DNA of 64,000 nt from Escherichia coli (GTDB lineage: Bacteria; Pseudomonadota; Gammaproteobacteria; Enterobacterales; Enterobacteriaceae), in the NCBI RefSeq assembly GCF_003790525.1, contig NZ_CP033635.1; one strand, 5' to 3'. The notes beneath the pieces are model-generated. The model did no database searches and was not told the origin of the DNA. It worked only from the letters and a program-made list of their open reading frames with translations. How positions within the stretch are numbered: position 1 is the stretch's first letter; the number at the start of each line of letters is the position of its first letter. A program made the translations under genes and the position numbers. This document shows, piece after piece, positions 1-64,000 of this stretch.

Positions 1-3000
1 GCTCAACCCGCAGCCCATCGCCAACCGCAGCTTTTGCGCGCAAGGTCTGGCCGGGCGTTCGCTGGTGGCCTGGCCGCAGATAGATACACAACAAACCATT
101 CCACTGCTTTACCTGCTGACCTCGACCGGTTATCCCTATGAGGGGACGGTGGCGCTGGCTGAACAGAAAGTGACGCTGAACATCGCGCCCGCACAGGGCG
201 ATTTAATTTCGGTGAGCGCCAGTGGTTATAACGAAACGATCGCGGCGGCAAAAACCACCGTTGGTGGCACTATCACGCTGACCGTCACCACCAAAGATTG
301 TCAGGGCAACGTCGCGGGTAATATTCCGTTTATTATCAAACGTAAAGATGCCCAAAACCGTCAGGGCGCGGTGAATAATACCGCGCCGGTGGTGCTGGGG
401 AGTACCGAGTTAACGACGACGGCAACCGAGTATCGTGGCACATCGGATGCCAACGGTACGGCAACCATCACGGTGACCCAACCTAACGGCCCCGGCGTCA
501 AAACGCCGCTGGTGGCGAGTATTTCCGGCATTGCGCAAACCAGCGAAACGGCGGTGATTTTTACCGTACTTACCAGCCCGGACGTGGCGCAGGCCACGAT
601 GTGGGGCCATATGGCGGAAACGGTTGAGGCACACGGCTACACGTTCAGCAGGCCAAAACTGGCGGCGGAAGTCAGCAATGAAAATGCCACGGTCGTCGAT
701 CACAACGAAACCTGGTCCACTTTCACCTGGAGCGGGGCAGACAGCCATTGCACCGTGCTGCCGGGCATGCGCCATTTCGGCGCACTGGCGACGGTGATTC
801 CCTCCACGGTACAGACTGTCCTTGGCTGGCCGATGCAGGATGATTATTACTGGACATCGCTGGCGGGCACTACCGGGCAGCACCATGCAGCGGATGTCTC
901 TAACCGTGCTGAAGCGCAAAAGCCGGATAGCACCACGTTTCTTGTAAGCTGCGTGGACAAACCCGCGCCTGACGTCGAACCGAAAATCGTCCTTACGCCA
1001 GAAAACTATGATGATACGGCACAGGCGATGAAAGCGAAGGTGGGTGAGGATGCCACGATGCGTCTGACGATCACCGACAATAAAAACAACGATCAACCGC
1101 TGGCGTATTATTACTTCTCGCTGCATCTGGATGACGGCGTTAACCGTAAGAATCAAACCGACTCCGCCTGGGAAGCCCATCCGGTGCAGATTACTGGCGG
1201 CAGTAATTTTCGCCAGGTCGACGCACATACCTATGAAGGCATGACCGACGCCAACGGCCAGGCTTCGCTCACCCTGAGCCAGCCCGGCGGCGCGGGGGTG
1301 AAAACCCATATCACGGCGAAAATGCGCAGCGATTTTAACGCCACGGATGCCAAAGATGTGATTTTTACCGTAATCACCAGCCCGGACAGCGACAAAGCGC
1401 GGATGTGGGGCCATATGCGCGGCATTATTGAGTCCGGCAGTCTGTATAAACGCCCGTTGCTGGCGGATGAAACCGAGCATGAACTGGGAACAGTGCGGGA
1501 AAACAACGAAGACTGGGCGTTGTACGATCAAAACACCAGTATGCAGGCGGAATGCGGGGTGGGTCATATACCGCGTCAGAGCTCACTGGAAAGCCTGTTT
1601 TCAGCCCATCCCGGTAACGCGATTGGCACTGAGTATGGCTGGCCTACCGCACAACAGAGCTACCTAAGCGCGGTGGAGCAAGAAACGCATTCATCGGTGA
1701 ATCTGGGGAACGGGAGCGTCGACAGCTATTCCGGCTTTAAGCAGAATTACCTCTCCTGTTCGGGTAATGAGATGGTAGCGAATGTTGAAGTCAGCACCGA
1801 TCATGATGTGTCTGTTGGCACCCAAGCGCAAGCCAAAGTGGGTGACACCATCGTAATGACCGTGCGTACGATTAACGCGCTAAATAATTCCCCGGTACCC
1901 TTTAGCGCATTCACCATTACCAAAGGTATGGGATATAACCGAGCGGGACAGGTGAGCGGGTTTGATGACCCGAGTAGCGGCTCAATCACGATGGATAACT
2001 CGCAATATGGTACATCACAGCCATCGATGGTTTATGCGGGAACAACCGATGTCCGGGGCGTGGCGACGGTCGAGATTAAGCAACCACAGGGCGTCGGGCT
2101 AAAAACGGTGCTGAGCGTAACACCGGTAAATTCCTACCTGCCGAATACCGTTAACTACAGCGTTATTTTTACTACCCCAACCAGCCCGGACGTTTCCGGC
2201 GCGCAGATGTGGGGCCATATGGATGAAACGATTACCGTTGATTCATCAACCTTTACCCGGCCTAGGCTGGCGGCGGAAATCGCCAGCCCGGACGGAACCC
2301 TGACTGAAAATAACGAAATCTGGGCGCGCGTGAGCCAGGCCAATACGTCCAGTACCAGCAAAGGCGGCTGCGGCACCAATATGCTGCCGCGTCGCTCCCA
2401 GCTAAGCGCGTTGTATAGCGCCAACAGTGGTAATGCAGTGCAAACGACGCACGGCTGGCCAACGCAGCGTCAGCCCTACTGGAGCAGCTCTCCGGCGGAT
2501 GTGACGCCGCACTTTTTCACGATAGCGCTGAACGATGGCGCACAAGCTATCGGCGGCGATACGCCGGTTTACGTCAGTTGCCTGACGACGGCGAACAAAC
2601 CTGCCAGCAGCATTACGCTGGAGGTGGTTGATAAAGCGCAATGGAATGCCGGGAATAACGCGGCAACGCTGAAAAAAGGCGAAACGCTACAGGTTAAGGT
2701 GACGGTAAAAGATGCACAGGGCAACGCGTTAGCGGATATGCCATTTACCCTCAGTCGCGGTGATGGCTATACCCGTAGCGGCGAAAAACATATTGCCGGT
2801 AGCGGCGATGCGCTGGTGGCGCCGGTGGTGGTCAATGGCGGGCTGGCCGATGAAACAACGTTGAATGACACCGCAACGGTGTATACCGCCATGACCGGCA
2901 GTGACGGCAGCAAAATTCTTAATATTACCCGTCCGGATACCCACGGCACCAAAACGGCGCTGACGGCAACGCTTTACTCCGATGCGACGAAAAAAGACAG

Positions 3001-6000
3001 CCTGGACACGATCTTTACGGTGGTTACCAGCCCGGATAGCAGCCAGGCGAAAATGTGGGGGCATATGCCGGAAACGGTGACGGCTGAGGACGGTACGGTC
3101 TTTAAACGCCCGCGGTTACTGAAGGAACTGAGCAGTCAGACTGGGCGAACATCAACGCTTGAAGACAACGAAAACTGGGCGTTGTTTAACATTAATTATG
3201 CGAGCTCTTCCACGACGTATAGTGGCTGTGGAACCAACTATATTCCGACTCAGGCCGGTCTGACGTCACTGTTTGCTAATAATGCGGGCAACACCATGAA
3301 AACCGTGCAGGGCTGGCCGGTGGCAACGCGCTATTTGTCCAACACGTCCGACAATGGCAGCATGGAGCAGCGTAACTACAAGGCGGTCGATCTCAGCAAT
3401 GGCACGAGTGCGGCAGTGTCATCAACGGCGCTGCAACTGCTGACCTGTCAGACTACACCGGTAACCACGGTGAGCCAAATCCTGCTGGAAGCGGCAGATC
3501 CGGCGACGCTGGATACCACCTATAACGTGGTAAAAGCGAAAAAAGGCGAAGAATCCGTGGTGCGCGTCACCACCAAAGATGCACAAGGCAACCTGGTGGG
3601 CAATACGGCATTTATCCTGACGCGTGCCAACAGCGTGAGTCGGGCTAATGCATCAGCGACGATGAGCGTGGGCTCGTTGACGGTGACGGATGCCTGGGGC
3701 AATACGCGAAATAATTTCCAGTCGACAAGTGAAACCATTTACGGCGTGACCGGTGCCGACGGGTCAACGACATTGACCCTGAAACAGGATAACAGTACCG
3801 GGTTAAGAACCGATCTCACGGCAAAACTGGATACGTCCAGCAGCGTCAAGGCAACGCTACCGGTGGTCTTTACCGTCGTGACCAGCCCGGATTCGCCAAA
3901 AGCGAATTTTTGGGGACATATGGCCGAAACGGTGGCGGCCTCCGATGGTTCAGTCTATAAACGCCCACTGTTGCTGGCAGAGCTGGCCAACACTGGCGGG
4001 CGACAAATCAGTTCAGAGAACGGGGAAAGCTGGGTACGATTCACCTGGAATCAGTCGACAGATCCTTCTGTAAGCGGCTGCGGCGTTGCGTATATGCCAA
4101 CGTTGGCAGGCCTGCAAGCGTTGTATGACGCTAATAGTGGTAATGCAATGAGTACGGTACAGGGATGGCCGGTAAAAGCGACCTATCTCACCAATACCCC
4201 AAGTGACACGCAAACGGGGAGCCGTTACTACAATGTGGTGCAACTGGATTCTGGCGCAGCCTCGCAAATCACGACGAACACGGGTGTACTGCAAACCTGC
4301 CGTACAACGCCGTTGACGGCTGCCAGCCAGATTACGCTGGAGGCCGCGGATCCTGCGCAATTTGTCAGCATTGACAGCACGCTTAGCGCTGTCAAAGTGC
4401 AGAAAGGCGATAGCGTGCCGATCCGCATTTCGACTAAAGATGCGCAGGGCAATTTCGTCGGCAATACGCCGTTTGCCCTGAAACACGCGAACTCGATCAA
4501 TCGTCAAAATGTGTCGTCATCGCAGAAAGTGTCGGTCACGACGGAGGTGGGTACGACGGTGGATACCAGTGCAACAACCACCCTGTATGGCGTAACCGGG
4601 CCAGACGGAACCACCACGATGACGCTCCGACAGGATGCGTCCACCGGGTTAAGAACCGACTTTTATGCCCTGTTGAACGATACCGGCGTGTCGTCGGACA
4701 CCTTGCCGGTGATCTTTACCGTCATCACCAGCCCGGATACGCCGCTGGCGGCCAACTGGGGCCATATGGCGGAAACCTTTACCAGTAGCGAAGGCGTCAC
4801 CTTCAAGCGGCCTTCCCTCAAAGCTGAACTCTCTGGCGGTACGGCCATAACGGTCAATAATGAAGTCTGGTCGCGCCTGACAGCGGCGGAGAAAGTGGAT
4901 GCCAGCAAGGCCGGGTGTGATGAGACGTATCAACCGCTGGTGAATGACATGCAGGGGTTGTATGCGGATTACCCTAACGGCCAGTTAGGATCGGTGCTCG
5001 GCTTGCCGACGTCTGCCGGGTATTGGTGGGCCTACGACATGATGATGGTTTCTGGCAACTGGACTAATCAGGCATTTTCACCTGTTAATGGTCAGTTGAT
5101 GCAGGCATCGTCCAGCTATACGGCGATCGTGATGTGTCTGGTAGAACCACATACGGAAGCAGCCACAATAGAGCTTACTTCAACGGCGCAGGACGCAGCA
5201 AAATCGGCCAGTAATGGTGGACGACCGAGCGCCGTAGCGAAGAAAGGCGAGACGATTCCGTTGACGGTGACCGTGCGTGATAGCGCCGGGAACCCGATGC
5301 CATATGCTGAGTTTACCCTCACGCGTGAAACGACGCTGGATCGCTCGAAAGCAACCGTTAACACGAGTGCGGACGACCTTACCGTAACGGCATTGGTACC
5401 CGCGAATACAAATAGTGTGTTGGCAGCAAGTGGAGCAAAACTGATCGGCACGACGGGCAGCGATGGCAAAGCGACCTTTGAGGTGAGTCAGAATGCGACG
5501 ACCGGGCTGGCGACGCCGTTAACCGTGACGCTGGCGCGTGATACGACGAAAGCCGCCACGCTGGATGTTATCTATACGGTGATCACCAGCCCGGATTCGC
5601 CGAGTGCGAAATTCTGGGGGCATATGCCGGACACCTTTACCAGCTCGACGGGCGTCACCTTCAAACGACCGCTGCTGAAAGCAGAAACCAGCTCAGGCTC
5701 ATCGATTAGCTCTAACGGCGAAGTTTGGTCATATATGAGCAACGCGCAAAATTTAACATCGACAGATTGCCCGCTCGAAAATCAACCGCGCAGTAATGAG
5801 CTGTTGGATTTGTATAGTGATCACCCGAACGGCACGCTAATGACCGACCTGGGGTTACCCGTATATGCAGGTAACTGGTGGGCCTATGATATGGTCATGC
5901 TGAGTGGAACGTCGTGGACTTATCAACTCATCAGCCTGAAAGACGGAACCATTACGCAGAAGGGGACAACCAGTGCGTTGATGCTTTGCCTGGCACAGCC

Positions 6001-7684
6001 GCATCCGGCCGGCGTCAGCGTAACATTGACGTCATCCGCACAGGATGACGCCAGAACCACCAGCAATGGCGGCCGTCCCAGCGCGTCAGCGAAAAAAGGT
6101 AACTCAATACCGATTGTGGTAACGGTAAAAGATCGTGATGGCAACCCGTTGGCGGGCGAAGCGGTGACGCTCAAACGTGATTCAGCGTTGAGCCGTTCAG
6201 GAACAATCGTGGGGACGCCAGCGAATGAAATAAAGTTGACGGAACTGACGCCCGTGTCGGCGACATTCCCGCTGGTTTCAAATGGTACACAATGGCTTGG
6301 TTTCACCGGTAGCGATGGTACGGCGACATTCAATGTTGAACAGCCTGATACTGTCGGCCTGGCAATCCCCTTTAACGCCATCCTGGCCCGTGACACGGCA
6401 AAGGTATCTACTCTGGATCTGATTTTTACCGTCCTCACCAGCCCGGATGCCGCATTAGCAACTTACTGGGGCCATATGCCGGATACCGTCACGGCGGAAA
6501 ACGGTGCTGTCTTTGAGCGCCCTAAACTGTGGAAAGAGCTGCCGTCGACATCCGGGGTAAGTCAGATAACGAATAGCAATGAAGCCTGGCCAGTGTTTAA
6601 CGCAACGCAGAGGGCTGACAGCAATCTCAGCCCTTGTGAAGCGGCGCGTCGACCATTGAGCGATGATTTAGAAGCGCTCTATACACGTTATCCAGGAAAC
6701 ACGATTACCGCGCAAATTGGCTGGCCTACGCAGTATGCATGGTGGGCGGTGGATAACTGGGAAGGGGGCAGTAATCCGCAGGCCGTCAGCCTGGTAAATG
6801 GTTCGAGAGGCCAATATAATCCCGCTCATCAGGCCTGCCTGGTTAACCCGCGTGCGAGCGTTTCCAGCGTCACGCTGACATCAACGGCGCTGGATGACGC
6901 CACACAGGCGGCGACGGTGAAAAAAGGCGACGCCGCGCCCATTGTCGTTACCGTAAAAGACAGCGCCGGGAAGCCGGTGCCGAATATCGCTTTTATCCTA
7001 AAACGCGGTGAGGCCGTGCCGCGTAACAGCGGGGCGACGCTGTATGGCGATGTGGATGCGATGGACGATTTGACTGTGCAACCTTCATCCGGTGCGGCAG
7101 TCACGTTGGCTGACAGTGGAAATACCATCGACGGAGTCACGGGAGCGGACGGTACGGCAAGCTTTACCGTTCGTCAGGATAATACGCCAGGATATAAAAC
7201 GCCGTTGACGGTGACGCTGACGGATAACGCCACCATAACGGCGACGCTGGACACGATTTTCACCGTGCCGACCAGCCCGAATGTCGCCACGGCGTATTTC
7301 TGGGGTCATATGGCGGATACCGCCACGGTAAGTGGCAAGACGCTGCATCGCCCGCTATTAAAATCGGAGTTGCCGTCAGGCGCTACCGCAGCAGCAACGC
7401 CTGATGTAAATAATGAAACCTGGGCACTGGCGCATGTTATGGATTCCTCTAAATGGGATGTCGCGCAGCAGTGTGGCAGTATGAATAACGTGCCGAGCAG
7501 TGCCGAATTACAAACATTACACTCCGGCTTTAGCACATTGGGATGGCCGTCCTCGATAAGCTTCCCGTATTTATCTACTGATAAGGCTGGGTCGTTCTAT
7601 TGTGGTGTTGATGAAGGCTCTGGCAGTCTCAACTGTGGCATTCAGCCTGCGAAAACGCCGGGGTTTGCAACCTGCTTCCAGTAA
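1..7684 (+). CDS. giant surface adhesin, 5'-truncated by window edge; tandem Big_1-like (invasin/intimin-type) repeats; RatA/RatB/SinH-like
   Basis: Reading frame is open from position 2 to stop at 7684 (ORF track starts at a GTG at 65). About 9 repeats of ~280 aa each end in a TSPD-x5-WGHM motif (e.g. [35 protein letters not shown]). Lies next to xseA, where such adhesin loci occur in enterobacteria. Confidence 0.6.
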
Positions 7685-7715
7685 CCTTATCCACCTTGTC
7701 AATATGAGGTTCCGA

Positions 7716-9135
<1,420 letters not shown>

Positions 9136-9266
9136 TTATTCAGTCGATAGTAACCCGCCCTCCGGGGATAGCAAGCATTTTTTGCAAAAAGGGGTAGATG
9201 CAATCGGTTACGCTCTGTATAATGCCGCGGCAATATTTATTAACCACTCTGGTCGAGATATTGCCC

Positions 9267-10733
9267 ATGCTACGTATCGCTAAAGAAGCTCTGACGTTTG
9301 ACGACGTTCTCCTCGTTCCTGCTCATTCTACCGTTCTGCCGAATACTGCTGACCTCAGCACCCAGCTGACGAAAACTATTCGTCTGAATATCCCTATGCT
9401 TTCCGCAGCAATGGATACCGTAACGGAAGCGCGCCTGGCTATTGCTCTGGCTCAGGAAGGCGGTATCGGCTTTATCCACAAAAACATGTCCATTGAACGC
9501 CAGGCAGAAGAAGTTCGCCGTGTGAAAAAACACGAATCTGGCGTGGTAACTGATCCGCAGACCGTGCTGCCGACAACCACCCTGCGTGAAGTGAAAGAAC
9601 TGACCGAGCGTAACGGCTTTGCGGGCTACCCGGTGGTTACCGAAGAAAACGAACTGGTCGGCATCATCACCGGTCGTGACGTGCGTTTTGTGACCGATCT
9701 GAATCAACCGGTTAGCGTTTACATGACGCCGAAAGAGCGTCTGGTAACCGTGCGTGAAGGCGAAGCCCGTGAAGTGGTGCTGGCAAAAATGCACGAAAAA
9801 CGCGTTGAAAAGGCGCTGGTGGTTGATGACGAATTCCACCTGATCGGCATGATCACTGTGAAGGACTTCCAGAAAGCGGAACGTAAACCGAACGCGTGTA
9901 AAGACGAACAAGGCCGTCTGCGTGTAGGTGCAGCGGTTGGCGCGGGTGCGGGTAACGAAGAGCGTGTTGATGCGCTGGTTGCCGCAGGCGTTGACGTTCT
10001 GCTGATCGACTCCTCTCACGGTCACTCTGAAGGTGTTCTGCAGCGTATCCGTGAAACTCGCGCTAAATATCCTGACCTGCAAATCATCGGCGGCAACGTG
10101 GCAACAGCAGCAGGTGCCCGCGCGCTGGCAGAAGCCGGTTGCAGTGCCGTTAAAGTGGGTATCGGCCCTGGTTCTATTTGTACTACCCGCATTGTTACTG
10201 GCGTCGGTGTTCCGCAGATCACCGCCGTTGCTGACGCAGTAGAAGCCCTGGAAGGCACCGGAATTCCGGTTATCGCTGACGGTGGTATTCGTTTCTCCGG
10301 CGACATCGCCAAAGCTATCGCCGCTGGCGCAAGCGCGGTAATGGTGGGTTCCATGCTGGCAGGTACTGAAGAATCTCCGGGTGAAATTGAACTCTACCAG
10401 GGCCGTTCTTACAAATCTTACCGTGGTATGGGTTCCCTGGGCGCGATGTCCAAAGGTTCTTCTGACCGTTACTTCCAGAGCGACAACGCTGCCGACAAAC
10501 TGGTGCCGGAAGGTATCGAAGGTCGCGTGGCCTATAAAGGTCGCCTGAAAGAGATCATTCACCAGCAGATGGGCGGCCTGCGCTCCTGTATGGGCCTGAC
10601 CGGCTGTGGTACTATCGACGAACTGCGTACTAAAGCGGAGTTTGTACGTATCAGCGGTGCGGGCATTCAGGAAAGCCACGTTCACGACGTGACCATTACT
10701 AAAGAGTCCCCGAACTACCGTCTGGGCTCCTGA
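9267..10733 (+). CDS. guaB: IMP dehydrogenase
   Basis: Translation from ATG 9267 [27 protein letters not shown]..., 488 aa, CBS pair and catalytic GSICTTR loop; ORF track's upstream start at 9198 rejected. Confidence 0.95.
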
Positions 10734-10801
10734 TTCTCTTCGCCCGACTTCATGTCGGGCGATTTATATTATCTGTTTCACTTGCCTCGGAATAAGCGTC
10801 A

Positions 10802-12379
10802 ATGACGGAAAACATTCATAAGCATAGCATCCTCATTCTGGACTTCGGTTCCCAGTATACTCAACTGGTTGCGCGCCGCGTGCGTGAGCTGGGCGTTTAC
10901 TGCGAACTGTGGGCGTGGGATGTGACAGAAGCACAAATTCGTGACTTCAATCCAAGCGGCATTATTCTTTCCGGCGGCCCGGAAAGCACCACCGAAGAAA
11001 ACAGCCCGCGTGCGCCGCAGTATGTCTTTGAAGCAGGCGTACCGGTATTCGGCGTTTGCTATGGCATGCAGACCATGGCGATGCAGTTGGGTGGTCACGT
11101 TGAAGCCTCTAACGAACGTGAATTTGGCTACGCGCAGGTTGAAGTCGTAAACGACAGCGCACTAGTTCGCGGTATCGAAGATGCGCTGACCGCAGACGGT
11201 AAACCTCTGCTCGATGTCTGGATGAGCCACGGCGATAAAGTTACCGCTATCCCGTCCGACTTCGTCACCGTAGCCAGCACCGAAAGCTGCCCGTTTGCCA
11301 TTATGGCTAACGAAGAAAAACGCTTCTATGGCGTACAGTTCCACCCGGAAGTGACTCACACCCGCCAGGGTATGCGCATGCTGGAGCGTTTTGTGCGTGA
11401 TATCTGCCAGTGTGAAGCCCTGTGGACGCCAGCGAAAATTATCGACGATGCTGTAGCCCGTATCCGCGAGCAGGTAGGCGACGATAAAGTCATCCTCGGC
11501 CTCTCTGGTGGCGTGGATTCCTCCGTGACCGCAATGCTGCTGCACCGCGCTATCGGTAAAAATCTGACTTGCGTATTCGTCGATAACGGCCTGCTGCGTC
11601 TCAACGAAGCAGAGCAGGTTCTGGATATGTTTGGCGATCACTTTGGTCTGAACATTGTTCACGTTCCGGCAGAAGATCGCTTCCTGTCAGCGTTGGCCGG
11701 CGAAAACGATCCGGAAGCAAAACGTAAAATCATCGGGCGCGTTTTCGTTGAAGTATTCGATGAAGAAGCACTGAAACTGGAAGACGTGAAGTGGCTGGCG
11801 CAGGGCACTATCTACCCTGACGTTATTGAATCTGCCGCATCTGCAACCGGTAAAGCACACGTCATCAAATCTCACCACAACGTGGGCGGCCTGCCGAAAG
11901 AGATGAAGATGGGCCTGGTTGAACCGCTGAAAGAGCTGTTCAAAGACGAAGTGCGTAAGATTGGTCTGGAGCTGGGCCTGCCGTACGACATGCTGTACCG
12001 TCACCCGTTCCCGGGACCAGGCCTTGGCGTTCGTGTTCTGGGTGAAGTGAAGAAAGAGTATTGTGACCTGCTGCGCCGTGCTGACGCCATCTTCATTGAA
12101 GAACTGCGTAAAGCGGACCTGTACGACAAAGTCAGCCAGGCGTTCACCGTCTTCCTGCCGGTACGTTCCGTTGGCGTAATGGGCGATGGTCGTAAGTATG
12201 ACTGGGTTGTCTCTCTGCGTGCTGTCGAAACCATCGACTTTATGACCGCACACTGGGCGCATCTGCCGTACGATTTCCTCGGTCGCGTTTCCAACCGCAT
12301 TATCAATGAAGTGAACGGTATTTCCCGCGTGGTGTATGACATCAGCGGCAAGCCGCCAGCTACCATTGAGTGGGAATGA
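10802..12379 (+). CDS. guaA: GMP synthase (glutamine-hydrolysing)
   Basis: 525-aa translation [40 protein letters not shown]... ends IEWE; immediately downstream of guaB. Confidence 0.95.
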
Positions 12380-12381
12380 TT
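12365..12381. repeat. attL core, 17-bp direct repeat ATTGAGTGGGAATGATT spanning the guaA stop codon
   Basis: Exact copy at 51948-51964; encodes the last guaA codons (I E W E stop). Confidence 0.8.
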
Positions 12382-12427
12382 AACAGCTAACTCATAGCAA
12401 CTCATTCCTATTCAGACACTAATTTAA

Positions 12428-12452
12428 CCCTCTGTTTTTACAGAGGGTTTTT
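12428..12452 (+). terminator. rho-independent terminator after guaA (prophage-side copy)
   Basis: ccctctg ttttta cagaggg hairpin plus T-run; a near-identical hairpin is present at attR (51994-52018). Confidence 0.6.
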
Positions 12453-12514
12453 GTTTTTATGTATTCATTTCTATTCACTCTACACCATATTTTTTGGCGG
12501 TACAGGTGACGGTA

Positions 12515-12529
12515 TTACCTTAAAGGTAT
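12515..12529. promoter_or_regulatory. TTACC-N5-GGTAA palindromic operator-like site (TTACC TTAAA GGTAT), upstream of int
   Basis: Core palindrome TACCTTAAAGGTA; one of ~14 related sites in the prophage. Confidence 0.45.
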
Positions 12530-12571
12530 ACTCTCATACCGTCATGAAAATGGTTTCTATACGGGTGAATT

Positions 12572-13822
12572 GTGCTTACCGATACAAAATTAAAGAACCT
12601 CAAGCCACAGGACAAACTGTACAAAGTTTCCGATCGTGACGGGCTGTATGTAGCTGTGCTTACGTCAGGTACGGTCTCGTTTCGCTATGACTACCGTATC
12701 AACGGTCGCCGCGAAACACTGGTAATCGGGCAGTATGGGCGTGACGGTATCAGCCTGGCAGAAGCGCGAGAAGAACTGATTGCTGCAAAGAAGCTGCTTA
12801 AAGCAGGCCAGTCGCCGGCTGCGGCTAAACGTGACGGTATCAAAAAGATTCGTGGTGCCGAGACGTTTGCGGTACATACCGACAGTTATATGAAACACGT
12901 CATCCTGGCTGAAAGTACCCGCGCAATGAAGCAGGCAGTGATCGACCGTGACATACTTCCTGTTCTTGGCAACAAAATGATGACTGAAATTACCACATCG
13001 ATGGTTCGTGATTTGTGTGACCGGATTGTCGAACGCGGTGGTCGGGCAACAGCAGTACAGGCCAGGGAGATCATTAGCAGCGTATACCGTCACGCCAATG
13101 ACCGTGGTCATGGTTTGTTTAATCCTGCGGCTGACATTAAACCTTCGTCTATCGCCATATTTAAACCACGAGAGCGAACACTGACACCAGAAGAAATTGG
13201 TCTGTTCTTCCGCACGCTGGATGCCATTGGTGCTATGGGCACTATGAAAATGGCTTTAAAGCTGGTGCTTATCACTATGGTTCGTAAAGGCGAATTCACC
13301 AATGCAACGTGGGACGAAATAGATTTTAAAAAATGGACATGGACAATTCCTTCAGACCGCATGAAGGGAAGCCGGGCGCACGTTATTTACCTGCCAAAAC
13401 AGGCACAGGATATATTGGTTGGGTTGCAGATGTGCGCTGGTGGAAGTGAATATCTGGTTCCTGGTCGTTACAATTTCCGGAAGCCATTATCTAATGCCGC
13501 ACTGAACTCTCTGATCGACAGAACGGTGAAAATAATAAATGAAGATGGTGAGCATATTCAGGGCTTCACCGTACACGATATGCGCCGTACAGCCAGTACG
13601 TTGTTGCATGAGGCTGGTTATCCTTCAGACTGGATTGAAAAGGCTCTGGCACATGAGCAGAAAGGTGTGCGCGCCGTATATAACAAAGCGGAATACGCCA
13701 GACAGCGCGCCTACATGTTGCAGCAGTGGGCCGATATGATTGATTCCTGGATTAACGGGGAGCATACGGATCTAATTCCGTTCTCCCCGTCGAAGTTTGA
13801 GAAGTGGATGGCGGGGGAATAA
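12572..13822 (+). CDS. int: tyrosine-type phage integrase (P4-like family)
   Basis: GTG start; N-terminus MLTDTKLKNLKPQDKLYKVSDRDGLYVAV and C-terminal catalytic region VHDMRRTASTLLHEAGY...AHEQKGVRAVY typical of tyrosine recombinases; adjacent to attL. Confidence 0.9.
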   Translation: MLTDTKLKNLKPQDKLYKVSDRDGLYVAVLTSGTVSFRYDYRINGRRETLVIGQYGRDGISLAEAREELIAAKKLLKAGQSPAAAKRDGIKKIRGAETFAVHTDSYMKHVILAESTRAMKQAVIDRDILPVLGNKMMTEITTSMVRDLCDRIVERGGRATAVQAREIISSVYRHANDRGHGLFNPAADIKPSSIAIFKPRERTLTPEEIGLFFRTLDAIGAMGTMKMALKLVLITMVRKGEFTNATWDEIDFKKWTWTIPSDRMKGSRAHVIYLPKQAQDILVGLQMCAGGSEYLVPGRYNFRKPLSNAALNSLIDRTVKIINEDGEHIQGFTVHDMRRTASTLLHEAGYPSDWIEKALAHEQKGVRAVYNKAEYARQRAYMLQQWADMIDSWINGEHTDLIPFSPSKFEKWMAGE

Positions 13823-13825
13823 CGT

Positions 13826-14020
13826 TTAATAGTTCTGCTGATTTTCTTCCATCTCTGCTTCTGCTGCCAGTGATTCAATTTTGTTTTCGAATATTGCTGA
13901 CAGTGTTGCAAATTCAGCATCAGTGACAGCGGGAATTGGAACAAACCTGATCCCGCTGTGTGCAAGCATGTTTGCAGTTTCAAGGCATTTTCTTAAATCT
14001 GCTGGTGATGCCCTGTTCAT
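13826..14020 (-). CDS. small hypothetical protein (64 aa), translationally coupled to the methyltransferase (ATGA overlap)
   Basis: ATG at 14020 overlaps the MTase TGA stop; translation MNRASPADLRKCLETANMLAHSGIRF... Confidence 0.35.
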   Translation of the reverse strand: MNRASPADLRKCLETANMLAHSGIRFVPIPAVTDAEFATLSAIFENKIESLAAEAEMEENQQNY

Positions 14021-14679
14021 GCAGCACGCTCCCGCCCCTGGTTGTCTGTTGGTGACAGCGGAGAATTGCTGAATGCATTTGTTAATCCGCCAATATCCAA
14101 CGCGTATCCAGGGTGTAGTTGCACTGCCGAGTTTTCGCACTGATTACCCCAAACATCGAAGCCATGAGACGACTGGCGGGCGAACAGTTCAATGCGAGAA
14201 ACATCGCCTAACAATTGCACAAGTTTTTCACGAACGACATCTGGTTTTCTTGAGTGCTCAAGCCGCGGTGCGGTAAATGACTGAACGATCCCTGCATTAA
14301 TGCGCGGAGGTAGTTTTCCCTTTACCGCAAACAGGCAATCTTCACTATTGGCGCGGGTCATGTGTCCCATACCCATAACCAGTTTATCTGGTTGTCGACT
14401 ACCACATTTTATCCACGTGAAGCCCTTCATGGTCATAAGACGAAATCCCCAGGCTTCAACAACTTTTAGTGCTTCGAGTGGTTGTGTTGGCACCCACCAC
14501 ATGGCCAACAGACAGTTTTCAGCGGCCAAATCCCACACAGGAAGGCGGCAGATATCCAGCACACTCATAACTGGATATTTAAAACCGGCACCGCGATTAC
14601 CATCTGCGGCTTTGTCCCGGTATACCCAGGGTGGATCTGCATAGATTAGTGTGTATTTCTTAGTCATAAACCACCCCAC
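14017..14679 (-). CDS. DNA N6-adenine methyltransferase, MT-A70 family (orphan, no cognate nuclease seen)
   Basis: DPPW catalytic motif in LIYADPPWVYRD near N-terminus; 220 aa. Confidence 0.8.
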   Translation of the reverse strand: MGWFMTKKYTLIYADPPWVYRDKAADGNRGAGFKYPVMSVLDICRLPVWDLAAENCLLAMWWVPTQPLEALKVVEAWGFRLMTMKGFTWIKCGSRQPDKLVMGMGHMTRANSEDCLFAVKGKLPPRINAGIVQSFTAPRLEHSRKPDVVREKLVQLLGDVSRIELFARQSSHGFDVWGNQCENSAVQLHPGYALDIGGLTNAFSNSPLSPTDNQGRERAA

Positions 14680-14959
14680 AACATCCTATGCCGCCATAGT
14701 CGCCACGGCGAAGGCCGTTACCTTTTGTGATACATTGGTCCCTGCGAACCGCGATCCTTGCACGCTCAACATCACCAGAAGCAACATCCATACACTGAAG
14801 CCAAAGGTGAGCGGCAATGCGGAACTGCCCTTTTTTCTCTCTTTCAATCGCGCGTTTTTCGATCTCTATCGCCGCAGGAGTAACGGCGACAATCTTTGAC
14901 GGACTGCGCATTGAAACCTTGTTCATGTGATATTTTTCAAGTCGGCTTAACTTTCTCAC
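14660..14959 (-). CDS. hypothetical protein overlapping MTase start (true start uncertain)
   Basis: ORF in operon context between alpA-like gene and MTase; no recognisable motif. Confidence 0.3.
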   Translation of the reverse strand: MRKLSRLEKYHMNKVSMRSPSKIVAVTPAAIEIEKRAIEREKKGQFRIAAHLWLQCMDVASGDVERARIAVRRDQCITKGNGLRRGDYGGIGCCGVVYD

Positions 14960-15068
14960 TTAATCCAACCCTCTCTGAAAATTAATGCCAGCAGATAAAG
15001 CCATGCTGAAACAGAGGCCAGGAATAAGTACCATCCTGACCATTTGCTCCAGTGCCTTAGCAGCACAC

Positions 15069-15317
15069 TCATGCAGCGTTGCTCACAGGACGATATACAC
15101 GTTGCTGAACAGGAGGCTTTTTACCCTGGAACTCTGCCGGGCTTGCTGCCTGACGTTCATCAAGCCAACGCTCAACTTCATCACGGTTCCATGCGCAGCG
15201 TTTATCGGTGATATACCAGCGTTTAGGAAATTCCCCTGCGCGCTCCATACGGTCGATAGTGCTCCATGACAGTGGCACCACCGCCAGGAGTTCCTTCTTA
15301 CCTAATGCACCTTTCAT
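15069..15317 (-). CDS. AlpA/excisionase-like small DNA-binding protein
   Basis: 82 aa; LLAVVPLSWSTIDRMERAGEFPKRWYITDKRCAWNRDEVERWL resembles AlpA/Xis-type HTH proteins. Confidence 0.65.
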   Translation of the reverse strand: MKGALGKKELLAVVPLSWSTIDRMERAGEFPKRWYITDKRCAWNRDEVERWLDERQAASPAEFQGKKPPVQQRVYRPVSNAA

Positions 15318-15366
15318 AAATACCTCTCTTGGTTGCAGTGCGGCGCGCGTGGCGCCGCGGTGGTGG

Positions 15367-16248
15367 TTACATAGATGTTTCGTTTAATTCTTCCCGACGA
15401 ACGCTGTAAACGTCGGTGGCTTTTGCCAGCAGTTCGTCATCATCTGAAAGTTTTTGTGCAATGTATTTGTAAGCCTTATCCAGTTCGGAGACAGTGCTGT
15501 AATTCATCGCTGCGCTGGTAAAGGCCATCAGCATTTCTTCTGGCTCACGGCTATCCGCTTTACGCGTTTGCTCATCAGGCTTTTTCACTGATTTAGCGTT
15601 GATCAGACTGTTCATTCCCGCAGCCGTAGTCATTTGCGGAGTAATGTCTCGCTCAACGCGCGGTGCCGTTTCCTGTAATTCGTCAGGGGTGTAAACACCG
15701 AGAAGTACATCAGGAGCGTGCAGGCGAGCCCATCGTTTCGTGCAAAGATATGCAAGTTGCTGGCGCGGATCCTGTTCCCACAATGGAGAGTTACGCACTC
15801 CTGCTTGCGCCATACTGATGGTAAGCTCACGTGGTTCTGCTTCTCCTTTAAGAACTGCTGACACAGTTACCGTCAGATTCGGTGATTTATCTGTTTTGCC
15901 GTTAACATTCGACCAGTCACCGCTCCAGCGATAATTCAGGCGTGTCGCCAGCAGGCTGGAAGAGGATACGACCGCGTTTACCAACTGTGCTTCGTAGCCT
16001 AACGTTCCGTTTACCACATGCGTTTTCTGCGCCACGGCGAAAGGGTTCATTCCCCACTGTGCCGCCTGCATGGTCACCGCCAGGCAATCGGCAGGTTTGC
16101 CTTCAAGATGTTTCGGTACAGTCGCTTTGCTTTGTGACATCAACTCCGCGAAACGCACCAGTTGATTCATACCCTCGGGGCTGAAGATTGCAGCAGCAGT
16201 GCCTACAGTTGCGCCTGGTTGTGATGTGATTGCGATATCATTGCTCAT
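15367..16248 (-). CDS. RecT-family single-strand annealing recombinase
   Basis: 293 aa; position immediately downstream of and coupled (ATGA overlap) to the exonuclease gene; RecT-like sequence. Confidence 0.75.
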   Translation of the reverse strand: MSNDIAITSQPGATVGTAAAIFSPEGMNQLVRFAELMSQSKATVPKHLEGKPADCLAVTMQAAQWGMNPFAVAQKTHVVNGTLGYEAQLVNAVVSSSSLLATRLNYRWSGDWSNVNGKTDKSPNLTVTVSAVLKGEAEPRELTISMAQAGVRNSPLWEQDPRQQLAYLCTKRWARLHAPDVLLGVYTPDELQETAPRVERDITPQMTTAAGMNSLINAKSVKKPDEQTRKADSREPEEMLMAFTSAAMNYSTVSELDKAYKYIAQKLSDDDELLAKATDVYSVRREELNETSM

Positions 16249-17066
16249 ACGTACATATCCTGTTTACGTGCCCAGTCAGGGCGTTTAATAATTTCCACTC
16301 CGCCCCATTCATCGTTGATGCGGCATTCGTGATAGGTATTCAGATCCCGGCGGAACAGAGCGTGCCCGGCATCGACATCCTGCGCATCCAGCTCGAACAC
16401 GCGTACCGGATACCGACCACAATCAATGCTTTCGCTCACGGCAAGAAAGAAAAAACCATGCGGCTGACCAGTAACCATCATTGCGCCTTCGCGGTACATT
16501 GCGTCCTGCACGTGGTAGCGGAATTCCTCGATGTGGCGTGCAAAACGGTCCATATCTGCAACCTTTTTCACGTCGACGATCACGTTGTGCTCGTTCAGCC
16601 ATTTGTCTGGACGAATTCGGCACAACTCCCCCGTCTCTTCATCGTTCCAGTACATTGATGCTTCGCAGTAACCAGGTGCTTCCAGCATCCAGCGTGCCGC
16701 CGGGTGAGCCATTGCGCTATCACGCATCAGCTCCAGTTTCCGCCACTGCTCGGCATCAAGTACCGTAATCCCCATATCCGCCACATCACGAAGAAATTCC
16801 TCTTCGTCAGCTTTACCTTGTTTCGTCCGACGATCGAATTTCGGTGAAACAATGAAGCGTTTGTCGAACTCTCCAGGCTCCAGAAGCAGACAGTGCAATG
16901 CGGTTCCCATATCCAGTGCAGACTTTTTCTCTTCGTCTTCTGGTGCTGCCTGAACCCATTTAAGAAGCGCCGGATTCTTGGCAACCATGTCCAGTTGCGA
17001 CTTACTCACGCCGTCACCGGCGTGGTAGTCTTCGTTGCTGATGTCGAAATAAATTCCCGGTTTCAT
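16245..17066 (-). CDS. phage recombination exonuclease (RecE C-terminal / PD-(D/E)XK-like)
   Basis: 273 aa; MKPGIYFDISNEDYHAGDGVSKSQLD... N-terminus typical of this exonuclease family; partner of RecT. Confidence 0.7.
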   Translation of the reverse strand: MKPGIYFDISNEDYHAGDGVSKSQLDMVAKNPALLKWVQAAPEDEEKKSALDMGTALHCLLLEPGEFDKRFIVSPKFDRRTKQGKADEEEFLRDVADMGITVLDAEQWRKLELMRDSAMAHPAARWMLEAPGYCEASMYWNDEETGELCRIRPDKWLNEHNVIVDVKKVADMDRFARHIEEFRYHVQDAMYREGAMMVTGQPHGFFFLAVSESIDCGRYPVRVFELDAQDVDAGHALFRRDLNTYHECRINDEWGGVEIIKRPDWARKQDMYV

Positions 17067-17362
17067 GCCGCGTCCCTCTGCCCATCAAGCTGATCAGCCA
17101 GATCCCAGCGGGCGATAATTGCCATTGCCTCGCGCCGGTAGGCATCCATTAGTTCTTCGAACTCAGGGCTGTCTTTAGCGGCCTCCAGTACTTCCTGGCG
17201 AACGCCTTTAACTGTTACAACGTCGAAAGTTGATGCCAGTTGATGAAGCCGGATACTCTCAATCAGTTCAACTTGTCGGTCATATAGCTGTTCTGACAGA
17301 CGGTAGTCCTTGTCGAATGCCAGCATGATTTTTTGAAGATTTTTCTGCTGATTAACGTTCAT
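17063..17362 (-). CDS. hypothetical early protein (start MNVNQQ)
   Basis: ATGA overlaps with flanking genes; SD GGGAGGG upstream. Confidence 0.4.
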   Translation of the reverse strand: MNVNQQKNLQKIMLAFDKDYRLSEQLYDRQVELIESIRLHQLASTFDVVTVKGVRQEVLEAAKDSPEFEELMDAYRREAMAIIARWDLADQLDGQRDAA

Positions 17363-17364
17363 TA

Positions 17365-17517
17365 TCAGCCCTCCCATATCTCGTTATCGTTGGCCACATC
17401 GCGAGCTTCTTTGCTGACGAAAGCCCACTTAATGCCTTCCTGTAAGGTGCGGAACTTCCAGCTCATGAATCCGCATGCAGTAACGCAGTACCAACCGTTG
17501 ATGATTTTCCACTGCAT
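17365..17517 (-). CDS. small Cys-containing early protein (50 aa), first gene of leftward early operon
   Basis: ATG 17517 with SD GAGGTAA; MQWKIINGWYCVTACGFMSWKF...; not in ORF track (<60 aa). Confidence 0.3.
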   Translation of the reverse strand: MQWKIINGWYCVTACGFMSWKFRTLQEGIKWAFVSKEARDVANDNEIWEG

Positions 17518-17536
17518 AACTTGTTACCTCGGTCTG

Positions 17537-17551
17537 TTACCGTTGAGGTAA
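17537..17551. promoter_or_regulatory. TTACC-N5-GGTAA operator-like site (perfect), leftward early promoter region
   Basis: TTACC GTTGA GGTAA. Confidence 0.5.
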
Positions 17552-17598
17552 TAATTATGCGTATATGGTTTGATGTCAATAGATATGAGTTAAAAAAA

Positions 17599-17613
17599 TT
17601 ACCCGTTAGGTAA
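17599..17613. promoter_or_regulatory. TTACC-N5-GGTAA operator-like site (perfect), leftward early promoter region
   Basis: TTACC CGTTA GGTAA. Confidence 0.5.
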
Positions 17614-17622
17614 TCGAATAGG

Positions 17623-17650
17623 CAATAAAAAAGCCGCCATAAGGCGGCTT
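17623..17650 (-). terminator. rho-independent terminator after repressor gene
   Basis: aagccgcc ataa ggcggctt hairpin with T-run on minus strand. Confidence 0.55.
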
Positions 17651-17670
17651 ACTTACTGAAAAATATGGTT

Positions 17671-18255
17671 TTATTGTTTGTTTTTTTCGTTCTGGTTGAT
17701 GACAAATTCAATGTAACTTTCGATCTTTGCTTTCTCGGTTTCGGGTAACAATGCGTAGCGCGAGCGATCATAGTTGATGGTCGCAGGGTCATGCGGATGA
17801 ATCAGTAGTTCATATCCGTGACGCCCGAATGCAGATGCAACATTCTCCAGGGTGGAAATGGAAACGCTGACCTCATTGTTTAACAGGCGGCTTATTGTCA
17901 CCTGGGCGACGCCGGATGCGCGGTGAAGTTTTCCCTGAGTTGAAAGGTCGCGGCTTTCACTCATCCAGCGTTCCAGGTTGTGAGCCGCCAGCTGACCTAT
18001 ATCACTCGGGCCGACAGGCTGAAAACCCTCCTGAGAAAGCGAGCGATCAATATCAAGCCAGTTACGGGGTTTATTGGCGGCAGCTTCAATTTTTCGCGCA
18101 ACCTGGTCGCCGATAACCTTCTTGCCAAGAGCCCAGCGGTTTACCAGATTTGCCTGAGTTCCAAGTTTTTCTGCCATCCGCGTCTGAACACCATTGAATT
18201 CACGGTCGATCAAGTCGTTGAGATTTTGCCTGCGGACGTCCTGGATACTTTTCAT
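17671..18255 (-). CDS. putative immunity repressor with two HTH regions, no S24 peptidase domain
   Basis: 194 aa; HTH-like segments TRMAEKLGTQANLVNRWALG and ASGVAQVTISRLLNNEVSVSISTLENVASAF; divergent from cro-like gene across an operator cluster. Confidence 0.6.
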   Translation of the reverse strand: MKSIQDVRRQNLNDLIDREFNGVQTRMAEKLGTQANLVNRWALGKKVIGDQVARKIEAAANKPRNWLDIDRSLSQEGFQPVGPSDIGQLAAHNLERWMSESRDLSTQGKLHRASGVAQVTISRLLNNEVSVSISTLENVASAFGRHGYELLIHPHDPATINYDRSRYALLPETEKAKIESYIEFVINQNEKNKQ

Positions 18256-18310
18256 TTTCTGGAAAATCGCCTCATATATGAATCAGTAGATGATTCAATT
18301 TAAAGCAATA

Positions 18311-18325
18311 TTACCCAACAGGTAA
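18311..18325. promoter_or_regulatory. operator-like site 1 of 3 in repressor/cro intergenic region (perfect TTACC CAACA GGTAA)
   Basis: Palindrome in divergent promoter region. Confidence 0.55.
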
Positions 18326-18327
18326 AT

Positions 18328-18342
18328 GCACCTCATGGGTAA
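18328..18342. promoter_or_regulatory. operator-like site 2 of 3 (GCACC TCATG GGTAA, one degenerate half)
   Basis: Adjacent to site 1. Confidence 0.35.
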
Positions 18343-18358
18343 CTATCCTTGATTTTTG

Positions 18359-18373
18359 TTACCTTATGGGTGA
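18359..18373. promoter_or_regulatory. operator-like site 3 of 3 (TTACC TTATG GGTGA), overlaps putative rightward promoter
   Basis: Possible -35 TTGATT at 18349-18354 and -10-like GAATAT at 18372-18377. Confidence 0.4.
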
Positions 18374-18409
18374 ATATTTATTATCTGAAATAAATATCAG
18401 GCAATAGCT

Positions 18410-18640
18410 ATGAGCGATAACGGACATTTCGATTTCAAAAAGCACTGGCTTGCACTTACTCCGGATGAGCGTGAAGCCTTCGCACAGGAAGCCGGAACGA
18501 CGAGTCACTATATCCAGACTCACTTAACAGGTAAGCGCAAAATGCCAGGTAAAGTATTGATGAATGGGCTTTTTAAAGCCTGTAAAACAAGACAATGGCT
18601 GCGCTCAAAAGCAGAACTGGCATACTTCTTCTACTCATGA
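18410..18640 (+). CDS. Cro-like small regulatory protein
   Basis: 76 aa; divergent from repressor; MSDNGHFDFKKHWLALTPDEREAFAQEAGTTSHYIQTHLTGKRK. Confidence 0.5.
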   Translation: MSDNGHFDFKKHWLALTPDEREAFAQEAGTTSHYIQTHLTGKRKMPGKVLMNGLFKACKTRQWLRSKAELAYFFYS

Positions 18641-18695
18641 TATCCAGCTACAACCCTCTGTAGACCGCCACCCGGCGGTCTTTTCATATCTATTC

Positions 18696-18710
18696 GTACC
18701 TCAAAGGTAA
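18696..18710. promoter_or_regulatory. TTACC-N5-GGTAA-like site (GTACC TCAAA GGTAA)
   Basis: Between cro-like gene and next ORF. Confidence 0.35.
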
Positions 18711-18788
18711 TAAAAAACCAAATCTGGTTGATCAAATTTTCCAATTGTGCAAAATAGCCAATATCAATAACAAAAAGGTGCGGAAAAA

Positions 18789-19001
18789 TTGAAGATAGTA
18801 ACCAGAATGGAGGCCGCAAAAGCCGGGTTAAATCGCTATTTCACAGGAAAGCGGTGCCGTCACGGCCATCTCTCTGAAAGGTATGTTCTGAACGGAACAT
18901 GTGTTGAATGTGCAATGAATAGCGCCAACCGCCATCGTAATGAATTTGCTTGTGCACTAAAGAGTGCAAGAGGGGAAACCTATGGCAAGCAGCTGGATTA
19001 A
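18789..19001 (+). CDS. small Cys4 zinc-ribbon protein (hypothetical), alternative start
   Basis: CRHGH...CVEC pattern; start codon uncertain (TTG). Confidence 0.3.
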   Translation: MKIVTRMEAAKAGLNRYFTGKRCRHGHLSERYVLNGTCVECAMNSANRHRNEFACALKSARGETYGKQLD

Positions 19002-19812
19002 GGTTGAAGTTATCACTCCTGATAAACCTGAAATTTTTCAGATAGCAGAAATTCTGGGTATTGATCCAGATGCTGTTCTTGGAAAGCTGGTTCGTATATG
19101 GGCATGGGCTGACCAGCAAACAATAGACGGTAACGCTGGCAGCGTTACAAAAGGAGTACTTGATAGACTCGCTTTTATTACAGGATTTGCTGACGCCCTC
19201 ATTAGCGTCGGATGGCTTGCTTATCATGACGGCAAACTAATTCTTCCAAACTTTGAGCGACACAATGGAGAATCATCGAAAAAACGTGCACTTACGAATA
19301 GAAGAGTGGCAGAGCATCGAAAACGAGTAACGCAAAAAGTAACGCCAACAGCGTTACAAAAGGAGTTACCAGAGGAAGAGGAAGAGGAAGATATATATAA
19401 AACCCCACACATAGCGCACGTGCGCGAGGGGGCTACGACCAGTGAAGCGAACGGTATGCCGTTGCAGGTGGCTGAACCTGAATTTCTGGATGGCCTGAGT
19501 GAACCCATCGGGAAATTTCCGATGACCGATGACTGGCATCCGTCGCCGGATTTTCGACGGCGTGCTGCGCTGTGGGGAACGGCCCTGCCGGAACCGGAAT
19601 TTACACCTGCTGAACTTGCTGCATTCCGGGATTACTGGATGGCTGAGGGCAAAGTGTTCACGCAGGTTCAGTGGGAACAAAAATTCGCCAGGCACGTAAA
19701 TCATATCAGGGGAAAATCAAAAAACGCCGGGAAAAGCGATGAGCTTGACTGGAATAACACTGACTGGATAGAAGGGGTGTGGGATGAAATCAACTCCAGA
19801 ACTTCTCAATGA
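18982..19812 (+). CDS. phage replisome organiser (lambda O-like role)
   Basis: MASSWIKVEVITPDKPEIFQIAEILGIDPDAVLGKLVRIWAWADQQ N-terminal domain; precedes P-like gene. Confidence 0.6.
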   Translation: MASSWIKVEVITPDKPEIFQIAEILGIDPDAVLGKLVRIWAWADQQTIDGNAGSVTKGVLDRLAFITGFADALISVGWLAYHDGKLILPNFERHNGESSKKRALTNRRVAEHRKRVTQKVTPTALQKELPEEEEEEDIYKTPHIAHVREGATTSEANGMPLQVAEPEFLDGLSEPIGKFPMTDDWHPSPDFRRRAALWGTALPEPEFTPAELAAFRDYWMAEGKVFTQVQWEQKFARHVNHIRGKSKNAGKSDELDWNNTDWIEGVWDEINSRTSQ

Positions 19813-20560
19813 GTACGATCGCTTACGTGAGCATGGTGTTGCTGTGCATGAAGAGCGGCGTGACAGCAATGGCAAAAAGGAGCAGGTCGCTAGAATTTTC
19901 AATGAACTATTTGTCCAGTTACAGGCTGCATTTCCCGCAAGCGTTTCGACCATAAGGGAGCAGAACAAACTTAATGAATTCCGTAAGCAATGGATGCTTG
20001 CGTTTCTGGAGAATGGGATCACAACAATGGAACAGGTTAACGCTGGTATGCGCCACGCCCGCGCCAGTGAGTCTCCGTTCTGGCCGTCGCCAGGGCAATT
20101 TATCAAGTGGTGTAAAGACAGCAAGATGGTTCTTGGCGTCACCATTGACGATGTGATGGCGGAGTTTCACCGGTACAGCAAGGAAAAAAGTTTATATCCT
20201 GGTGGTCCCGAAAGATTCCCGTGGCGGCATCCGGTTATGTACTGGGTCGTATGTGATACCCGCCGTGCAATGTATCAGCGCCAGCTTAGCGAGATTGAAG
20301 TTGAGAAACACGCGCGCAGGCTGCTCGATGATTGGGCGAAAAAGGTGGCTTCCGGGCAGCAGATACCCGATCCGGTGATCAGCATACAGGCAAAGCCAGA
20401 ACCCATGAGTACGCCTCCGGACACAGGGAGAGACGTTTACCACCCGCCAGGGCGAAGTTTCGGGTGCATGCCTAACGCCGCCACCCTTGGGGGAATAACA
20501 CCGGCTCAGTGGCTGATGGAGGAATACAGGCGGGGAAAGGCGGCAGGATTTATCAAGTAA
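19784..20560 (+). CDS. replication protein P-like (DnaB helicase loader)
   Basis: Segment FPASVSTIREQNKLNEFRKQWMLAFLENGITTMEQVNAGMRHAR closely resembles lambda P as recalled. Confidence 0.7.
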   Translation: MKSTPELLNEYDRLREHGVAVHEERRDSNGKKEQVARIFNELFVQLQAAFPASVSTIREQNKLNEFRKQWMLAFLENGITTMEQVNAGMRHARASESPFWPSPGQFIKWCKDSKMVLGVTIDDVMAEFHRYSKEKSLYPGGPERFPWRHPVMYWVVCDTRRAMYQRQLSEIEVEKHARRLLDDWAKKVASGQQIPDPVISIQAKPEPMSTPPDTGRDVYHPPGRSFGCMPNAATLGGITPAQWLMEEYRRGKAAGFIK

Positions 20561-20597
20561 TACCAGCGCGATAGCGCATTTTTTTACGCCTTGATAA

Positions 20598-20612
20598 TTA
20601 CCTGTAGGGTAA
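20598..20612. promoter_or_regulatory. TTACC-N5-GGTAA operator-like site (perfect)
   Basis: TTACC TGTAG GGTAA. Confidence 0.5.
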
Positions 20613-20659
20613 CAAAATATTCTAAACTCTATTGATTTCGTGTCTTATGTGGTTTTTAA

Positions 20660-20674
20660 TTACCTCAGAGGTAA
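20660..20674. promoter_or_regulatory. TTACC-N5-GGTAA operator-like site (perfect), ends 4 nt before ATG 20678
   Basis: TTACC TCAGA GGTAA; GAGGT half doubles as SD. Confidence 0.5.
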
Positions 20675-20677
20675 ATC

Positions 20678-21022
20678 ATGAGAAAACAGATACAGGCTCT
20701 TGGTCGACTCAAAACAGGCCAGATGAACAAAACAGAATCTGCGTATTGCCAGCACCTTGAGCTGCGTAAACGTGCAGGGGAAATCGCCTGGTATCGATTC
20801 GAGGGTATCAAGCTGCGGTTAGCTGACAACACGTTCTATACGCCCGATTTTGCTGTGATGCTCGCCACCGGCGAGATGGAACTGCACGAAGTGAAAGGTT
20901 TCTGGACCGACGACGCTAGGGTGAAAACCAAAGTCGCCGCAGATCAGTATCCGTTCCGAATCATCGGGGTAACGGTTAAACCAAAGAAAGCAGGTGGTGG
21001 CTGGAACATCGAAGAGTTCTGA
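20678..21022 (+). CDS. small phage protein (DUF1064-like, uncertain)
   Basis: 114 aa; MRKQIQALGRLKTGQMNKTESAYCQHLELRKRAGEIAWYRFEGIKLRL. Confidence 0.4.
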   Translation: MRKQIQALGRLKTGQMNKTESAYCQHLELRKRAGEIAWYRFEGIKLRLADNTFYTPDFAVMLATGEMELHEVKGFWTDDARVKTKVAADQYPFRIIGVTVKPKKAGGGWNIEEF

Positions 21023-21083
21023 ATCGACGATCTTTTTAGTTATCAATGTAATCAATAAGTTATGTGGATAAGCGAGGGTAAAG

Positions 21084-21626
21084 ATGGAAAGTAATATCAA
21101 AGGGTTAGTTGCCGCCGGGCATGAGATGGCTTCGGAACTGAAAGCTGAATGTGGTGCCGTTGATATGCGTAGTGTGGCAAAGCTGCTCAGCGATTTGGCA
21201 ACGCAACTGGAAGTGCAACTGGTGCGTGCTAATGCGCTGGCCGAAGACCAACAGAGAGCGATTGAGTCAATTAAGCAGGCTGATTCGGCTGTTAAGTTGG
21301 CACACAAGAAGTTTTCGGAGCTGGCAGCGGAGAATGCGGCACTGAAGGCTGCGCACCCTCAACCATTCGGACCTGAGATGATGAAGGCTCTTGATGCGTA
21401 TGAGAAGTATCAGGATGAAGTGCCGGAGACTGGGATGCTCAATGCATTTTTCATCTTGCGCGACAGTATCCGTGTTGACACCCCAGCCACCGACGCTTTC
21501 CTAGCTGAAGTTCGAGCGCAGGGTGTAGATATGGCAGCTTGCGCCCTTGATAACGTAAACCAGTTCAATTACGCAAACATGCTCGATGATTTAGCGCAGA
21601 AGATTCGCAAAGGAGTGCAGTCATGA
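21084..21626 (+). CDS. hypothetical coiled-coil protein
   Basis: 180 aa ORF with SD; stop overlaps next ATG. Confidence 0.4.
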   Translation: MESNIKGLVAAGHEMASELKAECGAVDMRSVAKLLSDLATQLEVQLVRANALAEDQQRAIESIKQADSAVKLAHKKFSELAAENAALKAAHPQPFGPEMMKALDAYEKYQDEVPETGMLNAFFILRDSIRVDTPATDAFLAEVRAQGVDMAACALDNVNQFNYANMLDDLAQKIRKGVQS

Positions 21627-21808
21627 AAAACCGTAAAGCCAAAATCATCGTTCTTCGCGCTCTGAAAAACTGCTACCCGCGCCAATGGCTGAATGTAAGC
21701 AATCGACGCATGGTTCTCTTCACGCTAGGTGGTGTTAGCCGTGAAGGGCATCAATTCAAAAACAGCGCAGCACAGAATCGCTGGAAGAATCATGCGAGGT
21801 TCCAATGA
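21623..21808 (+). CDS. small basic protein, MKNRKAK family copy A
   Basis: N-terminus MKNRKAKI and C-terminus SAAQNRWKNH shared with copy C; synonymous differences in the shared C-terminal codons. Confidence 0.4.
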   Translation: MKNRKAKIIVLRALKNCYPRQWLNVSNRRMVLFTLGGVSREGHQFKNSAAQNRWKNHARFQ

Positions 21809-21914
21809 GCAATATCGACAAGCGGCCTCTACGTGACAAGCTGTCACCGTATGACACAGAAGAGATGCTTGAGGCTATGCGTATTTTTCTGTAAGAACAG
21901 GGAGGTGAGCAAAA

Positions 21915-22232
21915 ATGACGATCACAAAACAACGGGTAGAAGAAATCATATCCCGCATTGAAATGTATGGGCATGGCGCAGGGTATACCGCCGAAGAGGT
22001 TTATGACCTGGCTGTACTGGCGCTGAATTTATCAAATATCGCAAAACTCAAGCGATACGAGCTTGATATGGATGGTTGTGACTCGTTCGGTCAGGATTGT
22101 GGCGCTGACATGACTGAAGATTCTGATGGCGATTATGTCCTGTTTGATGACGTGGTTAAGTTGTTTGAGTTTGATACAACCACTCAGAAGATAGAAAGCC
22201 CAGCAAAGGAGGCAACCAGTGAGCAAGATTGA
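21915..22232 (+). CDS. hypothetical acidic protein
   Basis: 105 aa ORF, SD GGAGG upstream. Confidence 0.35.
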   Translation: MTITKQRVEEIISRIEMYGHGAGYTAEEVYDLAVLALNLSNIAKLKRYELDMDGCDSFGQDCGADMTEDSDGDYVLFDDVVKLFEFDTTTQKIESPAKEATSEQD

Positions 22233-22773
22233 CTATCAGGCACTGCGTGAAAAGGCAGAGAAAGCAACGTGTGGTGTATGGTCGATCGAATATGGAGAGA
22301 GCCGATTTGATGGTGATGATGCGTTAATTCACCGTGAAGTTGCTGGATATATTCCCATTTGCAGAATTGAAGGAGCGCATCCTGAAAGCGGTTTCGATGA
22401 AGATTTCCAAACTGAACAGCAGGCCAATGCTGAATTCATCGCCGCAGCCAATCCGGCTACTGTGCTGGCGCTTCTGGATGAACGGGAAAGAAACCAGCAA
22501 TACATCAAACGCCGCGACCAGGAGAACGAGGATATTGCGCTAACGGTAGGGAAGCTGCGCGTTGAGCTGGAAGCCGCAGAGAAGCGCATAGCAGAACTGG
22601 AAGCGCGGGAAATACTGCTCCCTGAACGTAGCAGCATGCTTCATCGAACAGATTTTCACGATGATTACCAAACGGTAATGGCATACAAAGTTTCTGAAGT
22701 CATCGATGCAATCCGCGCTACTGGCATTTGCATCAAAGGAGACGCAGGAGAGCAAAACGATGAAAAACCGTAA
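22219..22773 (+). CDS. Ead/Ea22-like early protein (uncertain)
   Basis: Contains NAEFIAAANPATVLALLDERE segment typical of this family as recalled; coiled-coil C-terminus. Confidence 0.45.
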   Translation: MSKIDYQALREKAEKATCGVWSIEYGESRFDGDDALIHREVAGYIPICRIEGAHPESGFDEDFQTEQQANAEFIAAANPATVLALLDERERNQQYIKRRDQENEDIALTVGKLRVELEAAEKRIAELEAREILLPERSSMLHRTDFHDDYQTVMAYKVSEVIDAIRATGICIKGDAGEQNDEKP

Positions 22774-22936
22774 AGCAAAATTACTTCTTTTATCGCGTTC
22801 GACGGGGTACGAGAAGCTACCAATCAGCAATCACAAACGGGCGGTGATCGGCATGTTTGGTAGGGTGGTATTCGCATTTAACTATAAACCCACCGCGTCG
22901 CGGAACAGACGAGAGAAGGGGTACGCAGTGCGATGA
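22760..22936 (+). CDS. small basic protein, MKNRKAK family copy B
   Basis: Starts with conserved ATGAAAAACCGTAAAGC; overlaps upstream gene end. Confidence 0.3.
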   Translation: MKNRKAKLLLLSRSTGYEKLPISNHKRAVIGMFGRVVFAFNYKPTASRNRREKGYAVR

Positions 22937-23124
22937 AAAACCGTAAGGCAAAGATGCTGATAGCAAAGCCCGGGCAGCGTATCCGTATCTCAAATCGGCT
23001 TGTTATTTACTATAGATATCTGGGTTTTAGGGGGTGTTCCTCTATTCGTTTTTACGGTGTCTGGCGAAACAGAAGCGCAGCACAAAACCGCTGGAAAAAC
23101 CACTTTCGCACTAAAGGAGAGTGA
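22933..23124 (+). CDS. small basic protein, MKNRKAK family copy C
   Basis: MKNRKAKM...SAAQNRWKNHFRTKGE. Confidence 0.4.
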   Translation: MKNRKAKMLIAKPGQRIRISNRLVIYYRYLGFRGCSSIRFYGVWRNRSAAQNRWKNHFRTKGE

Positions 23125-23125
23125 T

Positions 23126-23875
23126 ATGACCACTTTCACCGACAAAGAACTGATTAAAGAAATCAAAGAGCGTATCAGCAGCCTGGACGTTCGAGACAAT
23201 ATTGAACGCCGGGCTTATGAAATTGCACTGGCATCGCTGGAAGCAGATCCAGTTGCTTATATTTTCAAACATCCGGCCGGGAAATTATTCTGGGCTTTGA
23301 CGGATGAAAGCAATAAAGAGCAATCGGACGTTATTCCTGTTTATGCCGCCCCTCCAGTGCCAGTAGTACCTGAAGAAAAACCAATGCCTAACCCTCTTAA
23401 AATGTACGCGGTCGATGCTGTTGCCGCTATTGCAGAGGTGAGAGGCTGGAACGCCTGCCGCGCCGCCATGCTTCAGGCCGAACCTGTAAGTAATAGTGAT
23501 GAGTTACCGCTGGACTATCTGCAAGGACACAAAGACGGCCTGGAGTGGGCTGCACAATTGGCAGAAGCCAATCATCCGCAAACAGGTGACTGGTTGTACG
23601 ACGACCCAATCGATCTTGCCAGGGCGATTCGCAAAGGTCCTGATATGCCTACTGTTCAGGCTGGCAACTATCCGGTAACTCCGGATGGTTGGATAAGCTG
23701 TAGTGAGCGAATGCCCGCTCAAGATGATTGGATTTTTATTTATTCAAAGCACGGCGAGTATATGGCAGGACAGGTACAAGGGGAATACGTGGAGTTGAGC
23801 GACGGCACTTTATCGTGGTTAGGGAACGCCTTGTACTGGATGCCTCTACCGGAACCGCCGCAGGAGGTTAATTGA
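23126..23875 (+). CDS. DUF551-like phage protein
   Basis: Start MTTFTDKEL with SD AAGGAGAG; C-terminus GEYVELSDGTLSWLGNALYWMPLPEPP. Confidence 0.45.
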   Translation: MTTFTDKELIKEIKERISSLDVRDNIERRAYEIALASLEADPVAYIFKHPAGKLFWALTDESNKEQSDVIPVYAAPPVPVVPEEKPMPNPLKMYAVDAVAAIAEVRGWNACRAAMLQAEPVSNSDELPLDYLQGHKDGLEWAAQLAEANHPQTGDWLYDDPIDLARAIRKGPDMPTVQAGNYPVTPDGWISCSERMPAQDDWIFIYSKHGEYMAGQVQGEYVELSDGTLSWLGNALYWMPLPEPPQEVN

Positions 23876-24159
23876 TGGTCTCCTTCGCGAAATATACGAT
23901 TATTGACTGGATAGCATTCATTCAGGTTTTGCTCATCTGGTTTTATATGGCTTACAGGAGTGGACAGTGGATTGTCAGTGTAGCCTGTAGCAATGGATGG
24001 CGTTGGTGGAACCGAAAGAATAAAAAAGCGCTGGCCTTGGCTTCGTTTTACGAAGCATTCAATCTTAACAGTCTTCAGCCTGGTTCTGTCGTTGTAGTCA
24101 CCACTCAAAGCGGCATGACGATACAAATTCACAAGCCAAAGGAGGAAGGTCGTGGCTAA
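23872..24159 (+). CDS. hypothetical small membrane protein
   Basis: 95 aa, hydrophobic N-terminal half. Confidence 0.3.
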   Translation: MMVSFAKYTIIDWIAFIQVLLIWFYMAYRSGQWIVSVACSNGWRWWNRKNKKALALASFYEAFNLNSLQPGSVVVVTTQSGMTIQIHKPKEEGRG

Positions 24160-24433
24160 CCTGCAACTTGCCGTTAAAGGTGAATACTTCGATGCCATGA
24201 TTCGCGGGGAGAAAACGGAAGAGTATCGCCTGTGTAATGACTACTGGAATAAGCGAATTATGTTCCGCGAGTATGACCGCCTGATTATCACAAAGGGATA
24301 TCCGAAGCGCGACGATTCCAGCCGCAGAATTGACGTCCCGTATGACGGATATGAAATCAAGACAATCACACATCCGCACTTCGGCGATAAACCGGTAAAG
24401 GTGTTCGCTATAAAGGTGAATATTGATGGCTAA
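24152..24433 (+). CDS. ASCH-domain protein
   Basis: 93 aa; GEYFDAMIRGEKTEEYR matches ASCH GxKxxExR signature. Confidence 0.5.
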   Translation: MANLQLAVKGEYFDAMIRGEKTEEYRLCNDYWNKRIMFREYDRLIITKGYPKRDDSSRRIDVPYDGYEIKTITHPHFGDKPVKVFAIKVNIDG

Positions 24434-24764
24434 ATCAGCAGCAGAGCGCAAAGCCGCGCAGCGCGCTCGGCAGTCCGCCGCCGGTGAGCGCAAAATTGAA
24501 CTGGTGCTGGATAAGCAGGAGCAGGAAATGCTGGCGCGGAACTGCGCCGCCCGGCGCCCTGGTCACGATCCCTATGAAATGGCCGAGTACATCGCGCTGC
24601 TGATCCGCCAGGATGATGCACGTGTGCGCGGGCGTATAAAATCGATCAGTAGAAAACGTTGCGGTAAGTGCGGCGAGAGAGTTCCAGTTAATTCATGTCC
24701 GTGTAATGGTGACTCGCAATGCTGGGTGACTAAAGGCTGGCATGAAACGAAATTAATAGTGTGA
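24423..24764 (+). CDS. small zinc-ribbon protein immediately upstream of the late operon (candidate late regulator)
   Basis: C-terminal CGKCGERVPVNSCPCNGDSQC cluster; stop codon lies inside GTGACATGTCAC palindrome. Confidence 0.35.
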   Translation: MMAKSAAERKAAQRARQSAAGERKIELVLDKQEQEMLARNCAARRPGHDPYEMAEYIALLIRQDDARVRGRIKSISRKRCGKCGERVPVNSCPCNGDSQCWVTKGWHETKLIV

Positions 24765-24772
24765 CATGTCAC
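24761..24772. promoter_or_regulatory. 12-bp perfect palindrome GTGACATGTCAC (copy 1)
   Basis: Identical copy at 44886-44897. Confidence 0.4.
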
Positions 24773-24813
24773 GAGTAGATTATGCATGATGAATTTGATG
24801 GGTTTTGAATACT

Positions 24814-24839
24814 GCCGCCAACTATGGCGGCTTTATTTT
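24814..24839 (+). terminator. rho-independent terminator at end of early/replication region
   Basis: gccgcca acta tggcggc hairpin then tttatttt. Confidence 0.55.
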
Positions 24840-24850
24840 GCATGGTACTA

Positions 24851-24865
24851 TTACCACAACGGTAA
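24851..24865. promoter_or_regulatory. TTACC-N5-GGTAA operator-like site (perfect) upstream of terminase small subunit
   Basis: TTACC ACAAC GGTAA; degenerate second copy at 24869-24883. Confidence 0.5.
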
Positions 24866-24882
24866 CTATTACCACGGTGGTT

Positions 24883-25479
24883 ATGATGCCTGCTGAACCT
24901 AAAACCTATAAACGCAAATCAACGCAATTTAAGCCGCTCACAGCAATGCAGGAGGCTTATTGCCAGTCATACATCAAAACGCCTGAAAACCAGACTCAGG
25001 CAGCGATTAACGCAGGATTCTCCCCAAATACAGCGGCAGTTAAAGCCAGTGTCATGATGCGCGATGAACGCATTCAAAAACGGATTGCCGAGTTGATGGA
25101 GGAGCGCAACAAACGAATGCGCGTCAGTGCTGATTACGTTCTCATGCGCCTGGTGGAGATCGACCAGATGGACGTGATCGATATCCTCAACGACGATGGG
25201 AGCCTTAAACCAATCCGTGAGTGGCCGAAAATCTGGCGCACTACGCTTAGTGGCTTTGATCTGTCATCGACCATCATGAACATGAACGAGGATTCGATAG
25301 AGACAATCCTCAAAAAAATTAAATGGCCTGACAAGGTGAAGAACCTCGAACTGATTGGTAAGCACGTCGACGTTAACGCGTTCAAAGAACGTCTGGATGT
25401 TAATGTGAATGTGACAATTGCTGATCGCATAGCAGCAGCCAGGAAGCGACTCAAAGAACGTCAGGATGGTAATCAGTGA
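24883..25479 (+). CDS. terminase small subunit
   Basis: Start MMPAEPKTYKRKSTQFKPLTAMQEAYCQSYIKT...; directly precedes terminase large subunit. Confidence 0.6.
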   Translation: MMPAEPKTYKRKSTQFKPLTAMQEAYCQSYIKTPENQTQAAINAGFSPNTAAVKASVMMRDERIQKRIAELMEERNKRMRVSADYVLMRLVEIDQMDVIDILNDDGSLKPIREWPKIWRTTLSGFDLSSTIMNMNEDSIETILKKIKWPDKVKNLELIGKHVDVNAFKERLDVNVNVTIADRIAAARKRLKERQDGNQ

Positions 25480-26950
25480 CAGATACAGCGTTATCTCCTG
25501 AAGAGCAGTTGATCGAGGATATTGCAGGGTTCACTCACGATCCGCTTGGCTATGCCCTCTATGCGTTCCCGTGGGGGAAGAGGGTACTGAACTGGCACAT
25601 GCCACCGGCCCACGTCAGTGGCAGGCTGATGCGTTCCGAGAGATACGTGATCACCTGCAGAATCCAGAGACGCGCTATCAGCCGCTTATGCTGGCACGCG
25701 CTTCTGGTCACGGTATTGGTAAATCCGCATTCATCTCAATGCTGATCAACTGGGGCATGTCCACTTGCGAGGATTGTAAGGTCGTGGTGACCGCCAACAC
25801 CGACAACCAGCTACGAACTAAGACCTGGCCGGAAATTATCAAGTGGTCGAACCTTGCTATCACGAAAGACTGGTTTACCTGTACCGCTACCGCGATGTAC
25901 AGCAATGATCCTGGGCACGACAAGCGGTGGCGAGCTGACGCAATCCCTTGGTCTGAGCACAACACTGAGGCATTCGCCGGACTACACAACGAGCGTAAAC
26001 GCATCATCGTGGTATTTGATGAAGCGTCGAACATTGCGGATCTGGTGTGGGAAGTTGCCGAGGGTGCGCTAACGGACGAAGACACTGAGATTATCTGGGT
26101 GGCGTTCGGAAACCCTACACGTAACACCGGACGTTTCCGCGAATGTTTCCGCAAATATAAACACCGCTGGAAAACTGCGCAGATTGACAGCCGAACGGTG
26201 GAAGGCACTAACAAACAGCAGTTGCAGAAATGGGTTGATGACTACGGGGAAGACAGCGACTTCGTTAAAATCCGTGTGCGCGGCATATTCCCTGATGCAT
26301 CTGAATTGCAGTTTATCCCTACCGGTCTTACTGATGAGGCAATGAAACGGGTGGTGACCGCTGCGCAGGTGGCGCATGCTCCGGTGATAATCGGTGTTGA
26401 CCCGGCATATTCAGGCGTTGATGACGCGGTGATATACCTGCGGCAGGGGCTACACAGTAAGGTGCTGTGGACTGGCAACAAGACTACCGACGATCTGATT
26501 ATGGCGAAGCGTATCGCTGACTTTGAAGACCAGTATCAGGCTGACGCGGTGTTCATCGACTTCGGTTACGGAACCGGTTTGAAGTCAATCGGTGATGGCT
26601 GGGGACGTACATGGCAACTTGTTCCGTTCGGTGGCGCGTCTACTGACCCGCAGATGCTCAACAAGCGTGGGGAGATGTTCAACTCATGCAAGACATGGCT
26701 GAGGCTCGGCGGCATGCTGGATGACCAGGAAACTGCAGACGACCTGTCGGCGGCAGAGTACAAAGTTCGTGTGGACGGTAAAATCGTTATCGAACCGAAG
26801 GAAGATATCAAAGAGCGGCTTGGGCGTTCGCCTGGTAAAGGCGATGCGCTACTGCTGACGTTTGCTTTCCCGGTGTCAAAGCGCCTGCGACTTCCCGGGC
26901 AGCAGAACCAGCAAGGCAAGGCGCTTACCGAGTACGATCCATATGCTTAG
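25476..26950 (+). CDS. terminase large subunit; frame changes (-1) in a G5 run at 25573-25577, so either frameshifted or it starts at GTG 25571
   Basis: Walker A ASGHGIGKS in frame of 25571-26950; upstream 32 codons (GTG 25476, overlapping terS stop, SD AGGA) are in the other frame. Confidence 0.7.
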
Positions 26951-27765
26951 TCTTTATTTTTATCCTCGAAACCTGATAATCCAGATAGAACACCAAAGTT
27001 ATTAAAAACGTTTGGCTTACCAGATTTTAATCCGGATAAGTTGTGTTGCTCCAAAAAGTTACTAATTGTTTGGCCGTTGCCAAGTGCAAGGCTTTTTATT
27101 TGAGATTTTTCAGGGTATTTGAGTTTGTATTCGTCGAAATCATTTTGGAGGGTCTTATATGCCTCATTCATTCTTCCAAGAGTTTCCGATATCTCTTTTA
27201 ATGAATGATTTAGAGCTGCTAACTGAGCACTGGCGGATCTCAATTCGTCATCTTTAGCTTTCAACTCGGCAGTCAATTCACCCATACTATTCTTTGATCG
27301 AATAATCTCTTCTTTCATCTCTTGGATGTCTTTTTCCGCGCCAGTCTTAACTTTGTCGTATGTAACATCTTTTTTAGCCAATAACCTCTGCAGTCTTGTT
27401 TCACGCTGGATTTTTCTTGCCTTCAGGTGATTTTCGATTGAGTCATTATTATCAAGAGGCTTTGCTTGCCATACGTTAATGATATTGTTTACCCATGGTA
27501 ATAGGCAGCAGATAGCAATTACAGATAAGCATGGATAAAACATAACAGTTTTCCATGTGCTGTTATCTGAGATATATGAAATTTTATCTATTATGTTTGA
27601 TTTGCTAAAAAATAGATAAAGAATTGATTTCCAGTTGAAGGCGCACCAGGACATAACAAAAGCACCAAGCACAGGGTTTTTGGCTCGATTCACGGCAGTA
27701 TTGGCAGTAGATAAAAACAGCTCTTTGAACGATTCAAACATGCTAATTACCTTGAAGTTTTTCAT
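26947..27765 (-). CDS. membrane-anchored coiled-coil protein, antisense to the packaging/structural genes (candidate accessory or exclusion protein)
   Basis: Start MKNFKVISMFESFKE; two hydrophobic segments then long coiled-coil; AT-rich; own upstream palindromic motif. Confidence 0.5.
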   Translation of the reverse strand: MKNFKVISMFESFKELFLSTANTAVNRAKNPVLGAFVMSWCAFNWKSILYLFFSKSNIIDKISYISDNSTWKTVMFYPCLSVIAICCLLPWVNNIINVWQAKPLDNNDSIENHLKARKIQRETRLQRLLAKKDVTYDKVKTGAEKDIQEMKEEIIRSKNSMGELTAELKAKDDELRSASAQLAALNHSLKEISETLGRMNEAYKTLQNDFDEYKLKYPEKSQIKSLALGNGQTISNFLEQHNLSGLKSGKPNVFNNFGVLSGLSGFEDKNKD

Positions 27766-27769
27766 GATT

Positions 27770-27784
27770 ATACCTTTAAGGTAA
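27770..27784. promoter_or_regulatory. TTACC-N5-GGTAA-like site (ATACC TTTAA GGTAA) immediately upstream of minus-strand membrane protein gene
   Basis: Core palindrome TACCTTTAAGGTA. Confidence 0.45.
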
Positions 27785-27901
27785 TTTGCGGTCATCAAGC
27801 AAAAAAATGCCCGGCGAACCGGGCGAACTGGAAGCAATGAGTTATGCCTTCCGTGGCTGTACGGGTTTACAGCATGAAGTCATCGCAATGGCGTCCTGCT
27901 G

Positions 27902-27944
27902 TAAAAAGGGCGGTGATAGTCCTTCAAGGGAAACCATCACCGCC
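27902..27944 (-). terminator. rho-independent terminator downstream of tRNA-Arg
   Basis: ggcggtgat...atcaccgcc hairpin followed by T6 on minus strand. Confidence 0.55.
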
Positions 27945-27987
27945 AAGCCCCTGGAACTTCTGGCATCACGGTCCTTAGGCGTGATTC

Positions 27988-28064
27988 TGGCGCGGCATGC
28001 AGGATTCGAACCTGCGACCAACCGCTTAGAAGGCGGTTGCTCTGTCCAACTGAGCTAATGCCAC
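27988..28064 (-). tRNA. tRNA-Arg (anticodon UCU), phage-encoded
   Basis: 77-nt cloverleaf folded by hand: acceptor GUGGCAU/AUGCCGC, D-stem GCUC/GAGC, anticodon stem ACCGC/GCGGU with loop CUUCUAA, T-arm GCAGG-UUCGAAU-CCUGC, encoded CCA. Confidence 0.85.
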
Positions 28065-28386
28065 AACGCTGAGAGCACTTAGCCTGTTAAGGCACCACAC
28101 TTTGTCGCGGCTCCATAAATGCTCTCATCGTTGCACCCTCGTCTCTTCCGAGGTGTCACACCGAATCGCCGGGATGGTGAATCCCCGTGCGCGGAATAAA
28201 ACCGCTCGACTTGCACATTCCGGCTACCTGGTTCGTTTGCCCGAGCAAGGGAGGGTGCCCCTTAAACGTATCCAGACCGCTATCGGCGCATGTGCCATAC
28301 ACCGTACTGCTCAAAATAAAAGCTCACCCCACCTGTTCAATTTAACGACAAGCCAGTCAGGTTAATAACCGGAATGAACTCTTTGC

Positions 28387-28401
28387 TTACCTGAAAGGTA
28401 A
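28387..28401. promoter_or_regulatory. TTACC-N5-GGTAA operator-like site (perfect) upstream of portal operon
   Basis: TTACC TGAAA GGTAA. Confidence 0.5.
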
Positions 28402-28480
28402 TAATTAGTGCAGTATCTACGATAAATAAATCACATGTGGTTAAATTGGTAATAATTTAATTGCGTACGGAGTCATTGAT

Positions 28481-28687
28481 ATGTGCATGGGTAGCTCACC
28501 ATCAGTGCCTGCAACACCAGAAGTTCAGGCAGCACCACAGGAGCAGGATGCCGCCGTTGTTGATGCCCGCGACGAAGAAACTCGTCGCCGTCGCGCTGCT
28601 GCTGGTCGTAGTTCTACGCTGCTTACCGGTTCTCAGGGCGACACATCAACCGCTAATACCAGCGGTAAAACGCTGCTTGGTCAGTAA
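28481..28687 (+). CDS. small protein preceding portal gene (hypothetical)
   Basis: Same SD context (GGAGTCATTGA-ATG) as portal gene. Confidence 0.35.
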   Translation: MCMGSSPSVPATPEVQAAPQEQDAAVVDARDEETRRRRAAAGRSSTLLTGSQGDTSTANTSGKTLLGQ

Positions 28688-28701
28688 CCGGAGTCATTGA
28701 A

Positions 28702-30381
28702 ATGGCGGAAACAACTAAAGAGCGATTGAACAAACAGTTCGCACAACTTGAAAGCGAGCGTCAGTCGTTCGAGCCGCACTGGCGCGAGTTGAGTGATTAC
28801 ATCAACCCGCGTGGTTCCCGCTTTCTGACTTCTGAGGTCAACCGTAACGATCGACGCAATACACGCATTATTGATTCGACCGGGACTATGGCGGCGCGCA
28901 CTCTCGCCAGCGGCATGATGTCAGGCATCACAAGCCCCGCGCGTCCGTGGTTTCGCCTGGCTACGCCAGATCCTGAAATGATGGATTATGGCCCTGTTAA
29001 GTTGTGGCTTGAGGCGGTGCAGAACCGCATGAACGATATGTTCAATAAGTCGAATCTCTACCAGTCTCTTCCGCAGTTATACGGAAGCCTCGGCACATAC
29101 AGCACTGGTGCAATGGCGGTGCTGGAGGATGACGAGGACATCATTCGCACAATGCCATTCCCGATAGGCAGTTACTACCTGGCTAACTCACCTCGTGGCA
29201 GTGTGGACACCTGTTTTCGCAAGTTCTCTATGACTGTTCGTCAGCTTGTTCAGGAGTTCGGGCTAAATAACGTCAGCGAATCCGTAAAAAGCATGTGGGA
29301 AAGCGGCACCTACGAGAAGTGGATTGAAGTGATGCATTCGGTTTACCCGAACATTGACCGCGATACATCGAAGCTGGATAGCAAGAACAAGCCATTCAAA
29401 TCGGTTTATTACGAGGTTGGTGGCGATAACGACAAGTTGTTGCGTGAGTCCGGATTCGATGAGTTTCCAATTATGGCTCCGCGCTGGGAAGTTAACGGCG
29501 AAGATGTTTATGGATCATCATGCCCGGGTATGCTGGCGCTTGGACCTGTTAAGGCATTGCAGCTTCTCCAGAAGCGCAAGTCGCAGTTGATTGATAAAGC
29601 CACCAATCCGCCGATGGTTGCTCCGACTTCCCTCAAGAATCAGCGCGCCTCCCTTCTTCCTGGCGACATAACGTATATCGATCAGATTACTGGTCAGGAT
29701 GGTTTCAGGCCTGCTTATCTGGTTAACCCCAGTACAGCAGATCTGGTAGCAGACATTCAGGACACCCGCCAAATCATTAACAGCGCCTACTTTGTCGATC
29801 TGTTCATGATGTTGCAGAACATCAATACCCGCTCGATGCCTGTTGAAGCGGTGATCGAAATGAAAGAAGAAAAACTTCTGATGTTGGGGCCGGTTCTGGA
29901 GCGTCTGAACGACGAATGTCTTAATCCTCTCATTGACCGCGCTTTCTCGATGATGGTGCGTAAAAACATGCTGCCGCCACCGCCTGACGCGATGGAAGGT
30001 ATGCCCCTGAAGGTCGAATACATTTCTGTCATGGCTCAGGCGCAGAAGTCTATCGGCCTGTCCAGTCTGGCGTCTACGGTCAACTTCATTGGTCAACTTG
30101 CGCAAGCGAAACCAGAAGCTCTCGACAAACTCAATGTTGATCAGGCGATCGATGCATTCGCTGATATGTCCGGAGTGTCTCCAACCGTCATTGTTCCGCA
30201 GGAACAGGTTGAGCAGGCTCGCCAGCAACGGGCACAGCAGCAACAGCAGCAACAAATGATGGCGATGGGAATGGCGGCGGCACAGGGCGCCAAGACGCTA
30301 AGCGAAGCTAAAACTTCGGATCCGAGTGTTTTGTCAGCTATGGCGAATGCAGTTAGTGGTCAGGGTGGGCAATCACAATGA
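28702..30381 (+). CDS. portal protein
   Basis: 559 aa; position after terminase, before scaffold and capsid; size typical for portal. Confidence 0.65.
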   Translation: MAETTKERLNKQFAQLESERQSFEPHWRELSDYINPRGSRFLTSEVNRNDRRNTRIIDSTGTMAARTLASGMMSGITSPARPWFRLATPDPEMMDYGPVKLWLEAVQNRMNDMFNKSNLYQSLPQLYGSLGTYSTGAMAVLEDDEDIIRTMPFPIGSYYLANSPRGSVDTCFRKFSMTVRQLVQEFGLNNVSESVKSMWESGTYEKWIEVMHSVYPNIDRDTSKLDSKNKPFKSVYYEVGGDNDKLLRESGFDEFPIMAPRWEVNGEDVYGSSCPGMLALGPVKALQLLQKRKSQLIDKATNPPMVAPTSLKNQRASLLPGDITYIDQITGQDGFRPAYLVNPSTADLVADIQDTRQIINSAYFVDLFMMLQNINTRSMPVEAVIEMKEEKLLMLGPVLERLNDECLNPLIDRAFSMMVRKNMLPPPPDAMEGMPLKVEYISVMAQAQKSIGLSSLASTVNFIGQLAQAKPEALDKLNVDQAIDAFADMSGVSPTVIVPQEQVEQARQQRAQQQQQQQMMAMGMAAAQGAKTLSEAKTSDPSVLSAMANAVSGQGGQSQ

Positions 30382-30674
30382 CAGATTACGAAGATGATCA
30401 ACTGAAAGAAGAAAACGCCCGTAAGCAACGTGACATGGCACAGCGTGAAATTGATGACATTCGCTTTGTCATGAGCAGTGAACAGGGGCGTCGCGTTGTC
30501 TGGTCGGTGCTGGAGAAAGGCCGTGTGTTTTCCGCTATCTCACCGATGGACGCTATGGCAATGGCATTTAATGAGGGGCAACGCAATCTGGCGCTGGAAC
30601 TGTTTCAGCGCGTTATGGCGCATTGCCCTGAACAGTATTTGAAGATGGCCAAAGAGGCCAGTGAACAGGAGTGA
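30378..30674 (+). CDS. hypothetical head protein
   Basis: 98 aa, coupled to neighbours. Confidence 0.35.
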   Translation: MTDYEDDQLKEENARKQRDMAQREIDDIRFVMSSEQGRRVVWSVLEKGRVFSAISPMDAMAMAFNEGQRNLALELFQRVMAHCPEQYLKMAKEASEQE

Positions 30675-31372
30675 TCATGAATTTATTTGAGCGTTTGCTG
30701 TATCGCCGTCTTTGCAATGAGCAACCAGTCGATGGTGGAGCAGCTCCGGCTGCGTCAGAACCGTCAGCGCCTGCAGGTGATAACCCTGCTCCAGTTGGTG
30801 ATCCATCACAACCGGAAGGTGATAAGCCACAACCTGTTGCTGATGGCGATAAACCTGCTGATGACAAAAAGCCTGAAAACGATAAGCAGGATGAAAAAAA
30901 GGACGGCGATAAACCAGAGGGTGCGCCTGAGAAGTACGAGTTTCAGGCTGCCGAAGGCGTAGAGCTGGATACAGAAGCGTTGAAGGAATTCGAGCCGGTG
31001 GCGCGAGAACTAAACCTGACCAACGAGCAAGCGCAAAAGCTGGTTGATGCTTATCCGAAGATTCTGGCAGGTGTTCAGCAGCGCCAGGCAGAAGCCTGGC
31101 AGAAAACAACCGAGCAGTGGGCTACGGATGTAAAAGCTGACAAAGAAATCGGTGGCGACAAGTTGATTTCTAACCTTAGCGCCGCACAGCGTGCGCTTGA
31201 CCAGTTCGGGACACCTGAACTCAAAGAATATCTGAACACCACCGGGCTGGGTAATCACCCTGATCTGGTCAAAACGTTCGTGAAAATCGGAAAGGCGATG
31301 TCTGAAGATGGCATGGTCACCGGTGGTAATGAAGGCCAGCGTAGTGCGGCCGAAGTGCTCTATGGCAAATAA
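30671..31372 (+). CDS. putative scaffolding protein
   Basis: Acidic, Pro/Asp/Lys-rich low-complexity N-terminal half; precedes major capsid gene. Confidence 0.45.
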   Translation: MIMNLFERLLYRRLCNEQPVDGGAAPAASEPSAPAGDNPAPVGDPSQPEGDKPQPVADGDKPADDKKPENDKQDEKKDGDKPEGAPEKYEFQAAEGVELDTEALKEFEPVARELNLTNEQAQKLVDAYPKILAGVQQRQAEAWQKTTEQWATDVKADKEIGGDKLISNLSAAQRALDQFGTPELKEYLNTTGLGNHPDLVKTFVKIGKAMSEDGMVTGGNEGQRSAAEVLYGK

Positions 31373-31380
31373 GAGAGGAA

Positions 31381-32373
31381 ATGACAATGGCTGTTAAAGG
31401 CTTAACTGCGCTAACGCTGGCTGACTGGGGTAAGCGCGTCGATCCAAACGGGAAAGTAGATAAGATTATCGAGCTTCTCGGTCAAACTAACCCGATCCTT
31501 CAGGATATGCCTTTTGTCGAAGGGAACCTTCCTACCGGACACCGAACCACCATTCGTTCTGGTTTACCTTCAGCTACCTGGCGTTTGCTGAACTATGGCG
31601 TACAGCCAAGCAAATCAACCACAGTGCAGGTAACCGATTCCGTTGGCATGCTGGAAACCTATGCTGAAGTCGATAAGTCACTGGCTGATCTGAACGGCAA
31701 TACCGCTGAATTCCGCCTGTCTGAAGACCGCGCATTTATTGAAGCGATGAATCAGCAGATGGCGCAGACGCTGTTTTATGGTGATTCCAGCGTTAACCCT
31801 CAGCAGTTTATGGGACTGTCCTCCCGCTATTCCAGCCTGTCTGCGGGTAATGCTCAGAACATCATTGATGCTGGTGGCACGGGTACAGATAACACCTCAA
31901 TCTGGTTAGTGGTGTGGGGCGAAAACACCGTGCATGGCATCTTCCCGAAAGGGCAGAAGGCTGGCATCCAGATGGAAGATAAAGGCCAGGTGACACTGGA
32001 AGATGCGAATGGCGGCAAGTACGAAGGCTACCGTACCCATTACAAATGGGACAACGGACTTGCTCTGCGTGACTGGCGTTATGTTGTTCGCATTGCAAAC
32101 ATCGATGTCAGCAATCTTTCAGAACCTTCCTCTGCCGCAAATATTGCGAAGTTGATGGTTAAAGCACTGCATCGCATTCCAAATCGTGGCATGGGTCGCC
32201 CGGTGTTCTACATGAACCGCACTGTAGGCCAGGCTCTTGATCTGCAATCTCTGGAGAAAACATCTCTGGCGATCAGCGTAAAAGAGACAGAAGGCGAGTG
32301 GTGGACTTCATTCCGTGGTGTACCAATCCGTGAAACTGATGCGCTTCTGGAAACAGAAGCCCGCGTGGTGTAA
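31381..32373 (+). CDS. major capsid protein
   Basis: 330 aa, strong SD GAGAGGAAATGACAATG; position after scaffold. Confidence 0.6.
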   Translation: MTMAVKGLTALTLADWGKRVDPNGKVDKIIELLGQTNPILQDMPFVEGNLPTGHRTTIRSGLPSATWRLLNYGVQPSKSTTVQVTDSVGMLETYAEVDKSLADLNGNTAEFRLSEDRAFIEAMNQQMAQTLFYGDSSVNPQQFMGLSSRYSSLSAGNAQNIIDAGGTGTDNTSIWLVVWGENTVHGIFPKGQKAGIQMEDKGQVTLEDANGGKYEGYRTHYKWDNGLALRDWRYVVRIANIDVSNLSEPSSAANIAKLMVKALHRIPNRGMGRPVFYMNRTVGQALDLQSLEKTSLAISVKETEGEWWTSFRGVPIRETDALLETEARVV

Positions 32374-32424
32374 CGCCTGTTATTAACCTGTGGGTCGTAA
32401 CAGACCCACTAATGGAGAAAGAAG

Positions 32425-32862
32425 ATGATCACCGACAAACTGTTGATGTTCTCCGAAGCTCAGGCGGTTACGAATACCGCGGCTTCTACTGACGTAATCG
32501 ATCTCGGTCCAATTGACGGAAAACGTCGTGATATCGGCGTGGGTTACCCGCTTGAGTTTTGGGCGCTGGTTAACACAGCCGCCGCGGCAAGCGGTGATGC
32601 AACTGTAAACATCCAGTTGCAGACGAGTGAGAATAACAGCTCATGGACCACTATTTATGATAGTGGCGCACTGGCAAAGACCGCCCTGACAGCAGGTAAA
32701 CGAGTTGTTTCTGCAAAGGTGCCTGCCGGTGTTCAGCGATATCTGCGTGTTAACTACTCCGTCGCAACTGGCCCACTAACGGCTGGCGAATTCACTGCTG
32801 GTATCAGTCTTGATGTTGATGCCAATACGCCGTATCCGATCCGCTCAAAAGTAACTGGTTAA
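32425..32862 (+). CDS. virion protein (possible capsid decoration/staple)
   Basis: 145 aa following capsid gene. Confidence 0.35.
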   Translation: MITDKLLMFSEAQAVTNTAASTDVIDLGPIDGKRRDIGVGYPLEFWALVNTAAAASGDATVNIQLQTSENNSSWTTIYDSGALAKTALTAGKRVVSAKVPAGVQRYLRVNYSVATGPLTAGEFTAGISLDVDANTPYPIRSKVTG

Positions 32863-32863
32863 G

Positions 32864-33208
32864 GTGATATCGATGTCAGGTGAGAAACCAAGATACCGCG
32901 TTCTGCGCCTCTCTCATATCCATAACACTCTGTGGCCGGAGGGGGCAGAAATCGAATACGAAGGTGAGCCCGGTAGCGCACTGGAACCTGTTAACGATGC
33001 AGCCAGACAGGCAAAAGCAAAAATTGCAGGAAAGGTGTCAATGGCAGCAACCAGCACCAAAATCATCAACGATGTGTCAGATGATGGTGAACTGGATAAG
33101 CTCCGTGAAGAGTACGAATTGCTCTTTAACGAGAAGCCACACCATAACGCCAAAGCCGAAACGCTCCGCGAGAAGATCGCAGATAAGCGTAAAGAACTGG
33201 GCGTGTAA
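32864..33208 (+). CDS. hypothetical virion protein
   Basis: 114 aa ORF in structural operon. Confidence 0.3.
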   Translation: MISMSGEKPRYRVLRLSHIHNTLWPEGAEIEYEGEPGSALEPVNDAARQAKAKIAGKVSMAATSTKIINDVSDDGELDKLREEYELLFNEKPHHNAKAETLREKIADKRKELGV

Positions 33209-33252
33209 GCCTCGCGGATCAGACAAGGGGCTTCGGCCCCTTTATTGCAGGA

Positions 33253-33582
33253 GTGTATATGGAACTCGTAAACCTCAAAACCGGCACTGACAGCTACCAG
33301 GATGAGAGCGGAGAAACCAGAACTCGCGATGAATACCCGTGGGGGCTGTGCATCACTCTTAATAACGACACATTGAATAAGCTGAAGGCGCAACCTCAGG
33401 GCGTCGGAACAGAAGTGATGATAACTGCAAAGGCTGTTATTCGAGGCCTGTCTGCCAGAGAAACTGACGATGGTGTTAATCGCAGCGCCGATCTGCAGAT
33501 CACTGATATGGCGATCGCTCCTGTTTCCGGGGATGTAGAAAAATCAGCGGCTGAAACCCTGTACGGCAATGGGGGTGAGTAA
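33253..33582 (+). CDS. hypothetical virion protein
   Basis: 109 aa ORF in structural operon. Confidence 0.3.
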   Translation: MYMELVNLKTGTDSYQDESGETRTRDEYPWGLCITLNNDTLNKLKAQPQGVGTEVMITAKAVIRGLSARETDDGVNRSADLQITDMAIAPVSGDVEKSAAETLYGNGGE

Positions 33583-34187
33583 TGGCCTCTGTAGTAGAGA
33601 TCTGCAATCGTGCGCTGTCCAATATTGGCAATAGCCGCAGCATTAACAGCCTGACGGAAGCCAGCAAGGAAGCGGGGGAATGTTCGCTGCACTTTGAGGC
33701 CTGCCGTGATGCTGTGCTTTCTGATTTTGACTGGAACTTTGCTACCAAACGCGTGGCGCTTGCAGATACGAGCAATCCACCGCCTGACTGGGAATATGCG
33801 TACCAGTACCCGTCAGATTGTCTGCGCATTACTGAAATTATGCTTCCTGGTGTACGCAATCCAACAGCAGCAATGCGCGTTCAGTACGAAGTTGGTGCAG
33901 ACACCAACGGAACAGGAAAGTTGATCTACACAGACCAGCCTCAGGCATGGCTCAAGTATGTCTCTCTCGTTACAGATGTGAACATGTTTGATGCCATTTT
34001 TATGGAGGCGTTGGCCTGGCGTCTTGCGGCAGCTATTAACATGGCGCTGACTGGGAATGCAGACCTCGGTACGTTTGCCCTCAATATGTACAATCGCGTG
34101 ATTCTTAGTGCTGGCTCGCATAGCCAGAATGAATCACAGGAACCACAGCCACCGGTTGATGAGTTTACCATTGCGAGGTTGTCCTGA
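33582..34187 (+). CDS. hypothetical virion protein (possible head-tail adaptor)
   Basis: 201 aa, coupled. Confidence 0.35.
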   Translation: MASVVEICNRALSNIGNSRSINSLTEASKEAGECSLHFEACRDAVLSDFDWNFATKRVALADTSNPPPDWEYAYQYPSDCLRITEIMLPGVRNPTAAMRVQYEVGADTNGTGKLIYTDQPQAWLKYVSLVTDVNMFDAIFMEALAWRLAAAINMALTGNADLGTFALNMYNRVILSAGSHSQNESQEPQPPVDEFTIARLS

Positions 34188-36658
34188 TGGCTATCAGTTG
34201 GATCCAGCCCAGCTTTGCCGGTGGTGAGATTGGACCGTCGTTGTACGGGCGTATTGACATGGCGAAGTACCAGGTAGCATTGCGCAAGTGCGATAACTTT
34301 ATCGTGCGGCAGTATGGCGGCGTTGAGAATCGACCTGGTACGCGTTTTGTCGGTGCCGCCAAATACCCAAATCGGAAATGCCGCCTGATCCCGTTCCAAT
34401 TCTCGACGGTTCAGACTTATGCTCTGGAGTTCGGACACCAGTACATGCGCGTTATCAAAGATGGTGCGTTGGTGCTGAACAGCAGCAATGTTATTTATGA
34501 AATTGCCACGCCATATACTGAAGCCGATCTGTTCCGAATTAAATTCACGCAAAGCGCCGACGTGCTTACGCTGGTTCACCCGGCATACCCGCCGAAAGAG
34601 CTGCGCCGCTATGCGCATGACAACTGGCAACTGGTTGATGTGGTAACGAAGAACGGGCCATTTGAAGATATCAATATTGATGAGTCAGTGACGGTTTATG
34701 CCAGCGCCAGCACCGGGACAATTACGTTAACGGCAAGCGCCTCTATTTTTGGCGCGGAGCAGGTAGGCAAATTGTTCTATCTGGAACAGCCTGCAGTGGA
34801 TTCTGTGCCGGTATGGGAAACCAGTAAGAGTACGTCGATTGGCGATATTCGCCGTGCAGACAGTAACTACTATCGCGCCGTTACAGCAGGCAAAACAGGC
34901 ACTTTGCGCCCTTCGCATACAGAAGGCACATCATGGGATGGCTGGGGCGGATCCGGTGATGATGATACTGGCATTGAGTGGGAGTATCTGCACAGTGGTT
35001 TTGGCATTGCCCGTATAACTGCTGTAAATGGCACTACTGCAACTGCTGAGGTGATTTCCTATATCCCTTCGCAGGTCGTTGGCGAGGATAATGCCAGCTA
35101 TAAATGGGCTAAATATGCCTGGAACAGTGTTAATGGTTATCCTGGCACTGTTGTTTATTATCAACAACGTCTTTACTTCGCCGCATCGACTGCGTTCCCT
35201 CAGACCATCTGGGCCAGCCGTACCGGGGATTATAAGGATTTTGGCAAAAGCAATCCTACGCAGGATGACGACAGAATTATCTACACCTATGCCGGGCGTC
35301 AGGTTAATGAGATCCGTCACCTGATTGATGTTGGTTCTCTGGTGGCGCTGACTTCCGGAGGTGAGTACGTCATCACCGGCGACCAGAACAAAGTGTTAAC
35401 CCCATCATCATTTGCATTCAGCTCTCAGGGATCAAATGGCTCGAGTAATGTCCCACCAATTGCCGTAGCGAATATTGCTCTGTTCGTCCAGGAGAAAGGC
35501 AGTGTTGTCCGTGATCTGGCCTACTCATTCGATGTTGACGGCTATCAGGGGAACGACCTGACCATCCTTGCCAATCATCTTTTTCAGAAGCACAGCATTG
35601 TTGACTGGTGCTTCTCGATTGTCCCTTACTCCAGCGCCTTCTGCATCCGTGATGACGGTAAATTACTGGTGATGACCTATTTGCGTGATCAACAGGTTTT
35701 TGCATGGGCACCACAGTCCAGTACCGGAAAATATGAAAGCACATGCAGTATCAGCGAAGGCAATGAAGATGCGGTGTATTTCGTCGTTAACCGAACCGTT
35801 AACGGGCAAACAGTGAGATACATCGAGAGACTGTCCAGCCGTTTATTTACCAGCGATGAAGATGCTTTCTTTGTTGATTCTGGCCTTAGCTATGATGGAA
35901 GAAATACGTCTGACAGAACGATGACCATCACTGGTGGTTCTGGTGAATGGGATTACCGCGCGGAATATACAATCAGTGTTTCTGGTGGTGCGTACTTCAC
36001 CAGTAGTGATGTCGGTGCGCAACTACAGTTCCCTTATACCGGAACTGATCCTGATACTGGCGATGAAGTGTCAAAAGAATTACGTTGCGACATTATTTCT
36101 GTAACCAGCAATACCGCTGTAGTGGTTCGTGCTAACAGGAACGTCCCGCCATCCCTCAGGAATGTGGCCACCACGAACTGGCAGATGGCGCGCCGGACAT
36201 TTGGAGGCCTGTCTCATCTTGAAGGCCAGACCGTAAACATTCTTTCTGATGCGAATGTTGAGCCACAGAAAGTTGTTTCCGGAGGTGCCGTCACACTGGA
36301 ATCACCGGGGGCTGTAGTGCACATCGGCCTGCCAATAACTGCTGAATTCGAAACACTGGATATCAACATTAACGGACAGGAAACGCTGCTGGACAAAAAA
36401 CAGGTGATCCCCTCCGTTACTCTGGTTGTGAATGCCAGCCGCGGCATCTGGGCGACTACGCCTGGCGGTAAATGGTACGAACATCCACAGCGTGAATTCG
36501 AGTTCTACGATGATCCTGTTGATGATGCTACCGGAAAAGTAGAAGTGAAACTGGACAGTAACTGGGGCAAAAACGGACGTGTAAAAATCCGTCAGCTTGA
36601 CCCGTTGCCGCTGTCTGTTCTTGCCGTTATTCCTCGCCTTACTGTTGGGGGATTCTGA
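34187..36658 (+). CDS. large tail tube/nozzle-type structural protein
   Basis: 823 aa in tail region of a podovirus-like module. Confidence 0.4.
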   Translation: MAISWIQPSFAGGEIGPSLYGRIDMAKYQVALRKCDNFIVRQYGGVENRPGTRFVGAAKYPNRKCRLIPFQFSTVQTYALEFGHQYMRVIKDGALVLNSSNVIYEIATPYTEADLFRIKFTQSADVLTLVHPAYPPKELRRYAHDNWQLVDVVTKNGPFEDINIDESVTVYASASTGTITLTASASIFGAEQVGKLFYLEQPAVDSVPVWETSKSTSIGDIRRADSNYYRAVTAGKTGTLRPSHTEGTSWDGWGGSGDDDTGIEWEYLHSGFGIARITAVNGTTATAEVISYIPSQVVGEDNASYKWAKYAWNSVNGYPGTVVYYQQRLYFAASTAFPQTIWASRTGDYKDFGKSNPTQDDDRIIYTYAGRQVNEIRHLIDVGSLVALTSGGEYVITGDQNKVLTPSSFAFSSQGSNGSSNVPPIAVANIALFVQEKGSVVRDLAYSFDVDGYQGNDLTILANHLFQKHSIVDWCFSIVPYSSAFCIRDDGKLLVMTYLRDQQVFAWAPQSSTGKYESTCSISEGNEDAVYFVVNRTVNGQTVRYIERLSSRLFTSDEDAFFVDSGLSYDGRNTSDRTMTITGGSGEWDYRAEYTISVSGGAYFTSSDVGAQLQFPYTGTDPDTGDEVSKELRCDIISVTSNTAVVVRANRNVPPSLRNVATTNWQMARRTFGGLSHLEGQTVNILSDANVEPQKVVSGGAVTLESPGAVVHIGLPITAEFETLDININGQETLLDKKQVIPSVTLVVNASRGIWATTPGGKWYEHPQREFEFYDDPVDDATGKVEVKLDSNWGKNGRVKIRQLDPLPLSVLAVIPRLTVGGF

Positions 36659-37122
36659 TGATCGATGTTCGAATTATTCCCGCTACCGAAGAGCATCTTC
36701 AGATGATTTTGCCGGATGTTCGTCAGGCTGATATTGACGAACTGTATGCGGTATCGCTGATGACTACCGAAGATGCGCTGCGCGTTGGTCTGCGCACTGC
36801 GACTATGGCCTGGTCAGGGTTCGCGAACGGAGAACTGGTAACCATGTTTGGTGTATCTCCGGCGTCAATGATCGGTGGCAATGGTACACCCTGGCTGGTC
36901 GGGACCAGCCGTATTGAAAAATATCAGAAGACATTTCTGCGCCACTGCCGCCCTGTATTGCAGCAGATGCTGGCAGTTTATCCGCGCCTGGAAAACTACG
37001 TCGACGAGCGAAACTATGTTGCCAAAGCATGGCTGCACTGGCTTGGATTCAGGCTTGAAGAGGCCGCGCCTTATGGTGCTCTTGGTCTTAATTTCCACAG
37101 ATTTCACATGGAGAGAAAATAA
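36658..37122 (+). CDS. hypothetical virion protein
   Basis: 154 aa, coupled. Confidence 0.3.
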   Translation: MIDVRIIPATEEHLQMILPDVRQADIDELYAVSLMTTEDALRVGLRTATMAWSGFANGELVTMFGVSPASMIGGNGTPWLVGTSRIEKYQKTFLRHCRPVLQQMLAVYPRLENYVDERNYVAKAWLHWLGFRLEEAAPYGALGLNFHRFHMERK

Positions 37123-37667
37123 TGTGCGATCCGGTTATTGCTGGTGGCGCAATGCTCGCCATGAGTGGCATTCAGGCATACACCCAGTACCAACAGGGAA
37201 AGTATGCCTCGAAGGTTGCAGAAGCGAACGCAGATATAGCCACTGCTCAGGCAAATGATGCAATAAACATAGGTAACGCTGAAGCTGAGCAACGGCGCAG
37301 AGAGACCCGACAGCGGCTTGGTACACAGGCGGCGACAATGGGGGCTACCGGCGCTGATTTATCTACAGGTAACGCGCTGGATATATTTGGCGACACTGCT
37401 CAGTTTGGCGCTCTTGATGCGCTGACGACGGTGAATAACGCGCAACGCGAGGCTTACGGTTATCAGATGCAGGCTGCTAACTATAAAGCAGAAGCCAGTT
37501 CAGCCCGTAAACAGGGGAATGTGGGAGCAGCAACAACATTGCTCACTGCGCCTCTGAAGGCATACGGTGCGTACCAGATGTTTGGTGGGACGTGGAGTCC
37601 GTTTACTCAAAGCACTCCTGCGCCAATCGGGGCAGCAGCAGGAACCAGATTACCCGGAGGATTATAA
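37122..37667 (+). CDS. hypothetical virion protein (Ala/Gln-rich)
   Basis: 181 aa; TAATG overlap with next gene. Confidence 0.3.
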   Translation: MCDPVIAGGAMLAMSGIQAYTQYQQGKYASKVAEANADIATAQANDAINIGNAEAEQRRRETRQRLGTQAATMGATGADLSTGNALDIFGDTAQFGALDALTTVNNAQREAYGYQMQAANYKAEASSARKQGNVGAATTLLTAPLKAYGAYQMFGGTWSPFTQSTPAPIGAAAGTRLPGGL

Positions 37668-40180
37668 TGCCAGTCGTACCAACAGTATCCGGACGTCAGG
37701 TTGAGAGCCGTGGAGTTCAGTCAGCAGGCTTGCAGACGTTTTCTCAGCCAGGTATTGGTGATGCTTTTGTTCTGGCAGGGGAAGAGGCAATTGATGTTTT
37801 TGGGCAGGCAAAACAGCGTGCCAATATTGCCTTGGCTCAGGAGGCATCTCTTAACCTCAGTCAGATAAGCAGTGATTTGCTGAATAATCCTGAAACAGGA
37901 TTGCTTAACCTGAAAGGGAAAAATGCTATTGGAAAAGGCCATGAGTATACGCAGCAGTTTGATGCTCAGGTCGAACAATTGGCTATGTCGCTGCCGGATG
38001 AACAGGCTCGTAATGCTTTCATGCAGCAGGCGCAGCAGCAGCGCATTCAGTTCACTACGCAGGCCGGGCGGCACGAGATAGGGCAAATAAATGCCTACGA
38101 AGAAGGCCAGTTTCAGGCGACGCTGCTGAACAATGGTAAAAATGCCGCAGCATTGTATGGCGACAACGCCGCATACGTATTGGCTAATAAGCAAACTTTC
38201 CAGCAAATTGAGGATTACGGCATTGCGCATGGCTGGAGCGACGAGCAAATCCAGGCCAAGAAAATCGAGTTTAAAGAGAAGGTTGCTGATGCCGCATTGT
38301 CCCAGTGGTCGGCAAACAATGCGACCGCATTCATCCAAAGTAATGGCGAGTTAAGTGATACTGCTGCTGGAGCTCGCCGTGCTGTAGCAGATAGTGACTC
38401 TTCCGAGCGTGCCCGTGGCATACGCAACAATAACCCAGGAAATCTCGAATACAGCAAAACTAATCCGTGGGTAGGCCAGACCGGTGATGATGGTCGATTT
38501 GCTAAATTCGAAACACCTGAACACGGGATTCGTGCATTAGGGCGGAACCTGATGTCGTATCAGAGGCAGGGTATTGATACCGTCAGCGAGATAATTAATC
38601 GCTGGGCACCGCCTACTGATAAAAATGACACTATGTCGTATATCAAAGCAGTGTGCGAACAACTTGGCGTTTCTGCTGATGAGCCTCTCGATGCATCTAA
38701 TCCTGATACCCTGAAGGCGCTTTGTGCAGCCATTATCCATCATGAGAACGGTAGCCAGCCATACAGTGATCAGCAGTTAACTGCTGGTGTCAGTGCAGCA
38801 CTTGGTTTATCAACAATTCCAACCAACATCAAACGCTATACCGGTAATGCAGCATTCGATGCGGCATCTCCTGAGGCGCAGGCAAGTTTTATGCGACAGG
38901 CGGATCAACTGCGTCGGCAGCAGCAGGCTGAATATAAAACGATGATTGACAGCCAGGTTCGCGATGCGACAGCTGCGTATATGCGTGGCGTTGAATTTCC
39001 TAACCCACCTGGTGAGGCTGATTTTATTGCAGCTTATGGAGTCAGAGAAGGAAACCTGCGATATACCGAGTTCAGAAATGCGCAAATCGCCGGACAGTAT
39101 ATAGGCTCTTTCCGCAACATGCCGACAAGCAGCATTACATCATATGTTGAGCAATTACGCCCGGATACTGGTGAGACAGGGGAGGGTTATGCGGCACGAG
39201 CCGCTCTTTATGACAACGTTGTGTCGGCTGCAAGTCAGGTGATAAAGCAGCGACAGGCTGATCCTGTACAGTTCTCTCTTGCCGCCGGACAGGCAAAGCC
39301 TATCGACATGAGCAATAAGGATAACTTTGGACAGAGCGTTGCCTTGCGTGCCGCTCAGGTCAGTGACCTTGCTAAGTCATATGGCACTCCACTGACGTTC
39401 TTTTCCAAAGACGAGGCCAATCAGATCGGTGTTTTCTTTCGTGATGCGCCCGTTTCCCAACAGGCAGCATATCTCGATACCATCAGGCAGAGCACTGGTG
39501 GTGGGCAGGTGTATATGTCAGCACTACAGCAGATCAGTGCCAACGCTCCATCTGCTGCCGTTGCCGGGATACTGATGGATAAGCCAGGTGGTATTTTGGC
39601 AGAAAAAAACTGGTTTAATCCGGATGTTTCCGTGTCTCCTGAAACCGCTGCGCAGACAATTCTTGCTGGCGCGGCGGCTCGTAAAGGTACTGATGACGCG
39701 AAAGGTATTCCGATGCCTAAAGATGCTGATCTTCGCCTTGAGTTTTCTGACATGGTGAAGGATGCATTTGCTGGTGATGCTCAGGGGGCATCAATGGCAT
39801 ACGAGATCGCAAAGGACTATTACGCTGGTGTGATGGCGAAAAAAGGCGTGGTATCAGGCGAAATTGACAATGATATCTGGAAACAGGCTGTTAACGTAGC
39901 TACAGGTGGCGTGCATGACTATAACGGAATGGGGAATGTTCTTTTGCCGTGGGGAATGTCTGCAGAGCAATTCGATAAGCAGGTTAATCAGGCTTGGAAT
40001 GAACAAGTTGTTGGCACAGGGATAAAAACACCGCCTGGTCAGTATGGTTTGCAAAGTTACGGCGATAGTCAGTACCTGGTGAAACTTGGTACTGGTTATC
40101 TGCTAAAAGATGATGGTTCTCCCGTTGTTCTTGATCTGACACAGAAGCGTCAGAGATTCTCCGGAGATATTCCGAAATGA
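37667..40180 (+). CDS. internal virion/ejection protein
   Basis: Start MPVVPTVSGRQ with SD GGAGGATTATA; 837 aa. Confidence 0.4.
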   Translation: MPVVPTVSGRQVESRGVQSAGLQTFSQPGIGDAFVLAGEEAIDVFGQAKQRANIALAQEASLNLSQISSDLLNNPETGLLNLKGKNAIGKGHEYTQQFDAQVEQLAMSLPDEQARNAFMQQAQQQRIQFTTQAGRHEIGQINAYEEGQFQATLLNNGKNAAALYGDNAAYVLANKQTFQQIEDYGIAHGWSDEQIQAKKIEFKEKVADAALSQWSANNATAFIQSNGELSDTAAGARRAVADSDSSERARGIRNNNPGNLEYSKTNPWVGQTGDDGRFAKFETPEHGIRALGRNLMSYQRQGIDTVSEIINRWAPPTDKNDTMSYIKAVCEQLGVSADEPLDASNPDTLKALCAAIIHHENGSQPYSDQQLTAGVSAALGLSTIPTNIKRYTGNAAFDAASPEAQASFMRQADQLRRQQQAEYKTMIDSQVRDATAAYMRGVEFPNPPGEADFIAAYGVREGNLRYTEFRNAQIAGQYIGSFRNMPTSSITSYVEQLRPDTGETGEGYAARAALYDNVVSAASQVIKQRQADPVQFSLAAGQAKPIDMSNKDNFGQSVALRAAQVSDLAKSYGTPLTFFSKDEANQIGVFFRDAPVSQQAAYLDTIRQSTGGGQVYMSALQQISANAPSAAVAGILMDKPGGILAEKNWFNPDVSVSPETAAQTILAGAAARKGTDDAKGIPMPKDADLRLEFSDMVKDAFAGDAQGASMAYEIAKDYYAGVMAKKGVVSGEIDNDIWKQAVNVATGGVHDYNGMGNVLLPWGMSAEQFDKQVNQAWNEQVVGTGIKTPPGQYGLQSYGDSQYLVKLGTGYLLKDDGSPVVLDLTQKRQRFSGDIPK

Positions 40181-41979
40181 GTTACTTTGGCCTTAATCCA
40201 GTAAACCAGAATCAGCAGCTTGACGAAGCAGCATCAAATCCAGTTGGCTTTAACAGCGATGTTGGTTTTTTCGACAATGCTGTAGGAGCGGCATTGTCTG
40301 GTTTGTACTCCGGGCTGGTGGCAAAGCCTGATCAGTTGCTCTGGGCAGGGATGGATAAAATCGTATCCCCGATTGCTCAGTTTGTTAACGAAAACACCTC
40401 GCTCAATGACACTTCAGTTTCATACATTGCCGAGCAGAGAAAACTAGCAGAGCAGCAGGTTAAGCGGCTGACGCCTGATGCCGCGACAACCGGAACCGCC
40501 GGGCAGGTTCTTTATGGGTTGTTCGATATGGGCGGGCAGGCTGTTATCGGTACAACGCTCGGTGGTCCGGTCGGAGGTGCTGCGGCGGTAACTTCGCTAC
40601 AGGGTTTTTCTGAGTTTGAACGGCTGACAGCACAGGGTGTTGATTTCAGGACGGCGCAGGAAGCGGGATTAGTGCAGGGTATTACTGCTGGTGCCGGAAC
40701 ACTGATCCCTATGAGCCTCGGGTTACGTGCTGGTGGTGCGCTGGCGGAAGGTGTGGCGGCTCAGCTTGCGCGGACGGGTGAAAGTTCAGTGCGACGCGCC
40801 GCAGCAACAGCAGTACGTGCAACGCCAGATATTGCCTATGCCGCAGGTACAAATATTGCGTTCGGTATGGCACAGCGTGGGCTTACTGCAAAAACGCTTC
40901 GTGATGGTGGCTATAGCGAAATGGCTAACCAGTATGATGTGTTGGATCGACAGGCAATTGCTATTGATGCTGTTCTTGGGGTGGCGTTTGGTGGTGTCGG
41001 CAGATTTATTAACTCTCGCGGCGAGTCTACAAGCGCACCAAATTTTTCACCAGTTGATATCGATGCTGCACTGGCGGCGAATGCCGCTCATCATGCTGAA
41101 ATTGATATTGCTCCCGGTGTGCCGATCAACGTGCTTTCGCGTAATTCGCACATTCAGGCTCTGCGAAAAGCCATGTCTGATGTTAGCCAGGGGAGACCTG
41201 TAGACGTTGCCAGCATTGTTGAGTCTGCATCTTTCAGTGAAATTCCTGGGCGCAAGAGTCTGCTTTCTCAGGCAGTTAATGAGGCTCTGTCATCTGTAGA
41301 TGATGGAGTAACGGCGCGCGCTATAGAAAATCGGTTGCTTGAAGAACAGGCCGCGCAGCTTTTGCCGCGTGGCGATAGACAGGTTTACCAGTCTGAAATC
41401 GCTAATAGCCAACGAATTATTGAAAATCTCACTGAACAGCGCGCACAAATTCTTGCAGAAGAGCCAACCGGTAGCGGTAAAGCTTTGTCTCGTGCTCGAT
41501 CAGATAAACAGGCCAGACTTCGCGATATTGATCAACGAATCCGGCAGGCACAAGAACGCCTGGAGTTTTCCCGTAACGCGTTGGCTCCGCACGAGCCTGG
41601 CGGTCAGTTTTTTGAAGCTCGAGCAGAACTGGCACGACGACAGCAGGCAGAAAGTGAACTTAATGCTCAGGCTGTTTCATTCTATAAAACAGCAGAGGTC
41701 AGGACGCCAGACGAAGTAGCTCCTTTTGAGCCCGGTAAGATATTGCAACAGACAGAACAAAAAATGATGGCAGATCCGGCAGGAGATATTGATCTGCGTA
41801 TAGCTGAAGACTCGCTGCTTGAATCTCCGGACATGATAATCACCGTGCTGGATGATGATGGTAATCCACAATCGCGCAGTGCGCGTGAAGTACTGGATGA
41901 AGCGAACAGGGAAAGTGAGCAGGCAATACAGGATTCCAGCCTGTTTGATGTTGCTGTGGCGTGTTTCTTGAGAGGTTAA
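40177..41979 (+). CDS. internal virion/ejection protein
   Basis: 600 aa, Ala/Gly-rich N-terminal half. Confidence 0.35.
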   Translation: MSYFGLNPVNQNQQLDEAASNPVGFNSDVGFFDNAVGAALSGLYSGLVAKPDQLLWAGMDKIVSPIAQFVNENTSLNDTSVSYIAEQRKLAEQQVKRLTPDAATTGTAGQVLYGLFDMGGQAVIGTTLGGPVGGAAAVTSLQGFSEFERLTAQGVDFRTAQEAGLVQGITAGAGTLIPMSLGLRAGGALAEGVAAQLARTGESSVRRAAATAVRATPDIAYAAGTNIAFGMAQRGLTAKTLRDGGYSEMANQYDVLDRQAIAIDAVLGVAFGGVGRFINSRGESTSAPNFSPVDIDAALAANAAHHAEIDIAPGVPINVLSRNSHIQALRKAMSDVSQGRPVDVASIVESASFSEIPGRKSLLSQAVNEALSSVDDGVTARAIENRLLEEQAAQLLPRGDRQVYQSEIANSQRIIENLTEQRAQILAEEPTGSGKALSRARSDKQARLRDIDQRIRQAQERLEFSRNALAPHEPGGQFFEARAELARRQQAESELNAQAVSFYKTAEVRTPDEVAPFEPGKILQQTEQKMMADPAGDIDLRIAEDSLLESPDMIITVLDDDGNPQSRSAREVLDEANRESEQAIQDSSLFDVAVACFLRG

Positions 41980-41984
41980 ATTAA

Positions 41985-44459
41985 ATGAGACAGGAATGTA
42001 TACAAGCGGTCCAGCAGGCGGCGCAGCGCACGTTAACGGCGCGAGAAATACAGAACATTGAAGACCGCATTTATCGAAATATGCGCTCCATTGCTCGTGA
42101 TGACCCGATGTCGTGGCGACAACTTTCCGAATCAGAACGGTTGTATCGTGCAGCACAATTGGCATCTGAAGAATTACAGCGAGAAGCGGCATTAAAGAAA
42201 CGTCGTGTGGCCCTCACTATAGCCGCACGTCAGAGATTGGATAAATTTATCAATAGCTATCAAGGGGCTGATGGGAAACTTGGCGCTCTTAACCGTACTA
42301 TTGCTTTTAATGCAGACGGTAAATCGAATTTCCTCTCTGTTGAATCCAGAACAAAAGCCACCCGTGATTATGCATTGAGTCAATTGCAGGAGGCATTCGA
42401 AGCAGTTGATCCTCGCTTTTTTGGTCTGTTTGAAGATGAAGCGGGCGTACGTGACCTGGTATATGAAATGCGGGGGCAAAATACTGGCAATGCTAAAGCA
42501 AGAAAAGGTGCTAAGGCGTGGAGAGAAGTTACAGAGCTGCTGCGCCGCCGGTTTAATGATGCTGGTGGGGACATTGGCTATCTCGAAAACTGGGGGATCC
42601 CTCAACATCATTCTATGGAAAAGGTTGGGGCGGTATCAAAGGATAAGTGGGTTAGCGATGTTATAGGTAAGCTGGATCGCAAATATTATACCCGAGCCGA
42701 TGGACAACTGATGAACGATGCCGAGTTGTCTGAATTTCTTGGAGAGGCTTATAACACGATCGCTACTGGTGGGCTGAATAAGCTTACTGATACCGGAATG
42801 CGAATTTCCGGCGCACGTGCTAACCGTGGTAATGCATCACGACAGATACATTTCAAAGATGCAGATTCCTATCTGCAATATCAGCAACTTTATGGCGATC
42901 GCTCTCTATGGGAAATCATGGTCGGTCACCTGGAAGGTATCAGTAAAGATATTGCGCTGGTGGAAACATATGGCCCAAACCCCGATCATGTTTTCCGCTC
43001 CCTTCTTGATCAGGTTAAGGCAGAAACGGCAACAGCTAACCCGAGTAAAACCGGTAGCGTCGAGCGTCTGGCGAACAAAACAGAGAACTTGTACAACTTT
43101 ATTTCCGGAAAAACACAGCCTGTAGCGAATCCGCACATCGCGCGATGGTCTGACAATATCCGCAACTGGCTGGTTGCCAGCAGACTCGGATCCGCGTTGC
43201 TGTCATCGTTCTCTGATCTTGGAACCATGTATCTGTCTGCGAAGGTTACCAACCTTCCAATGAACCAGTTATTTCGCAACCAGCTTGAAGCTATGGACCC
43301 AACGAACCGTACAGAACTTGCGCGGGCGCGCCGCGCTGGCCTGGCGATGGAATCTCTACTTGGCAGCGTTAACCGCTGGGCGATGGATAATATGGGGCCG
43401 TCTGTGTCTCGTTGGGCGGCAACGGCGGTAATGCGTGCCAGTGGGCTTACAGCATGGTCAGATGCGCACAAGCGCGCCTATGGCGTAACCATGATGGGAA
43501 GCCTGGGAGAAGTAGTGTCACGGACACCAGACCTTCGTAGCCTCGATGACTCTGATTTTCGTATCCTGAAAAGCAAAGGGATTACTGACACAGACTGGAG
43601 CGTATGGAAGCTGGCGCAACAGGAGGACTGGGGGAACGGTAATAATACGATGCTGACACCGGAAAGCATTATGCGTATCCCTGATTCAGCAGTTAAACAT
43701 CTTGGTGAGCCTGAACGCGTGAAATTTGAGGCAATGCGTAAACTGCTCGGTGCCGTAACTGAAGAAGTTGATATGGCTGTTATTACACCGGGCGCACGTG
43801 AACAGATGTTCGTAGGGTCTGGTCTTCAGCGTGGAACATGGAAAGGTGAATTAACGAGAAGTGTTTTCCTGTTTAAATCGTTCCCTATCTCGGTAGTTAT
43901 GCGTCACTGGCATAGAGCTATGGGGATGCCGTCTGCTGGTGGGCGTGCGGCATATATAGCAACGTTTTTAGCAAGCACAACCATGCTTGGTGCTCTTTCC
44001 ATGCAGATTACTGATCTTATTAATGGGAGAAATCCAAAAGAAATGACCGGTGACAACATGGTTAAATTCTGGATAAATGCATTTTTAAAAGGTGGTGGGG
44101 CAGGGTTGTATGGTGATTTTCTTTTCTCTGACCACACCAGGTACGGGAGCGGCGCACTAGCGTCGATGCTTGGCCCGGTAGCTGGTCTGGTTGATGACGT
44201 AGTGAAGATTGCTCAGGGCATACCGTTAAATGCTGTGGAAGGGAAGAATGAGCAGACTGGTGGTGATCTGGTTAAGCTTGGGAAAGGTTTGATGCCTGGT
44301 GCGAATCTCTGGTACTTGAAGGCGGCTCTCGATCACATGATCTTTAATCAGATGCAGGAGTATTTTTCACCAGGCTATTTGCGTAAAATGGAGCAACGTT
44401 CGAAGAAAGAGTTTAACCAGACATACTGGTGGCGACCTCAGGATGTCACTCCGCAATAA
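41985..44459 (+). CDS. large internal virion/ejection protein
   Basis: 824 aa, last gene of core structural block. Confidence 0.4.
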   Translation: MRQECIQAVQQAAQRTLTAREIQNIEDRIYRNMRSIARDDPMSWRQLSESERLYRAAQLASEELQREAALKKRRVALTIAARQRLDKFINSYQGADGKLGALNRTIAFNADGKSNFLSVESRTKATRDYALSQLQEAFEAVDPRFFGLFEDEAGVRDLVYEMRGQNTGNAKARKGAKAWREVTELLRRRFNDAGGDIGYLENWGIPQHHSMEKVGAVSKDKWVSDVIGKLDRKYYTRADGQLMNDAELSEFLGEAYNTIATGGLNKLTDTGMRISGARANRGNASRQIHFKDADSYLQYQQLYGDRSLWEIMVGHLEGISKDIALVETYGPNPDHVFRSLLDQVKAETATANPSKTGSVERLANKTENLYNFISGKTQPVANPHIARWSDNIRNWLVASRLGSALLSSFSDLGTMYLSAKVTNLPMNQLFRNQLEAMDPTNRTELARARRAGLAMESLLGSVNRWAMDNMGPSVSRWAATAVMRASGLTAWSDAHKRAYGVTMMGSLGEVVSRTPDLRSLDDSDFRILKSKGITDTDWSVWKLAQQEDWGNGNNTMLTPESIMRIPDSAVKHLGEPERVKFEAMRKLLGAVTEEVDMAVITPGAREQMFVGSGLQRGTWKGELTRSVFLFKSFPISVVMRHWHRAMGMPSAGGRAAYIATFLASTTMLGALSMQITDLINGRNPKEMTGDNMVKFWINAFLKGGGAGLYGDFLFSDHTRYGSGALASMLGPVAGLVDDVVKIAQGIPLNAVEGKNEQTGGDLVKLGKGLMPGANLWYLKAALDHMIFNQMQEYFSPGYLRKMEQRSKKEFNQTYWWRPQDVTPQ

Positions 44460-44468
44460 GGAACAACA

Positions 44469-44882
44469 ATGAAGGAATTATTGCTGTTATCGGTATTTTT
44501 GATATCCGCTTGCTCGACATCCTATGATGTTTATGACGGTGTTGATAAGGCATATTGCGACAAAGTTAAAATGGATTTTTCTCTTGCCAAGACGGCGAAG
44601 GATAGTTGTATTGATCACTACGTCAAGACTTATACCAAGCCAGCCTCATCGGCATCTGATATTGCTGAAGGTGCTGTGTTTGAGTGTAACAAGGTGATAT
44701 CCATCGCAGCGAGTTCTTCATACGATGCTGCTGTATGTGCAATGGCTGAAAGAAACGGCATGTCAGTGCAAAAAATTAATAGCATGATAAGCAGTAATGA
44801 CGAAGCCAAAATAAGAACTGATATCAGCTCGGTGAAAAAAGATGCCATGAACAGAGTTGTAAAATATCAGTCATCTTTATAA
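44469..44882 (+). CDS. lipoprotein (candidate superinfection-exclusion/cargo)
   Basis: Signal peptide with lipobox LISAC; low GC; followed by terminator. Confidence 0.5.
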   Translation: MKELLLLSVFLISACSTSYDVYDGVDKAYCDKVKMDFSLAKTAKDSCIDHYVKTYTKPASSASDIAEGAVFECNKVISIAASSSYDAAVCAMAERNGMSVQKINSMISSNDEAKIRTDISSVKKDAMNRVVKYQSSL

Positions 44883-44885
44883 GTC

Positions 44886-44897
44886 GTGACATGTCAC
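44886..44897. promoter_or_regulatory. 12-bp perfect palindrome GTGACATGTCAC (copy 2)
   Basis: Identical to 24761-24772; followed by hairpin aggccgc tttc gcggcct plus T-run. Confidence 0.4.
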
Positions 44898-44920
44898 AGG
44901 CCGCTTTCGCGGCCTTGTTT

Positions 44921-45082
44921 TTAACGAATGCCACCGCCACCCGGGCGGGAATCCGCAGAACGCCCACCGCAGCGGGAGCCGTCAGCAGCAGTGTCGCTGT
45001 CGTGCTGACAACGACCGGCAAAGGCCTGAGTTGAAGCTACCAGAGACAACAAAACGAACAGTGCAGCAAATGCTTTTTTCAT
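44921..45082 (-). CDS. small secreted Gly/Arg-rich peptide with two Cys (53 aa precursor)
   Basis: MKKAFAALFVLLSLVASTQAFA signal peptide then GRCQHDSDTAADGSRCGGRSADSRPGGGGIR. Confidence 0.3.
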   Translation of the reverse strand: MKKAFAALFVLLSLVASTQAFAGRCQHDSDTAADGSRCGGRSADSRPGGGGIR

Positions 45083-45152
45083 TGTGAAATTTCCATCTAT
45101 AAGCCACCTCAATGTGGCGTCAATGAGTGTAGCACTGACTTTTGTTTCGCCC

Positions 45153-45175
45153 ACAAAAAAGCCCGCAGCGCGGGC
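45153..45175 (-). terminator. rho-independent terminator after two-gene cassette
   Basis: gcccgc agcg cgggc hairpin with T-run on minus strand. Confidence 0.5.
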
Positions 45176-45615
45176 TATTCTTCTTCATCATTAAAAAGCG
45201 GATTGTTGTTTCCATCTGATGAAAGGAAAGGTATGTGTTCTCTTGAAAATCCAACAATGACAATTTCATTATCATTTTTTGCATAATGAATGCATTCATT
45301 AGAATGCCTTCCGCCAGGGTTGAAATTTAAGTTAATGGTATAATTCTTAAATGTGTTTGGATACCATGTTGGCCCACAATGATAATGCCAATAATTCTCT
45401 TGCTCATAATTGTCTGAGCCGGGAATTTTATCATGGTTATCATCAACCCACGAGGGCTTGTTTTTTCCAACAAGCGCCCTTCCATTGGCAACATCCTCTA
45501 AAAAACTTTGTATGATTTTTATTTCATCATCAGTAAGGAAAGGTCCGTCTACAGCGAAAGGGGTGTTGCTTTCCCCATGTAGAAAACTATTAGATATTCT
45601 AATGTTAAACTTCAA
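45175..45615 (-). CDS. hypothetical ~147-aa protein, downstream gene of two-gene cassette (candidate toxin/effector)
   Basis: TTG start with SD AGGAG 6 nt upstream (an in-frame ATG at 45756 has no SD and overlaps the upstream gene); contains WHYHCGP and GGRHSNECIH segments; low GC. Confidence 0.4.
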   Translation of the reverse strand: MKFNIRISNSFLHGESNTPFAVDGPFLTDDEIKIIQSFLEDVANGRALVGKNKPSWVDDNHDKIPGSDNYEQENYWHYHCGPTWYPNTFKNYTINLNFNPGGRHSNECIHYAKNDNEIVIVGFSREHIPFLSSDGNNNPLFNDEEE

Positions 45616-45635
45616 GGAAAACTCCTGATGTGCTT

Positions 45636-45803
45636 CTATTTGGAGCGAAATGCCGCCTTGAAGTCGCTGAAAGATGTTCCTGTCTGGTAAACCATATCCT
45701 TGTCGCGCTCTTTGCTTGCGCGGCCAAGCATAACTTTTCCAATGACATCCCAGCATTGCTTGGCTTGTTCATTGTGCTGAGTACGATTTTTCAACGCTGT
45801 CAT
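45636..45803 (-). CDS. hypothetical 55-aa protein, upstream gene of two-gene cassette (candidate antitoxin/regulator)
   Basis: ATG with SD AGGAGG; MTALKNRTQHNEQAKQCWDVIGKVMLGRASKERDKDMVYQTGTSFSDFKAAFRSK; not in ORF track (<60 aa). Confidence 0.4.
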   Translation of the reverse strand: MTALKNRTQHNEQAKQCWDVIGKVMLGRASKERDKDMVYQTGTSFSDFKAAFRSK

Positions 45804-45815
45804 ATCGCGCCTCCT

Positions 45816-45830
45816 TTACCTTTAAGGTAA
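45816..45830. promoter_or_regulatory. TTACC-N5-GGTAA operator-like site (perfect) upstream of two-gene cassette
   Basis: TTACC TTTAA GGTAA. Confidence 0.5.
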
Positions 45831-45902
45831 TAGTACGCTATTCACCCACAGTCTGCAATCTGTACAGAATTATTTAAAGGCACATCCCTGTGCCGCCGCC
45901 CG

Positions 45903-46592
45903 TCAGAAGAACCCAGCCTTGTCGTTGATGTACTCCGCGTGGGTCTGGATATCACGCAGGCATTTGCTCACACCAACAATGTAGCAGAACATGGTGGTCA
46001 GCTCCGCCGCCGCGCCCGATACGTCGTGCCCGTCTTCCTGTAACTGGTTCAGCAGATTCATCAGCAGTGAGTTCTCCGTCAGGCCGAGAACACCAGACGG
46101 AGAATGAATCAGGCTGCGGTAGCCGGGCTTCAGTGGGGCACTGTAGGTTTTGTTCTCTATCTTCATTGCCTGCATCACTGCTGATGCTGTGGCGTTGGCT
46201 ACCTGGTCGGCAACTATCTTTATGCGTTCTTCCTGCGGGAGCGAGTTTTTAATGTAACTTCCGGTGCGGCGGATCTGAGGAAGAACCTCACCTGTAACCC
46301 ATTTACGAAAGCGGTAGGGGATAGTGCCTGGTGTCACTGCGTCGCGGCAGCGGAGGATCAGTGTGTAGAGGCCTGACTCGTTGATAATATTGGTTTCACC
46401 TTGACGGCCTAAGTTAAATTTAGCCCTTTCATCATCATCAAGAGATTTTATTGACATAGTGGGGTTTGTCAGTTGAAGAGCTTTAATAACGTCTTTGGCA
46501 ACAAACCAAGGATTTCCATCAATAACAATGGCTCGAATGGTGGCTTCTGATTCAAAATGAAAAACAGATGGGGTTACGTTAGCAGTCATAGT
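45903..46592 (-). CDS. Bro-N domain protein (antirepressor-like)
   Basis: Start MTANVTPSVFHFESEATIRAIVIDGNPWFVAKDVIKALQL typical of Bro-N/KilA-N-type N-terminus; SD AAAGGTGAT. Confidence 0.55.
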   Translation of the reverse strand, partial: TMTANVTPSVFHFESEATIRAIVIDGNPWFVAKDVIKALQLTNPTMSIKSLDDDERAKFNLGRQGETNIINESGLYTLILRCRDAVTPGTIPYRFRKWVTGEVLPQIRRTGSYIKNSLPQEERIKIVADQVANATASAVMQAMKIENKTYSAPLKPGYRSLIHSPSGVLGLTENSLLMNLLNQLQEDGHDVSGAAAELTTMFCYIVGVSKCLRDIQTHAEYINDKAGFF

Positions 46593-46855
46593 GATCACCT
46601 TTGTAGTTAGGTTAATCACCACTACCGACGCCAATCGGTTGGTGGTGAACTGTGCAGGGTTGGCGTAACCGGCTACAAAGGACCCGGCGCACCTTTCGGT
46701 GCCCCCACACAGCCCACCATAGAATAGGTGCGCTTTACACATAAAAAAACCGCTTATGCGGCATATGTGCCTCTGTAGTAACCCGGGACGCCAATCCCGG
46801 CACTGGATTTTGCCAGTGCCCGATTACTATGGCACAAGAGGAGTGCGATGTAAAT

Positions 46856-46870
46856 TTACCGAAAAGGTAA
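46856..46870. promoter_or_regulatory. TTACC-N5-GGTAA operator-like site (perfect)
   Basis: TTACC GAAAA GGTAA. Confidence 0.5.
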
Positions 46871-46901
46871 TAATAAACACTCTACTTGGTAATTGCAAAC
46901 C

Positions 46902-47159
46902 TTATCTGGTTTGTTTTCGTAATTGTTCGGCACAATAGTCGAGATGTGTTTGCAGATCCCGCATAGACATCTGTGAGCTGGTGACGTAGTTAATCAGTGC
47001 AGTCAGTTCGGCAAGTGGGCCATCGACATTAAATCCATCCTTATCGAGATCCCGGAGTAATTTCATCAAGTGCGATCCCTCCACCAGTGACCTGACGCCT
47101 CCCGGCGTGTGAATCCTTTCGGTAAATCCGTCTTCCAGTGGATAGTGATACTGCTGCAT
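46902..47159 (-). CDS. small protein homologous to the C-terminal domain of the adjacent Bro-N protein
   Basis: IHTPGGVRSLVEGSHLMKLLRDLDKDGFNVDGPLAELT aligns with IHSPSGVLGLTENSLLMNLLNQLQEDGHDVSGAAAELT of 45903-46592. Confidence 0.45.
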   Translation of the reverse strand: MQQYHYPLEDGFTERIHTPGGVRSLVEGSHLMKLLRDLDKDGFNVDGPLAELTALINYVTSSQMSMRDLQTHLDYCAEQLRKQTR

Positions 47160-47235
47160 CTTATCTTCTCCATGCAATAACTGTATATTTATACAGTATC
47201 AAATAATTTGTTTGCTATCCAGCACGTTTTGCAAA

Positions 47236-47250
47236 TTACCCGAAAGGTAA
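47236..47250. promoter_or_regulatory. TTACC-N5-GGTAA operator-like site (perfect) in divergent region upstream of tailspike
   Basis: TTACC CGAAA GGTAA. Confidence 0.5.
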
Positions 47251-47354
47251 TATCTATTCGTATTTACAGTCTTTCTATCCATATGTGGTTTTTCAGGTAA
47301 TAGAATAACCAGATATGCGGCGCAACGGGTGCTGCGACTATCTGGAGATTTAAC

Positions 47355-49544
47355 ATGACGGTCTCAACCGAAGTTGACCACAACGAATACACCGGTAACG
47401 GCGTTACGACATCATTTCCGTATACCTTCCGTATTTTCAAAAAAACCGACCTGGTTGTTCAGGTGTCTGACCTGAACGGGAACGTAACAGAATTGGTTCT
47501 GGATACCGGTTATAAGGTAACTGGAGCGGGCACTTATAGTGGCGGTGAAGTGGTTCTCCAGTCGCCGCTTGCTGCTGGCTGGCGAATTACGATAGAGCGT
47601 GTGCTTGATGTGGTGCAGGAGACTGATCTTCGCAATCAGGGAAAATTTTTCCCCGAAGTTCATGAAGATGCATTTGACTACCTGACGATGCTGATCCAGC
47701 GATGTTTTGGGTGGTTCAGACGTGCATTGATGAAACCATCTTTGCTTGCAAAATATTACGATGCAAAGCAAAACAAAATTTCTAACCTTGCAGATCCATC
47801 ATTTGAGCAGGACGCTGTAAATAATCGCTCAATGCGTAATTATGTCGATGCTGCAATCGCCGGGGTTGTTGGTGGTTTTGGTTGGTTTATACCGTCAGGA
47901 AGCGGGGCAAGACAACGAACATTTCAAAGCAAAATGAGGGATATAATTTCTCCTTGTGATTACGAAGATAATATTTTTATGATTAAGGAGTTGATATCCA
48001 AAGGCAAAAATGCCGCTGTTTTTAACTCATATTATACTTTTGTTATTACTGTTGGCGAATGGGGTGATTTCCCTACACTCAAAGATGCAATCATTGCAGC
48101 CCAGTCAATGAGACCTATGTGGGATGGTGGTAATGCTTTCTGCGAAATAAGAATTAAGACCGGGCATATTATCAACTATCAAATTGAATTCAGTTCAGGT
48201 GTTGATTTGTCTTGGATTAAAATAACATCAGAAGACTCAGTGGTTTTCTCTGACACTCGTTTGTTTACTAAAATCGTTAGAACGTATTACGAATACAAGT
48301 ATTTATTTTACATTTGCGATGCAGCAAAAAGTCCTGTATTTGCTATTCAGATCGAAGAAAATAGAGATGATAGCGATGTTTGTGCATTTATTGTAACTCA
48401 AAAAGCTGAACTTAATTTCTATCCGTATTCAGGTGCTCGAAAGTTCTACGTTGGAATTCATGGTAGTTTTGGTGCAAAAATTAGTGCATATCATACCGGA
48501 TGTGCTCCTGATGAGGAAAGTGTTGCTGCATATATGCCAGAAGGGTATTACGTATGTGATTTTTCTTATAGCAGATACTCTTCCCTGCAACTGGTAAATA
48601 ATGTCAAGGCATCAATGCCTGTAAGCAAGTTTGAACGGTGCACAGAGAGTACGGTTGCGTCAGTTAATTGTATTTATAATGTTAAAGCAGATTTTCAGGG
48701 GTCAAGTGCAAGCTATTGTTATATAGGATGGAATGTAAGAGATGGTTCAAATGTTAATATACGCGACCATAAAACTATACATTGCTCATATCGTGGATTA
48801 ACCTGCATTCATACAGCATATGTTGATGCAAGACGACATGACGTTGAAGAAAGTGATGCAGAAACAAGTGGTAAAGTCCTTGAACCAAATATTGAAAAAG
48901 GTTTTTATGGATGTGCACTTGGTGTGCGTATTGATGGTGCGGGTTGCGTTGATGTTGCTGGTAATGATATGCGCAATTGTGGAACAGCCGTTAATGCAGA
49001 CACTGGTGCTGTTATTTCAGGAAAGGCTGTAGATATCTCAGGGGCTGAGCTGGGATTTGATTGCCATGCAGGAGCATCTGTTAATTTTCCAAGGCTATGG
49101 GGTACAGATATAAAAAAATTAATGCACCTCCAAGATGGTGTAAGGTTTAACTCTAATATTTGTCATGTATTTGGTGCAAATCCCACAAAAGATATTAGAT
49201 GGATTGATGTAGAGAGATCTGAAGCTTCTTTTATGAATGCAACGCTGGATGCAGATTCAGGATTTATTGCCGACTGTGGTAGTAGGATAACCATTGAAGG
49301 AAGTAAAGTTAAAAACCAAACAATAAGAAGTTTTTTTGGATCATATGTGGCTATAAATAATACTGTTGCTGACAGAACTTATTCAGATATAGCCGATGTT
49401 CCGCAGTTGACTATTAGTGGAGGATCTTTTATTTCTGCTACAGGATATTCTAATTCTGACTCCAGCCCTCTGAGGTTGAGCACAACACGAAATACACTTG
49501 GCGTTGGAGGAGCCATATTTTCAACCAATGGGGAAGTTTCATGA
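47355..49544 (+). CDS. tailspike/tail fiber protein
   Basis: 729 aa; conserved-looking N-terminal particle-binding region then AT-rich C-terminal region with repetitive beta-rich sequence. Confidence 0.65.
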   Translation: MTVSTEVDHNEYTGNGVTTSFPYTFRIFKKTDLVVQVSDLNGNVTELVLDTGYKVTGAGTYSGGEVVLQSPLAAGWRITIERVLDVVQETDLRNQGKFFPEVHEDAFDYLTMLIQRCFGWFRRALMKPSLLAKYYDAKQNKISNLADPSFEQDAVNNRSMRNYVDAAIAGVVGGFGWFIPSGSGARQRTFQSKMRDIISPCDYEDNIFMIKELISKGKNAAVFNSYYTFVITVGEWGDFPTLKDAIIAAQSMRPMWDGGNAFCEIRIKTGHIINYQIEFSSGVDLSWIKITSEDSVVFSDTRLFTKIVRTYYEYKYLFYICDAAKSPVFAIQIEENRDDSDVCAFIVTQKAELNFYPYSGARKFYVGIHGSFGAKISAYHTGCAPDEESVAAYMPEGYYVCDFSYSRYSSLQLVNNVKASMPVSKFERCTESTVASVNCIYNVKADFQGSSASYCYIGWNVRDGSNVNIRDHKTIHCSYRGLTCIHTAYVDARRHDVEESDAETSGKVLEPNIEKGFYGCALGVRIDGAGCVDVAGNDMRNCGTAVNADTGAVISGKAVDISGAELGFDCHAGASVNFPRLWGTDIKKLMHLQDGVRFNSNICHVFGANPTKDIRWIDVERSEASFMNATLDADSGFIADCGSRITIEGSKVKNQTIRSFFGSYVAINNTVADRTYSDIADVPQLTISGGSFISATGYSNSDSSPLRLSTTRNTLGVGGAIFSTNGEVS

Positions 49545-49837
49545 TTAAGAGCATTGATGTCACTCCATTTCTTCACTCGCTTTGCGCTTTTGCGGCTCAG
49601 GTACTGGTTGGTATTTTTACCGGAAACTGGGCTTACGGTGCGATAGCCGGTTGTACGTTCTTCATTGCGCGTGAACACACCCAGGCAGAATATCGCTGGA
49701 TAGAAAAGTTTGGGAAAGGGAAACGTATCAACATGCCGTGGTGGGGAGGTTTTGATCCACGCGTGTGGGATGTGGGAAGTCTGTTGGATTTTGCTGTTCC
49801 TGTTGTTTTTTGTTTTTGTGTTTATTTCTCTATTTGA
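49541..49837 (+). CDS. small membrane protein (holin or serotype-conversion candidate)
   Basis: 98 aa with hydrophobic segments; ATGA overlap with tailspike stop. Confidence 0.35.
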   Translation: MIKSIDVTPFLHSLCAFAAQVLVGIFTGNWAYGAIAGCTFFIAREHTQAEYRWIEKFGKGKRINMPWWGGFDPRVWDVGSLLDFAVPVVFCFCVYFSI

Positions 49838-50030
49838 CTGCTACCGCGCCATTAAATGGTGCGGTATTCAACCTGCTCTTCACTGTTTGTTTCTTCAGAG
49901 TCATGTAAAAGGTGAGCTTTATTCTCGGCATGAAAAACAGGGAATTGACGATGTTAAAGTAACAAAAAACCATAAATGGTTTATTATGCGTAATGCTTTA
50001 CTGTTCAGGAGGTTGTTATGCATATAAACG

Positions 50031-50444
50031 GTGGAAAACATGTCAGCTCAACTAACCAGTGAAACTTTAAATCAGTGGCTTAGCATGAGTTCTCTGGCGG
50101 CGGTGATAGCAGGAGTTCCTCCTGAGGTTGCTTTGGGTGCTTTGGCTGGAGCGGTAATTTTTGTTACCTCTGCAGTAGAGTACCCCATCCGTCGCCGGGT
50201 GCTCCTGTCGATGCTCAGCTTTCTTTGCGGCCTTCTCTTTTACAAACCAGCAGCATCAATTCTTATCGGCATAGCCAGCCTGATCCCTACCATCACGCAG
50301 GACTCTTTTGAAAAAGGGATTGTTTTCTCTGCAGGCGCATTCGTGTCAGCAATTGTCGCTGTGCGTATTGGTATATGGCTCTATCACCGTTCCGATAATC
50401 CACGCGAGTTAATTCCGGGGAGAAAAGACGATGGTAACGCATGA
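50031..50444 (+). CDS. membrane protein, holin-like
   Basis: 137 aa, multiple TM segments, immediately upstream of lysis genes. Confidence 0.4.
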   Translation: MENMSAQLTSETLNQWLSMSSLAAVIAGVPPEVALGALAGAVIFVTSAVEYPIRRRVLLSMLSFLCGLLFYKPAASILIGIASLIPTITQDSFEKGIVFSAGAFVSAIVAVRIGIWLYHRSDNPRELIPGRKDDGNA

Positions 50445-50739
50445 GTTTTTTTTGCTTATCACCAATGCAGTTATTTGCACTGGCATAGCAATTCGCGTTG
50501 TCACATTCCGGCGTAACGGCTCTCAACACCGAAGGTGGGGAGGATGGCTTGCTTATTTCCTGATTGTTGCTGCGGCCAGTATTCCTGTTCGTGTCGCCTA
50601 TGCAATCTGGTTACGTACGCCAATGGCTGTGGATTTATCTGAGGTCATTATCAACGCTGTCATGCTAGCTGCGGTTATTAAAACGCGCGGTAACGTCGTT
50701 CAAATTTTCAAAGTATCGAGGTCTAAACATGGAGATTAA
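50431..50739 (+). CDS. membrane protein, holin-like
   Basis: 102 aa, about 3 TM segments, directly precedes endolysin. Confidence 0.45.
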
Positions 50740-51358
50740 ACAATTCCAGCGAGCTGCTGGTATCAGCGAGGCACTGGCCGCACGCTGGTTCTCGCATATA
50801 ACTTCTGCGATGAAAGAGTTTGGTATCAGCAAACCAGAAGATCAGGCTATGTTTATTGCTCAGGTCGGGCATGAGTCTGGAGGCTTCACCCGGTTGCAGG
50901 AGAATTTCAACTACAGCGTCAGCGGACTGGCTAACTTTGTTCGGGCTGGGCGTCTCACTCAGGGACAGGCCAACGCATTGGGGCGACGTGCAGGCGAACC
51001 ACCATTGCCACTTGAGCGCCAGAGAGCGATTGCCAATCTGGTGTACAGCAAACGCATGGGGAACAATGCCCCTGGTGATGGCTGGAACTACCGTGGGCGC
51101 GGGCTTATCCAGGTTACCGGTTTGAATAACTATCGTGACTGTGGAAACGGTCTTAAGGTTGACCTGCTGGAGAGTCCTGAACTGCTGGCGCAGGACGAAT
51201 ACGCGGCTCGTAGCGCGGCGTGGTTCTTTGCCAGCAAAGGATGCATGAAGTATACCGGCGATATTGCACGTGTAACTCTGATTATCAATGGTGGCCGGAA
51301 CGGCATCGACGACCGGCGCGCGCGATACATCAATGCCAGTAAGGTGCTGGCGGTATGA
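50729..51358 (+). CDS. endolysin, glycoside hydrolase family 19 (chitinase-like lysozyme)
   Basis: [12 protein letters not shown] and [16 protein letters not shown] motifs typical of GH19 phage endolysins. Confidence 0.75.
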
Positions 51359-51837
51359 TCTGGGCATTCGTAAAAGCATACTGGAAACAGTTGGTTATCA
51401 TGGCGATGCTTGCTGTTCTGGTCATATCAGGAGTTGTAGCCTGGAATGCACACGGTAGTCGTCAGTACGACGCCGGGTATGCGCAGGCGGAAGAAGACCG
51501 CAAAGACGAAGAAGACAAAGTTCGTCAGTACTACGAACAGGAGAAAGTGACCAATGAACGTGAAGCGCAGCAAAGAATCGACCAGGCGCGCAATGATGCT
51601 CTTGATGCTGCCGCTCGCGCTGGCAGGTTGCAGCAACAACTCTTTGCCATCCGTGAGCAGCTCAGGCAGTATAACGCCATTGTCGGCGCTGGGACGTCAG
51701 CCGCAGACACCGGAGTTTTGCTTGCCGACGTGCTCAGCAAATCTCTCGAGAGAAACAGACAACTGGCAGAGTATGCTGACCGGGCAGCCGAAGCCGGAAG
51801 AGTCTGCGAAAAACAGTACGACACCCTGACCAGATAG
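51355..51837 (+). CDS. Rz-like i-spanin
   Basis: N-terminal TM segment plus coiled-coil periplasmic domain; follows endolysin. Confidence 0.6.
51554..51829 (+). CDS. Rz1-like o-spanin lipoprotein, embedded in a different frame within Rz
   Basis: Lipobox LALAGC followed by Pro/Ser-rich sequence; fully nested in 51355-51837. Confidence 0.55.
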   Translation: MNVKRSKESTRRAMMLLMLPLALAGCSNNSLPSVSSSGSITPLSALGRQPQTPEFCLPTCSANLSRETDNWQSMLTGQPKPEESAKNSTTP

Positions 51838-51947
51838 CATGGTATTTTTCATGGCACTGATTTCCGGTGACGGTATATAAAACGGTACGGGAAAAGTTGA
51901 GCTTTGGAAAAATGTTATCACTCAATTGGTTATGGTGTCCGTGAATA

Positions 51948-51964
51948 ATTGAGTGGGAATGATT
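51948..51964. repeat. attR core, 17-bp direct repeat ATTGAGTGGGAATGATT
   Basis: Exact copy of 12365-12381. Confidence 0.8.
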
Positions 51965-51993
51965 TTGATCCCTGCACTATGAATGAACAAAAC

Positions 51994-52018
51994 CCTCTGT
52001 TACTACAGAGGGTTTTTT
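51994..52018. terminator. bidirectional terminator between prophage end and yfgI (presumed original guaA terminator)
   Basis: ccctctg ttacta cagaggg hairpin flanked by A-run and T-run. Confidence 0.6.
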
Positions 52019-52056
52019 ATACTCACGAATCATAGGCTTGAAGTTACTGACATCGC

Positions 52057-52596
52057 TTAGTTAAACCAGCTGTCCGATTTGTTCTCTTCTGCTTTGCCCA
52101 CGCTTTTCATCAGATCGCGACCGCCTTCAGTCATATTTCTGTTTGCGTCAGCTTCAGATTGCACCACATCGGTTTGCGCAGCTTTGTGCTTCAGTTCCTG
52201 ATCGATAAATTCGTTTTCTCGCTTAACGCGGGCTTCTTCTTTCGCCAGCGCCAGTTTTTGTTTCTGAATCTCTAAGCTGCGTAGCTCATCTTCATAACTT
52301 TGATCGCGTTTTTTGTCCGCAGTGGCTTCGGCGTCCAGTTTATCCTGACGAGCTTTCTTATTCGCTGCTGCCGTTGCCGCTCTTTTATTAGCCGCGGCCT
52401 GGGCGTTTGCGCGACGTTGCTTCTCTTGCTGGATTTCCCTGTTGCGCTCCGCGACCCATTCGTCATGCTGCCTTTGCTCTTCATTTTTACCTTGCTGTTC
52501 CGCTTCTGCGACAGCAGAGAGTTGATCCTGCAATGATGAGGCGATAGCCGGATAGCTTAAGGAGGCTAAGATGGCGCAAAGAAAAACTTTCTTCAT
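52057..52596 (-). CDS. yfgI: periplasmic protein YfgI
   Basis: 179 aa, signal peptide, Lys/Glu/Gln-rich; synteny with yfgH/yfgG/pdeF. Confidence 0.7.
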   Translation of the reverse strand: MKKVFLCAILASLSYPAIASSLQDQLSAVAEAEQQGKNEEQRQHDEWVAERNREIQQEKQRRANAQAAANKRAATAAANKKARQDKLDAEATADKKRDQSYEDELRSLEIQKQKLALAKEEARVKRENEFIDQELKHKAAQTDVVQSEADANRNMTEGGRDLMKSVGKAEENKSDSWFN

Positions 52597-52611
52597 GACT
52601 CCTCCTGATTA

Positions 52612-53130
52612 TTAGCTCTTTTCAGGACATTTGGTATTTGGCTGAATACGCGTTTCGTTATACGTCGTGGTAATAACAACGGCTAAACCTGTCGTAAACT
52701 GGCACTCTTTACCCACCTGGGTGGAGGTATACACTTTGGTGCCTTCCTTATACGTTAGAGAAACACCTTCCACTAAGGTTTTATCATTCACCATAGAACC
52801 CGCTGCCGCGCCAACAGCTCCGCCGCCAACTGCACCTGCCGTCGTTCCGGAATTGCTGCCAGACCCCACGTTGTGGCCGATTACACCGCCAGCGACTGCA
52901 CCAATAAGTGCGCCGAAGGCTTGTGCGTTTCGTTTATTTTGGGAGTTGTCTACGGCAACTTTTGCGGGAAGAATGGAAATAATATTAACGGTTTTAGTTT
53001 CTTGTTTGGTATTCAGTTGATCGGTTTGATAAACATCGGCGGCATGATCATCAGCATTTGACTGGCATCCTGCCAGAGTGAATGACGCTAACATTGCCAC
53101 AGGCAGAAGACATTTTTTAAATTTCATCAC
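52612..53130 (-). CDS. yfgH: outer-membrane lipoprotein YfgH (glycine-zipper)
   Basis: 172 aa; lipobox LAGC; Gly-rich GALIGAVAGGVIGHNVG segment. Confidence 0.75.
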   Translation of the reverse strand: MMKFKKCLLPVAMLASFTLAGCQSNADDHAADVYQTDQLNTKQETKTVNIISILPAKVAVDNSQNKRNAQAFGALIGAVAGGVIGHNVGSGSNSGTTAGAVGGGAVGAAAGSMVNDKTLVEGVSLTYKEGTKVYTSTQVGKECQFTTGLAVVITTTYNETRIQPNTKCPEKS

Positions 53131-53440
53131 TATTCCTTGTTATACACATTACGAAAAATAAGACATTTAAGATCATCAAAAGAGGAAAGTAAATGTATTG
53201 CGTATAAAGGAATAGATTAAATTTATTAAAATTCATGTGGGAAATAATTTATAAAAATACATCATTAAAATATATGTATTAATTTTATATTTATTTCGCA
53301 GCCAAACAGGATAAACATCAGTCAGGACAAAGACGTAAAATTTAAGATGAAAGAATATCTGCCGCTTTGATAATCCCAAAGAGCAAAAGCATCCGACAGC
53401 GAGGTGCCGTTATGTTCTGTGAAAGTGGAGAAGGTAACCG

Positions 53441-53632
53441 CTAACGTTGTACCGGTGATTCGACGGAGAGTGTGGATTGCTGAGCTTCTTTTTTGCTCTG
53501 ATGGTGCTGCCATGCACCGACGGACGAGTAGATAAAACGGCCAAAGAAGAAGATAAAGCTGATGAGCAGTACGATACGGGTCATGCGACTGTTAAATCGG
53601 TGTCGTTTTCGCATACTGGTTGCCTGACTCAC
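53441..53632 (-). CDS. yfgG: small membrane protein YfgG
   Basis: 63 aa with one TM segment; conserved position between yfgH and pdeF. Confidence 0.6.
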   Translation of the reverse strand: MSQATSMRKRHRFNSRMTRIVLLISFIFFFGRFIYSSVGAWQHHQSKKEAQQSTLSVESPVQR

Positions 53633-53983
53633 AAAAGGTTCCTTGAAGTATGTCCCACGCTGTGGACAGTACTTACATTAAGGCACAACAGGACAAAATG
53701 GTCAATTCTTCGTTATGTAAAAAAGCGTCAGTGGATACATATTTTAATGTTATGGAAGTTAATTTAATTATTTACAATGATGATGTAATAATGATGAATT
53801 AACATGATAAACGTAATAATTCATTAATCAGGGTTATTTTGTTTGATATATATCAATTGGAACTTTCATATGACACTTAGAATCAATGCTCTCTATAGTG
53901 ATGAATAATCATCATTCGAAGTCAGGTGGGATGCCTGTCTGAATACACCTCCTTCAGGATGTGGGGGATTCTGCTGAGCATCT

Positions 53984-56227
53984 ATGAAACTGAATGCAAC
54001 TTATATAAAAATACGTGATAAATGGTGGGGGCTTCCGCTGTTCCTGCCTTCTTTAATCTTGCCCATTTTCGCCCACATTAATACTTTCGCGCATATTTCT
54101 TCCGGTGAGGTTTTTCTCTTTTATCTGCCTCTGGCTCTGATGATCAGCATGATGATGTTTTTCAGCTGGGCGGCATTGCCAGGGATCGCCTTAGGGATTT
54201 TTGTCCGCAAATATGCAGAGCTGGGTTTTTACGAAACGCTCTCATTAACGGCTAATTTTATTATCATTATCATTCTCTGTTGGGGCGGTTACAGGGTCTT
54301 TACTCCCCGGCGTAACAACGTTTCACATGGTGATACCCGTTTAATTTCCCAGCGTATATTCTGGCAGATTGTGTTTCCTGCAACGCTGTTTCTGATACTT
54401 TTCCAGTTTGCTGCGTTTGTAGGATTACTGGCGAGCAGAGAAAATCTGGTCGGCGTCATGCCTTTTAACCTCGGGACCTTAATCAATTATCAGGCCTTAC
54501 TGGTGGGCAATCTGATTGGTGTCCCGCTGTGCTACTTCATCATTCGTGTAGTGCGAAATCCGTTTTATTTACGCAGTTATTATTCGCAATTAAAACAGCA
54601 GGTTGATGTCAAAGTCACCAAAAAAGAGTTCGCACTCTGGCTACTGGCATTAGGTGCTTTACTGCTGCTGTTATGCATGCCGTTAAATGAAAAAAGCACA
54701 ATTTTTAGCACCAACTATACCTTGTCATTATTGCTGCCCCTGATGATGTGGGGAGCGATGCGCTATGGTTATAAGCTGATTTCGCTGCTCTGGGCGGTCG
54801 TGTTGATGATCAGCATCCACAGCTATCAAAATTACATTCCCATTTATCCTGGCTATACCACGCAACTGACCATAACCTCCTCCAGTTATCTGGTATTCTC
54901 TTTTATTGTCAATTATATGGCTGTACTGGCAACCCGTCAGCGAGCGGTAGTCAGACGCATTCAGCGGCTTGCGTATGTGGACCCGGTGGTTCATCTGCCA
55001 AATGTTCGCGCCCTGAATCGCGCGTTGCGTGATGCCCCCTGGTCTGCGCTTTGTTATTTACGCATCCCTGGCATGGAAATGCTGGTTAAGAACTATGGCA
55101 TCATGCTACGGATTCAATACAAGCAAAAACTTTCTCACTGGCTGTCACCCTTGCTGGAACCGGGTGAAGATGTTTATCAGCTTTCGGGTAACGATCTCGC
55201 GCTGCGACTGAATACAGAATCGCACCAGGAGCGCATTACCGAACTGGATAGCCATCTCAAGCAATTTCGTTTCTTTTGGGATGGAATGCCGATGCAACCG
55301 CAGATTGGCGTCAGTTACTGCTATGTGCGCTCGCCAGTGAATCATATCTACCTGCTGCTGGGAGAGCTAAATACGGTCGCCGAGCTTTCCATCGTGACCA
55401 ACGCCCCGGAAAATATGCAGCGTCGCGGGGCAATGTATTTGCAACGCGAATTGAAAGATAAAGTCGCGATGATGAATCGGCTACAGCAGGCGCTGGAACA
55501 CAACCATTTTTTCCTGATGGCCCAGCCGATTACCGGTATGCGTGGTGATGTCTACCATGAAATTCTTCTGCGCATGAAAGGTGAGAATGATGAACTGATC
55601 AGCCCCGACAGCTTCTTGCCGGTCGCGCACGAATTTGGTTTATCGTCGAGTATCGACATGTGGGTCATTGAGCATACGCTGCAATTTATGGCTGAAAACA
55701 GAGCGAAGATGCCCGCTCACCGTTTTGCGATTAATCTGTCGCCAACCTCGGTATGTCAGGCGCGTTTTCCCGTTGAAGTCAGTCAGCTGCTGGCTAAATA
55801 TCAAATTGAAGCGTGGCAACTTATTTTTGAAGTCACCGAAAGTAATGCTCTGACCAATGTTAAGCAGGCGCAAATCACCTTGCAGCATCTTCAGGAATTA
55901 GGCTGCCAGATTGCGATTGATGATTTCGGCACCGGCTATGCCAGCTATGCGCGGCTTAAAAATGTGAATGCCGATTTGCTTAAAATTGACGGCAGTTTTA
56001 TCCGCAATATTGTGTCAAATAGTCTGGATTATCAGATAGTGGCGTCGATTTGCCACCTGGCGCGAATGAAGAAAATGCGGGTAGTGGCAGAGTACGTTGA
56101 AAACGAAGAGATCCGCGAGGCGGTGTTCTCTTTGGGGATCGATTATATGCAGGGTTATCTTATTGGTAAGCCGCAACCGTTAATTGATACGCTGAATGAA
56201 ATCGAACCCATTCGCGAAAGTGCCTGA
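53984..56227 (+). CDS. pdeF: cyclic-di-GMP phosphodiesterase PdeF (MASE1-degenerate GGDEF-EAL)
   Basis: 747 aa; N-terminal multi-TM domain and C-terminal EAL region (QPITGMRGDVYHEILLRM...IDDFGTGYAS). Confidence 0.85.
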   Translation: MKLNATYIKIRDKWWGLPLFLPSLILPIFAHINTFAHISSGEVFLFYLPLALMISMMMFFSWAALPGIALGIFVRKYAELGFYETLSLTANFIIIIILCWGGYRVFTPRRNNVSHGDTRLISQRIFWQIVFPATLFLILFQFAAFVGLLASRENLVGVMPFNLGTLINYQALLVGNLIGVPLCYFIIRVVRNPFYLRSYYSQLKQQVDVKVTKKEFALWLLALGALLLLLCMPLNEKSTIFSTNYTLSLLLPLMMWGAMRYGYKLISLLWAVVLMISIHSYQNYIPIYPGYTTQLTITSSSYLVFSFIVNYMAVLATRQRAVVRRIQRLAYVDPVVHLPNVRALNRALRDAPWSALCYLRIPGMEMLVKNYGIMLRIQYKQKLSHWLSPLLEPGEDVYQLSGNDLALRLNTESHQERITELDSHLKQFRFFWDGMPMQPQIGVSYCYVRSPVNHIYLLLGELNTVAELSIVTNAPENMQRRGAMYLQRELKDKVAMMNRLQQALEHNHFFLMAQPITGMRGDVYHEILLRMKGENDELISPDSFLPVAHEFGLSSSIDMWVIEHTLQFMAENRAKMPAHRFAINLSPTSVCQARFPVEVSQLLAKYQIEAWQLIFEVTESNALTNVKQAQITLQHLQELGCQIAIDDFGTGYASYARLKNVNADLLKIDGSFIRNIVSNSLDYQIVASICHLARMKKMRVVAEYVENEEIREAVFSLGIDYMQGYLIGKPQPLIDTLNEIEPIRESA

Positions 56228-56232
56228 ATAAT

Positions 56233-56259
56233 GCGGGCCGACATTTCTCGTCGGCCCGC
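56233..56259. terminator. hairpin between convergent pdeF and ppx
   Basis: gcgggccgac atttc tcgtcggcccgc inverted repeat; no strong T-run. Confidence 0.4.
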
Positions 56260-56265
56260 AAAGCA

Positions 56266-59878
<3,613 letters not shown>

Positions 59879-60049
59879 TACCACTTTTACTCCGTTTTAT
59901 TCACGGGACACTGCCTGGATATTATGGCGAGCAATATTGGCAGATGTCCAACTATGCCAGAAAAGGGGGAAAAAAACTGCTGGAGCTTGCGATTTACAGG
60001 TGAATTGAAAAACGCCAGCGGCAGAGCTGGCGCTTTAACTACGGGGGCA

Positions 60050-60687
60050 TTACTCGTCGGCAGCGTAGCCCTGCGGCGGCAGACGTTGACCATCCAGCCA
60101 CGCGGCGTTTTCGTGCATTTTCAGACGACCATCGGCAAACCAGCTAATCACCAGTGGATAAATAGCGTGTTCCTGGGTTTGCACGCGGGCGGTGATGTCA
60201 TCTTCCGTATCACCAGCAAATACCGGGACTTTCGCCTGTAAAATAACCGGGCCACCGTCCAGTTCATCGGTGACGAAATGCACCGATGTACCGTGCTCCT
60301 CATCGCCATTTTCCAGCGCCTGACGATGGGTGTGTAATCCGGGATATTTCGGCAGCAGAGAAGGGTGAATGTTCAGCAAACGCCCGGCATAATGGGAGAC
60401 AAACGCCGGGCTGAGAATGCGCATAAAACCAGCCAGCACGACCACATCGGGTGCGTACATGTCGATTTCATGAATCAACTCCCGGTCATAGGCTTCACGA
60501 CTGTCAAACGCGCTGGTGATGAGCGTATGTGTTGCAATACCCGCCTGGCGGGCGCGTTCAAGGCCGAACGCGTCGGCCTTATTGCTGAAAACTGCCCGTA
60601 CGGTGCCTTTAATTTTGTTGGTTTTGCAGGCGTCAATAATTGCCTGCAAATTACTTCCGTTGCCGGAAATAAGCACCACAATATTCA

Positions 60688-60688
<1 letters not shown>
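60050..60688 (-). CDS. purN: phosphoribosylglycinamide formyltransferase
   Basis: 212 aa; MNIVVLISGNGSNLQAIIDA; ATG overlaps purM stop by 1 nt. Confidence 0.9.
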
Positions 60689-61743
<1,055 letters not shown>

Positions 61744-61788
61744 TTACTTGCGGTAGAAAAATAAAATTCGGCGCAATTCTAACAGGGA

Positions 61789-61804
61789 AAGCAAACGTTT
61801 GCGA
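61789..61804. promoter_or_regulatory. PurR operator (PUR box) in purMN/upp divergent control region
   Basis: AAGCAAACGTTTGCGA contains palindrome GCAAACGTTTGC. Confidence 0.6.
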
Positions 61805-62049
61805 GACTGCTTTACACAACCTTTTTGTACGTCTTTTCCCCAGGCGCGCGGCAAAAGAATACTTGTACCAGGGTAAAGGTTAGTTTTCGGATGGAATAAT
61901 CTTCTTCCATAACCATTTGAATATAAAATAACTTTATCTCAAACCGTTATCATTTTGACTAAAGTCAACGAAAATAATATTGCCGCCTTGAAGAAAGGAG
62001 GTATAATCCGTCGATTTTTTTTGTGGCTGCCCCTCAAAGGAGAAAGAGT

Positions 62050-62676
62050 ATGAAGATCGTGGAAGTCAAACACCCACTCGTCAAACACAAGCTGGGACTG
62101 ATGCGTGAGCAAGATATCAGCACCAAGCGCTTTCGCGAACTCGCTTCCGAAGTGGGTAGCCTGCTGACTTACGAAGCGACCGCCGACCTCGAAACGGAAA
62201 AAGTCACTATCGAAGGCTGGAACGGCCCGGTAGAAATCGACCAGATCAAAGGTAAGAAAATTACCGTTGTGCCAATTCTGCGTGCCGGTCTGGGGATGAT
62301 GGACGGTGTGCTGGAAAACGTTCCGAGCGCGCGCATCAGCGTCGTCGGTATGTACCGTAATGAAGAAACGCTGGAGCCGGTACCGTACTTCCAGAAACTG
62401 GTTTCTAACATCGATGAGCGTATGGCGCTGATCGTTGACCCAATGCTGGCAACCGGTGGTTCCGTTATCGCGACCATCGACCTGCTGAAAAAAGCGGGCT
62501 GCAGCAGCATCAAAGTTCTGGTGCTGGTAGCTGCGCCAGAAGGTATCGCTGCGCTGGAAAAAGCGCACCCGGACGTCGAACTGTATACTGCATCGATTGA
62601 CCAGGGACTGAACGAGCACGGATACATTATTCCGGGCCTCGGCGATGCCGGTGACAAAATCTTTGGTACGAAATAA
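62050..62676 (+). CDS. upp: uracil phosphoribosyltransferase
   Basis: Start [22 protein letters not shown]; 208 aa. Confidence 0.9.
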
Positions 62677-62692
62677 AGAATAAAAATAATTA

Positions 62693-62725
62693 AAGCCGAC
62701 TTTAAGAGTCGGCTTTTTTTTGAGT
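62693..62725 (+). terminator. rho-independent terminator after upp
   Basis: agccgact ttaag agtcggct hairpin plus T8. Confidence 0.6.
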
Positions 62726-62761
62726 AAAGCGCCTATAACACATAATACAGAGGATAATACT

Positions 62762-64000
62762 ATGACGCGCCGTGCTATCGGGGTGAGTGAAAGACCGCCA
62801 CTTTTACAGACAATCCCGCTTAGTTTGCAACATTTGTTCGCCATGTTTGGTGCAACCGTCCTGGTGCCCGTCTTATTTCATATTAACCCGGCGACTGTAC
62901 TGTTATTTAACGGTATAGGAACGCTGCTGTATCTCTTCATCTGTAAAGGGAAAATCCCGGCTTATCTTGGTTCCAGCTTTGCCTTTATTTCACCGGTATT
63001 GTTACTGTTGCCGTTAGGGTATGAAGTCGCGCTGGGCGGCTTTATTATGTGCGGCGTGCTGTTCTGCCTGGTTTCTTTTATCGTGAAGAAAGCGGGGACC
63101 GGCTGGCTGGACGTGCTGTTTCCACCTGCGGCAATGGGCGCAATCGTTGCCGTCATCGGTCTGGAGTTGGCGGGCGTAGCTGCCGGTATGGCAGGTTTAC
63201 TCCCGGCTGAAGGGCAAACGCCAGACTCCAAAACCATCATCATCTCCATTACCACCCTGGCGGTCACGGTTTTAGGTTCCGTGCTGTTTCGTGGTTTCCT
63301 GGCAATTATCCCGATTTTAATTGGCGTGCTGGTGGGCTACGCGCTCTCTTTCGCAATGGGAATTGTCGATACCACGCCGATTATTAATGCTCACTGGTTT
63401 GCGCTGCCAACCCTCTATACGCCGCGCTTCGAGTGGTTTGCCATTCTGACTATTCTACCAGCGGCGTTAGTGGTTATTGCCGAACACGTAGGGCACCTGG
63501 TGGTAACGGCTAATATCGTCAAAAAAGATCTGCTGCGCGATCCAGGTCTGCACCGTTCGATGTTTGCTAACGGCTTGTCGACCGTGATCTCCGGCTTCTT
63601 TGGCTCCACGCCAAACACCACTTACGGAGAAAACATTGGCGTGATGGCGATCACCCGTGTTTACAGTACCTGGGTTATCGGCGGTGCGGCGATTTTCGCT
63701 ATCCTGCTTTCCTGCGTCGGTAAACTGGCTGCTGCTATCCAGATGATTCCATTGCCGGTGATGGGCGGCGTTTCGCTGCTGCTTTACGGTGTCATCGGTG
63801 CTTCCGGTATTCGTGTGTTGATCGAATCGAAAGTGGATTACAACAAAGCACAGAACCTGATCCTGACTTCCGTTATTTTGATCATCGGCGTCAGTGGCGC
63901 GAAGGTAAACATTGGCGCGGCGGAGCTGAAAGGTATGGCGCTGGCGACCATCGTCGGTATCGGCTTAAGTTTGATCTTCAAACTGATTAGTATGCTGCGC
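62762..64000 (+). CDS. uraA: uracil permease, 3'-truncated by window edge
   Basis: Frame open from ATG 62762 to window end (so absent from ORF track); MTRRAIGVSERPPLLQTIPLSLQHLFAMFGATVLVP. Confidence 0.85.
   Translation, partial: MTRRAIGVSERPPLLQTIPLSLQHLFAMFGATVLVPVLFHINPATVLLFNGIGTLLYLFICKGKIPAYLGSSFAFISPVLLLLPLGYEVALGGFIMCGVLFCLVSFIVKKAGTGWLDVLFPPAAMGAIVAVIGLELAGVAAGMAGLLPAEGQTPDSKTIIISITTLAVTVLGSVLFRGFLAIIPILIGVLVGYALSFAMGIVDTTPIINAHWFALPTLYTPRFEWFAILTILPAALVVIAEHVGHLVVTANIVKKDLLRDPGLHRSMFANGLSTVISGFFGSTPNTTYGENIGVMAITRVYSTWVIGGAAIFAILLSCVGKLAAAIQMIPLPVMGGVSLLLYGVIGASGIRVLIESKVDYNKAQNLILTSVILIIGVSGAKVNIGAAELKGMALATIVGIGLSLIFKLISMLR

Follow-up and report, generated by a model that had tools for sequence, protein, structure and literature searches.

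A giant RatA-like protein of Escherichia coli, a surface-adhesin candidate with nine diverged Ig-like and lectin-like units encoded next to sinH and sinI

The window, a stretch of 64,000 nucleotides from Escherichia coli contig NZ_CP033635.1, starts inside a very large gene on the plus strand. The reading frame extends from nucleotide 2 to the stop codon at 7682-7684 and is translated without interruption (nucleotides 2..7684, 2,560 codons); as there is no stop upstream, the gene is 5'-truncated by the window, in agreement with the preliminary description. The complete CDS of the identical E. coli SMS-3-5 sequence (NC_010498.1, 100% identity in megablast) has 8,076 nucleotides and encodes 2,691 amino acids, so that the first 392 nucleotides are missing from the window; it is annotated as 'adhesion domain-containing protein' (WP_000109693.1). 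Residues 3-2691 match positions 1-2683 of the NCBIfam equivalog model NF011844 ('RatA-like protein') with 5562.4 bits (cutoff 3870), which confirms the earlier proposal of a giant adhesin-type protein of the RatA/RatB family. The region thus encodes the already annotated E. coli RatA-like protein, a candidate surface adhesin of 2,691 residues. The allele is of the phylogroup-F/SMS-3-5 type and shares 90% identity with the ST131-type allele and 66% with the B2/Nissle-type allele; 1,737 of 5,426 complete genomes have a match to the gene. Its features in the window, all on the plus strand, are:

1..7684, plus strand: 5'-truncated CDS of the E. coli RatA-like protein (translation, megablast, NF011844)
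2..217, plus strand: C-terminal part (amino acids 132-203) of the family-specific N-domain; signal peptide and N-terminal motif lie upstream of the window
218..1021, plus strand: unit R1 (BIg21 + InvE_AD), signature at nucleotides 572-613
1022..1825, plus strand: unit R2, signature at 1376-1417, crossover site of a natural R2/R3 deletion
1826..2671, plus strand: unit R3, signature at 2180-2221
2672..3526, plus strand: unit R4, signature at 3026-3067
3527..4372, plus strand: unit R5, signature at 3881-3922
4373..5230, plus strand: unit R6, signature at 4727-4768, crossover site of a natural R6/R7 deletion
5231..6082, plus strand: unit R7, signature at 5585-5626
6083..6916, plus strand: unit R8, signature at 6437-6478, crossover site of a natural R8/R9 deletion
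6917..7681, plus strand: unit R9, terminal and shorter, signature at 7271-7312, protein end ...GFATCFQ

The annotated gene order is sinH, a SinI family gene, the RatA-like gene and xseA: the gene is the third and last member of a horizontally acquired sinH-sinI-ratA cassette located between der/yfgJ and xseA. The cassette has been published as the 'ila' cluster, and PMC12928451, citing Shea et al. 2022, states that its deletion mutants show attenuation in murine UTI. The only Pfam domain found in SinH is an IAT_beta barrel (PF11924, E 2e-105), with no POTRA match. Adjacent IAT_beta, SinI-like and Rat-like genes are present in E. coli, Salmonella, a metagenome contig and Buttiauxella. The E. 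coli cassettes comprise three alleles and, in one chromosome, a second, divergent cassette; the Buttiauxella cassette occupies a different chromosomal site and its Rat N-domain is joined to another payload. Between sinI and ratA there is a terminator-like hairpin, and a review states co-transcription only for sinH and sinI (PMC12525524); ratA expression may therefore be uncoupled. A comparison with the RatA, RatB and SinH families had been suggested: the similarity holds for RatA, but not for SinH, as neither the units nor the N-domain of the RatA-like protein have detectable sequence similarity to SinH (hhalign probability 0.1% for the repeat). SinH is a neighbour and probably a partner of the RatA-like protein, not a homologue of its repeat.

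The nine tandem units have 255-286 amino acids each and every unit carries the signature TSP[D/N]-x6-WGHM, starting at residues 191, 459, 727, 1009, 1294, 1576, 1862, 2146 and 2424 of the window protein (nucleotide positions in the list above), with spacings of 268, 268, 282, 285, 282, 286, 284 and 278 amino acids. A DNA repeat finder recovered the same nine copies as a 77-nucleotide family, spaced by 804-858 nucleotides. Whole-protein self-BLASTP returned the identity hit only and the units were aligned one by one instead: all nine align, with 25 invariant columns that include two invariant cysteines per unit. The about nine near-periodic repeats of ~280 amino acids seen in the preliminary description are thus real and their periodicity is supported by the alignment of the units. 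The signature had been given as TSPD-x5-WGHM at the end of each repeat; it is indeed found in every unit, but the spacer has six residues, the last copy (R9) reads TSPN, and its position is internal to each unit, at the junction between the Ig-like and the lectin-like domain.

Pfam identifies nine BIg21 domains (PF05688; E 7e-204, 664 bits) alternating with nine InvE_AD domains (PF05689; E 9e-288, 940 bits), the combination that characterises DUF823/DUF824 (BIg21 + InvE_AD) repeat adhesins; matches of this strength greatly exceed what chance would give. The segments had been called Big_1-like: their Ig-like character is correct, but they belong to BIg21 and not to Big_1 (PF02369), which reaches 19.9 bits with a gathering threshold of 34.9, with no stretch passing alone. 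The unit matches PDB entry 5n40 by sequence (E 1e-46) and its AF2 model has a pLDDT of 80.9. In each unit, the Ig-like BIg21 domain packs onto an 'adhesion domain' of the C-type-lectin-like type, in which a pair of cysteines is conserved; Yersinia InvE has the same two-domain architecture in its receptor-binding tip, as have, at a greater distance, intimin and invasin. The RatA-like protein has the Ig-like passenger ending in a disulfide-bonded C-type-lectin-like binding domain that is used to recognise inverse autotransporters.

The array could be a hypervariable, contingency-type repeat or an assembly artefact, in which case the copy number in the window would be unreliable. Alleles with 7, 8, 9 and 11 units do exist and many database entries stop at contig ends inside the gene. 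However, the units are mutually only 28-44% identical at the amino acid level and any two of them share at most 20 identical nucleotides, in four alleles, and TRF did not find a long-period tandem array in the gene; the array is thus not a high-identity tandem repeat. Nucleotide identities of 70-75% between units, obtained from gappy global alignments, are inflated, and we relied on exact-word length and amino acid identity. Moreover, at least ten complete genomes of diverse origin carry these 7.7 kb with 100% identity, 25 genomes are in the band of at least 99% identity, and orthologous units of different alleles (50-74% identity) are more alike than paralogous units (28-46%), indicating that there is no homogenisation and that the array is stable. 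The nine units are ancient, diverged paralogues and this, together with the short exact matches, makes assembly collapse or rapid slippage unlikely. We consider the contingency or artefact explanation very improbable, and the suspected proneness to assembly collapse is not supported: the age and divergence of the units make repeat numbers in assemblies trustworthy. Internal repeats were also considered as the cause of the contig-end truncations in ST131-type short-read assemblies and rejected, as that allele has no exact repeat of 18 or more nucleotides.

Nine units is the commonest state by an overwhelming margin: in a rough count, clusters with a nine-unit representative have ~11,700 member sequences, whereas those with 7, 8 or 11 units have a few dozen, and intact alleles with these numbers are rare. 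Three independent one-unit deletions are derived from the window allele, with 98-99% identity to it elsewhere, and in all three BLASTN and three-way alignments place the crossover within the TSPD or WGHM codons, at 6-16 nucleotides of microhomology. For the 8-unit alleles, BLASTP had suggested a junction near unit position 220; this was an over-extension through the paralogous lectin domain and the BLASTN and three-way alignments moved the junctions to the signature codons. The 11-unit allele has two extra units that protein alignment places at the signature, with the crossover of the insertion unmapped. Shorter E. albertii forms of the same 90% cluster were rejected as unit-number variants, being truncated by a frameshift, a stop or a changed start site. 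The signature is thus a demonstrated breakpoint for the rare, in-frame loss of whole modules, and rare short-homology recombination within the TSPD/WGHM codons removes entire units in register. The expansion and contraction expected by the preliminary description accordingly occurs over evolutionary time only. Such module loss at the signature matters for typing and for the design of RatA-directed vaccines or diagnostics. Allelic divergence is greatest in the distal units R5-R8 (47-59% identity, versus 62-84% in R1-R4), which may be a hint to the topology of the protein.

The full-length protein starts with a Sec-type signal peptide (MSVCLKPGKIIVLLGMLAAFMLSDFARA/G, judged by eye), followed by a family-specific, beta-rich N-domain of ~175 amino acids (AF2 pLDDT ~90). 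Among 1.84 billion representatives, this N-domain occurs in 41 clusters and only at the N-terminus of Rat-like proteins, and a search with its model returned only generic Ig-like matches. The mature N-termini of Rat-like and SinI-like proteins have the motif [ST]TGx[IL]xGTxP in common, which reads STGEFNGTVP (amino acids 37-46) in the full-length RatA-like protein; the corresponding peptide of SinI is TTAEFEGTIP. It is present in every N-terminus inspected (~16 Rat-like and 8 full-length SinI-like sequences), in the Buttiauxella proteins only as the core TGxIxGTxP with the upstream W missing, and is absent from the inspected N-termini of the barrel proteins. A loose version of the pattern has 19 matches in 506,784 six-frame residues, 17 of them at the N-terminus of Rat-like or SinI-like proteins. 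Rat-like and SinI-like N-termini align with an hhalign probability of 93.5% and an E-value of 2.4e-7 that is not blind, as the segments had been anchored on the motif beforehand; beyond this short motif, neither the N-domain nor the units have similarity to SinI. In the AF2 model the motif is unstructured, with a pLDDT below 50, next to the N-domain, which is modelled with confidence.

With its position directly downstream of a SinH-type barrel gene and the motif after the signal peptide, the RatA-like protein has both features that we propose for a 'SinH-associated partner', and the shared motif may serve SinH as a signal for docking or export. More specifically, and as a tentative idea only, the motif peptide could be the signal for the recognition, export or tethering of barrel-less partners by SinH-type inverse autotransporters, possibly via an LPDLGS-like segment that is conserved in the periplasmic N-terminus of the barrels. 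If true, type Ve secretion would have a genuine two-partner branch, defined by this signal and able to present a fibre of ~280 kDa that carries nine lectin-like heads.

An export device is not evident in the protein itself: Pfam found no IAT_beta barrel (PF11924) in amino acids 1-224 or in the remainder, the TPS (haemagglutination activity) domain is absent, amino acids 1-224 match no Pfam family at E <= 0.1, and by inspection the signal peptide does not end in a lipobox ([LVI][ASTVI][GAS]C). The overall best explanation, which we regard as reasonably probable, is that of a RatA-like cassette protein without an export device of its own that depends on SinH for its display as a multivalent fibre. 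After Sec export, the inverse autotransporter SinH, possibly with SinI, would take RatA through the outer membrane or hold it there in a two-partner-like manner, and RatA would be recognised by its N-terminal handle, the N-domain together with the motif peptide common to SinI. The C-terminal array would project as a long fibre with nine diverged lectin-like binding heads, so that adhesion to host tissue would be multivalent and antigenically variable. Heinz et al. 2016 (PMC4943183) had already put forward the hypothesis that the inverse autotransporter encoded next to them has Rat-like proteins as its substrates. According to structural work cited there, however, an occupied inverse-autotransporter barrel is plugged, and the passage of a 280-kDa protein of folded domains through the barrel is thus mechanistically problematic.

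The plugged barrel is also consistent with a different scenario, in which RatA is a barrel-less, invasin-like protein that reaches the surface or is released by type II secretion or another general pathway, with SinH and SinI being mere neighbouring adhesins. Acinetobacter InvL, an intimin/invasin-like protein without barrel, requires the T2SS (PMC9245377), the Sec signal peptide is the only export signal of RatA, and the hairpin between sinI and ratA fits as well. InvL, however, is a lipoprotein, whereas RatA lacks a lipobox, and general secretion leaves unexplained why the trio of barrel, SinI and Rat is kept across genera at different sites and with different payloads, and why both barrel-less partners share an N-terminal motif. 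We therefore consider this scenario unlikely and prefer SinH-dependent display.

RatA may also not be chiefly a host-cell adhesin, but a periplasmic or surface lectin-like scaffold (aggregation, biofilm matrix, glycan binding) or a decaying gene of little function. The C-type-lectin fold is ligand-agnostic and we know of no ligand of either InvE or RatA. Salmonella RatB, on the other hand, is reported to be a caecal colonisation factor (Kingsley et al. 2003), and the attenuation reported for mutants of the E. coli locus likewise argues against a minor role. E. coli, E. albertii and Salmonella often have copies of the gene that are frameshifted or truncated (PMC6540521), indicating that the gene is dispensable in many lineages, and a canine study found ratA more often in control than in disease isolates (PMC7559917). 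Against decay, the 8-kb ORF is intact in hundreds of complete genomes and in three alleles that are 66-90% identical, which indicates purifying selection on the frame. Taken together, a scaffold or decaying gene appears improbable, somewhat more so than general secretion, and adhesion by a SinH-displayed fibre remains our preferred reading.

The gene is not new: ratA is a catalogued ExPEC/AIEC marker next to SinH, and the finding as first stated therefore adds nothing to what is known. SinH itself is being studied as a vaccine antigen. The window protein is the same as the E. coli RatA-like protein (NF011844/PRK15316) of the 'ila' locus sinH-sinI-ratA of ExPEC: it scores above the curated cutoff from end to end, is encoded at the same yfgJ-xseA site and has the same nine BIg21 + InvE_AD pairs, with no substantive difference. 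The 'ila' locus is the counterpart of the Salmonella enterica CS54 island, whose RatA (1,860 amino acids) and RatB (2,435 amino acids) have the same N-domain, motif and unit type and the same place downstream of sinH-sinI. The E. coli protein is nevertheless below both Salmonella equivalog cutoffs (RatA NF011843, 2064 versus 3700 bits; RatB NF011842, ~2255 versus 4079 bits), with the best stretch of both models covering only its first ~1,450 residues; it is a paralogue or an orthologue-group relative that belongs to another equivalog. The Salmonella relative examined (P0128, 1,893 amino acids) has six units in comparison to nine, and E. coli has one rat gene, whereas Salmonella CS54 carries two plus shdA.

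Yersinia pseudotuberculosis InvE (PDB 5N40) is an inverse autotransporter adhesin with one tip on its own N-terminal barrel, going by its designation and the single copy in the fragment, while RatA has nine such tips in series and no barrel. In comparison to intimin and invasin (type Ve), RatA has neither the IAT_beta barrel nor LysM, and the lectin-like domain that these proteins have once, at the tip, is repeated internally; residues for binding of Tir or integrins could not be inferred in RatA. In ZirT-ZirS/ZirU of Salmonella and in FhaC/FHA-type two-partner secretion, a barrel is likewise encoded together with barrel-less, Ig-rich partners with Sec signals, for which Heinz et al. 2016 (PMC4943183) proposed export in trans, but RatA has no TPS domain and SinH has only the IAT_beta domain, with no POTRA match. 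In place of these, the candidate recognition element of RatA would be the ~10-residue N-terminal peptide together with the private N-domain; the motif and the three-gene cassette provide a concrete and mutable target to test partner export by inverse autotransporters, a long-standing unproven idea.

In frame 2 of the plus strand, the window is open from nt 2 through 2,560 codons to a stop at 7682-7684, with no in-frame stop upstream: the gene leaves the window at its 5' edge, as the preliminary description had it. An ORF start at position 65 was rejected as the true start, as it is merely the first GTG of the truncated frame. Window positions 1-7700 are 100% identical to Escherichia coli SMS-3-5 and at least nine other complete genomes; relative to the complete SMS-3-5 coding sequence, ratA (8,076 nt, 2,691 aa, WP_000109693.1), the first 392 nt are absent. 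In the SMS-3-5 annotation, ratA lies directly downstream of sinH ('intimin-like inverse autotransporter SinH') and a gene for a 'SinI family autotransporter-associated protein', and the cassette is positioned between der/yfgJ and xseA-guaBA. The window protein scores 5562 bits with the NCBIfam equivalog 'RatA-like protein' (NF011844, cutoff 3870) and stays under the cutoffs of both the Salmonella RatB and the Salmonella RatA model. Score and neighbours support the suggested placement of this giant repeat adhesin in the RatA family, and the gene almost certainly encodes a RatA-like protein. On the opposite strand, a 385-aa ORF with ATG start (410-1567, minus strand) runs antisense to units R1-R2; it probably arises from the high GC content and scarcity of stops on the strand facing a long gene.

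Gene and domain architecture are already known and annotated, as is evident from the NCBIfam equivalog, the SMS-3-5 annotation and the published locus: in PMC12928451, sinH, sinI and ratA are named the 'ila' cluster, with an origin in the Salmonella CS54 island, and 'ila' mutants are described, with reference to Shea et al. 2022, as attenuated in urinary-tract infection of mice. ratA also serves as an ExPEC/AIEC PCR marker (PMC7559917). We found it in about one third of complete E. coli genomes (1,737 of 5,426), in three allele groups with nucleotide identities, computed over the 5' half of the gene, of roughly at least 95%, about 90% (ST131-type) and about 74% (B2-type, e.g. Nissle 1917).

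Up to the guaA stop, the window differs from SMS-3-5 by only 2 SNPs; past that point the two sequences diverge, so the source strain of the window is not SMS-3-5. A prophage follows directly after guaA (12381 to about 45000), with genes for an Arm DNA-binding-domain integrase (12572-13822), an MT-A70 methyltransferase, RecT, a PDDEXK protein, a DnaT-like protein, a portal (28702-30381) and a head-tail connector; the sole tRNA of the window, tRNA-Arg (anticodon TCT; 27988-28064, minus strand), lies within this region.

The nine-unit periodicity of the array is certain from four sources. A pattern search of the window protein identified nine copies of TSP[D/N]-x6-WGHM, spaced by 268, 268, 282, 285, 282, 286, 284 and 278 residues; a DNA repeat finder, independent of this search, returned nine copies of a 77-nt block around the signature, 804-858 nt apart; the alignment of the nine units has 25 invariant columns, two of them cysteines; and Pfam assigns nine BIg21 (E 7e-204) and nine InvE_AD 'adhesion domain' (AD) matches (E 9e-288). 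The nine near-periodic repeats of the preliminary description are thus real, and some of its details need correction: the signature, given as TSPD-x5-WGHM, is present nine times, but with a spacer of six residues and with N replacing D in the last copy. Rather than ending each repeat, it is the seam between the Ig-like and the lectin-like domain within a unit, at the junction of the last BIg21 strand with the first adhesion-domain element. The segments called Big_1-like are Ig-like, but that name is only loosely correct: the Big_1 score (19.9 bits) is under the threshold of 34.9.

Counting only database relatives in which both termini are normal, Escherichia proteins have 7, 8, 9 or 11 units, and more distant genera have from one or two up to nine. 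Three 8-unit alleles derive closely from the window-type allele (96% nucleotide identity in the first, 98-99% in the other two). Each is short by exactly one repeat period, and three-way alignments place all three crossovers inside signature codons.

Crossovers in the three 8-unit alleles (deletion; units joined; shared sequence; codons)
P0016 (DNA stretch L011): 804-nt deletion; R2/R3; GATGTGGGGCCATATG (16 nt); MWGHM
P0015 (DNA stretch L012): 858-nt deletion; R6/R7; ATCACCAGCCCGGAT (15 nt); ITSPD
P0025 (DNA stretch L002): 834-nt deletion; R8/R9; CATATG (6 nt); HM

An 11-unit allele has its two additional units inserted at the signature position too, as judged by protein alignment; one allele lacks the R8 signature alone. 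The signature is a hotspot, and the events are rare and rest on microhomology: by rough count, about 11,700 member sequences fall into clusters with a nine-unit representative, and a few dozen into those with other unit numbers. The proposed recombinational expansion and contraction is therefore right in kind, with 7-, 8- and 11-unit alleles and crossovers in the signature, but is limited to such rare events.

Units of the window allele share 28-44% pairwise protein identity, the longest identical nucleotide run between any two is at most 20, and TRF detected no tandem array; identity is similarly low and shared runs similarly short in the ST131-type, the Nissle-type and one 8-unit allele. Units of the divergent 11-unit allele are 50-74% identical to the units at the corresponding positions of the window allele and 26-55% identical to their own neighbours, 55% being the duplicated pair. 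By these comparisons the array is older than the alleles and has not been homogenised, which counts against slippage, RecA-type exchange over long identical tracts and short-read assembly collapse; the concern about collapse is unfounded for ratA.

Shorter forms of ratA are common, mostly truncations by frameshift, stop or contig end, consistent with the reported high variability and frequent pseudogenisation of Rat proteins in Salmonella (PMC6540521). Dozens of short-read assemblies with the ST131-type allele (P0048-P0076, P0107-P0120) break within ratA, scattered over aa ~1,820-2,200, on contigs of ~48 kb; within this allele no exact repeat reaches 18 nt, and complete ST131-type genomes have an intact ratA of 8,082 nt. 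Some entries are real frameshift truncations, for example P0119, which stops after 1,827 aa with RLFREMVS and lies on a contig of 774 kb. RatA could be non-adhesive or decaying, but three deeply diverged alleles have all kept an intact 8-kb frame, which speaks for selection, and an adhesin role is probable.

Most of the allelic divergence lies in R5-R8 (window 3527-6916), with 47-59% aa identity to the Nissle allele versus 62-84% in R1-R4; this fits a protein that is attached by its N-terminus and most exposed in its C-terminal part. The ST131-type allele is a mosaic, with 97-98% identity in the N-domain and R1-R2, falling to 75-76% in R5-AD and R8-Ig. Mosaicism and distal divergence suggest inter-allelic recombination or diversifying selection.

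By inspection, RatA has a Sec-type signal peptide (MSVCLKPGKIIVLLGMLAAFMLSDFARA|G) that lacks a lipobox, and Pfam finds no barrel, TPS or other export domain in it; it must therefore have help to cross or attach to the outer membrane. Drawing on the analogy of ZirT-ZirS/U, Heinz et al. 2016 (PMC4943183) proposed that the inverse autotransporter encoded next to them has Rat-like proteins as its substrates. The N-domain (aa 27-215) is private to the Rat family (41 clusters among 1.84 billion representatives) and always N-terminal. Barrel, SinI-like and Rat-like genes are linked in three E. coli alleles, Salmonella, one metagenomic contig and Buttiauxella; on metagenomic contig L006, SinI-like and Rat-like genes are at the contig start and the barrel gene is not visible. 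One E. coli chromosome (L007; AP025682.1, 1367296-1385650) has two tandem cassettes: a divergent one between der and yfgJ (barrel, 731 aa; SinI-like, 311 aa; 2-unit Rat-like, 784 aa) and then the standard sinH-sinI-ratA set (ratA product, 2,693 aa). In Buttiauxella ferragutiae (contig L009, 3656-8242), the cassette is found elsewhere in the chromosome, flanked by dioxygenase and ABC-transporter genes, and consists of barrel and SinI-like genes and a gene for a protein of 413 aa. This protein combines the Rat N-domain and N-terminal motif with an invasin-D4/Ig_Eae-like C-terminus in place of BIg21/AD units, indicating that the N-terminal handle moves with the cassette independently of the payload.

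This motif, W-x8-9-[IFLV]-x-G-T-x-P with the core [ST]TGx[IL]xGTxP, directly follows the signal peptide in all Rat-like and full-length SinI-like proteins inspected (the Buttiauxella pair retains the core alone) and is absent from the barrel proteins inspected. Profile-profile comparison of Rat-like and SinI-like N-termini gave 93.5% probability (E 2.4e-7, 22 columns), with segments anchored on the motif and the test therefore not blind; in an unbiased loose-pattern scan of 506,784 six-frame residues of the DNA examined, 17 of 19 matches were Rat/SinI-like N-termini. AlphaFold models the N-domain confidently (pLDDT about 90) and the motif as unstructured (below 50), and this predicted disorder beside a folded domain is as expected of a linear docking peptide. 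All five barrels (L001:11277-, L005, L007, L009, L010) have an LPDLGS-like motif (LPDLGS, LPSLGS, LPDLAS, LPDLSS) within the N-terminal ~40 residues, in a short periplasmic segment before the beta-domain; it could be the counterpart of the partners' motif. Six SinI-like sequences (L001:13507-14499, L004, L005, L006, L007, L010), from E. coli, Salmonella and two metagenomic contigs, have a cysteine close to where the hydrophobic core of the signal peptide ends (…LAGYCAVPA…), in L005 within a canonical lipobox (IASCC); the Buttiauxella cysteine is in another context (…SIVTCAQA…). Judged by these signal peptides, SinI may be a lipoprotein presenting the shared motif on a short tether. The motif in both partners may be a partner-recognition signal for SinH-type inverse autotransporters.

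There are arguments against export through SinH: inverse-autotransporter barrels are considered to be plugged when occupied (PMC4943183), and sinI is separated from ratA by a terminator-like hairpin (ACAGCATTCCC-GTAT-GGGAATGCTGT plus TTTTCC). The same intergenic region (L001:14500-14608, just upstream of the window) has a second inverted repeat (GTTTTGCTTA…TAAGCAAAAC), and both elements are 5' of the Shine-Dalgarno sequence of ratA. Transcription of ratA may be attenuated, or the gene controlled apart from sinH-sinI; co-transcription is reported for sinH-sinI only (PMC12525524). A type II system could export RatA instead, as it does a barrel-less invasin-like adhesin of Acinetobacter (PMC9245377); that adhesin, however, is a lipoprotein, and this route leaves the conserved cassette and the shared motif unexplained. 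SinH-dependent export or anchoring we hold to be slightly short of an even chance. We infer that RatA would be exported by Sec, its N-terminal peptide and N-domain would be recognised by SinH, possibly with SinI, and it would be displayed as a long fibre with nine diverged lectin-like heads for multivalent adhesion.

The Ig-like half of the unit is matched by intimin D0-D1 and D00-D0 and by invasin, the other half by C-terminal fragments of intimin and invasin and by classical C-type-lectin-fold proteins (tetranectin, CD94, the Mtd tropism determinant and FGE-like enzymes). Each unit is thus an Ig-like domain followed by a disulfide-bonded C-type-lectin-like domain, the same architecture as the receptor-binding tip of inverse-autotransporter adhesins.

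Follow-up and report, generated by a model that had tools for sequence, protein, structure and literature searches.

The 39,583-bp unique insert (39.6 kb) at the 3' end of guaA, within the 64,000-nucleotide stretch of Escherichia coli DNA that we analysed (the window), is a temperate podovirus prophage of the genus Uetakevirus, the group of epsilon15, phiV10 and vB_EcoP_ZX5 (ZX5), with a probability of about 0.96. Prophages of this kind are ordinary and well described in E. coli, and the sole oddity of this one is a one-base deletion in terL, the gene of the terminase large subunit. The original prediction, made from the letters of the window, had proposed an epsilon15/phiV10-like prophage flanked by att repeats, with a duplicated terminator and a gene content that looked complete apart from a possible terminase frameshift.

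Attachment site, guaA and the two terminators

The predicted 17-bp direct repeat, ATTGAGTGGGAATGATT, is exact and unique: our search found two copies in the window, both on the + strand, where none is expected by chance. It takes in the end of guaA, namely its four final codons (I-E-W-E) and TGA stop, and two bases beyond; the final codons had rightly been placed inside it. The features of the two junctions are as follows.

10802–12379, + strand: guaA (GMP synthase), 525 aa, intact; last four codons and stop within the att core
12365–12381, + strand: attL core ATTGAGTGGGAATGATT, from the repeat search and the published attP/attB core
12426–12452, + strand: phage-borne intrinsic terminator, P' arm; downstream of guaA and upstream of int in the lysogen
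12506–13093, both strands: cluster of candidate integrase arm-type sites (GTGACGGTAT motif)
12572–13822, + strand: tyrosine integrase with P4-type arm-binding domain, 416 aa (PF13356, PF22022, PF00589)
51867–51876, + strand: predicted integrase arm-type site GTGACGGTAT, P arm, by motif match
51948–51964, + strand: attR core ATTGAGTGGGAATGATT, from the repeat search and empty-site reconstruction
51993–52017, both strands: bidirectional host terminator between guaA and yfgI, from folding; present in the K-12 empty site

At position 12381, the homology to genomes with an unoccupied site breaks off. When the sequence up to this position was joined to that from 51965, the product gave a single collinear alignment with guaB-guaA-yfgI-yfgH-yfgG-pdeF of K-12 (5884 nt, 97.4%), and a 160-nt stretch across the junction matched naturally empty sites, for example in E. 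coli SMS-3-5, at 100% identity. The comparison proposed with the original prediction, that of both junctions with an uninterrupted guaA-yfgI locus, thereby yielded a clean empty site, and the insertion does interrupt this adjacency. The same guaA-integrase junction is present in 567 of 5426 complete E. coli genomes (about 10%). In the free genomes of ZX5, phiV10, HEMP4 and epsilon15, attP runs from the right-end phage sequence of the window through the core into its left-end sequence, and the attP region includes the phage-borne terminator. The cores at attL and attR are identical, attB is restored cleanly by the flanks, and free phages carry a clean attP. The same 17-mer is the attP/attB core of phiV10, epsilon15 and ZX5, and integration of ZX5 at the guaA 3' end was demonstrated by PCR and Sanger sequencing (PMC9782041). 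The prophage site is this published, already known site.

The integrase gene starts 191 bp past the attL core, and its product, in which arm-binding, central and catalytic domains were found, is 99.3% identical to ZX5 Int and 87% identical to epsilon15 Int. The motif GTGACGGTAT, annotated as integrase-binding in the epsilon15 record, is exact at 12506, 12741, 12831 and 13084 (− strand) and has one mismatch at 12536 (− strand); of its six exact copies in the window, five are no more than about 720 bp away from one or other att core. Candidate arm-type sites, as judged by motif, are therefore located on both sides of the core, and the AlpA/Xis-like gene at 15069–15317, a candidate excisionase, encodes a protein with 85% identity to gp33, the annotated excisionase of epsilon15.

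The guaA gene differs from that of K-12 by two substitutions, with an identical C-terminus. Because the exchange falls inside identical sequence, its reading frame is kept in full. The phage had been thought to supply a replacement 3' end of guaA; this is true of the 3' UTR and terminator, which alone were replaced, but not of the coding sequence, which is unchanged.

Folding confirmed the phage terminator copy at its predicted position (12428–12452), with a hairpin of 10-bp stem (−15.9 kcal/mol, z = −6.0) followed by TTTTTGTTTTT. The same terminator is annotated in the phiV10 and epsilon15 records and present in free ZX5 and HEMP4 genomes. The host terminator (12-bp stem, −17.8 kcal/mol; each strand folds at about −18 kcal/mol and has a T run) was missed by a simple terminator scan because the stem uses up part of the T run, and was clearly shown by folding. 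It lies displaced at attR as predicted, but one base from the predicted coordinates (51993–52017, not 51994–52018). The string CCCTCTG-N6-CAGAGGGTTTTT occurs in the window solely at these two terminators, and both have the GC-rich hairpin and U run of rho-independent terminators, at which termination is predicted. The host terminator now stands after the phage lysis genes and still serves yfgI, while the phage terminator probably shields the integrase gene from guaA read-through.

In the mechanism that we propose, the P4-type tyrosine integrase would have carried out recombination between the phage attP and the attB over the guaA end, which share the core ATTGAGTGGGAATGATT. Past its stop, guaA would read into phage DNA, where the phage terminator, whose stem is that of the host terminator, would end the transcript; the original bidirectional terminator would have been left at attR, with the phage lysis genes on one side and yfgI on the other. 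The CI-like repressor would maintain lysogeny, with the C4 antisense RNA and isrK ahead of the antirepressor gene as a putative second layer of control.

Phage modules and relatives

The left part of the prophage carries the early, immunity and replication genes, and an antirepressor module lies in the right part.

13826–17517, − strand: early-left operon, DUF1382 protein to RecE-like exonuclease, plus small ORFs
14017–14667, − strand: MT-A70 adenine methyltransferase, in this operon
14660–14959, − strand: PerC-like activator, in this operon
15069–15317, − strand: AlpA/Xis-like excisionase candidate, in this operon
15367–16248, − strand: RecT, in this operon
16245–17066, − strand: RecE-like exonuclease, in this operon
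17671–18640, both strands: immunity switch, repressor and divergent Cro-like gene
17671–18255, − strand: CI-like repressor, 100% identical to ZX5
18410–18640, + strand: Cro-like gene, divergent from the repressor, 100% identical to ZX5
18982–24764, + strand: replication and accessory region, including a DUF1064 protein and a variable ead/Ea22/DUF551 accessory block
18982–19812, + strand: DnaT-like initiator
19784–20560, + strand: P-like helicase loader
24423–24764, + strand: gp49-like regulator
45903–46819, − strand: antirepressor module (isrK-like RNA, C4 antisense RNA, Ant gene)
46743–46819, − strand: isrK-like RNA (RF01394, 74.7 bits against a threshold of 50)
46638–46724, − strand: C4 antisense RNA (RF01695, 79.5 bits against a gathering threshold of 45)
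45903–46589, − strand: Bro-N/Ant gene (phrog_130), directly downstream of the C4 RNA

The C4 RNA lies upstream of the ant gene on the same strand, as in an immI region of P1/P7 type. The accessory segments 21242–22473, 23248–23662 and 23879–24425 are not in HEMP4, and 21242–24425 in its entirety is not in ZX5.

The virion, tailspike and lysis genes are listed below.

28481–44459, + strand: virion module, gp3-like protein through internal or ejection proteins, including gp5-like and gp9-like proteins
28702–30381, + strand: portal, 100% identical to ZX5
30677–31372, + strand: protease
31387–32373, + strand: major capsid protein, matching epsilon15 cryo-EM chain 3j40_A
32425–32862, + strand: cement protein
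33259–33582, + strand: gp10 staple, matching epsilon15 cryo-EM chain 3j40_N
33582–36658, + strand: tail tube proteins A and B
36658–44459, + strand: internal or ejection proteins, a transglycosylase among them
47355–49544, + strand: tailspike, 729 aa; the N-terminal 200 aa are the conserved head-binding part
50040–51837, + strand: lysis cassette
50040–50444, + strand: gp23-like membrane protein or holin
50431–50739, + strand: holin
50729–51358, + strand: GH19 endolysin, the type predicted
51355–51837, + strand: Rz
51554–51829, + strand: Rz1, embedded

Each backbone gene of ZX5, a viable phage, is full length and in frame here with the exception of terL, in agreement with the predicted completeness. 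The receptor-binding part of the tailspike is subgroup-specific (HEMP4, MS 198-1), and a Pfam search with the tailspike returned nothing significant. The tailspike is followed by membrane proteins as predicted, namely the 98-aa protein and two holin-type proteins, but these are not O-antigen-modifying genes.

The remaining features comprise a tRNA and variable genes.

26947–27765, − strand: AT-rich single-gene cargo (moron) adjoining terL; hydrophobic N-terminal part and long coiled coil
27988–28064, − strand: tRNA-Arg (anticodon TCT), conserved in related prophages
44469–44882, + strand: lipoprotein-like cargo ORF (lipobox LISAC, GC 0.39), not in HEMP4 or ZX5
49541–49837, + strand: 98-aa membrane protein, co-inherited with the receptor-binding part of the tailspike

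The likely true start of the terL-adjacent cargo gene is 27741, giving 264 aa. In a large protein collection its product matched only 'hypothetical protein' entries, from Enterobacteriaceae. Its PADLOC matches to DndD, PbeC and LmuB (E 3e-5 to 2e-4) were rejected as weak coiled-coil and composition artefacts, and the sole further PADLOC match was the expected methyltransferase. Pfam gave nothing significant for this protein, the lipoprotein-like ORF, a 193-aa ORF at 45175–45756 or the 98-aa membrane protein, to which no family was assigned, and NCBIfam gave zero matches for ten right-arm and cargo proteins. The slot by the tailspike holds just the 98-aa membrane protein, and a search of the prophage for homologues of epsilon15 gp21, gp22 and gp28 and of phiV10 oac found none of these serotype-conversion genes. 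O-antigen modification is not to be assumed here, unlike in epsilon15 and phiV10. The membrane proteins of the variable slots are reasonable, though unproven, candidates for superinfection exclusion.

For membership of a genus, the ICTV requires a genome-wide nucleotide similarity to a classified member of at least about 70%. Coverage multiplied by identity was 0.88 for HEMP4, 0.79 for ZX5, whose record says Uetakevirus, and about 0.58 for phiV10. Collinear homologues of 33 of the 44 epsilon15 proteins are present at 27–96% identity, with the same gene order and homologous virion, lysis and integration modules. This whole-prophage comparison with epsilon15 and phiV10, which the original prediction had suggested, places the prophage in Uetakevirus by nucleotide, protein and capsid-chain matches and upholds the epsilon15/phiV10-like assignment.

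HEMP4 (OR424387, an unannotated record) is the best overall match, covering 90% of the prophage at 97.5% identity with the same tailspike and lysis region; it lacks the cargo genes 26950–27800 and 44464–44884 and parts of the accessory block, and its terL has six Gs at the site of the deletion (G6). ZX5 (MW722083) has a collinear backbone with 95–98% nucleotide identity over 81% of the prophage and the same 17-bp attP core and guaA 3' end site. It differs in the receptor-binding part of the tailspike and the next gene (47891–50015), the ead/nin-like block (21242–24425), the cargo gene by terL (26950–27801), the region after gp17 (44460–44884) and the antirepressor (82% identical), and its terL is intact with G6. 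phiV10 (NC_007804) shares the attP core, the terminator between Rz and int, and the backbone (at about 96% identity, with coverage of 42% in the left half and 79% in the right), but has the O-acetyltransferase gene oac after an O157-specific tail fibre, whereas the prophage has no oac and a different tailspike. Epsilon15 (NC_004775), the type member of the genus, has the identical 17-bp core, an equivalent terminator, the GTGACGGTAT arm motif and the same gene order. In contrast, much of its genome is related at the protein level only; its serotype-conversion genes (gp21 polymerase, gp22 inhibitor and gp28) have no homologue here, its RecT/RecE module is of a different type, and it lacks the tRNA-Arg and the Ant/C4 module.

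Among prophages, that of E. coli 702/18 (NZ_CP074701.1) is 99.958% identical and gapless over window positions 1–21522, which cover the host flank and the left 9 kb, but differs in the accessory block, the terL allele (96.2%, G6) and the gene in the terL-adjacent cargo slot. None of the complete E. coli assemblies matches the whole prophage, and the best match changes genome by segment. Over the whole length, similarity to the nearest phage record reaches only about 88%, and relatives therefore cannot reveal how the variable cargo behaves. We encountered no evidence contradicting the prophage reading.

The terminase reading frame

24805–25479, + strand: terminase small subunit, 100% identical to ZX5 TerS from 24886
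25476–26950, + strand: terminase large subunit (terL), frameshifted; the frame as sequenced stops at 25745

The possible terminase frameshift of the original prediction is borne out by the letters of the window: the run at positions 25573–25577 reads GGGGG (G5), compared with GGGGGG in relatives, a one-base deletion. Adding one G restores a 491-aa frame 98.7% identical to ZX5 TerL. The G5 allele was found in 2 complete genomes, compared with G6 in about 80, and is thus rare; the same call is present in two other assemblies on unrelated terL backgrounds. The NCBI annotation pipeline (PGAP) labels both G5 copies 'frameshifted'. A programmed frameshift was rejected because relatives have a plain uninterrupted frame, as was re-initiation at GTG 25571, since no ribosome-binding site precedes it. 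Homopolymers are a typical place for sequencing errors, and because the single-base deletion sits in one, the functional state of the prophage is uncertain; a real inactivating mutation and a homopolymer sequencing error are of nearly equal probability.

The chances are about even that the prophage is genuinely defective, with a real slipped-strand deletion in terL that blocks packaging and leaves it locked, in early decay, and kept for its cargo or not yet lost. The frameshift is present as sequenced, G5 is rare (2 versus about 80), as a deleterious mutation should be, the rest of the assembly is clean, and no other G or C run in the 64-kb window would reach the six bases of the restored G6, a plausible slippage hotspot. 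However, there is no second lesion. None of the integrase, repressor, replication, virion and lysis genes is shortened, which puts any inactivation in the very recent past, and a base-calling error would explain the same letters.

Such an error, with a true G6 and a fully functional prophage inducible like ZX5, is a serious contender, at slightly under even odds. The deletion falls in a G run, one G restores the near-identical TerL frame, every gene except terL is intact, and two other assemblies have G5 on unrelated terL backgrounds, a pattern expected of recurrent errors, although recurrent real slippage accounts equally well for this. Moreover, a run of five to six bases is short for a systematic homopolymer error, and the alignment with strain 702/18, with zero gaps across 21.5 kb, indicates an indel-clean assembly.

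It is very unlikely, though consistent with G5 on three unrelated terL backgrounds and with the sole G or C run of that length in the window, that the G6, near the terL start, is a recurrent slipped-strand hotspot through which Uetakevirus prophages integrated at guaA lose packaging and possibly regain it. In that case the lysogen would be naturally locked and retained for its cargo, which would be the membrane coiled-coil protein by terL, the lipoprotein encoded past gp17 and the tailspike-linked small membrane protein. There is a negligible probability that the element is a phage-like island, a satellite or an assembly chimera flanked by the repeat by chance. The broken terminase gene is the sole support for this, whereas the insert forms a complete phage genome, collinear with those of a characterised genus and equipped with capsid, tail, lysis, replication and immunity genes of its own; the identical junction is shared by hundreds of complete genomes that are independent, and the matching attP is present in virions isolated from close relatives.

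We therefore return to a Uetakevirus prophage at the guaA 3' end. If the G5 base call is right, it could presumably excise, replicate and lyse the cell, but not package DNA, and it should be labelled possibly packaging-defective until the terL G run is verified in reads. The value of our results is mainly for annotation, as they provide the exact boundaries of the prophage, an undamaged guaA, and a characterised genus with a published attachment site.

Attachment site and terminators at guaA

The prophage is bounded by two copies of the 17-mer ATTGAGTGGGAATGATT on the same strand. A search of the 64-kb window found exactly these two copies, where none is expected by chance. The features of the two junctions are as follows.

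12365-12381: attL core
12428-12452: phage-borne terminator separating guaA from int, with a T run after the hairpin (-15.9 kcal/mol, z = -6.0)
51948-51964: attR core
51993-52017, both strands: host terminator at attR, likewise a hairpin and T run (-17.8 kcal/mol)

The core takes in the four final codons of guaA, its TGA stop codon and a further two bases, confirming the original prediction of an exact direct repeat that includes the final codons of the gene. The cores at both junctions are identical and guaA is left intact: its 525-aa product differs from that of K-12 by two substitutions and has the same C-terminus. Joining the flanks (...12381 to 51965...) gave a single collinear alignment with the K-12 locus (5884 nt, 97.4%), where the gene order is xseA, guaB, guaA, yfgI, yfgH, yfgG, pdeF; as predicted, the insert breaks the guaA-yfgI adjacency. 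A 160-nt stretch across the joined junction matched natural unoccupied sites end to end at 100% identity, for example that of E. coli SMS-3-5, and the homology of the junction probe to unoccupied genomes ended exactly at 12381. The uninterrupted site was found in 4571 of 5426 complete genomes, and the guaA-integrase junction of the window in 567. Since the joined flanks restore a clean empty site and the junction is shared by so many genomes, the prediction withstood this test, and the site is commonly occupied.

The attP core of Escherichia phage vB_EcoP_ZX5 (ZX5, MW722083) is attgagtgggaatgatt, 190 bp upstream of its integrase; the same 17-mer is given as the attB core at the guaA 3' end, attB, attL and attR were confirmed by PCR and Sanger sequencing, and the authors describe the attP of phiV10 (NC_007804) and epsilon15 (NC_004775) as the same sequence (PMC9782041). 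guaA has also been reported as the insertion site of TL-2011b (PMC3293862). The free phage genomes (ZX5, phiV10, epsilon15 and HEMP4, OR424387) carry the core between the right-end and left-end sequences of our prophage, with the terminator on the left-end side. Three domains are recognised in the integrase: Arm-DNA-bind_3, central and catalytic. The 10-mer GTGACGGTAT, annotated as integrase-binding in the epsilon15 record, is found six times without mismatch in the window; five of these copies lie within about 720 bp of either core, on both arms, as candidate sites. An inverted repeat, CACTCAAT ... ATTGAGTG (51920-51955), brackets the att core on the P-arm side and the attP of ZX5, phiV10 and HEMP4 contains it too; its two halves may form a pair of core-type binding sites.

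The phage's own terminator copy is present as predicted, and is annotated in the phiV10 and epsilon15 records. The host terminator is indeed retained at attR, one base lower than the predicted 51994-52018. Both have the stem CCCTCTG/CAGAGGG and the T tail in common and differ only in the loop, and this composite pattern has no third occurrence in the window. The common stem suggests that the phage copy may have descended from a bacterial guaA terminator, which fits the general rule for integrating phages, namely that they bring a replacement for the displaced gene end. The phage terminator would end guaA transcription and keep read-through out of int, while the host terminator would now also halt transcription leaving the phage lysis operon. 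Since the latter folds equally well on both strands, the convergent yfgI is predicted to be still served.

Phage identity and gene content

Megablast against phage records gave HEMP4, TL-2011b, vB_EcoP_ZX5, PAS61, phiv142-3 and phiV10 at 96-98% identity; coverage times identity in a local comparison was 0.878 for HEMP4 and 0.791 for ZX5. Homologues of 33 of the 44 epsilon15 proteins occur in the same order. PHROG assignments describe a complete temperate podovirus genome: integrase, adenine methyltransferase, PerC-like activator and AlpA/Xis-like protein; RecT and a RecE-like exonuclease; CI-like repressor and Cro-like protein; DnaT-like initiator and P-like helicase loader; an ead/Ea22/DUF551 accessory block; small and large terminase subunits; portal, protease, capsid, tail tube and internal virion proteins; and tailspike, two holin-type proteins, endolysin and Rz/Rz1. 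The capsid protein and a small staple protein matched the epsilon15 cryo-EM chains 3j40_A and 3j40_N, the capsid protein being nearer still to 3j4u (Bordetella phage BPP-1 according to the epsilon15 record). The endolysin matched 4ok7 at E = 1.7e-116 (Salmonella phage SPN1S endolysin according to the same record) and, more distantly, GH19 chitinases. These comparisons uphold both the assignment to an epsilon15/phiV10-like podovirus and the GH19 endolysin.

Cargo, tailspike region and RNA elements

Between terL, the large terminase gene, and the portal gene lies a tRNA-Arg (TCT). Other features are listed below.

26947-27765, minus strand: AT-rich single-gene cargo (GC 0.36) between terL and tRNA-Arg
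44469-44882, plus strand: lipoprotein-like ORF (GC 0.39, lipobox LISAC) after gp17, the last large virion gene
45175-45756, minus strand: low-GC ORF (0.39; phrog_5954, unknown function) downstream of ant
46638-46819, minus strand: C4 antisense RNA (RF01695, 79.5 bits) and isrK-like RNA (RF01394, 74.7 bits), from Rfam
49541-49837, plus strand: 98-aa membrane protein (phrog_1443), the sole gene between tailspike and lysis genes

Parts of the accessory block, the cargo gene and the lipoprotein-like ORF distinguish the window from HEMP4 and ZX5, both of which lack the last. The cargo protein combines a hydrophobic N-terminal part with a long coiled coil and has no match in Pfam or NCBIfam; its homologues, usually of 264 aa, are "hypothetical" across Enterobacteriaceae. 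A different gene occupies this slot in E. coli 702/18 (NZ_CP074701.1, with a related prophage at guaA), ZX5, epsilon15 (gp50) and VE-V11-M (Gp49 family). The lipoprotein-like ORF had no significant family match, and the phrog_5954 ORF matched neither Pfam nor the YafO-family toxins. In some related prophages, a gene in that region is labelled a YafO-family toxin by the NCBI annotation pipeline (PGAP).

The slot after the tailspike holds O-antigen-modifying genes in epsilon15 and phiV10; in contrast, it holds the 98-aa membrane protein in the window, where no homologues of the epsilon15 serotype-conversion proteins gp21, gp22 and gp28 or of phiV10 oac were found. This protein, with no Pfam match or family assignment, is co-inherited with the receptor-binding part of the tailspike (47891-50015). 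The membrane proteins predicted after the tailspike are therefore present, refined to this protein plus the holin-type proteins.

The C4 and isrK-like RNAs form a tandem pair immediately upstream of the Bro-N/Ant antirepressor gene (45903-46589), on the same strand. In P1 and P7, the C4/ant arrangement governs antirepressor synthesis. By analogy, C4/isrK/ant looks like a second immunity layer of the P1/P7 immI type in a podovirus prophage.

Terminase frameshift and probable recombination

ZX5 proteins of the common backbone have full-length, single-frame counterparts at 82-100% identity, TerL excepted, so that the prophage is complete apart from the terminase frameshift that had been suspected. 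The coding sequence of TerL (25476-26950, plus strand) changes frame near codon 30 because the run at 25573-25577 has one G fewer, GGGGG (G5) instead of the GGGGGG (G6) of 702/18, HEMP4 and ZX5; inserting one G restores a 491-aa open frame. Probes centred on the run found G5 in two complete genomes and G6 in about 80. Both G5 copies (at about 3014 in their loci, L004 and L005) have the same one-G loss and are marked frameshifted by PGAP. The three G5 alleles share only 90-97% identity and are no nearer one another than to G6 alleles; therefore, the change, or miscall, arose independently. Judged from these alleles, the run is a recurrent hotspot either for slippage or for base-calling error. 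Over 21.5 kb, the window aligns with 702/18 without any gap, and all G and C runs in the window are shorter than six. We consider a real mutation and a base-calling error in terL about equally probable.

Window 1-21522, made up of the host flank and 9 kb at the left end of the prophage, is 99.958% identical to 702/18 (nine mismatches, gapless). In contrast, the middle of the prophage has other cargo and a terL allele of only 96% identity. This sequence pattern suggests that strains otherwise almost identical have recombined within the prophage. Within the flank, window 1-7684 is taken up by the greater part of a giant adhesin gene (about 8 kb), which lies downstream of sinH and the SinI-family gene.

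The observation and interpretation in the original prediction are right. The element is an ordinary representative of a prophage family that is well described, and it sits at the attachment site already published.

What the first reader, a model, noticed from the sequence alone, without database searches (positions are those of the whole stretch)
12515..47250. Palindromic TTACC-N5-GGTAA motif recurs about 14 times in prophage intergenic regions
Sites at 12515, 17537, 17599, 18311, 18328, 18359, 18696, 20598, 20660, 24851, 27770, 28387, 45816, 46856 and 47236; ten are perfect TTACC-N5-GGTAA. All are intergenic. Three cluster between the divergent repressor and cro-like genes, and two sit ahead of the leftward early operon, which fits a repressor/Cro operator. 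The rest lie ahead of nearly every other transcription unit (int, replication-region gene, terminase, portal operon, the antisense membrane gene, the two-gene cassette, Bro-N, tailspike). A fixed 10-position palindrome is expected about 0.04 times in 40 kb by chance. Multi-site control of this kind recalls the stoperator arrangement of mycobacteriophage L5. In several sites the GGTAA half also serves as the Shine-Dalgarno sequence, so an RNA-level hairpin role is also possible.
Basis: seen in the sequence. Interest (0 to 1): 0.7.

Follow-up and report, generated by a model that had tools for sequence, protein, structure and literature searches.

The report
Repressor operators of an epsilon15-like prophage
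The repeated TTACC-N5-GGTAA palindrome is real and is almost certainly the binding site of this prophage's master repressor (a homologue of the Salmonella phage SPC32H/epsilon15 Rep protein); it sits at nearly every phage promoter, an arrangement already annotated in the public epsilon15 genome record, so it is a sound but not a new finding.

Summary
There are 10 perfect TTACC-N5-GGTAA sites (expected 0.00), all inside a 39.6-kb prophage (12365-51964) in the 3' end of guaA. None occur in 124 kb of host DNA from the same strain.

The prophage is a Uetakevirus, about 97-98% identical to phiV10 and vB_EcoP_ZX5. The same palindrome is the top-ranked one in 7 related phage genomes and 4 further prophage loci. 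Its positions relative to orthologous gene starts are conserved to the base pair.

The epsilon15 RefSeq record already labels seven of these sites as 'repressor' binding sites. The window's 17671-18255 protein is a homologue of SPC32H Rep (PDB 5D50). 46902-47159 encodes its antirepressor Ant, with a LexA box.

Most sites overlap a predicted -10/+1 region. Others lie exactly 62 bp upstream of a proximal site. Spacings are quantised at 17/18, 30/31 and 62 bp, which fits cooperative or looping binding by a tetrameric Rep.

The site differs from L5 stoperators: it is symmetric and sits at promoters. An RNA-hairpin role is unlikely.

By-products: a second phased palindrome (AACCATATATGGTT) with no known binding protein, and isrK and C4 RNAs.

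The parts
12365..51964 (.). Uetakevirus (phiV10/ZX5/epsilon15-like) prophage in the 3' end of guaA, bounded by the 17-bp att core ATTGAGTGGGAATGATT (12365-12381 and 51948-51964)
   Evidence: The att core is as reported for ZX5 in PMC9782041.
17671..18255 (-). rep: master repressor, 194 aa. It has an N-terminal HTH, a middle dimerisation domain and a C-terminal tetramerisation/Ant-binding domain, by homology.
   Evidence: PDB 5D50_A (SPC32H Rep), E=4e-42 over residues 1-190. It is 100% identical to the ZX5 ORF21 repressor. Overexpression of ORF21 abolished free phage and cut holin/endolysin mRNA by more than 99.9% (PMC9782041).
18410..18640 (+). cro-like gene (76 aa), first gene of the rightward early transcript
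   Evidence: phrog_35 'transcriptional repressor', E=5.6e-13. No Pfam match.
46902..47159 (-). ant: small antirepressor that would release Rep from DNA
   Evidence: PDB 5D50_E (SPC32H Ant), E=1.4e-46.
47181..47196 (.). LexA box CTGTATATTTATACAG just upstream of ant
   Evidence: Conserved in all 8 aligned genomes.
12515..12529 (.). Operator-like site upstream of int (TTACCTTAAAGGTAT), centre 50 bp before the int start. It carries the same GGTAT deviation in every relative and overlaps a site that the epsilon15 record calls an integrase-binding site.
17537..17551 (.). OL-proximal operator. It begins inside the -10 (AATTAT|TACC) of leftward PL (TTGACA-N17-AATTAT, 17579-17551) and is centred at about +1.
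17599..17613 (.). OL-distal operator, 62 bp from the proximal one (about -62), just downstream of the rep terminator
18311..18325 (.). OR site nearest rep (perfect), 63 bp upstream of the rep start
18328..18342 (.). Middle OR site (GCACCTCATGGGTAA, 2 mismatches), 17 bp from the previous one. It is perfect in epsilon15, SPC32H and BUCT711.
18359..18373. OR site in the spacer of rightward PR (TTGTTA/TTGATT ... TATTAT, 18356-18384). It has 1 mismatch in the window and in the seven complete phage genomes aligned.
18696..18710 (.). Site after the cro terminator (GTACC..GGTAA), about 60 bp upstream of a predicted promoter (TTGATC-N16-CAAAAT) for the replication genes
20598..20612 (.). Distal operator (about -62) of the promoter of the DUF1064 gene block (TTGATT-N17-TTTAAT)
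20660..20674 (.). Proximal operator of the same promoter (TTTAAT|TACC), centred at about +1 and 62 bp from the distal one. Its right half plus spacer carries the GAGG ribosome-binding site.
24851..24865 (.). Operator at the terS (packaging) promoter. It directly follows an extended -10 (TGGTACTAT|TACC) after a terminator.
24869..24883 (.). Second, degenerate site 18 bp downstream (TTACCACGGTGGTTA), abutting the terS start codon.
27770..27784 (.). Site overlapping the spacer/-10 (GGTATAAT) of a leftward promoter for a window-specific cargo gene (26947-27741, unknown function)
28387..28401 (.). Upstream operator of the gp6/portal (head) operon
45816..45830 (.). Operator at +1 of a leftward promoter (TTGCAG-N17-TACTAT|TACC) for a window-specific two-gene cassette (45636-45803 and 45175-45756, unknown function)
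46856..46870 (.). Operator between ant and the isrK / C4 RNA / Bro-N antirepressor unit. It abuts a leftward -10 (TATTAT|TACC) and lies just upstream of a second promoter (TTTACA-N17-CATAGT).
47236..47250 (.). Operator in the divergent ant / tailspike control region, 84 bp from the ant start and 112 bp from the tailspike start
17557..17570 (.). Copy of the second palindrome (consensus AACCATATATGGTT) in the PL spacer. Binding factor unknown.
18716..18729 (.). Second palindrome (AACCAAATCTGGTT), overlapping the -35 of the post-cro promoter
28429..28442 (.). Second palindrome upstream of gp6/portal
46898..46911 (.). Second palindrome at the 3' end of ant, overlapping the -35 (TTGCAA) of the leftward promoter
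47277..47290 (.). Second palindrome upstream of the tailspike gene
49968..49981 (.). Second palindrome in the spacer of the predicted lysis-cassette promoter (GTAACA-N17-TATTAT). In this prophage no Rep operator accompanies it.

Best explanation
What it is. The palindrome (A)TTACC-NNWNN-GGTAA(T) is the operator of the prophage's master repressor Rep (17671-18255). Rep is a homologue of the tetrameric Rep of Salmonella phage SPC32H and of the epsilon15 repressor.

How it works in the lysogen. Rep occupies about 16 sites and silences each lytic transcription unit directly. The units are PL, PR, the replication block, the DUF1064 block, terS, the head operon, the tailspike, the second antirepressor unit, int and two cargo cassettes. 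There is no reliance on a cascade.

Geometry. About half of the sites overlap the predicted -10/+1 region, where bound Rep would exclude RNA polymerase. The others lie upstream, typically exactly 62 bp (six helical turns) from a proximal site, or 17-18 and 30-31 bp from a neighbour. One Rep tetramer has two DNA-binding units, so it can bind two sites cooperatively and loop or clamp the promoter.

Induction. DNA damage removes LexA from the box upstream of ant. Ant then binds Rep and strips it from all sites at once.

Shown here: the motif, its restriction to the prophage, its positional conservation, its geometry and the homologies.

Inferred: which protein binds, the promoter assignments, looping, and the sign of regulation at upstream-only sites.
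For: - Motif statistics and host control.
- The same motif is the top palindrome, with 8-11 perfect copies, in 7 Uetakevirus genomes. It gives 6-7 copies per 16-20 kb in 4 further prophage loci whose Rep is 54-65% identical.
- Site centres keep fixed distances to orthologous start codons across genomes: terS -28/-10, gp6 -98, ant -84 to -87, tailspike -112 to -114, int -50, DUF1064 -73/-11, and PL gene +27/+89 in the phiV10-type genomes.
- Half-sites are invariant while the 5-nt spacer varies, apart from a central A/T. This is the signature of a dimeric HTH protein, not of a hairpin.
- The epsilon15 RefSeq record annotates seven such sites as protein_bind 'repressor / lysogeny'.
- Homology: Rep to PDB 5D50_A at E=4e-42, and Ant to 5D50_E at E=1.4e-46.
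- Literature: SPC32H Rep binds palindromic DNA as a tetramer, with DNA-binding pairs drawn from different dimers (PMC9638917). Two pairs of its middle dimerisation domains sit about 100 A apart, and the tetramerisation fold is DNA-loop-type (PMC9986798).
- The identical ZX5 repressor blocks phage production and lysis-gene transcription (PMC9782041).
- The recognition-helix core NL(V/I)(N/S)RW is conserved in nearly all Rep variants read, matching the invariant operator.
- Operator spacings are quantised: 17 bp in 12/12 genomes, 18 bp (11 cases), 30/31 bp (12 cases) and 62 bp (20 cases).
- -10 hexamers repeatedly end in the AT of ATTACC, at PL, P-DUF1064, terS, the 45803 cassette and the isrK unit.
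- A LexA box lies upstream of ant.
Against: - No binding data for this phage were available.
- The primary epsilon15 and SPC32H papers are not in the held library. I could not check which sites have been footprinted.
- The motif does not vary across the Rep family. A protein-site covariation test was therefore impossible, and a conserved Cro-like protein could equally track it.
- Promoter assignments are consensus matches only. The scans found no more promoter-like sites than shuffles did.
- At upstream-only sites (gp6, tailspike, post-cro) simple occlusion does not apply. Rep could there act by looping to weak half-sites, or even as an activator.
- The lysis cassette of this prophage lacks the operator that five relatives have.
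Confidence: 0.85

Rival explanations
1. The dispersed sites are used mainly by the Cro-like protein (18410-18640), either alone or sharing operators with Rep as in lambda. On this reading their main role is temporal shut-down or ordering of transcription during lytic growth, not maintenance of lysogeny.
For: - Three sites lie between the divergent rep and cro genes, the classic shared-operator layout.
- The Cro-like protein matches a phage 'transcriptional repressor' family and is conserved in all relatives.
- Nothing computed here separates the two proteins, because the motif is invariant.
Against: - The only experimentally characterised DNA binder of this family is Rep, which binds palindromic sites (PMC9638917).
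- The epsilon15 record assigns the sites to the repressor.
- A separate palindrome (AACCATATATGGTT) accompanies the operators and is an equally good candidate for the Cro-like protein.
Confidence: 0.12
2. The sites act like mycobacteriophage stoperators. Repressor bound inside transcription units blocks elongating RNA polymerase rather than initiation.
For: - There are many sites across the genome, and several lie just after a terminator or between genes.
- The second terS site (+19) and the sites next to start codons could hinder elongation.
Against: - Stoperators are asymmetric 13-mers bound by a monomer, and they work in one orientation only (PMC9283540).
- Here the site is a perfect palindrome and the homologous repressor is a tetramer.
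- Every site has a promoter-like element next to it, usually with the -10 fused to the site.
Confidence: 0.05
3. The palindrome works at the RNA level, as a small hairpin that masks the ribosome-binding site or stabilises the 5' end.
For: - In three or four sites the right half or the spacer contains the Shine-Dalgarno sequence (20660, 24869, 27770, 45816).
- The 22-mers fold with -2.6 to -7.2 kcal/mol.
Against: - Distal sites at -60 to -80 are not transcribed from the adjacent promoter.
- Proximal sites straddle the predicted +1, so only half would be in the RNA.
- Stem bases never show compensatory changes. Imperfect sites (TCACC, GGTGA, GGTAT, GTACC, ATACC) are uncompensated.
- Identical stem sequence at about 160 sites in 12 genomes points to sequence readout, not structure.
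Confidence: 0.03

Closest known systems
Rep/Ant lysis-lysogeny switch of Salmonella phage SPC32H and the repressor sites annotated in Salmonella phage epsilon15 (genus Uetakevirus)
   Same: - Homologous Rep and Ant.
- LexA box upstream of ant.
- The identical palindrome ATTACC-N5-GGTAAT at the same positions.
- Seven of these sites are annotated 'repressor' in NC_004775.2, including those before terS, the head operon and the tail fibre gene.
   Different: - Rep is only about 42% identical overall.
- This phage has two OL sites instead of three.
- Its middle OR site is degenerate.
- It lacks the lysis-cassette site.
- It has extra sites in front of its own cargo genes (27770, 45816) and before an isrK/C4/Bro-N unit that epsilon15 and SPC32H lack.
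Mycobacteriophage L5 / cluster A repressor with operators and stoperators
   Same: One repressor has more than a dozen sites spread over the whole genome, silencing far more than the early promoters (PMC9283540).
   Different: - L5 sites are asymmetric 13-mers, orientation-dependent and bound by a monomer with two DNA-binding domains.
- Many L5 sites block elongation.
- Here the sites are palindromic, bound (by homology) by a tetramer, and fused to promoters.
Lambda-type CI/Cro switch with tripartite OR/OL and long-range CI looping
   Same: - Divergent repressor and cro genes with three operators between them.
- A second operator cluster at PL.
- Probable cooperative binding and looping between operators.
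   Different: - Rep has no S24 self-cleavage domain; only HTH families are recorded. By homology it is inactivated by an antirepressor.
- The operator network extends to the late, lysis-related, integration and cargo promoters.
- The loops would be very short (62 bp).
Phage P1 C1 repressor with many dispersed operators, and the phiC31 repressor with conserved inverted repeats in intergenic regions
   Same: - A single immunity repressor controls many promoters scattered over the genome.
- In phiC31 the sites are highly conserved inverted repeats in intergenic regions.
- P1 also couples this to a C4 antisense RNA / antirepressor module like the one found here.
   Different: - P1 operators are asymmetric 17-mers.
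- The proteins are unrelated to Rep.
- The hosts and virion types differ.

Membership tests
Uetakevirus Rep operator network (epsilon15 / SPC32H type) | A Rep homologue (N-terminal HTH, middle dimerisation domain, C-terminal tetramerisation/Ant-binding domain) encoded next to the operator cluster | tested here: met
   17671-18255 matches PDB 5D50_A over residues 1-190, E=4e-42.
Uetakevirus Rep operator network (epsilon15 / SPC32H type) | A small antirepressor Ant under a LexA box | tested here: met
   46902-47159 matches 5D50_E, E=1.4e-46. The LexA box CTGTATATTTATACAG lies at 47181-47196 and is conserved in relatives.
Uetakevirus Rep operator network (epsilon15 / SPC32H type) | Palindromic operator ATTACC-N5-GGTAAT, identical to the sites annotated 'repressor' in epsilon15 | tested here: met
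Uetakevirus Rep operator network (epsilon15 / SPC32H type) | Sites at orthologous positions (PL, OR, post-cro, DUF1064/RuvC block, terS, head operon, ant/tailspike, int) | tested here: met
   Distances to orthologous start codons agree to within about 3 bp in 8 genomes and in 4 more loci.
Uetakevirus Rep operator network (epsilon15 / SPC32H type) | Direct binding of Rep to the sites and release by Ant | not testable with these tools
   This needs EMSA, footprinting or ChIP. The primary SPC32H papers are not held. Secondary accounts say Rep binds palindromic DNA as a tetramer.
Mycobacteriophage stoperators (L5, cluster A) | Asymmetric 13-bp site whose orientation follows the direction of transcription | tested here: not met
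   The site is a 15-17-bp perfect palindrome. Definition from PMC9283540.
Mycobacteriophage stoperators (L5, cluster A) | Monomeric repressor with two different DNA-binding domains | tested here: not met
   The repressor is homologous to SPC32H Rep, a dimer/tetramer. There is no similarity to the L5-type repressor.
Mycobacteriophage stoperators (L5, cluster A) | Sites inside transcription units that stop elongation | tested here: inconclusive
   Every site has a promoter-like element beside it, but no transcription start sites are known.
Lambda-type CI repressor | C-terminal S24 (LexA-like) self-cleavage domain triggered by RecA | tested here: not met
   Only HTH families are recorded for the Rep cluster. 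The C-terminal half aligns with the SPC32H dimerisation and tetramerisation domains.
Lambda-type CI repressor | Three operators between divergent repressor and cro genes, and an operator cluster at PL | tested here: met
   18311, 18328 and 18359 at OR; 17537 and 17599 at PL.

The most novel reading that the evidence does not exclude
Three linked claims go beyond the known Rep operator.

(1) Each promoter region may carry a two-factor code. It would consist of the Rep operator plus a second, undescribed palindrome A(A/T)CCATATATGG(T/A)T (core ACC-N6-GGT, against ACC-N5-GGT for Rep). This palindrome sits at quantised distances of 19, 40-43 or 52 bp from an operator. Depending on the promoter, it lies in the spacer, over the -35, or at about -40. 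It could therefore be the target of a still unidentified phage regulator, perhaps the Cro-like or the gp55-like protein. Such a regulator could switch early promoters off and late ones on.

(2) The Rep operator is invariant across the whole Rep family, including E. coli, Salmonella, Enterobacter, Klebsiella and Serratia phages. Immunity specificity in this group would then reside in Rep-Ant pairing rather than in operator recognition.

(3) Repression would rely on fixed 62-bp micro-loops formed by single Rep tetramers.
Probability: 0.3. Interest if true: 0.55.

Novelty: already known. Interest (0 to 1): 0.3.

Why it matters
The finding explains how a very common E. coli prophage keeps its lytic units silent. 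The immunity region is present in 540 of 5,426 complete E. coli genomes. One repressor sits directly at nearly every lytic promoter, and one antirepressor, controlled by the SOS response, can release all of them together.

For annotation, the motif is a reliable marker of promoters and true start codons in Uetakevirus genomes. For example, it argues against the long terS start used in the phiV10 record.

The arrangement itself is already recorded for epsilon15. The scientific gain is therefore limited to three details:
- the quantised 17/18, 30/31 and 62-bp geometry;
- the operators in front of newly acquired cargo genes;
- the second palindrome, which would be worth testing.

Tried and rejected
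- Covariation test. I looked for Rep homologues with altered recognition helices (QPNLINRW, EPNLVSRW, NANLISRW) and read their loci. The motif was unchanged in all of them, so the test cannot assign the binding protein.
- Primary literature. The epsilon15 genome paper and both SPC32H papers are not held. A text search for the half-site strings returned only primer noise. The ZX5 paper does not describe operators.
- RNA-hairpin reading. Rejected on geometry and the absence of compensatory changes.
- DnaA-box, CRP-site or alternative-sigma readings of the recurrent ATGTGGTT string. I considered these by eye and dropped them. The string turned out to be half of a 14-bp palindrome.
- Pfam gave nothing for the Cro-like and gp55-like proteins.
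- PHROGs, NCBIfam and PADLOC gave no function for the cargo genes next to sites 27770 and 45816; only coiled-coil noise was returned.
- Promoter scans are not enriched over shuffles. Promoter calls therefore rest on conservation across phages, not on the scan.

Full report
**Observation**

An exact search finds ten perfect TTACC-N5-GGTAA sites in the 64-kb window, where dinucleotide shuffles give none. With one mismatch allowed there are 17 sites against 1.08 expected.

All perfect sites lie between 17537 and 47250. This is inside a prophage delimited by two copies of the 17-bp core ATTGAGTGGGAATGATT at 12365 and 51948, at the 3' end of guaA. The same core and integration site were reported for phage vB_EcoP_ZX5 (PMC9782041).

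I enumerated every 5-mer palindrome with a 0-12 nt spacer. This motif ranks first in the prophage and nothing comparable appears in the flanks.

As a host control I used 124.4 kb of host DNA: the window flanks plus two 50-kb stretches of E. coli 702/18, whose chromosome matches the window at 100%.
- Host DNA has no perfect site and 12 one-mismatch sites.
- The 39.6-kb prophage has 10 perfect and 5 one-mismatch sites.
- The imperfect sites are therefore not supported by count. Four of the five are supported by conservation (below); 27770 is window-specific and rests on its promoter context.

**What the element is**

The region is 97-98% identical to Escherichia phages phiV10, TL-2011b and vB_EcoP_ZX5, and more distantly related to Salmonella phage epsilon15. 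These are temperate podoviruses of the genus Uetakevirus.

The same palindrome is the most frequent one, with 8-11 perfect copies, in each of the following:
- phiV10, epsilon15, SPC32H and ZX5;
- Enterobacter phages Tyrion and BUCT554;
- Klebsiella phage BUCT711.

It is also the most frequent palindrome in four further prophage loci from E. coli, a metagenome and Serratia, whose repressors are only 54-65% identical.

The site centres keep the same distance to orthologous start codons in all genomes:

| Gene | Distance of site centre(s) from start codon |
|---|---|
| terS | 28 and 10 bp upstream |
| head-operon gene gp6 | 98 bp upstream |
| ant | 84-87 bp upstream |
| tailspike | 112-114 bp upstream |
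| int | 50 bp upstream |
| DUF1064 (or RuvC) gene | 73 and 11 bp upstream |
| first PL gene | 27 and 89 bp upstream (phiV10-type genomes) |

In addition, three sites lie between rep and cro, and one lies after the cro terminator.

Pooled over 75 perfect sites, the half-sites are invariant. The spacer is free except for a central A/T (96%), and there is a preference for A/T just outside, giving (A)TTACC-NNWNN-GGTAA(T).

**Who binds it**

The epsilon15 RefSeq record NC_004775.2 carries seven protein_bind features labelled 'repressor / lysogeny'. Read out, they are exactly this motif. They lie before terS, before the head operon, before the tail fibre gene, three at PL and one before the RuvC gene. 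The dispersed repressor sites are thus already publicly annotated for the type phage of the genus.

Protein evidence in the window:
- The protein from 17671-18255 aligns over its whole length with the SPC32H repressor Rep (PDB 5D50 chain A, E=4e-42).
- The small leftward gene 46902-47159 encodes a close homologue of the SPC32H antirepressor Ant (5D50 chain E, E=1.4e-46).
- A perfect LexA box (CTGTATATTTATACAG, 47181-47196) lies just upstream of ant and is conserved in all relatives.

Literature evidence:
- Secondary accounts state that SPC32H Rep binds palindromic DNA as a tetramer, in which each DNA-binding pair is formed by domains from different dimers, and that Ant disassembles it (PMC9638917).
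- Two pairs of Rep's middle dimerisation domains lie about 100 A apart, and its tetramerisation domain has a fold associated with DNA looping (PMC9986798).
- The ZX5 repressor is 100% identical to the window protein. When overexpressed it abolished free phage and lowered holin and endolysin mRNA by more than 99.9% (PMC9782041).
- The core of the predicted recognition helix, NL(V/I)(N/S)RW, is conserved in nearly all Rep variants read. This agrees with an invariant operator.

**Architecture and likely mechanism**

PL and the DUF1064-block promoter have the same layout, as alignments across the phages show:
- a terminator;
- a distal operator;
- 19 bp;
- a -35 (TTGACA or TTGATT);
- a 17-bp spacer;
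- a -10 whose last two bases are the AT of ATTACC.

The proximal operator is therefore centred at about +1 and the distal one at about -62.

The same fusion of -10 and operator recurs at several other places:
- terS, with an extended -10 (TGGTACTAT|TACC);
- the window-specific cassette at 45803 (TACTAT|TACC);
- the unit downstream of ant (TATTAT|TACC).

At PR the site 18359 fills the spacer. At 27770 the site overlaps a TATAAT.

Distances between neighbouring sites are quantised across 12 genomes:
- 17 bp in every genome (the two rep-proximal OR sites);
- 18 bp (11 cases);
- 30/31 bp (12 cases);
- 62 bp (20 cases).

I infer the following.
- Rep excludes RNA polymerase at the proximal sites.
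- One tetramer bridges two sites, adjacent or 62 bp apart (six helical turns, same face).
- This gives cooperative, tight repression.
- SOS-induced Ant releases Rep everywhere at once.

At the upstream-only sites (head operon, tailspike, post-cro) a weak proximal half-site GGTAAT next to the -10 may serve as the second contact. The sign of regulation there is not established.

The repressor-operator reading is right. The stoperator analogy is loose.
- L5 stoperators are asymmetric 13-mers, work in one orientation and are bound by a monomer (PMC9283540).
- The present sites are symmetric, sit at promoters, and the homologous repressor is a tetramer.

An RNA role is unlikely, for three reasons.
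- Distal sites would not be transcribed from the adjacent promoter.
- Proximal sites straddle the predicted start.
- The imperfect sites (TCACC, GGTGA, GGTAT, GTACC, ATACC) are never compensated on the other arm.

**Limits**

- I could not read the primary epsilon15 and SPC32H papers.
- I could not use covariation to discriminate Rep from the conserved Cro-like protein, because the motif never changes.
- The promoter assignments are consensus matches supported by cross-phage conservation only.

**By-products**

A second palindrome:
- A(A/T)CCATATATGG(T/A)T occurs 5-9 times per genome against 1-2 in shuffles.
- Of 69 hits in 395 kb, 43 lie within 60 bp of an operator centre, at offsets of 19, 40-43 or 52 bp.
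- Its window copies are at PL, the post-cro promoter, gp6, the 3' end of ant, the tailspike and the lysis cassette.
- Depending on the promoter it falls in the spacer, over the -35, or at about -40.
- Its binding factor is unknown.

Other observations:
- Between the operator at 46856 and the Bro-N antirepressor gene, Rfam finds isrK and a C4 antisense RNA. This makes a P1 immI-like or Gifsy-like second antirepressor module.
- This prophage and ZX5 lack the lysis-cassette operator that five relatives have.
- The window has extra operators in front of cargo genes of unknown function.

**Verdict**

It belongs to a system that is already annotated (epsilon15) and structurally studied (SPC32H). Interest is modest. 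The phased second palindrome and the invariance of the operator across the family are the parts worth a follow-up.

Noticed in passing
window 17557-17570, 18716-18729, 28429-28442, 46898-46911, 47277-47290, 49968-49981 (and a degenerate copy near 20641-20654): A second palindrome, A(A/T)CCATATATGG(T/A)T, accompanies the Rep operators at quantised offsets (19, 40-43, 52 bp). In 12 related genomes, 43 of 69 hits lie within 60 bp of an operator. It falls in the spacer, over the -35, or at about -40 of the predicted promoters. No binding protein is known, and it is not annotated in the epsilon15 record.
   Followed up: partly
window 46743-46819 (-) and 46638-46724 (-): Rfam finds isrK (74.7 bits) and C4 antisense RNA (79.5 bits) in tandem. 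They lie between the operator at 46856 and the Bro-N/KilAC-type antirepressor gene 45903-46589 (-). The prophage therefore carries a second, RNA-controlled antirepressor module in addition to the SPC32H-type Ant.
   Followed up: partly
window 47181-47196: A perfect LexA box, CTGTATATTTATACAG, lies immediately upstream of ant and is conserved in all eight aligned genomes.
   Followed up: yes
window 24761-24772 and 44886-44897: The 12-bp palindrome GTGACATGTCAC occurs twice (expected 0.09), each time just before a terminator. One copy is at the end of the gene upstream of terS, where the phiV10 record is cut. The other follows the lipoprotein gene 44469-44882 downstream of the tail gene block. 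Related genomes have 2-4 copies. Function unknown.
   Followed up: no
window 49900-50030, compared with L001 24692, L002 24704, L003 24782, L005 26408, L007 21929: Five relatives have a Rep operator 104 bp upstream of the first lysis-cassette gene. This prophage and ZX5 lack it, because the region between the tailspike and lysis genes has been replaced. They keep the second palindrome and a promoter-like GTAACA-N17-TATTAT.
   Followed up: partly
window 26947-27741 (-), 45636-45803 (-), 45175-45756 (-), 44469-44882 (+), about 44921-45084 (-): These are cargo genes absent from phiV10 (the two-gene cassette's promoter geometry resembles that before ZX5 gene 630-956). They comprise a 264-aa coiled-coil protein (phrog_4780), a two-gene cassette (phrog_8607 and phrog_5954), a lipoprotein (phrog_8691) and a small secreted peptide. 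None has a known function or a defence-system match. The first two units have a Rep operator on their promoter, so they would be silent in the lysogen.
   Followed up: partly
window about 28410, compared with phiV10/ZX5 upstream of gp6: An 11-bp deletion (GTTAAATGTCA) lies between the head-operon operator and its promoter. It shortens the distance from the operator to the second palindrome from 52 to 41 bp, about one helical turn.
   Followed up: no
window 24805-24886: The mechanical ORF, and the phiV10 annotation of terS, start upstream of the two operators. The start conserved in epsilon15, ZX5 and Tyrion is the ATG at 24886. The longer start is probably an annotation error.
   Followed up: partly
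window 18385-18400: A palindrome CTGAAATAAATATCAG (CTGA-N8-TCAG, LexA-box-like but not canonical) lies in the cro leader. It is conserved in the phiV10-type phages and absent from the epsilon15 type.
   Followed up: no
window 17500-18760: The PL-rep-OR-cro immunity region is present at 95% identity or more in 540 of 5,426 complete E. coli genomes. The window matches E. coli strain 702/18 (NZ_CP074701.1) at 100%.
   Followed up: yes
window 27988-28064 (-): A tRNA-Arg (anticodon TCT) is carried by the prophage, as in SPC32H.
   Followed up: no

Follow-up and report, generated by a model that had tools for sequence, protein, structure and literature searches.

An orphan MT-A70 methyltransferase gene and its small neighbours in a phiV10-like prophage of Escherichia coli

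Described MT-A70 enzymes and the present locus

Among prokaryotic MT-A70 enzymes, p32 of Serratia phage BZS1 and M.EfaBMDam of Tn1549 are DNA methyltransferases acting on GATC, as determined for BZS1 p32 by an MboI/DpnI assay in a dam- host (PMC7556043), and M.EcoGV has been assigned GATC (PMC6602927). M.EcoGV has been called highly similar to M.EcoPA8orf6770P, the methyltransferase of Stx2a phage PA8, by the authors who studied the latter and who reported that it methylates 16S rRNA together with the protein PNB-2 (Gong, Chakraborty and Koudelka 2023; PMC10810198). Alone in vitro, M.EcoPA8orf6770P gave near-background methylation of DNA, dam- DNA included; it co-purifies 1:1 with PNB-2, the product of the gene just upstream, and for this complex the preference for 16S rRNA over DNA exceeds 13-fold. 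The same authors reported that the enzyme raises spontaneous prophage induction, and that AlphaFold failed on its complex with PNB-2 (PMC10810198). For the small lambda protein Orf63 (DUF1382) an NMR structure is available (8DSB) and a pro-lytic effect has been reported (PMC10869804).

Here we describe an MT-A70 gene of an E. coli prophage located in the window, that is, the whole 64,000-nucleotide stretch of contig NZ_CP033635.1 that was analysed. The encoded protein is 83% identical to M.EcoPA8orf6770P over residues 1-187, with the DPPW motif in both, and 41% identical to BZS1 p32. An earlier note on this locus left out M.EcoPA8orf6770P, which is the closest studied homologue (PMC10810198).

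The 1701-nt module around the gene (13700-15400) is present in 534 of 5,426 complete E. coli genomes, about 10%, at a minimum of 95% identity and 80% coverage, and in 17 phage records, that of phiV10 included, which is 98.0% identical in DNA over the 1701 nt. The same succession of integrase, DUF1382, methyltransferase, PerC-like, 38-aa, AlpA and RecT-RecE genes is found in phiV10 (p32-p34; NC_007804; Uetakevirus) and in epsilon15-like phages, and the size of the prophage and its integration site next to guaA are common to its relatives. Differences from phiV10 are minor: its record gives RecE-RecT as a single fusion, whereas the prophage has two separate overlapping genes. All three genes of the module are already named in RefSeq, and the finding is real but ordinary: with the stretch annotated there, a long-published phage that matches it at 98% identity and a presence in roughly a tenth of complete E. 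coli genomes, the observation adds little by itself.

Organization of the operon and identity of its last genes

The prophage extends from about 12365 to about 51964 (about 39.6 kb), since copies of a 17-bp repeat lie at both ends (Table 1); it is phiV10-like and inserted at guaA. Its replication-to-terminase region is mosaic relative to sequenced genomes. An IS insertion, suspected within 19.8-28.1 kb from many plasmid hits, was rejected, as family scans of that interval show mosaic phage genes only.

Table 1. Features of the prophage left arm and attachment sites, with positions in the window
Feature	Position	Strand	Basis or remark
attL core, 17-bp direct repeat ATTGAGTGGGAATGATT	12365..12381	.	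overlaps guaA 3' end (guaA ends 12379); exact copy at 51948
P4-type tyrosine integrase	12572..13822	plus	PHROG 1, E 4.5e-87; NCBIfam integrase domain; RefSeq
64-aa lambda Orf63 homologue (DUF1382), last operon gene	13826..14020	minus	Pfam, PDB, lambda identity
MT-A70 (class beta) N6-adenine methyltransferase (predicted), orphan, 216 aa	14017..14667	minus	Pfam, PHROG, PADLOC, homologue identities
99-aa PerC/ANR-superfamily small protein	14660..14959	minus	GTG start; PHROG 868, Pfam PerC
Membrane-protein ORF, 38 aa (phiV10 p35 equivalent)	14956..15072	minus	4-nt overlaps on both sides
AlpA-type excisionase/regulator, 82 aa	15069..15317	minus	PHROG 66, E 2e-16; RefSeq and phiV10 annotations
RecT-family annealing protein	15367..16248	minus	PHROG 561, E 1.4e-144; RefSeq
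RecE C-terminal-type PD-(D/E)XK exonuclease	16245..17066	minus	NCBIfam exodeoxyribonuclease VIII, positions 606-873 of 877, E 1.1e-92; PHROG 412
Two small early genes, operon head (17063-17362/17377 and 17365-17517)	17063..17517	minus	PHROG 856, E 6.1e-55; RefSeq and phiV10 annotations
Sigma-70 promoter-like site, candidate early-left promoter	17551..17579	minus	TTGACA, 17-nt spacer, AATTAT; consensus match only
Terminator-like hairpin downstream of repressor-like gene	17631..17650	minus	terminator at same place in phiV10 record
HTH repressor-like protein, 194 aa	17671..18255	minus	RefSeq 'helix-turn-helix domain-containing protein'; phiV10 p40 'putative repressor'
attR core, second copy of the 17-bp repeat	51948..51964	.	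followed by host yfgI, yfgH

The methyltransferase ORF spans 14017-14679 on the minus strand, and its ATG at 14667, which is also the RefSeq start, gives a 216-aa protein with the N-terminus MTKKYTLIYADPPW, in which YADPPW occupies residues 9-14 and DPPW residues 11-14. Pfam MT-A70 (PF05063) matches residues 5-176 over its entire length (model positions 1-172 of 172; E 1.4e-21), and the protein also matches PHROG 359 (E 6.7e-120) and the PADLOC model MTase_II (E 1e-77). It is colinear with solved MT-A70 catalytic domains, its DPPW aligning with that of Tetrahymena MTA1 (E 4.8e-13; METTL3, catalytic domain, E 1.9e-5); in an alignment of eight sequences the D, the first P and the W are invariant, the second P being A in one. 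[quoted passage not shown] The earlier note had called a methyltransferase from the DPPW motif, which the ORF, the motif position and the full-model match bear out; all its other claims about the sequence itself were likewise confirmed.

The methyltransferase, PerC-like and Orf63-like genes close an early-left operon of roughly ten genes, RecE and RecT among them, which is convergent with the integrase gene and separated from it by a 3-nt spacer. Eight junctions lead from the first operon ORF to the 64-aa ORF: five are 4-nt overlaps (ATGA/GTGA) and one an 8-nt overlap, the RecT-AlpA junction is the only one with a 49-nt gap, and the junction between the 50-aa ORF and the next gene is either a 13-nt overlap (longest start) or a 2-nt gap (RefSeq start). 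The candidate promoter matches the consensus at 10 of 12 positions and was the sole minus-strand site found within 13500-18600, and from AlpA to the operon end neither an internal promoter nor a terminator was found at the scan threshold. The span 13826-15317, in which a translationally coupled operon of the methyltransferase and small genes had been proposed, also holds the AlpA-type gene and the 38-aa ORF, whose translation MSVLLRHWSKWSGWYLFLASVSAWLYLLALIFREGWIK resembles Tyrion gp33 and phiV10 p35. The proposal stands as far as the 8-nt and ATGA overlaps and the tight packing are concerned, the operon being probably translationally coupled; it fails as a three-gene unit, overlaps running throughout the operon, and those made with the methyltransferase gene are generic operon packing with nothing special to it.

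The ATG of the 64-aa ORF overlaps the methyltransferase stop as ATGA (TGA; 14020-14017) and is preceded, 8 nt upstream, by GGGAG. Pfam DUF1382 matches residues 1-60 of the encoded protein over the full 60-position model (E 2.1e-30), the PDB entry 8DSB matches at E 8.5e-13, and identity to lambda Orf63 is 50% over 62 aa; a dimeric fold and a pro-lytic phenotype may be expected by likeness to lambda Orf63. The protein resembles Orf63 in its small size and full-length Pfam match. However, the lambda gene lies between orf60a and orf61 in the exo-xis region, with no methyltransferase nearby, whereas the prophage gene is the last of its operon, follows the methyltransferase gene and abuts int; no homologues of orf60a or orf61 were found within the prophage operon.

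The 99-aa ORF ends 8 nt inside the methyltransferase gene, and its GTG forms a GTGA overlap with the stop codon of the 38-aa ORF. Start calls differ, 83 aa in RefSeq and 88 aa in the phiV10 record, and residues 3-16 of the 99-aa version are conserved among Tyrion, E15 and Klebsiella homologues. The protein matches PHROG 868 over its whole length (1-99 of 99; E 2.4e-61) and Pfam PerC (PF06069) partially (residues 35-80 against model positions 5-50 of 90; E 1.2e-6), while NCBIfam ANR (NF033650) gives 23.5 bits (E 3.5e-5), under the curated cutoff of 32 bits. The ANR proteins of the BZS1 type pass that cutoff (50.9 bits), and the 99-aa protein is related to them at the superfamily level only. With PerC/Pch (PF06069) and the ANR regulators it has in common a helical core motif, E..G.[FY]..AA.LW...R...C; it is unlike these families in that the matches are weak and partial and that it has additional conserved N- and C-terminal segments. 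In RefSeq the protein carries the name of a PerC family regulator, and the phiV10 record also names a PerC-like gene. On these profile matches we assign it to the PerC/ANR superfamily; transcriptional activation as expected of the PerC family (for example of LEE/ler) would be putative for it. The two small proteins, which the earlier note had considered uncharacterised, are thus an Orf63/DUF1382 protein of a family with a solved structure and a named PerC/ANR protein. The methyltransferase, 99-aa and 64-aa ORFs are judged to be real genes and not chance ORFs, because they match family profiles (Pfam, PHROG) and because the module recurs in genomes and phages.

Variable neighbours and the methyltransferase slot

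A scan of viral contigs with the single protein returned only loci with 96-100% identical methyltransferases, while a diverse alignment headed by a Hafnia sequence reached other contexts. In 80 loci of the former kind the downstream gene is Orf63 in 49, a Ser/Thr phosphatase in 26 and neither in five. In relatives, one to three genes (orf60a/DUF1317, a small winged-helix gene, NinX, DUF4406, DGQHR) stand between PerC and the methyltransferase, and more distant methyltransferase homologues follow NinB, ParB, Dcm or PNB-2, a 4-nt overlap of the same kind being common among them. With Orf63 replaced in 26 of the 80 loci and PerC set apart from the methyltransferase by other genes in relatives, the PerC-like and Orf63-like genes are best read as independent accessory members of a mosaic region and not as dedicated partners. 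Covariation of the enzyme's C-terminal tail with the gene on either side was rejected, since the same tail occurs in many contexts: the '...GRERAA' tail is found with Orf63, phosphatase, winged-helix or K13_d2-like genes downstream and with PerC, gp30 or orf60a upstream.

In related prophages with the RecE-RecT-AlpA-PerC...Int arrangement beside guaA, the position of the gene behaves as a slot, which held a DNA methyltransferase in all 20 sampled. MT-A70 enzymes fill it in 12, Dam (PF05869) in three, a Dcm (PF00145) and Dam fusion in three and N6_N4_Mtase (PF01555) in two, and PHROG assignments agree with these four types. A role in DNA methylation is therefore supported, the slot being filled in relatives by unrelated DNA methyltransferases. 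As a side observation, three phage lineages have PerC/ANR-like genes upstream of their MT-A70 genes.

Substrate, partners and comparison with described systems

Taking these observations together, we consider it probable that the prophage gene encodes an orphan class-beta enzyme in an accessory methyltransferase slot, with Dam-like methylation of DNA at GATC, independent neighbours and generic packing. The enzyme is placed in the Dam-like GATC subgroup of MT-A70 by its relatedness to members of that subgroup, from which GATC methylation is predicted. It would be co-produced with RecE, RecT and AlpA upon derepression of the operon, presumably at infection or induction, and replicating phage DNA would become fully methylated. 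The likely benefits would be protection from restriction, by anti-restriction or hypermethylation, and possibly Dam-dependent regulation. That the enzyme may protect phage DNA, as had been suggested earlier, is plausible given the unrelated DNA methyltransferases in the slot of relatives, with the DNA substrate and the anti-restriction effect themselves still presumed. Several points weigh against the Dam-like reading: the sole biochemical study of a close homologue gives near-background DNA methylation and a preference for rRNA; target specificity is not readable from sequence; a GATC enzyme would duplicate host Dam; and, given the three lineages with PerC/ANR-like genes upstream, the neighbours could be not fully independent. 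For GATC the observed/expected ratios of prophage and host flank are 0.73 and 0.75, and with values so nearly equal composition supports neither side. The lack of a prophage-dependent methylation motif, which the earlier note had named as evidence against its view, would not be decisive, because a GATC-specific enzyme adds no new motif in a dam+ host and the early-operon genes may be silent in the lysogen.

An enzyme of this family could also serve as the modification component of a defence system, restriction-modification or other, with its nuclease elsewhere, and PADLOC does assign it to type II methyltransferase models. However, these were the only PADLOC models matched, no nuclease or other defence component being found among the neighbours or elsewhere in the prophage, and in phiV10 and its relatives the gene is likewise an orphan. 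Family scans of the neighbours, scans of the variable genes specific to the window and the RefSeq annotation of an identical left arm and of the right arm gave no restriction endonuclease, adjacent or elsewhere in the prophage, in agreement with the earlier note, which had seen none adjacent; the neighbours are integrase, DUF1382, PerC, AlpA, RecT and RecE genes. We regard a defence system of this kind as extremely improbable. The PerC/ANR-like protein could instead be a companion of the methyltransferase, either a C-protein-like controller of its expression or a specificity or activating subunit, the 8-nt overlap then serving stoichiometric co-production. PerC and methyltransferase genes overlap directly in 76 of 79 loci of the phiV10 type, and an ANR-like gene is immediately adjacent in 34 of the 35 BZS1-type loci that carry one; the small proteins of the two types are related (hhalign probability 87%, E 3.9e-6) while the methyltransferases are just 41% identical, and in a third group winged-helix and PerC fusion proteins lie upstream of ParB and MT-A70 (hhalign probability 96.9%). 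Nevertheless, the genes that intervene in epsilon15, Klebsiella and Enterobacter relatives (one to three) are unrelated, PerC is retained in prophages whose slot is taken by Dam PF05869, Dcm-Dam or N6_N4 enzymes, a PerC/ANR-like ORF is absent nearby in about half of the diverse MT-A70 loci, and the methyltransferase tail does not covary with the neighbours. To our knowledge, the ANR and PerC/Pch proteins characterised so far are regulators that act without any methyltransferase. A dedicated partnership at this locus seems to us quite unlikely, and we hold as similarly doubtful the general form of the idea, in which PerC/ANR small proteins, free or fused to a winged helix, accompany phage orphan methyltransferases as controllers or as PNB-2-like targeting or activating subunits. 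If true, the PerC-methyltransferase overlap would mark a two-component enzyme whose substrate, DNA or rRNA, is set by the partner.

Alternatively, the enzyme could be an RNA methyltransferase like that of PA8, acting on 16S rRNA, possibly with a small neighbour as targeting subunit, and tuning translation and spontaneous induction. The 83% identity speaks for this, as do the variable segments of the Stx type (about residues 87-100 and 125-135) that the two enzymes have in common, the Orf63 homologue that follows the methyltransferase in PA8 and in P27 too, the 1:1 complex of the PA8 enzyme with its upstream-encoded protein and the rRNA preference of that complex (PMC10810198), and the heteromeric action of eukaryotic MT-A70 enzymes (PMC7544214). 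However, no homologue of PNB-2 or PNB-1 was found in the window or in relatives, a PNB-2 homologue being absent from every phiV10-type locus, and hhalign finds no relation between PNB-2 and the PerC/ANR core (probability 0.1%). The C-terminal tail (last ~27 residues), proposed by the PA8 authors as the contact with PNB-2, diverges after residue 187 and matches Tyrion, not PA8; the slot of sister prophages holds bona fide DNA methyltransferases, C5 fusions included; the PA8 paper never identified which rRNA base is modified (PMC10810198); and GATC in DNA is the target of three other prokaryotic MT-A70 enzymes (PMC7556043, PMC6602927). We therefore think an rRNA methyltransferase unlikely.

Compared with the described systems, the prophage enzyme has in common with BZS1 p32 and M.EfaBMDam the Pfam family, the class-beta architecture and the position of an orphan phage gene by int/xis. 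Enzymes of the BZS1 type carry an insertion of about 25 residues after the TMKxFTW motif, which the prophage enzyme lacks, and in BZS1 an ANR-family gene lies immediately upstream of the methyltransferase gene. METTL3-METTL14 and the ciliate MTA1 complex are obligate heteromers with a paralogous inactive subunit, whereas no paralogue is encoded in the prophage. The PA8 locus is like that of the prophage in that an Orf63/DUF1382 homologue overlaps the 3' end of the methyltransferase gene, which lies near int at the end of the early operon; they differ in phage type (Sepvirinae in PA8, Uetakevirus here) and in the gene upstream, which encodes PNB-2 (143 aa, winged helix) in PA8 and the unrelated PerC-like protein in the prophage. 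The prophage variant thus offers a natural comparison for the question raised in 2023, of widespread prophage MT-A70 enzymes that are Dam-like and act on DNA against partner-dependent rRNA enzymes that tune induction and virulence: it has the catalytic core of the Stx phage enzyme without PNB-2, and its slot is occupied in sister phages by DNA methyltransferases unrelated to it.

The methyltransferase in its prophage and operon

The methyltransferase lies in a prophage of ~39.6 kb flanked by a 17-bp direct repeat, ATTGAGTGGGAATGATT, at 12365 and 51948; guaA ends at 12379. Over the 1701 nt around the gene, identity is 100% with E. coli strain 702/18 and 98.0% with phage phiV10, and the module is present at at least 95% identity in 534 of 5,426 complete E. 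coli genomes. It is already known and annotated: RefSeq names the three genes 'DUF1382 family protein', 'MT-A70 family methyltransferase' and 'PerC family transcriptional regulator', and the phiV10 record annotates them likewise. The 38-aa membrane ORF carries no RefSeq annotation in strain 702/18.

Features of the methyltransferase module and the genes before it
Feature	Position	Strand	Remarks
64-aa Orf63-like ORF	13826-14020	minus	ATG within ATGA; TGA is the methyltransferase stop
MT-A70 methyltransferase ORF	14017-14679	minus	ATG at 14667 gives 216 aa, beginning MTKKYTLIYADPPW
99-aa PerC-like ORF	14660-14959	minus	GTG start; end lies 8 nt inside the methyltransferase gene
38-aa membrane ORF	14956-15072	minus	joins AlpA to the 99-aa ORF, 4-nt overlap on each side
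AlpA-type gene	15069-15317	minus	like the 38-aa ORF, within the stretch that the earlier note gave for the module

The earlier note described a DPPW methyltransferase overlapped by the end of a 99-aa ORF and by the ATGA start of a 64-aa ORF, and this description is accurate; the DPPW motif occupies residues 11-14 of the 216-aa protein. The enzyme covers the whole Pfam MT-A70 model (E 1.4e-21), is also assigned to PHROG 359, matches type II methyltransferase models in PADLOC and has as its closest solved structures the catalytic domains of Tetrahymena MTA1 and human METTL3. The designation as an orphan also holds, as family scans and PADLOC found no restriction-system nuclease among its neighbours, and neither the annotation nor scans of the window-specific variable genes revealed a restriction enzyme elsewhere in the prophage. 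The gene (14017-14667) is a mosaic: the variable segments around residues 87-100 and 125-135 correspond to the Stx-phage and Yersinia type, and the C-terminal tail of 29 residues (...SPLSPTDNQGRERAA) to Enterobacter phage Tyrion.

The three genes form the distal end of a leftward operon that starts at a promoter-like site (17579-17551), directly past a terminator-like hairpin behind a repressor-like gene, and that runs through two small ORFs, a RecE-like exonuclease, RecT, AlpA, the 38-aa ORF, the PerC-like gene, the methyltransferase and the Orf63-like gene. Between the first ORF and the 64-aa ORF there are eight junctions, of which five are 4-nt overlaps and one is an 8-nt overlap; the 50-aa ORF and the next gene overlap by 13 nt if the longest start is taken and lie 2 nt apart if the RefSeq start is, and only RecT and AlpA are separated by 49 nt. 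Gene overlap is a trait of the whole operon and not of the methyltransferase. The operon and int are convergent, with stop codons 3 nt apart (13823-13825) and no terminator-like hairpin found between them; therefore, operon transcripts should run antisense into int.

Elsewhere in the prophage, RecE-like and RecT (15367-17066) are two distinct ORFs that overlap at an ATGA, as in strain 702/18, whereas the phiV10 RefSeq record has them as a single 1761-nt fusion. The replication-to-terminase region (19800-28100) is collinear with none of the complete E. coli genomes, the highest coverage being 82%, and is ~1.2 kb longer than its counterpart in strain 702/18; an IS element was considered there and rejected, the contents being a mosaic of Ea22-like, DUF551-like and unknown phage genes. 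A 296-aa protein of this region (26947-27837, minus strand; PHROG 4780, function unassigned) adjoins the prophage tRNA-Arg(TCT) (27988-28064, minus strand), and its sole PADLOC matches are weak ones to the long defence ATPases DndD, LmuB and JetC (E 3e-5 or worse).

The small flanking genes

The small partners had been taken as uncharacterised, but homology search places them in the DUF1382/Orf63 family and the PerC/ANR superfamily. The 64-aa protein, whose ATG is preceded by GGGAG 8 nt upstream, matches DUF1382 over its full length (E 2.1e-30), the lambda protein Orf63 at 50% identity and the Orf63 NMR structure 8DSB (E 8.5e-13). Orf63 belongs to the early proteins of the exo-xis region; it is dimeric and is reported to act pro-lytically (PMC10869804). 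The 99-aa protein has an end-to-end match to PHROG 868 and a weak one to Pfam PerC (E 1.2e-6), and scores 23.5 bits against the NCBIfam ANR model, under the 32-bit cutoff. At the head of this gene (14911-14959) the annotations differ, RefSeq beginning at M17 (83 aa) and the phiV10 record giving 88 aa; the 99-aa GTG start appears better supported than either, because residues 3-16 (KLSRLEKYH...) are kept in Tyrion, E15 and Klebsiella homologues and the GTG and the stop codon of the 38-aa ORF share a GTGA.

The neighbours were counted in 80 IMG/VR loci with methyltransferases 96-100% identical. Downstream, 49 loci have Orf63, 26 have a lambda-type Ser/Thr phosphatase and 5 have neither, with the same 4-nt overlap in all; PerC abuts the methyltransferase in 76, and a 1.1-kb insertion separates them in 3. 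In Enterobacter phage Tyrion, Klebsiella phage ST512-KPC3phi13.3, Salmonella E15 and many IMG/VR relatives, one to three other genes intervene, including an orf60a/DUF1317 homologue, small winged-helix genes and a DGQHR protein, and the downstream gene is likewise different. In some phiV10-type and Klebsiella relatives, PerC/orf60a and the methyltransferase are separated by an inserted DGQHR-motif (DndB-like) gene of ~370 aa (loci L119, 1405-2504, and L106). Distant homologues are preceded by NinB, ParB, Dcm or PNB-2, often again with a 4-nt overlap. Orf63 follows the methyltransferase in phiV10-type and Stx-type E. coli phages, precedes it in locus L269 and occurs in lambda without any methyltransferase. 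No covariation of the methyltransferase tail with the upstream or downstream neighbour was observed.

The methyltransferase position beside guaA

Six PerC-like representatives were sampled, giving 20 informative places (among loci L253-L273). All 20 share the architecture RecE-RecT-AlpA-PerC...Int beside guaA, and all have a DNA methyltransferase between PerC and Int, which is of the MT-A70 family in 12, Dam (PF05869) in three, a Dcm (PF00145) and Dam fusion in three and N6_N4_Mtase (PF01555) in two; the four families are distinct by PHROG assignment. The slot is a fixed position of non-orthologous replacement in guaA-integrated epsilon15/phiV10-like prophages, and this replacement is the best available evidence for selection on DNA methylation in the lineage. 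Since PerC is kept with such varied families, it is not specific to MT-A70.

Partners, substrate and known relatives

Three divergent lineages have ANR/PerC-superfamily genes upstream of MT-A70: the phiV10 type (window 14660-14959); the Serratia BZS1 type (L172, 11704-11886; L173-L206, L227), with the ANR-like gene directly adjacent in 34 of 35 ANR-carrying loci and small proteins related to the PerC-like one of the window (hhalign probability 87%, E 3.9e-6); and a third (L166-L167, L208-L233), where ~140-aa winged-helix and PerC fusion proteins lie upstream of a ParB-like gene and MT-A70. This recurrence could reflect a shared operon position; a real functional link seems to us quite improbable.

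We infer the specificity, substrate and expression of the window methyltransferase, and consider that it is probably an orphan Dam-like DNA adenine methyltransferase, likely GATC-specific. It would be made alongside the early recombination and excision genes upon induction or infection and would fully methylate phage DNA, for anti-restriction and possibly regulation, with the PerC-like and Orf63-like genes as independent accessory genes. BZS1 p32, the Serratia phage enzyme, is 41% identical to it, and an MboI/DpnI assay with a dam- host showed it to be a GATC-specific DNA methyltransferase; the prokaryotic MT-A70 enzyme M.EfaBMDam is GATC-specific as well (PMC7556043). A serious rival, although an unlikely one, is that it methylates rRNA, as it shares 83% identity over residues 1-187 with M.EcoPA8orf6770P of the Stx2a phage PA8. 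Gong et al. (PMC10810198) reported that the PA8 enzyme raises spontaneous induction and virulence and that by itself its in vitro activity, whether on DNA or on RNA, is close to background. It purifies in a 1:1 ratio with PNB-2, a winged-helix protein of 143 aa whose gene lies immediately upstream, and the two together prefer 16S rRNA. However, this defining partner is missing here, no PNB-2 homologue being found in the window. Gong et al. (PMC10810198) also remark that M.EcoGV, which is very similar to the PA8 enzyme, acts on GATC in vivo upon overproduction, and Forde et al. (PMC6602927) list M.EcoGV homologues as GATC enzymes. The comparison of lysogen and cured-strain methylomes proposed in the earlier note would not decide on a GATC-specific enzyme, because host Dam masks it and the genes of the early operon may not be expressed in a lysogen.

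In the Stx phage P27, whose methyltransferase is identical to the PA8 enzyme, the upstream 67-aa gene gp03 (L004, 4801-5004) has just the last 21 residues in common with PNB-2 (L003, 2851-3282); therefore, the proposed partner is replaced even among Stx phages. The window enzyme differs from the Stx type in its C-terminal tail, and its wider relevance is solely that of a natural case without PNB-2, for comparison when asking if the substrate of prophage MT-A70 enzymes is DNA or rRNA.
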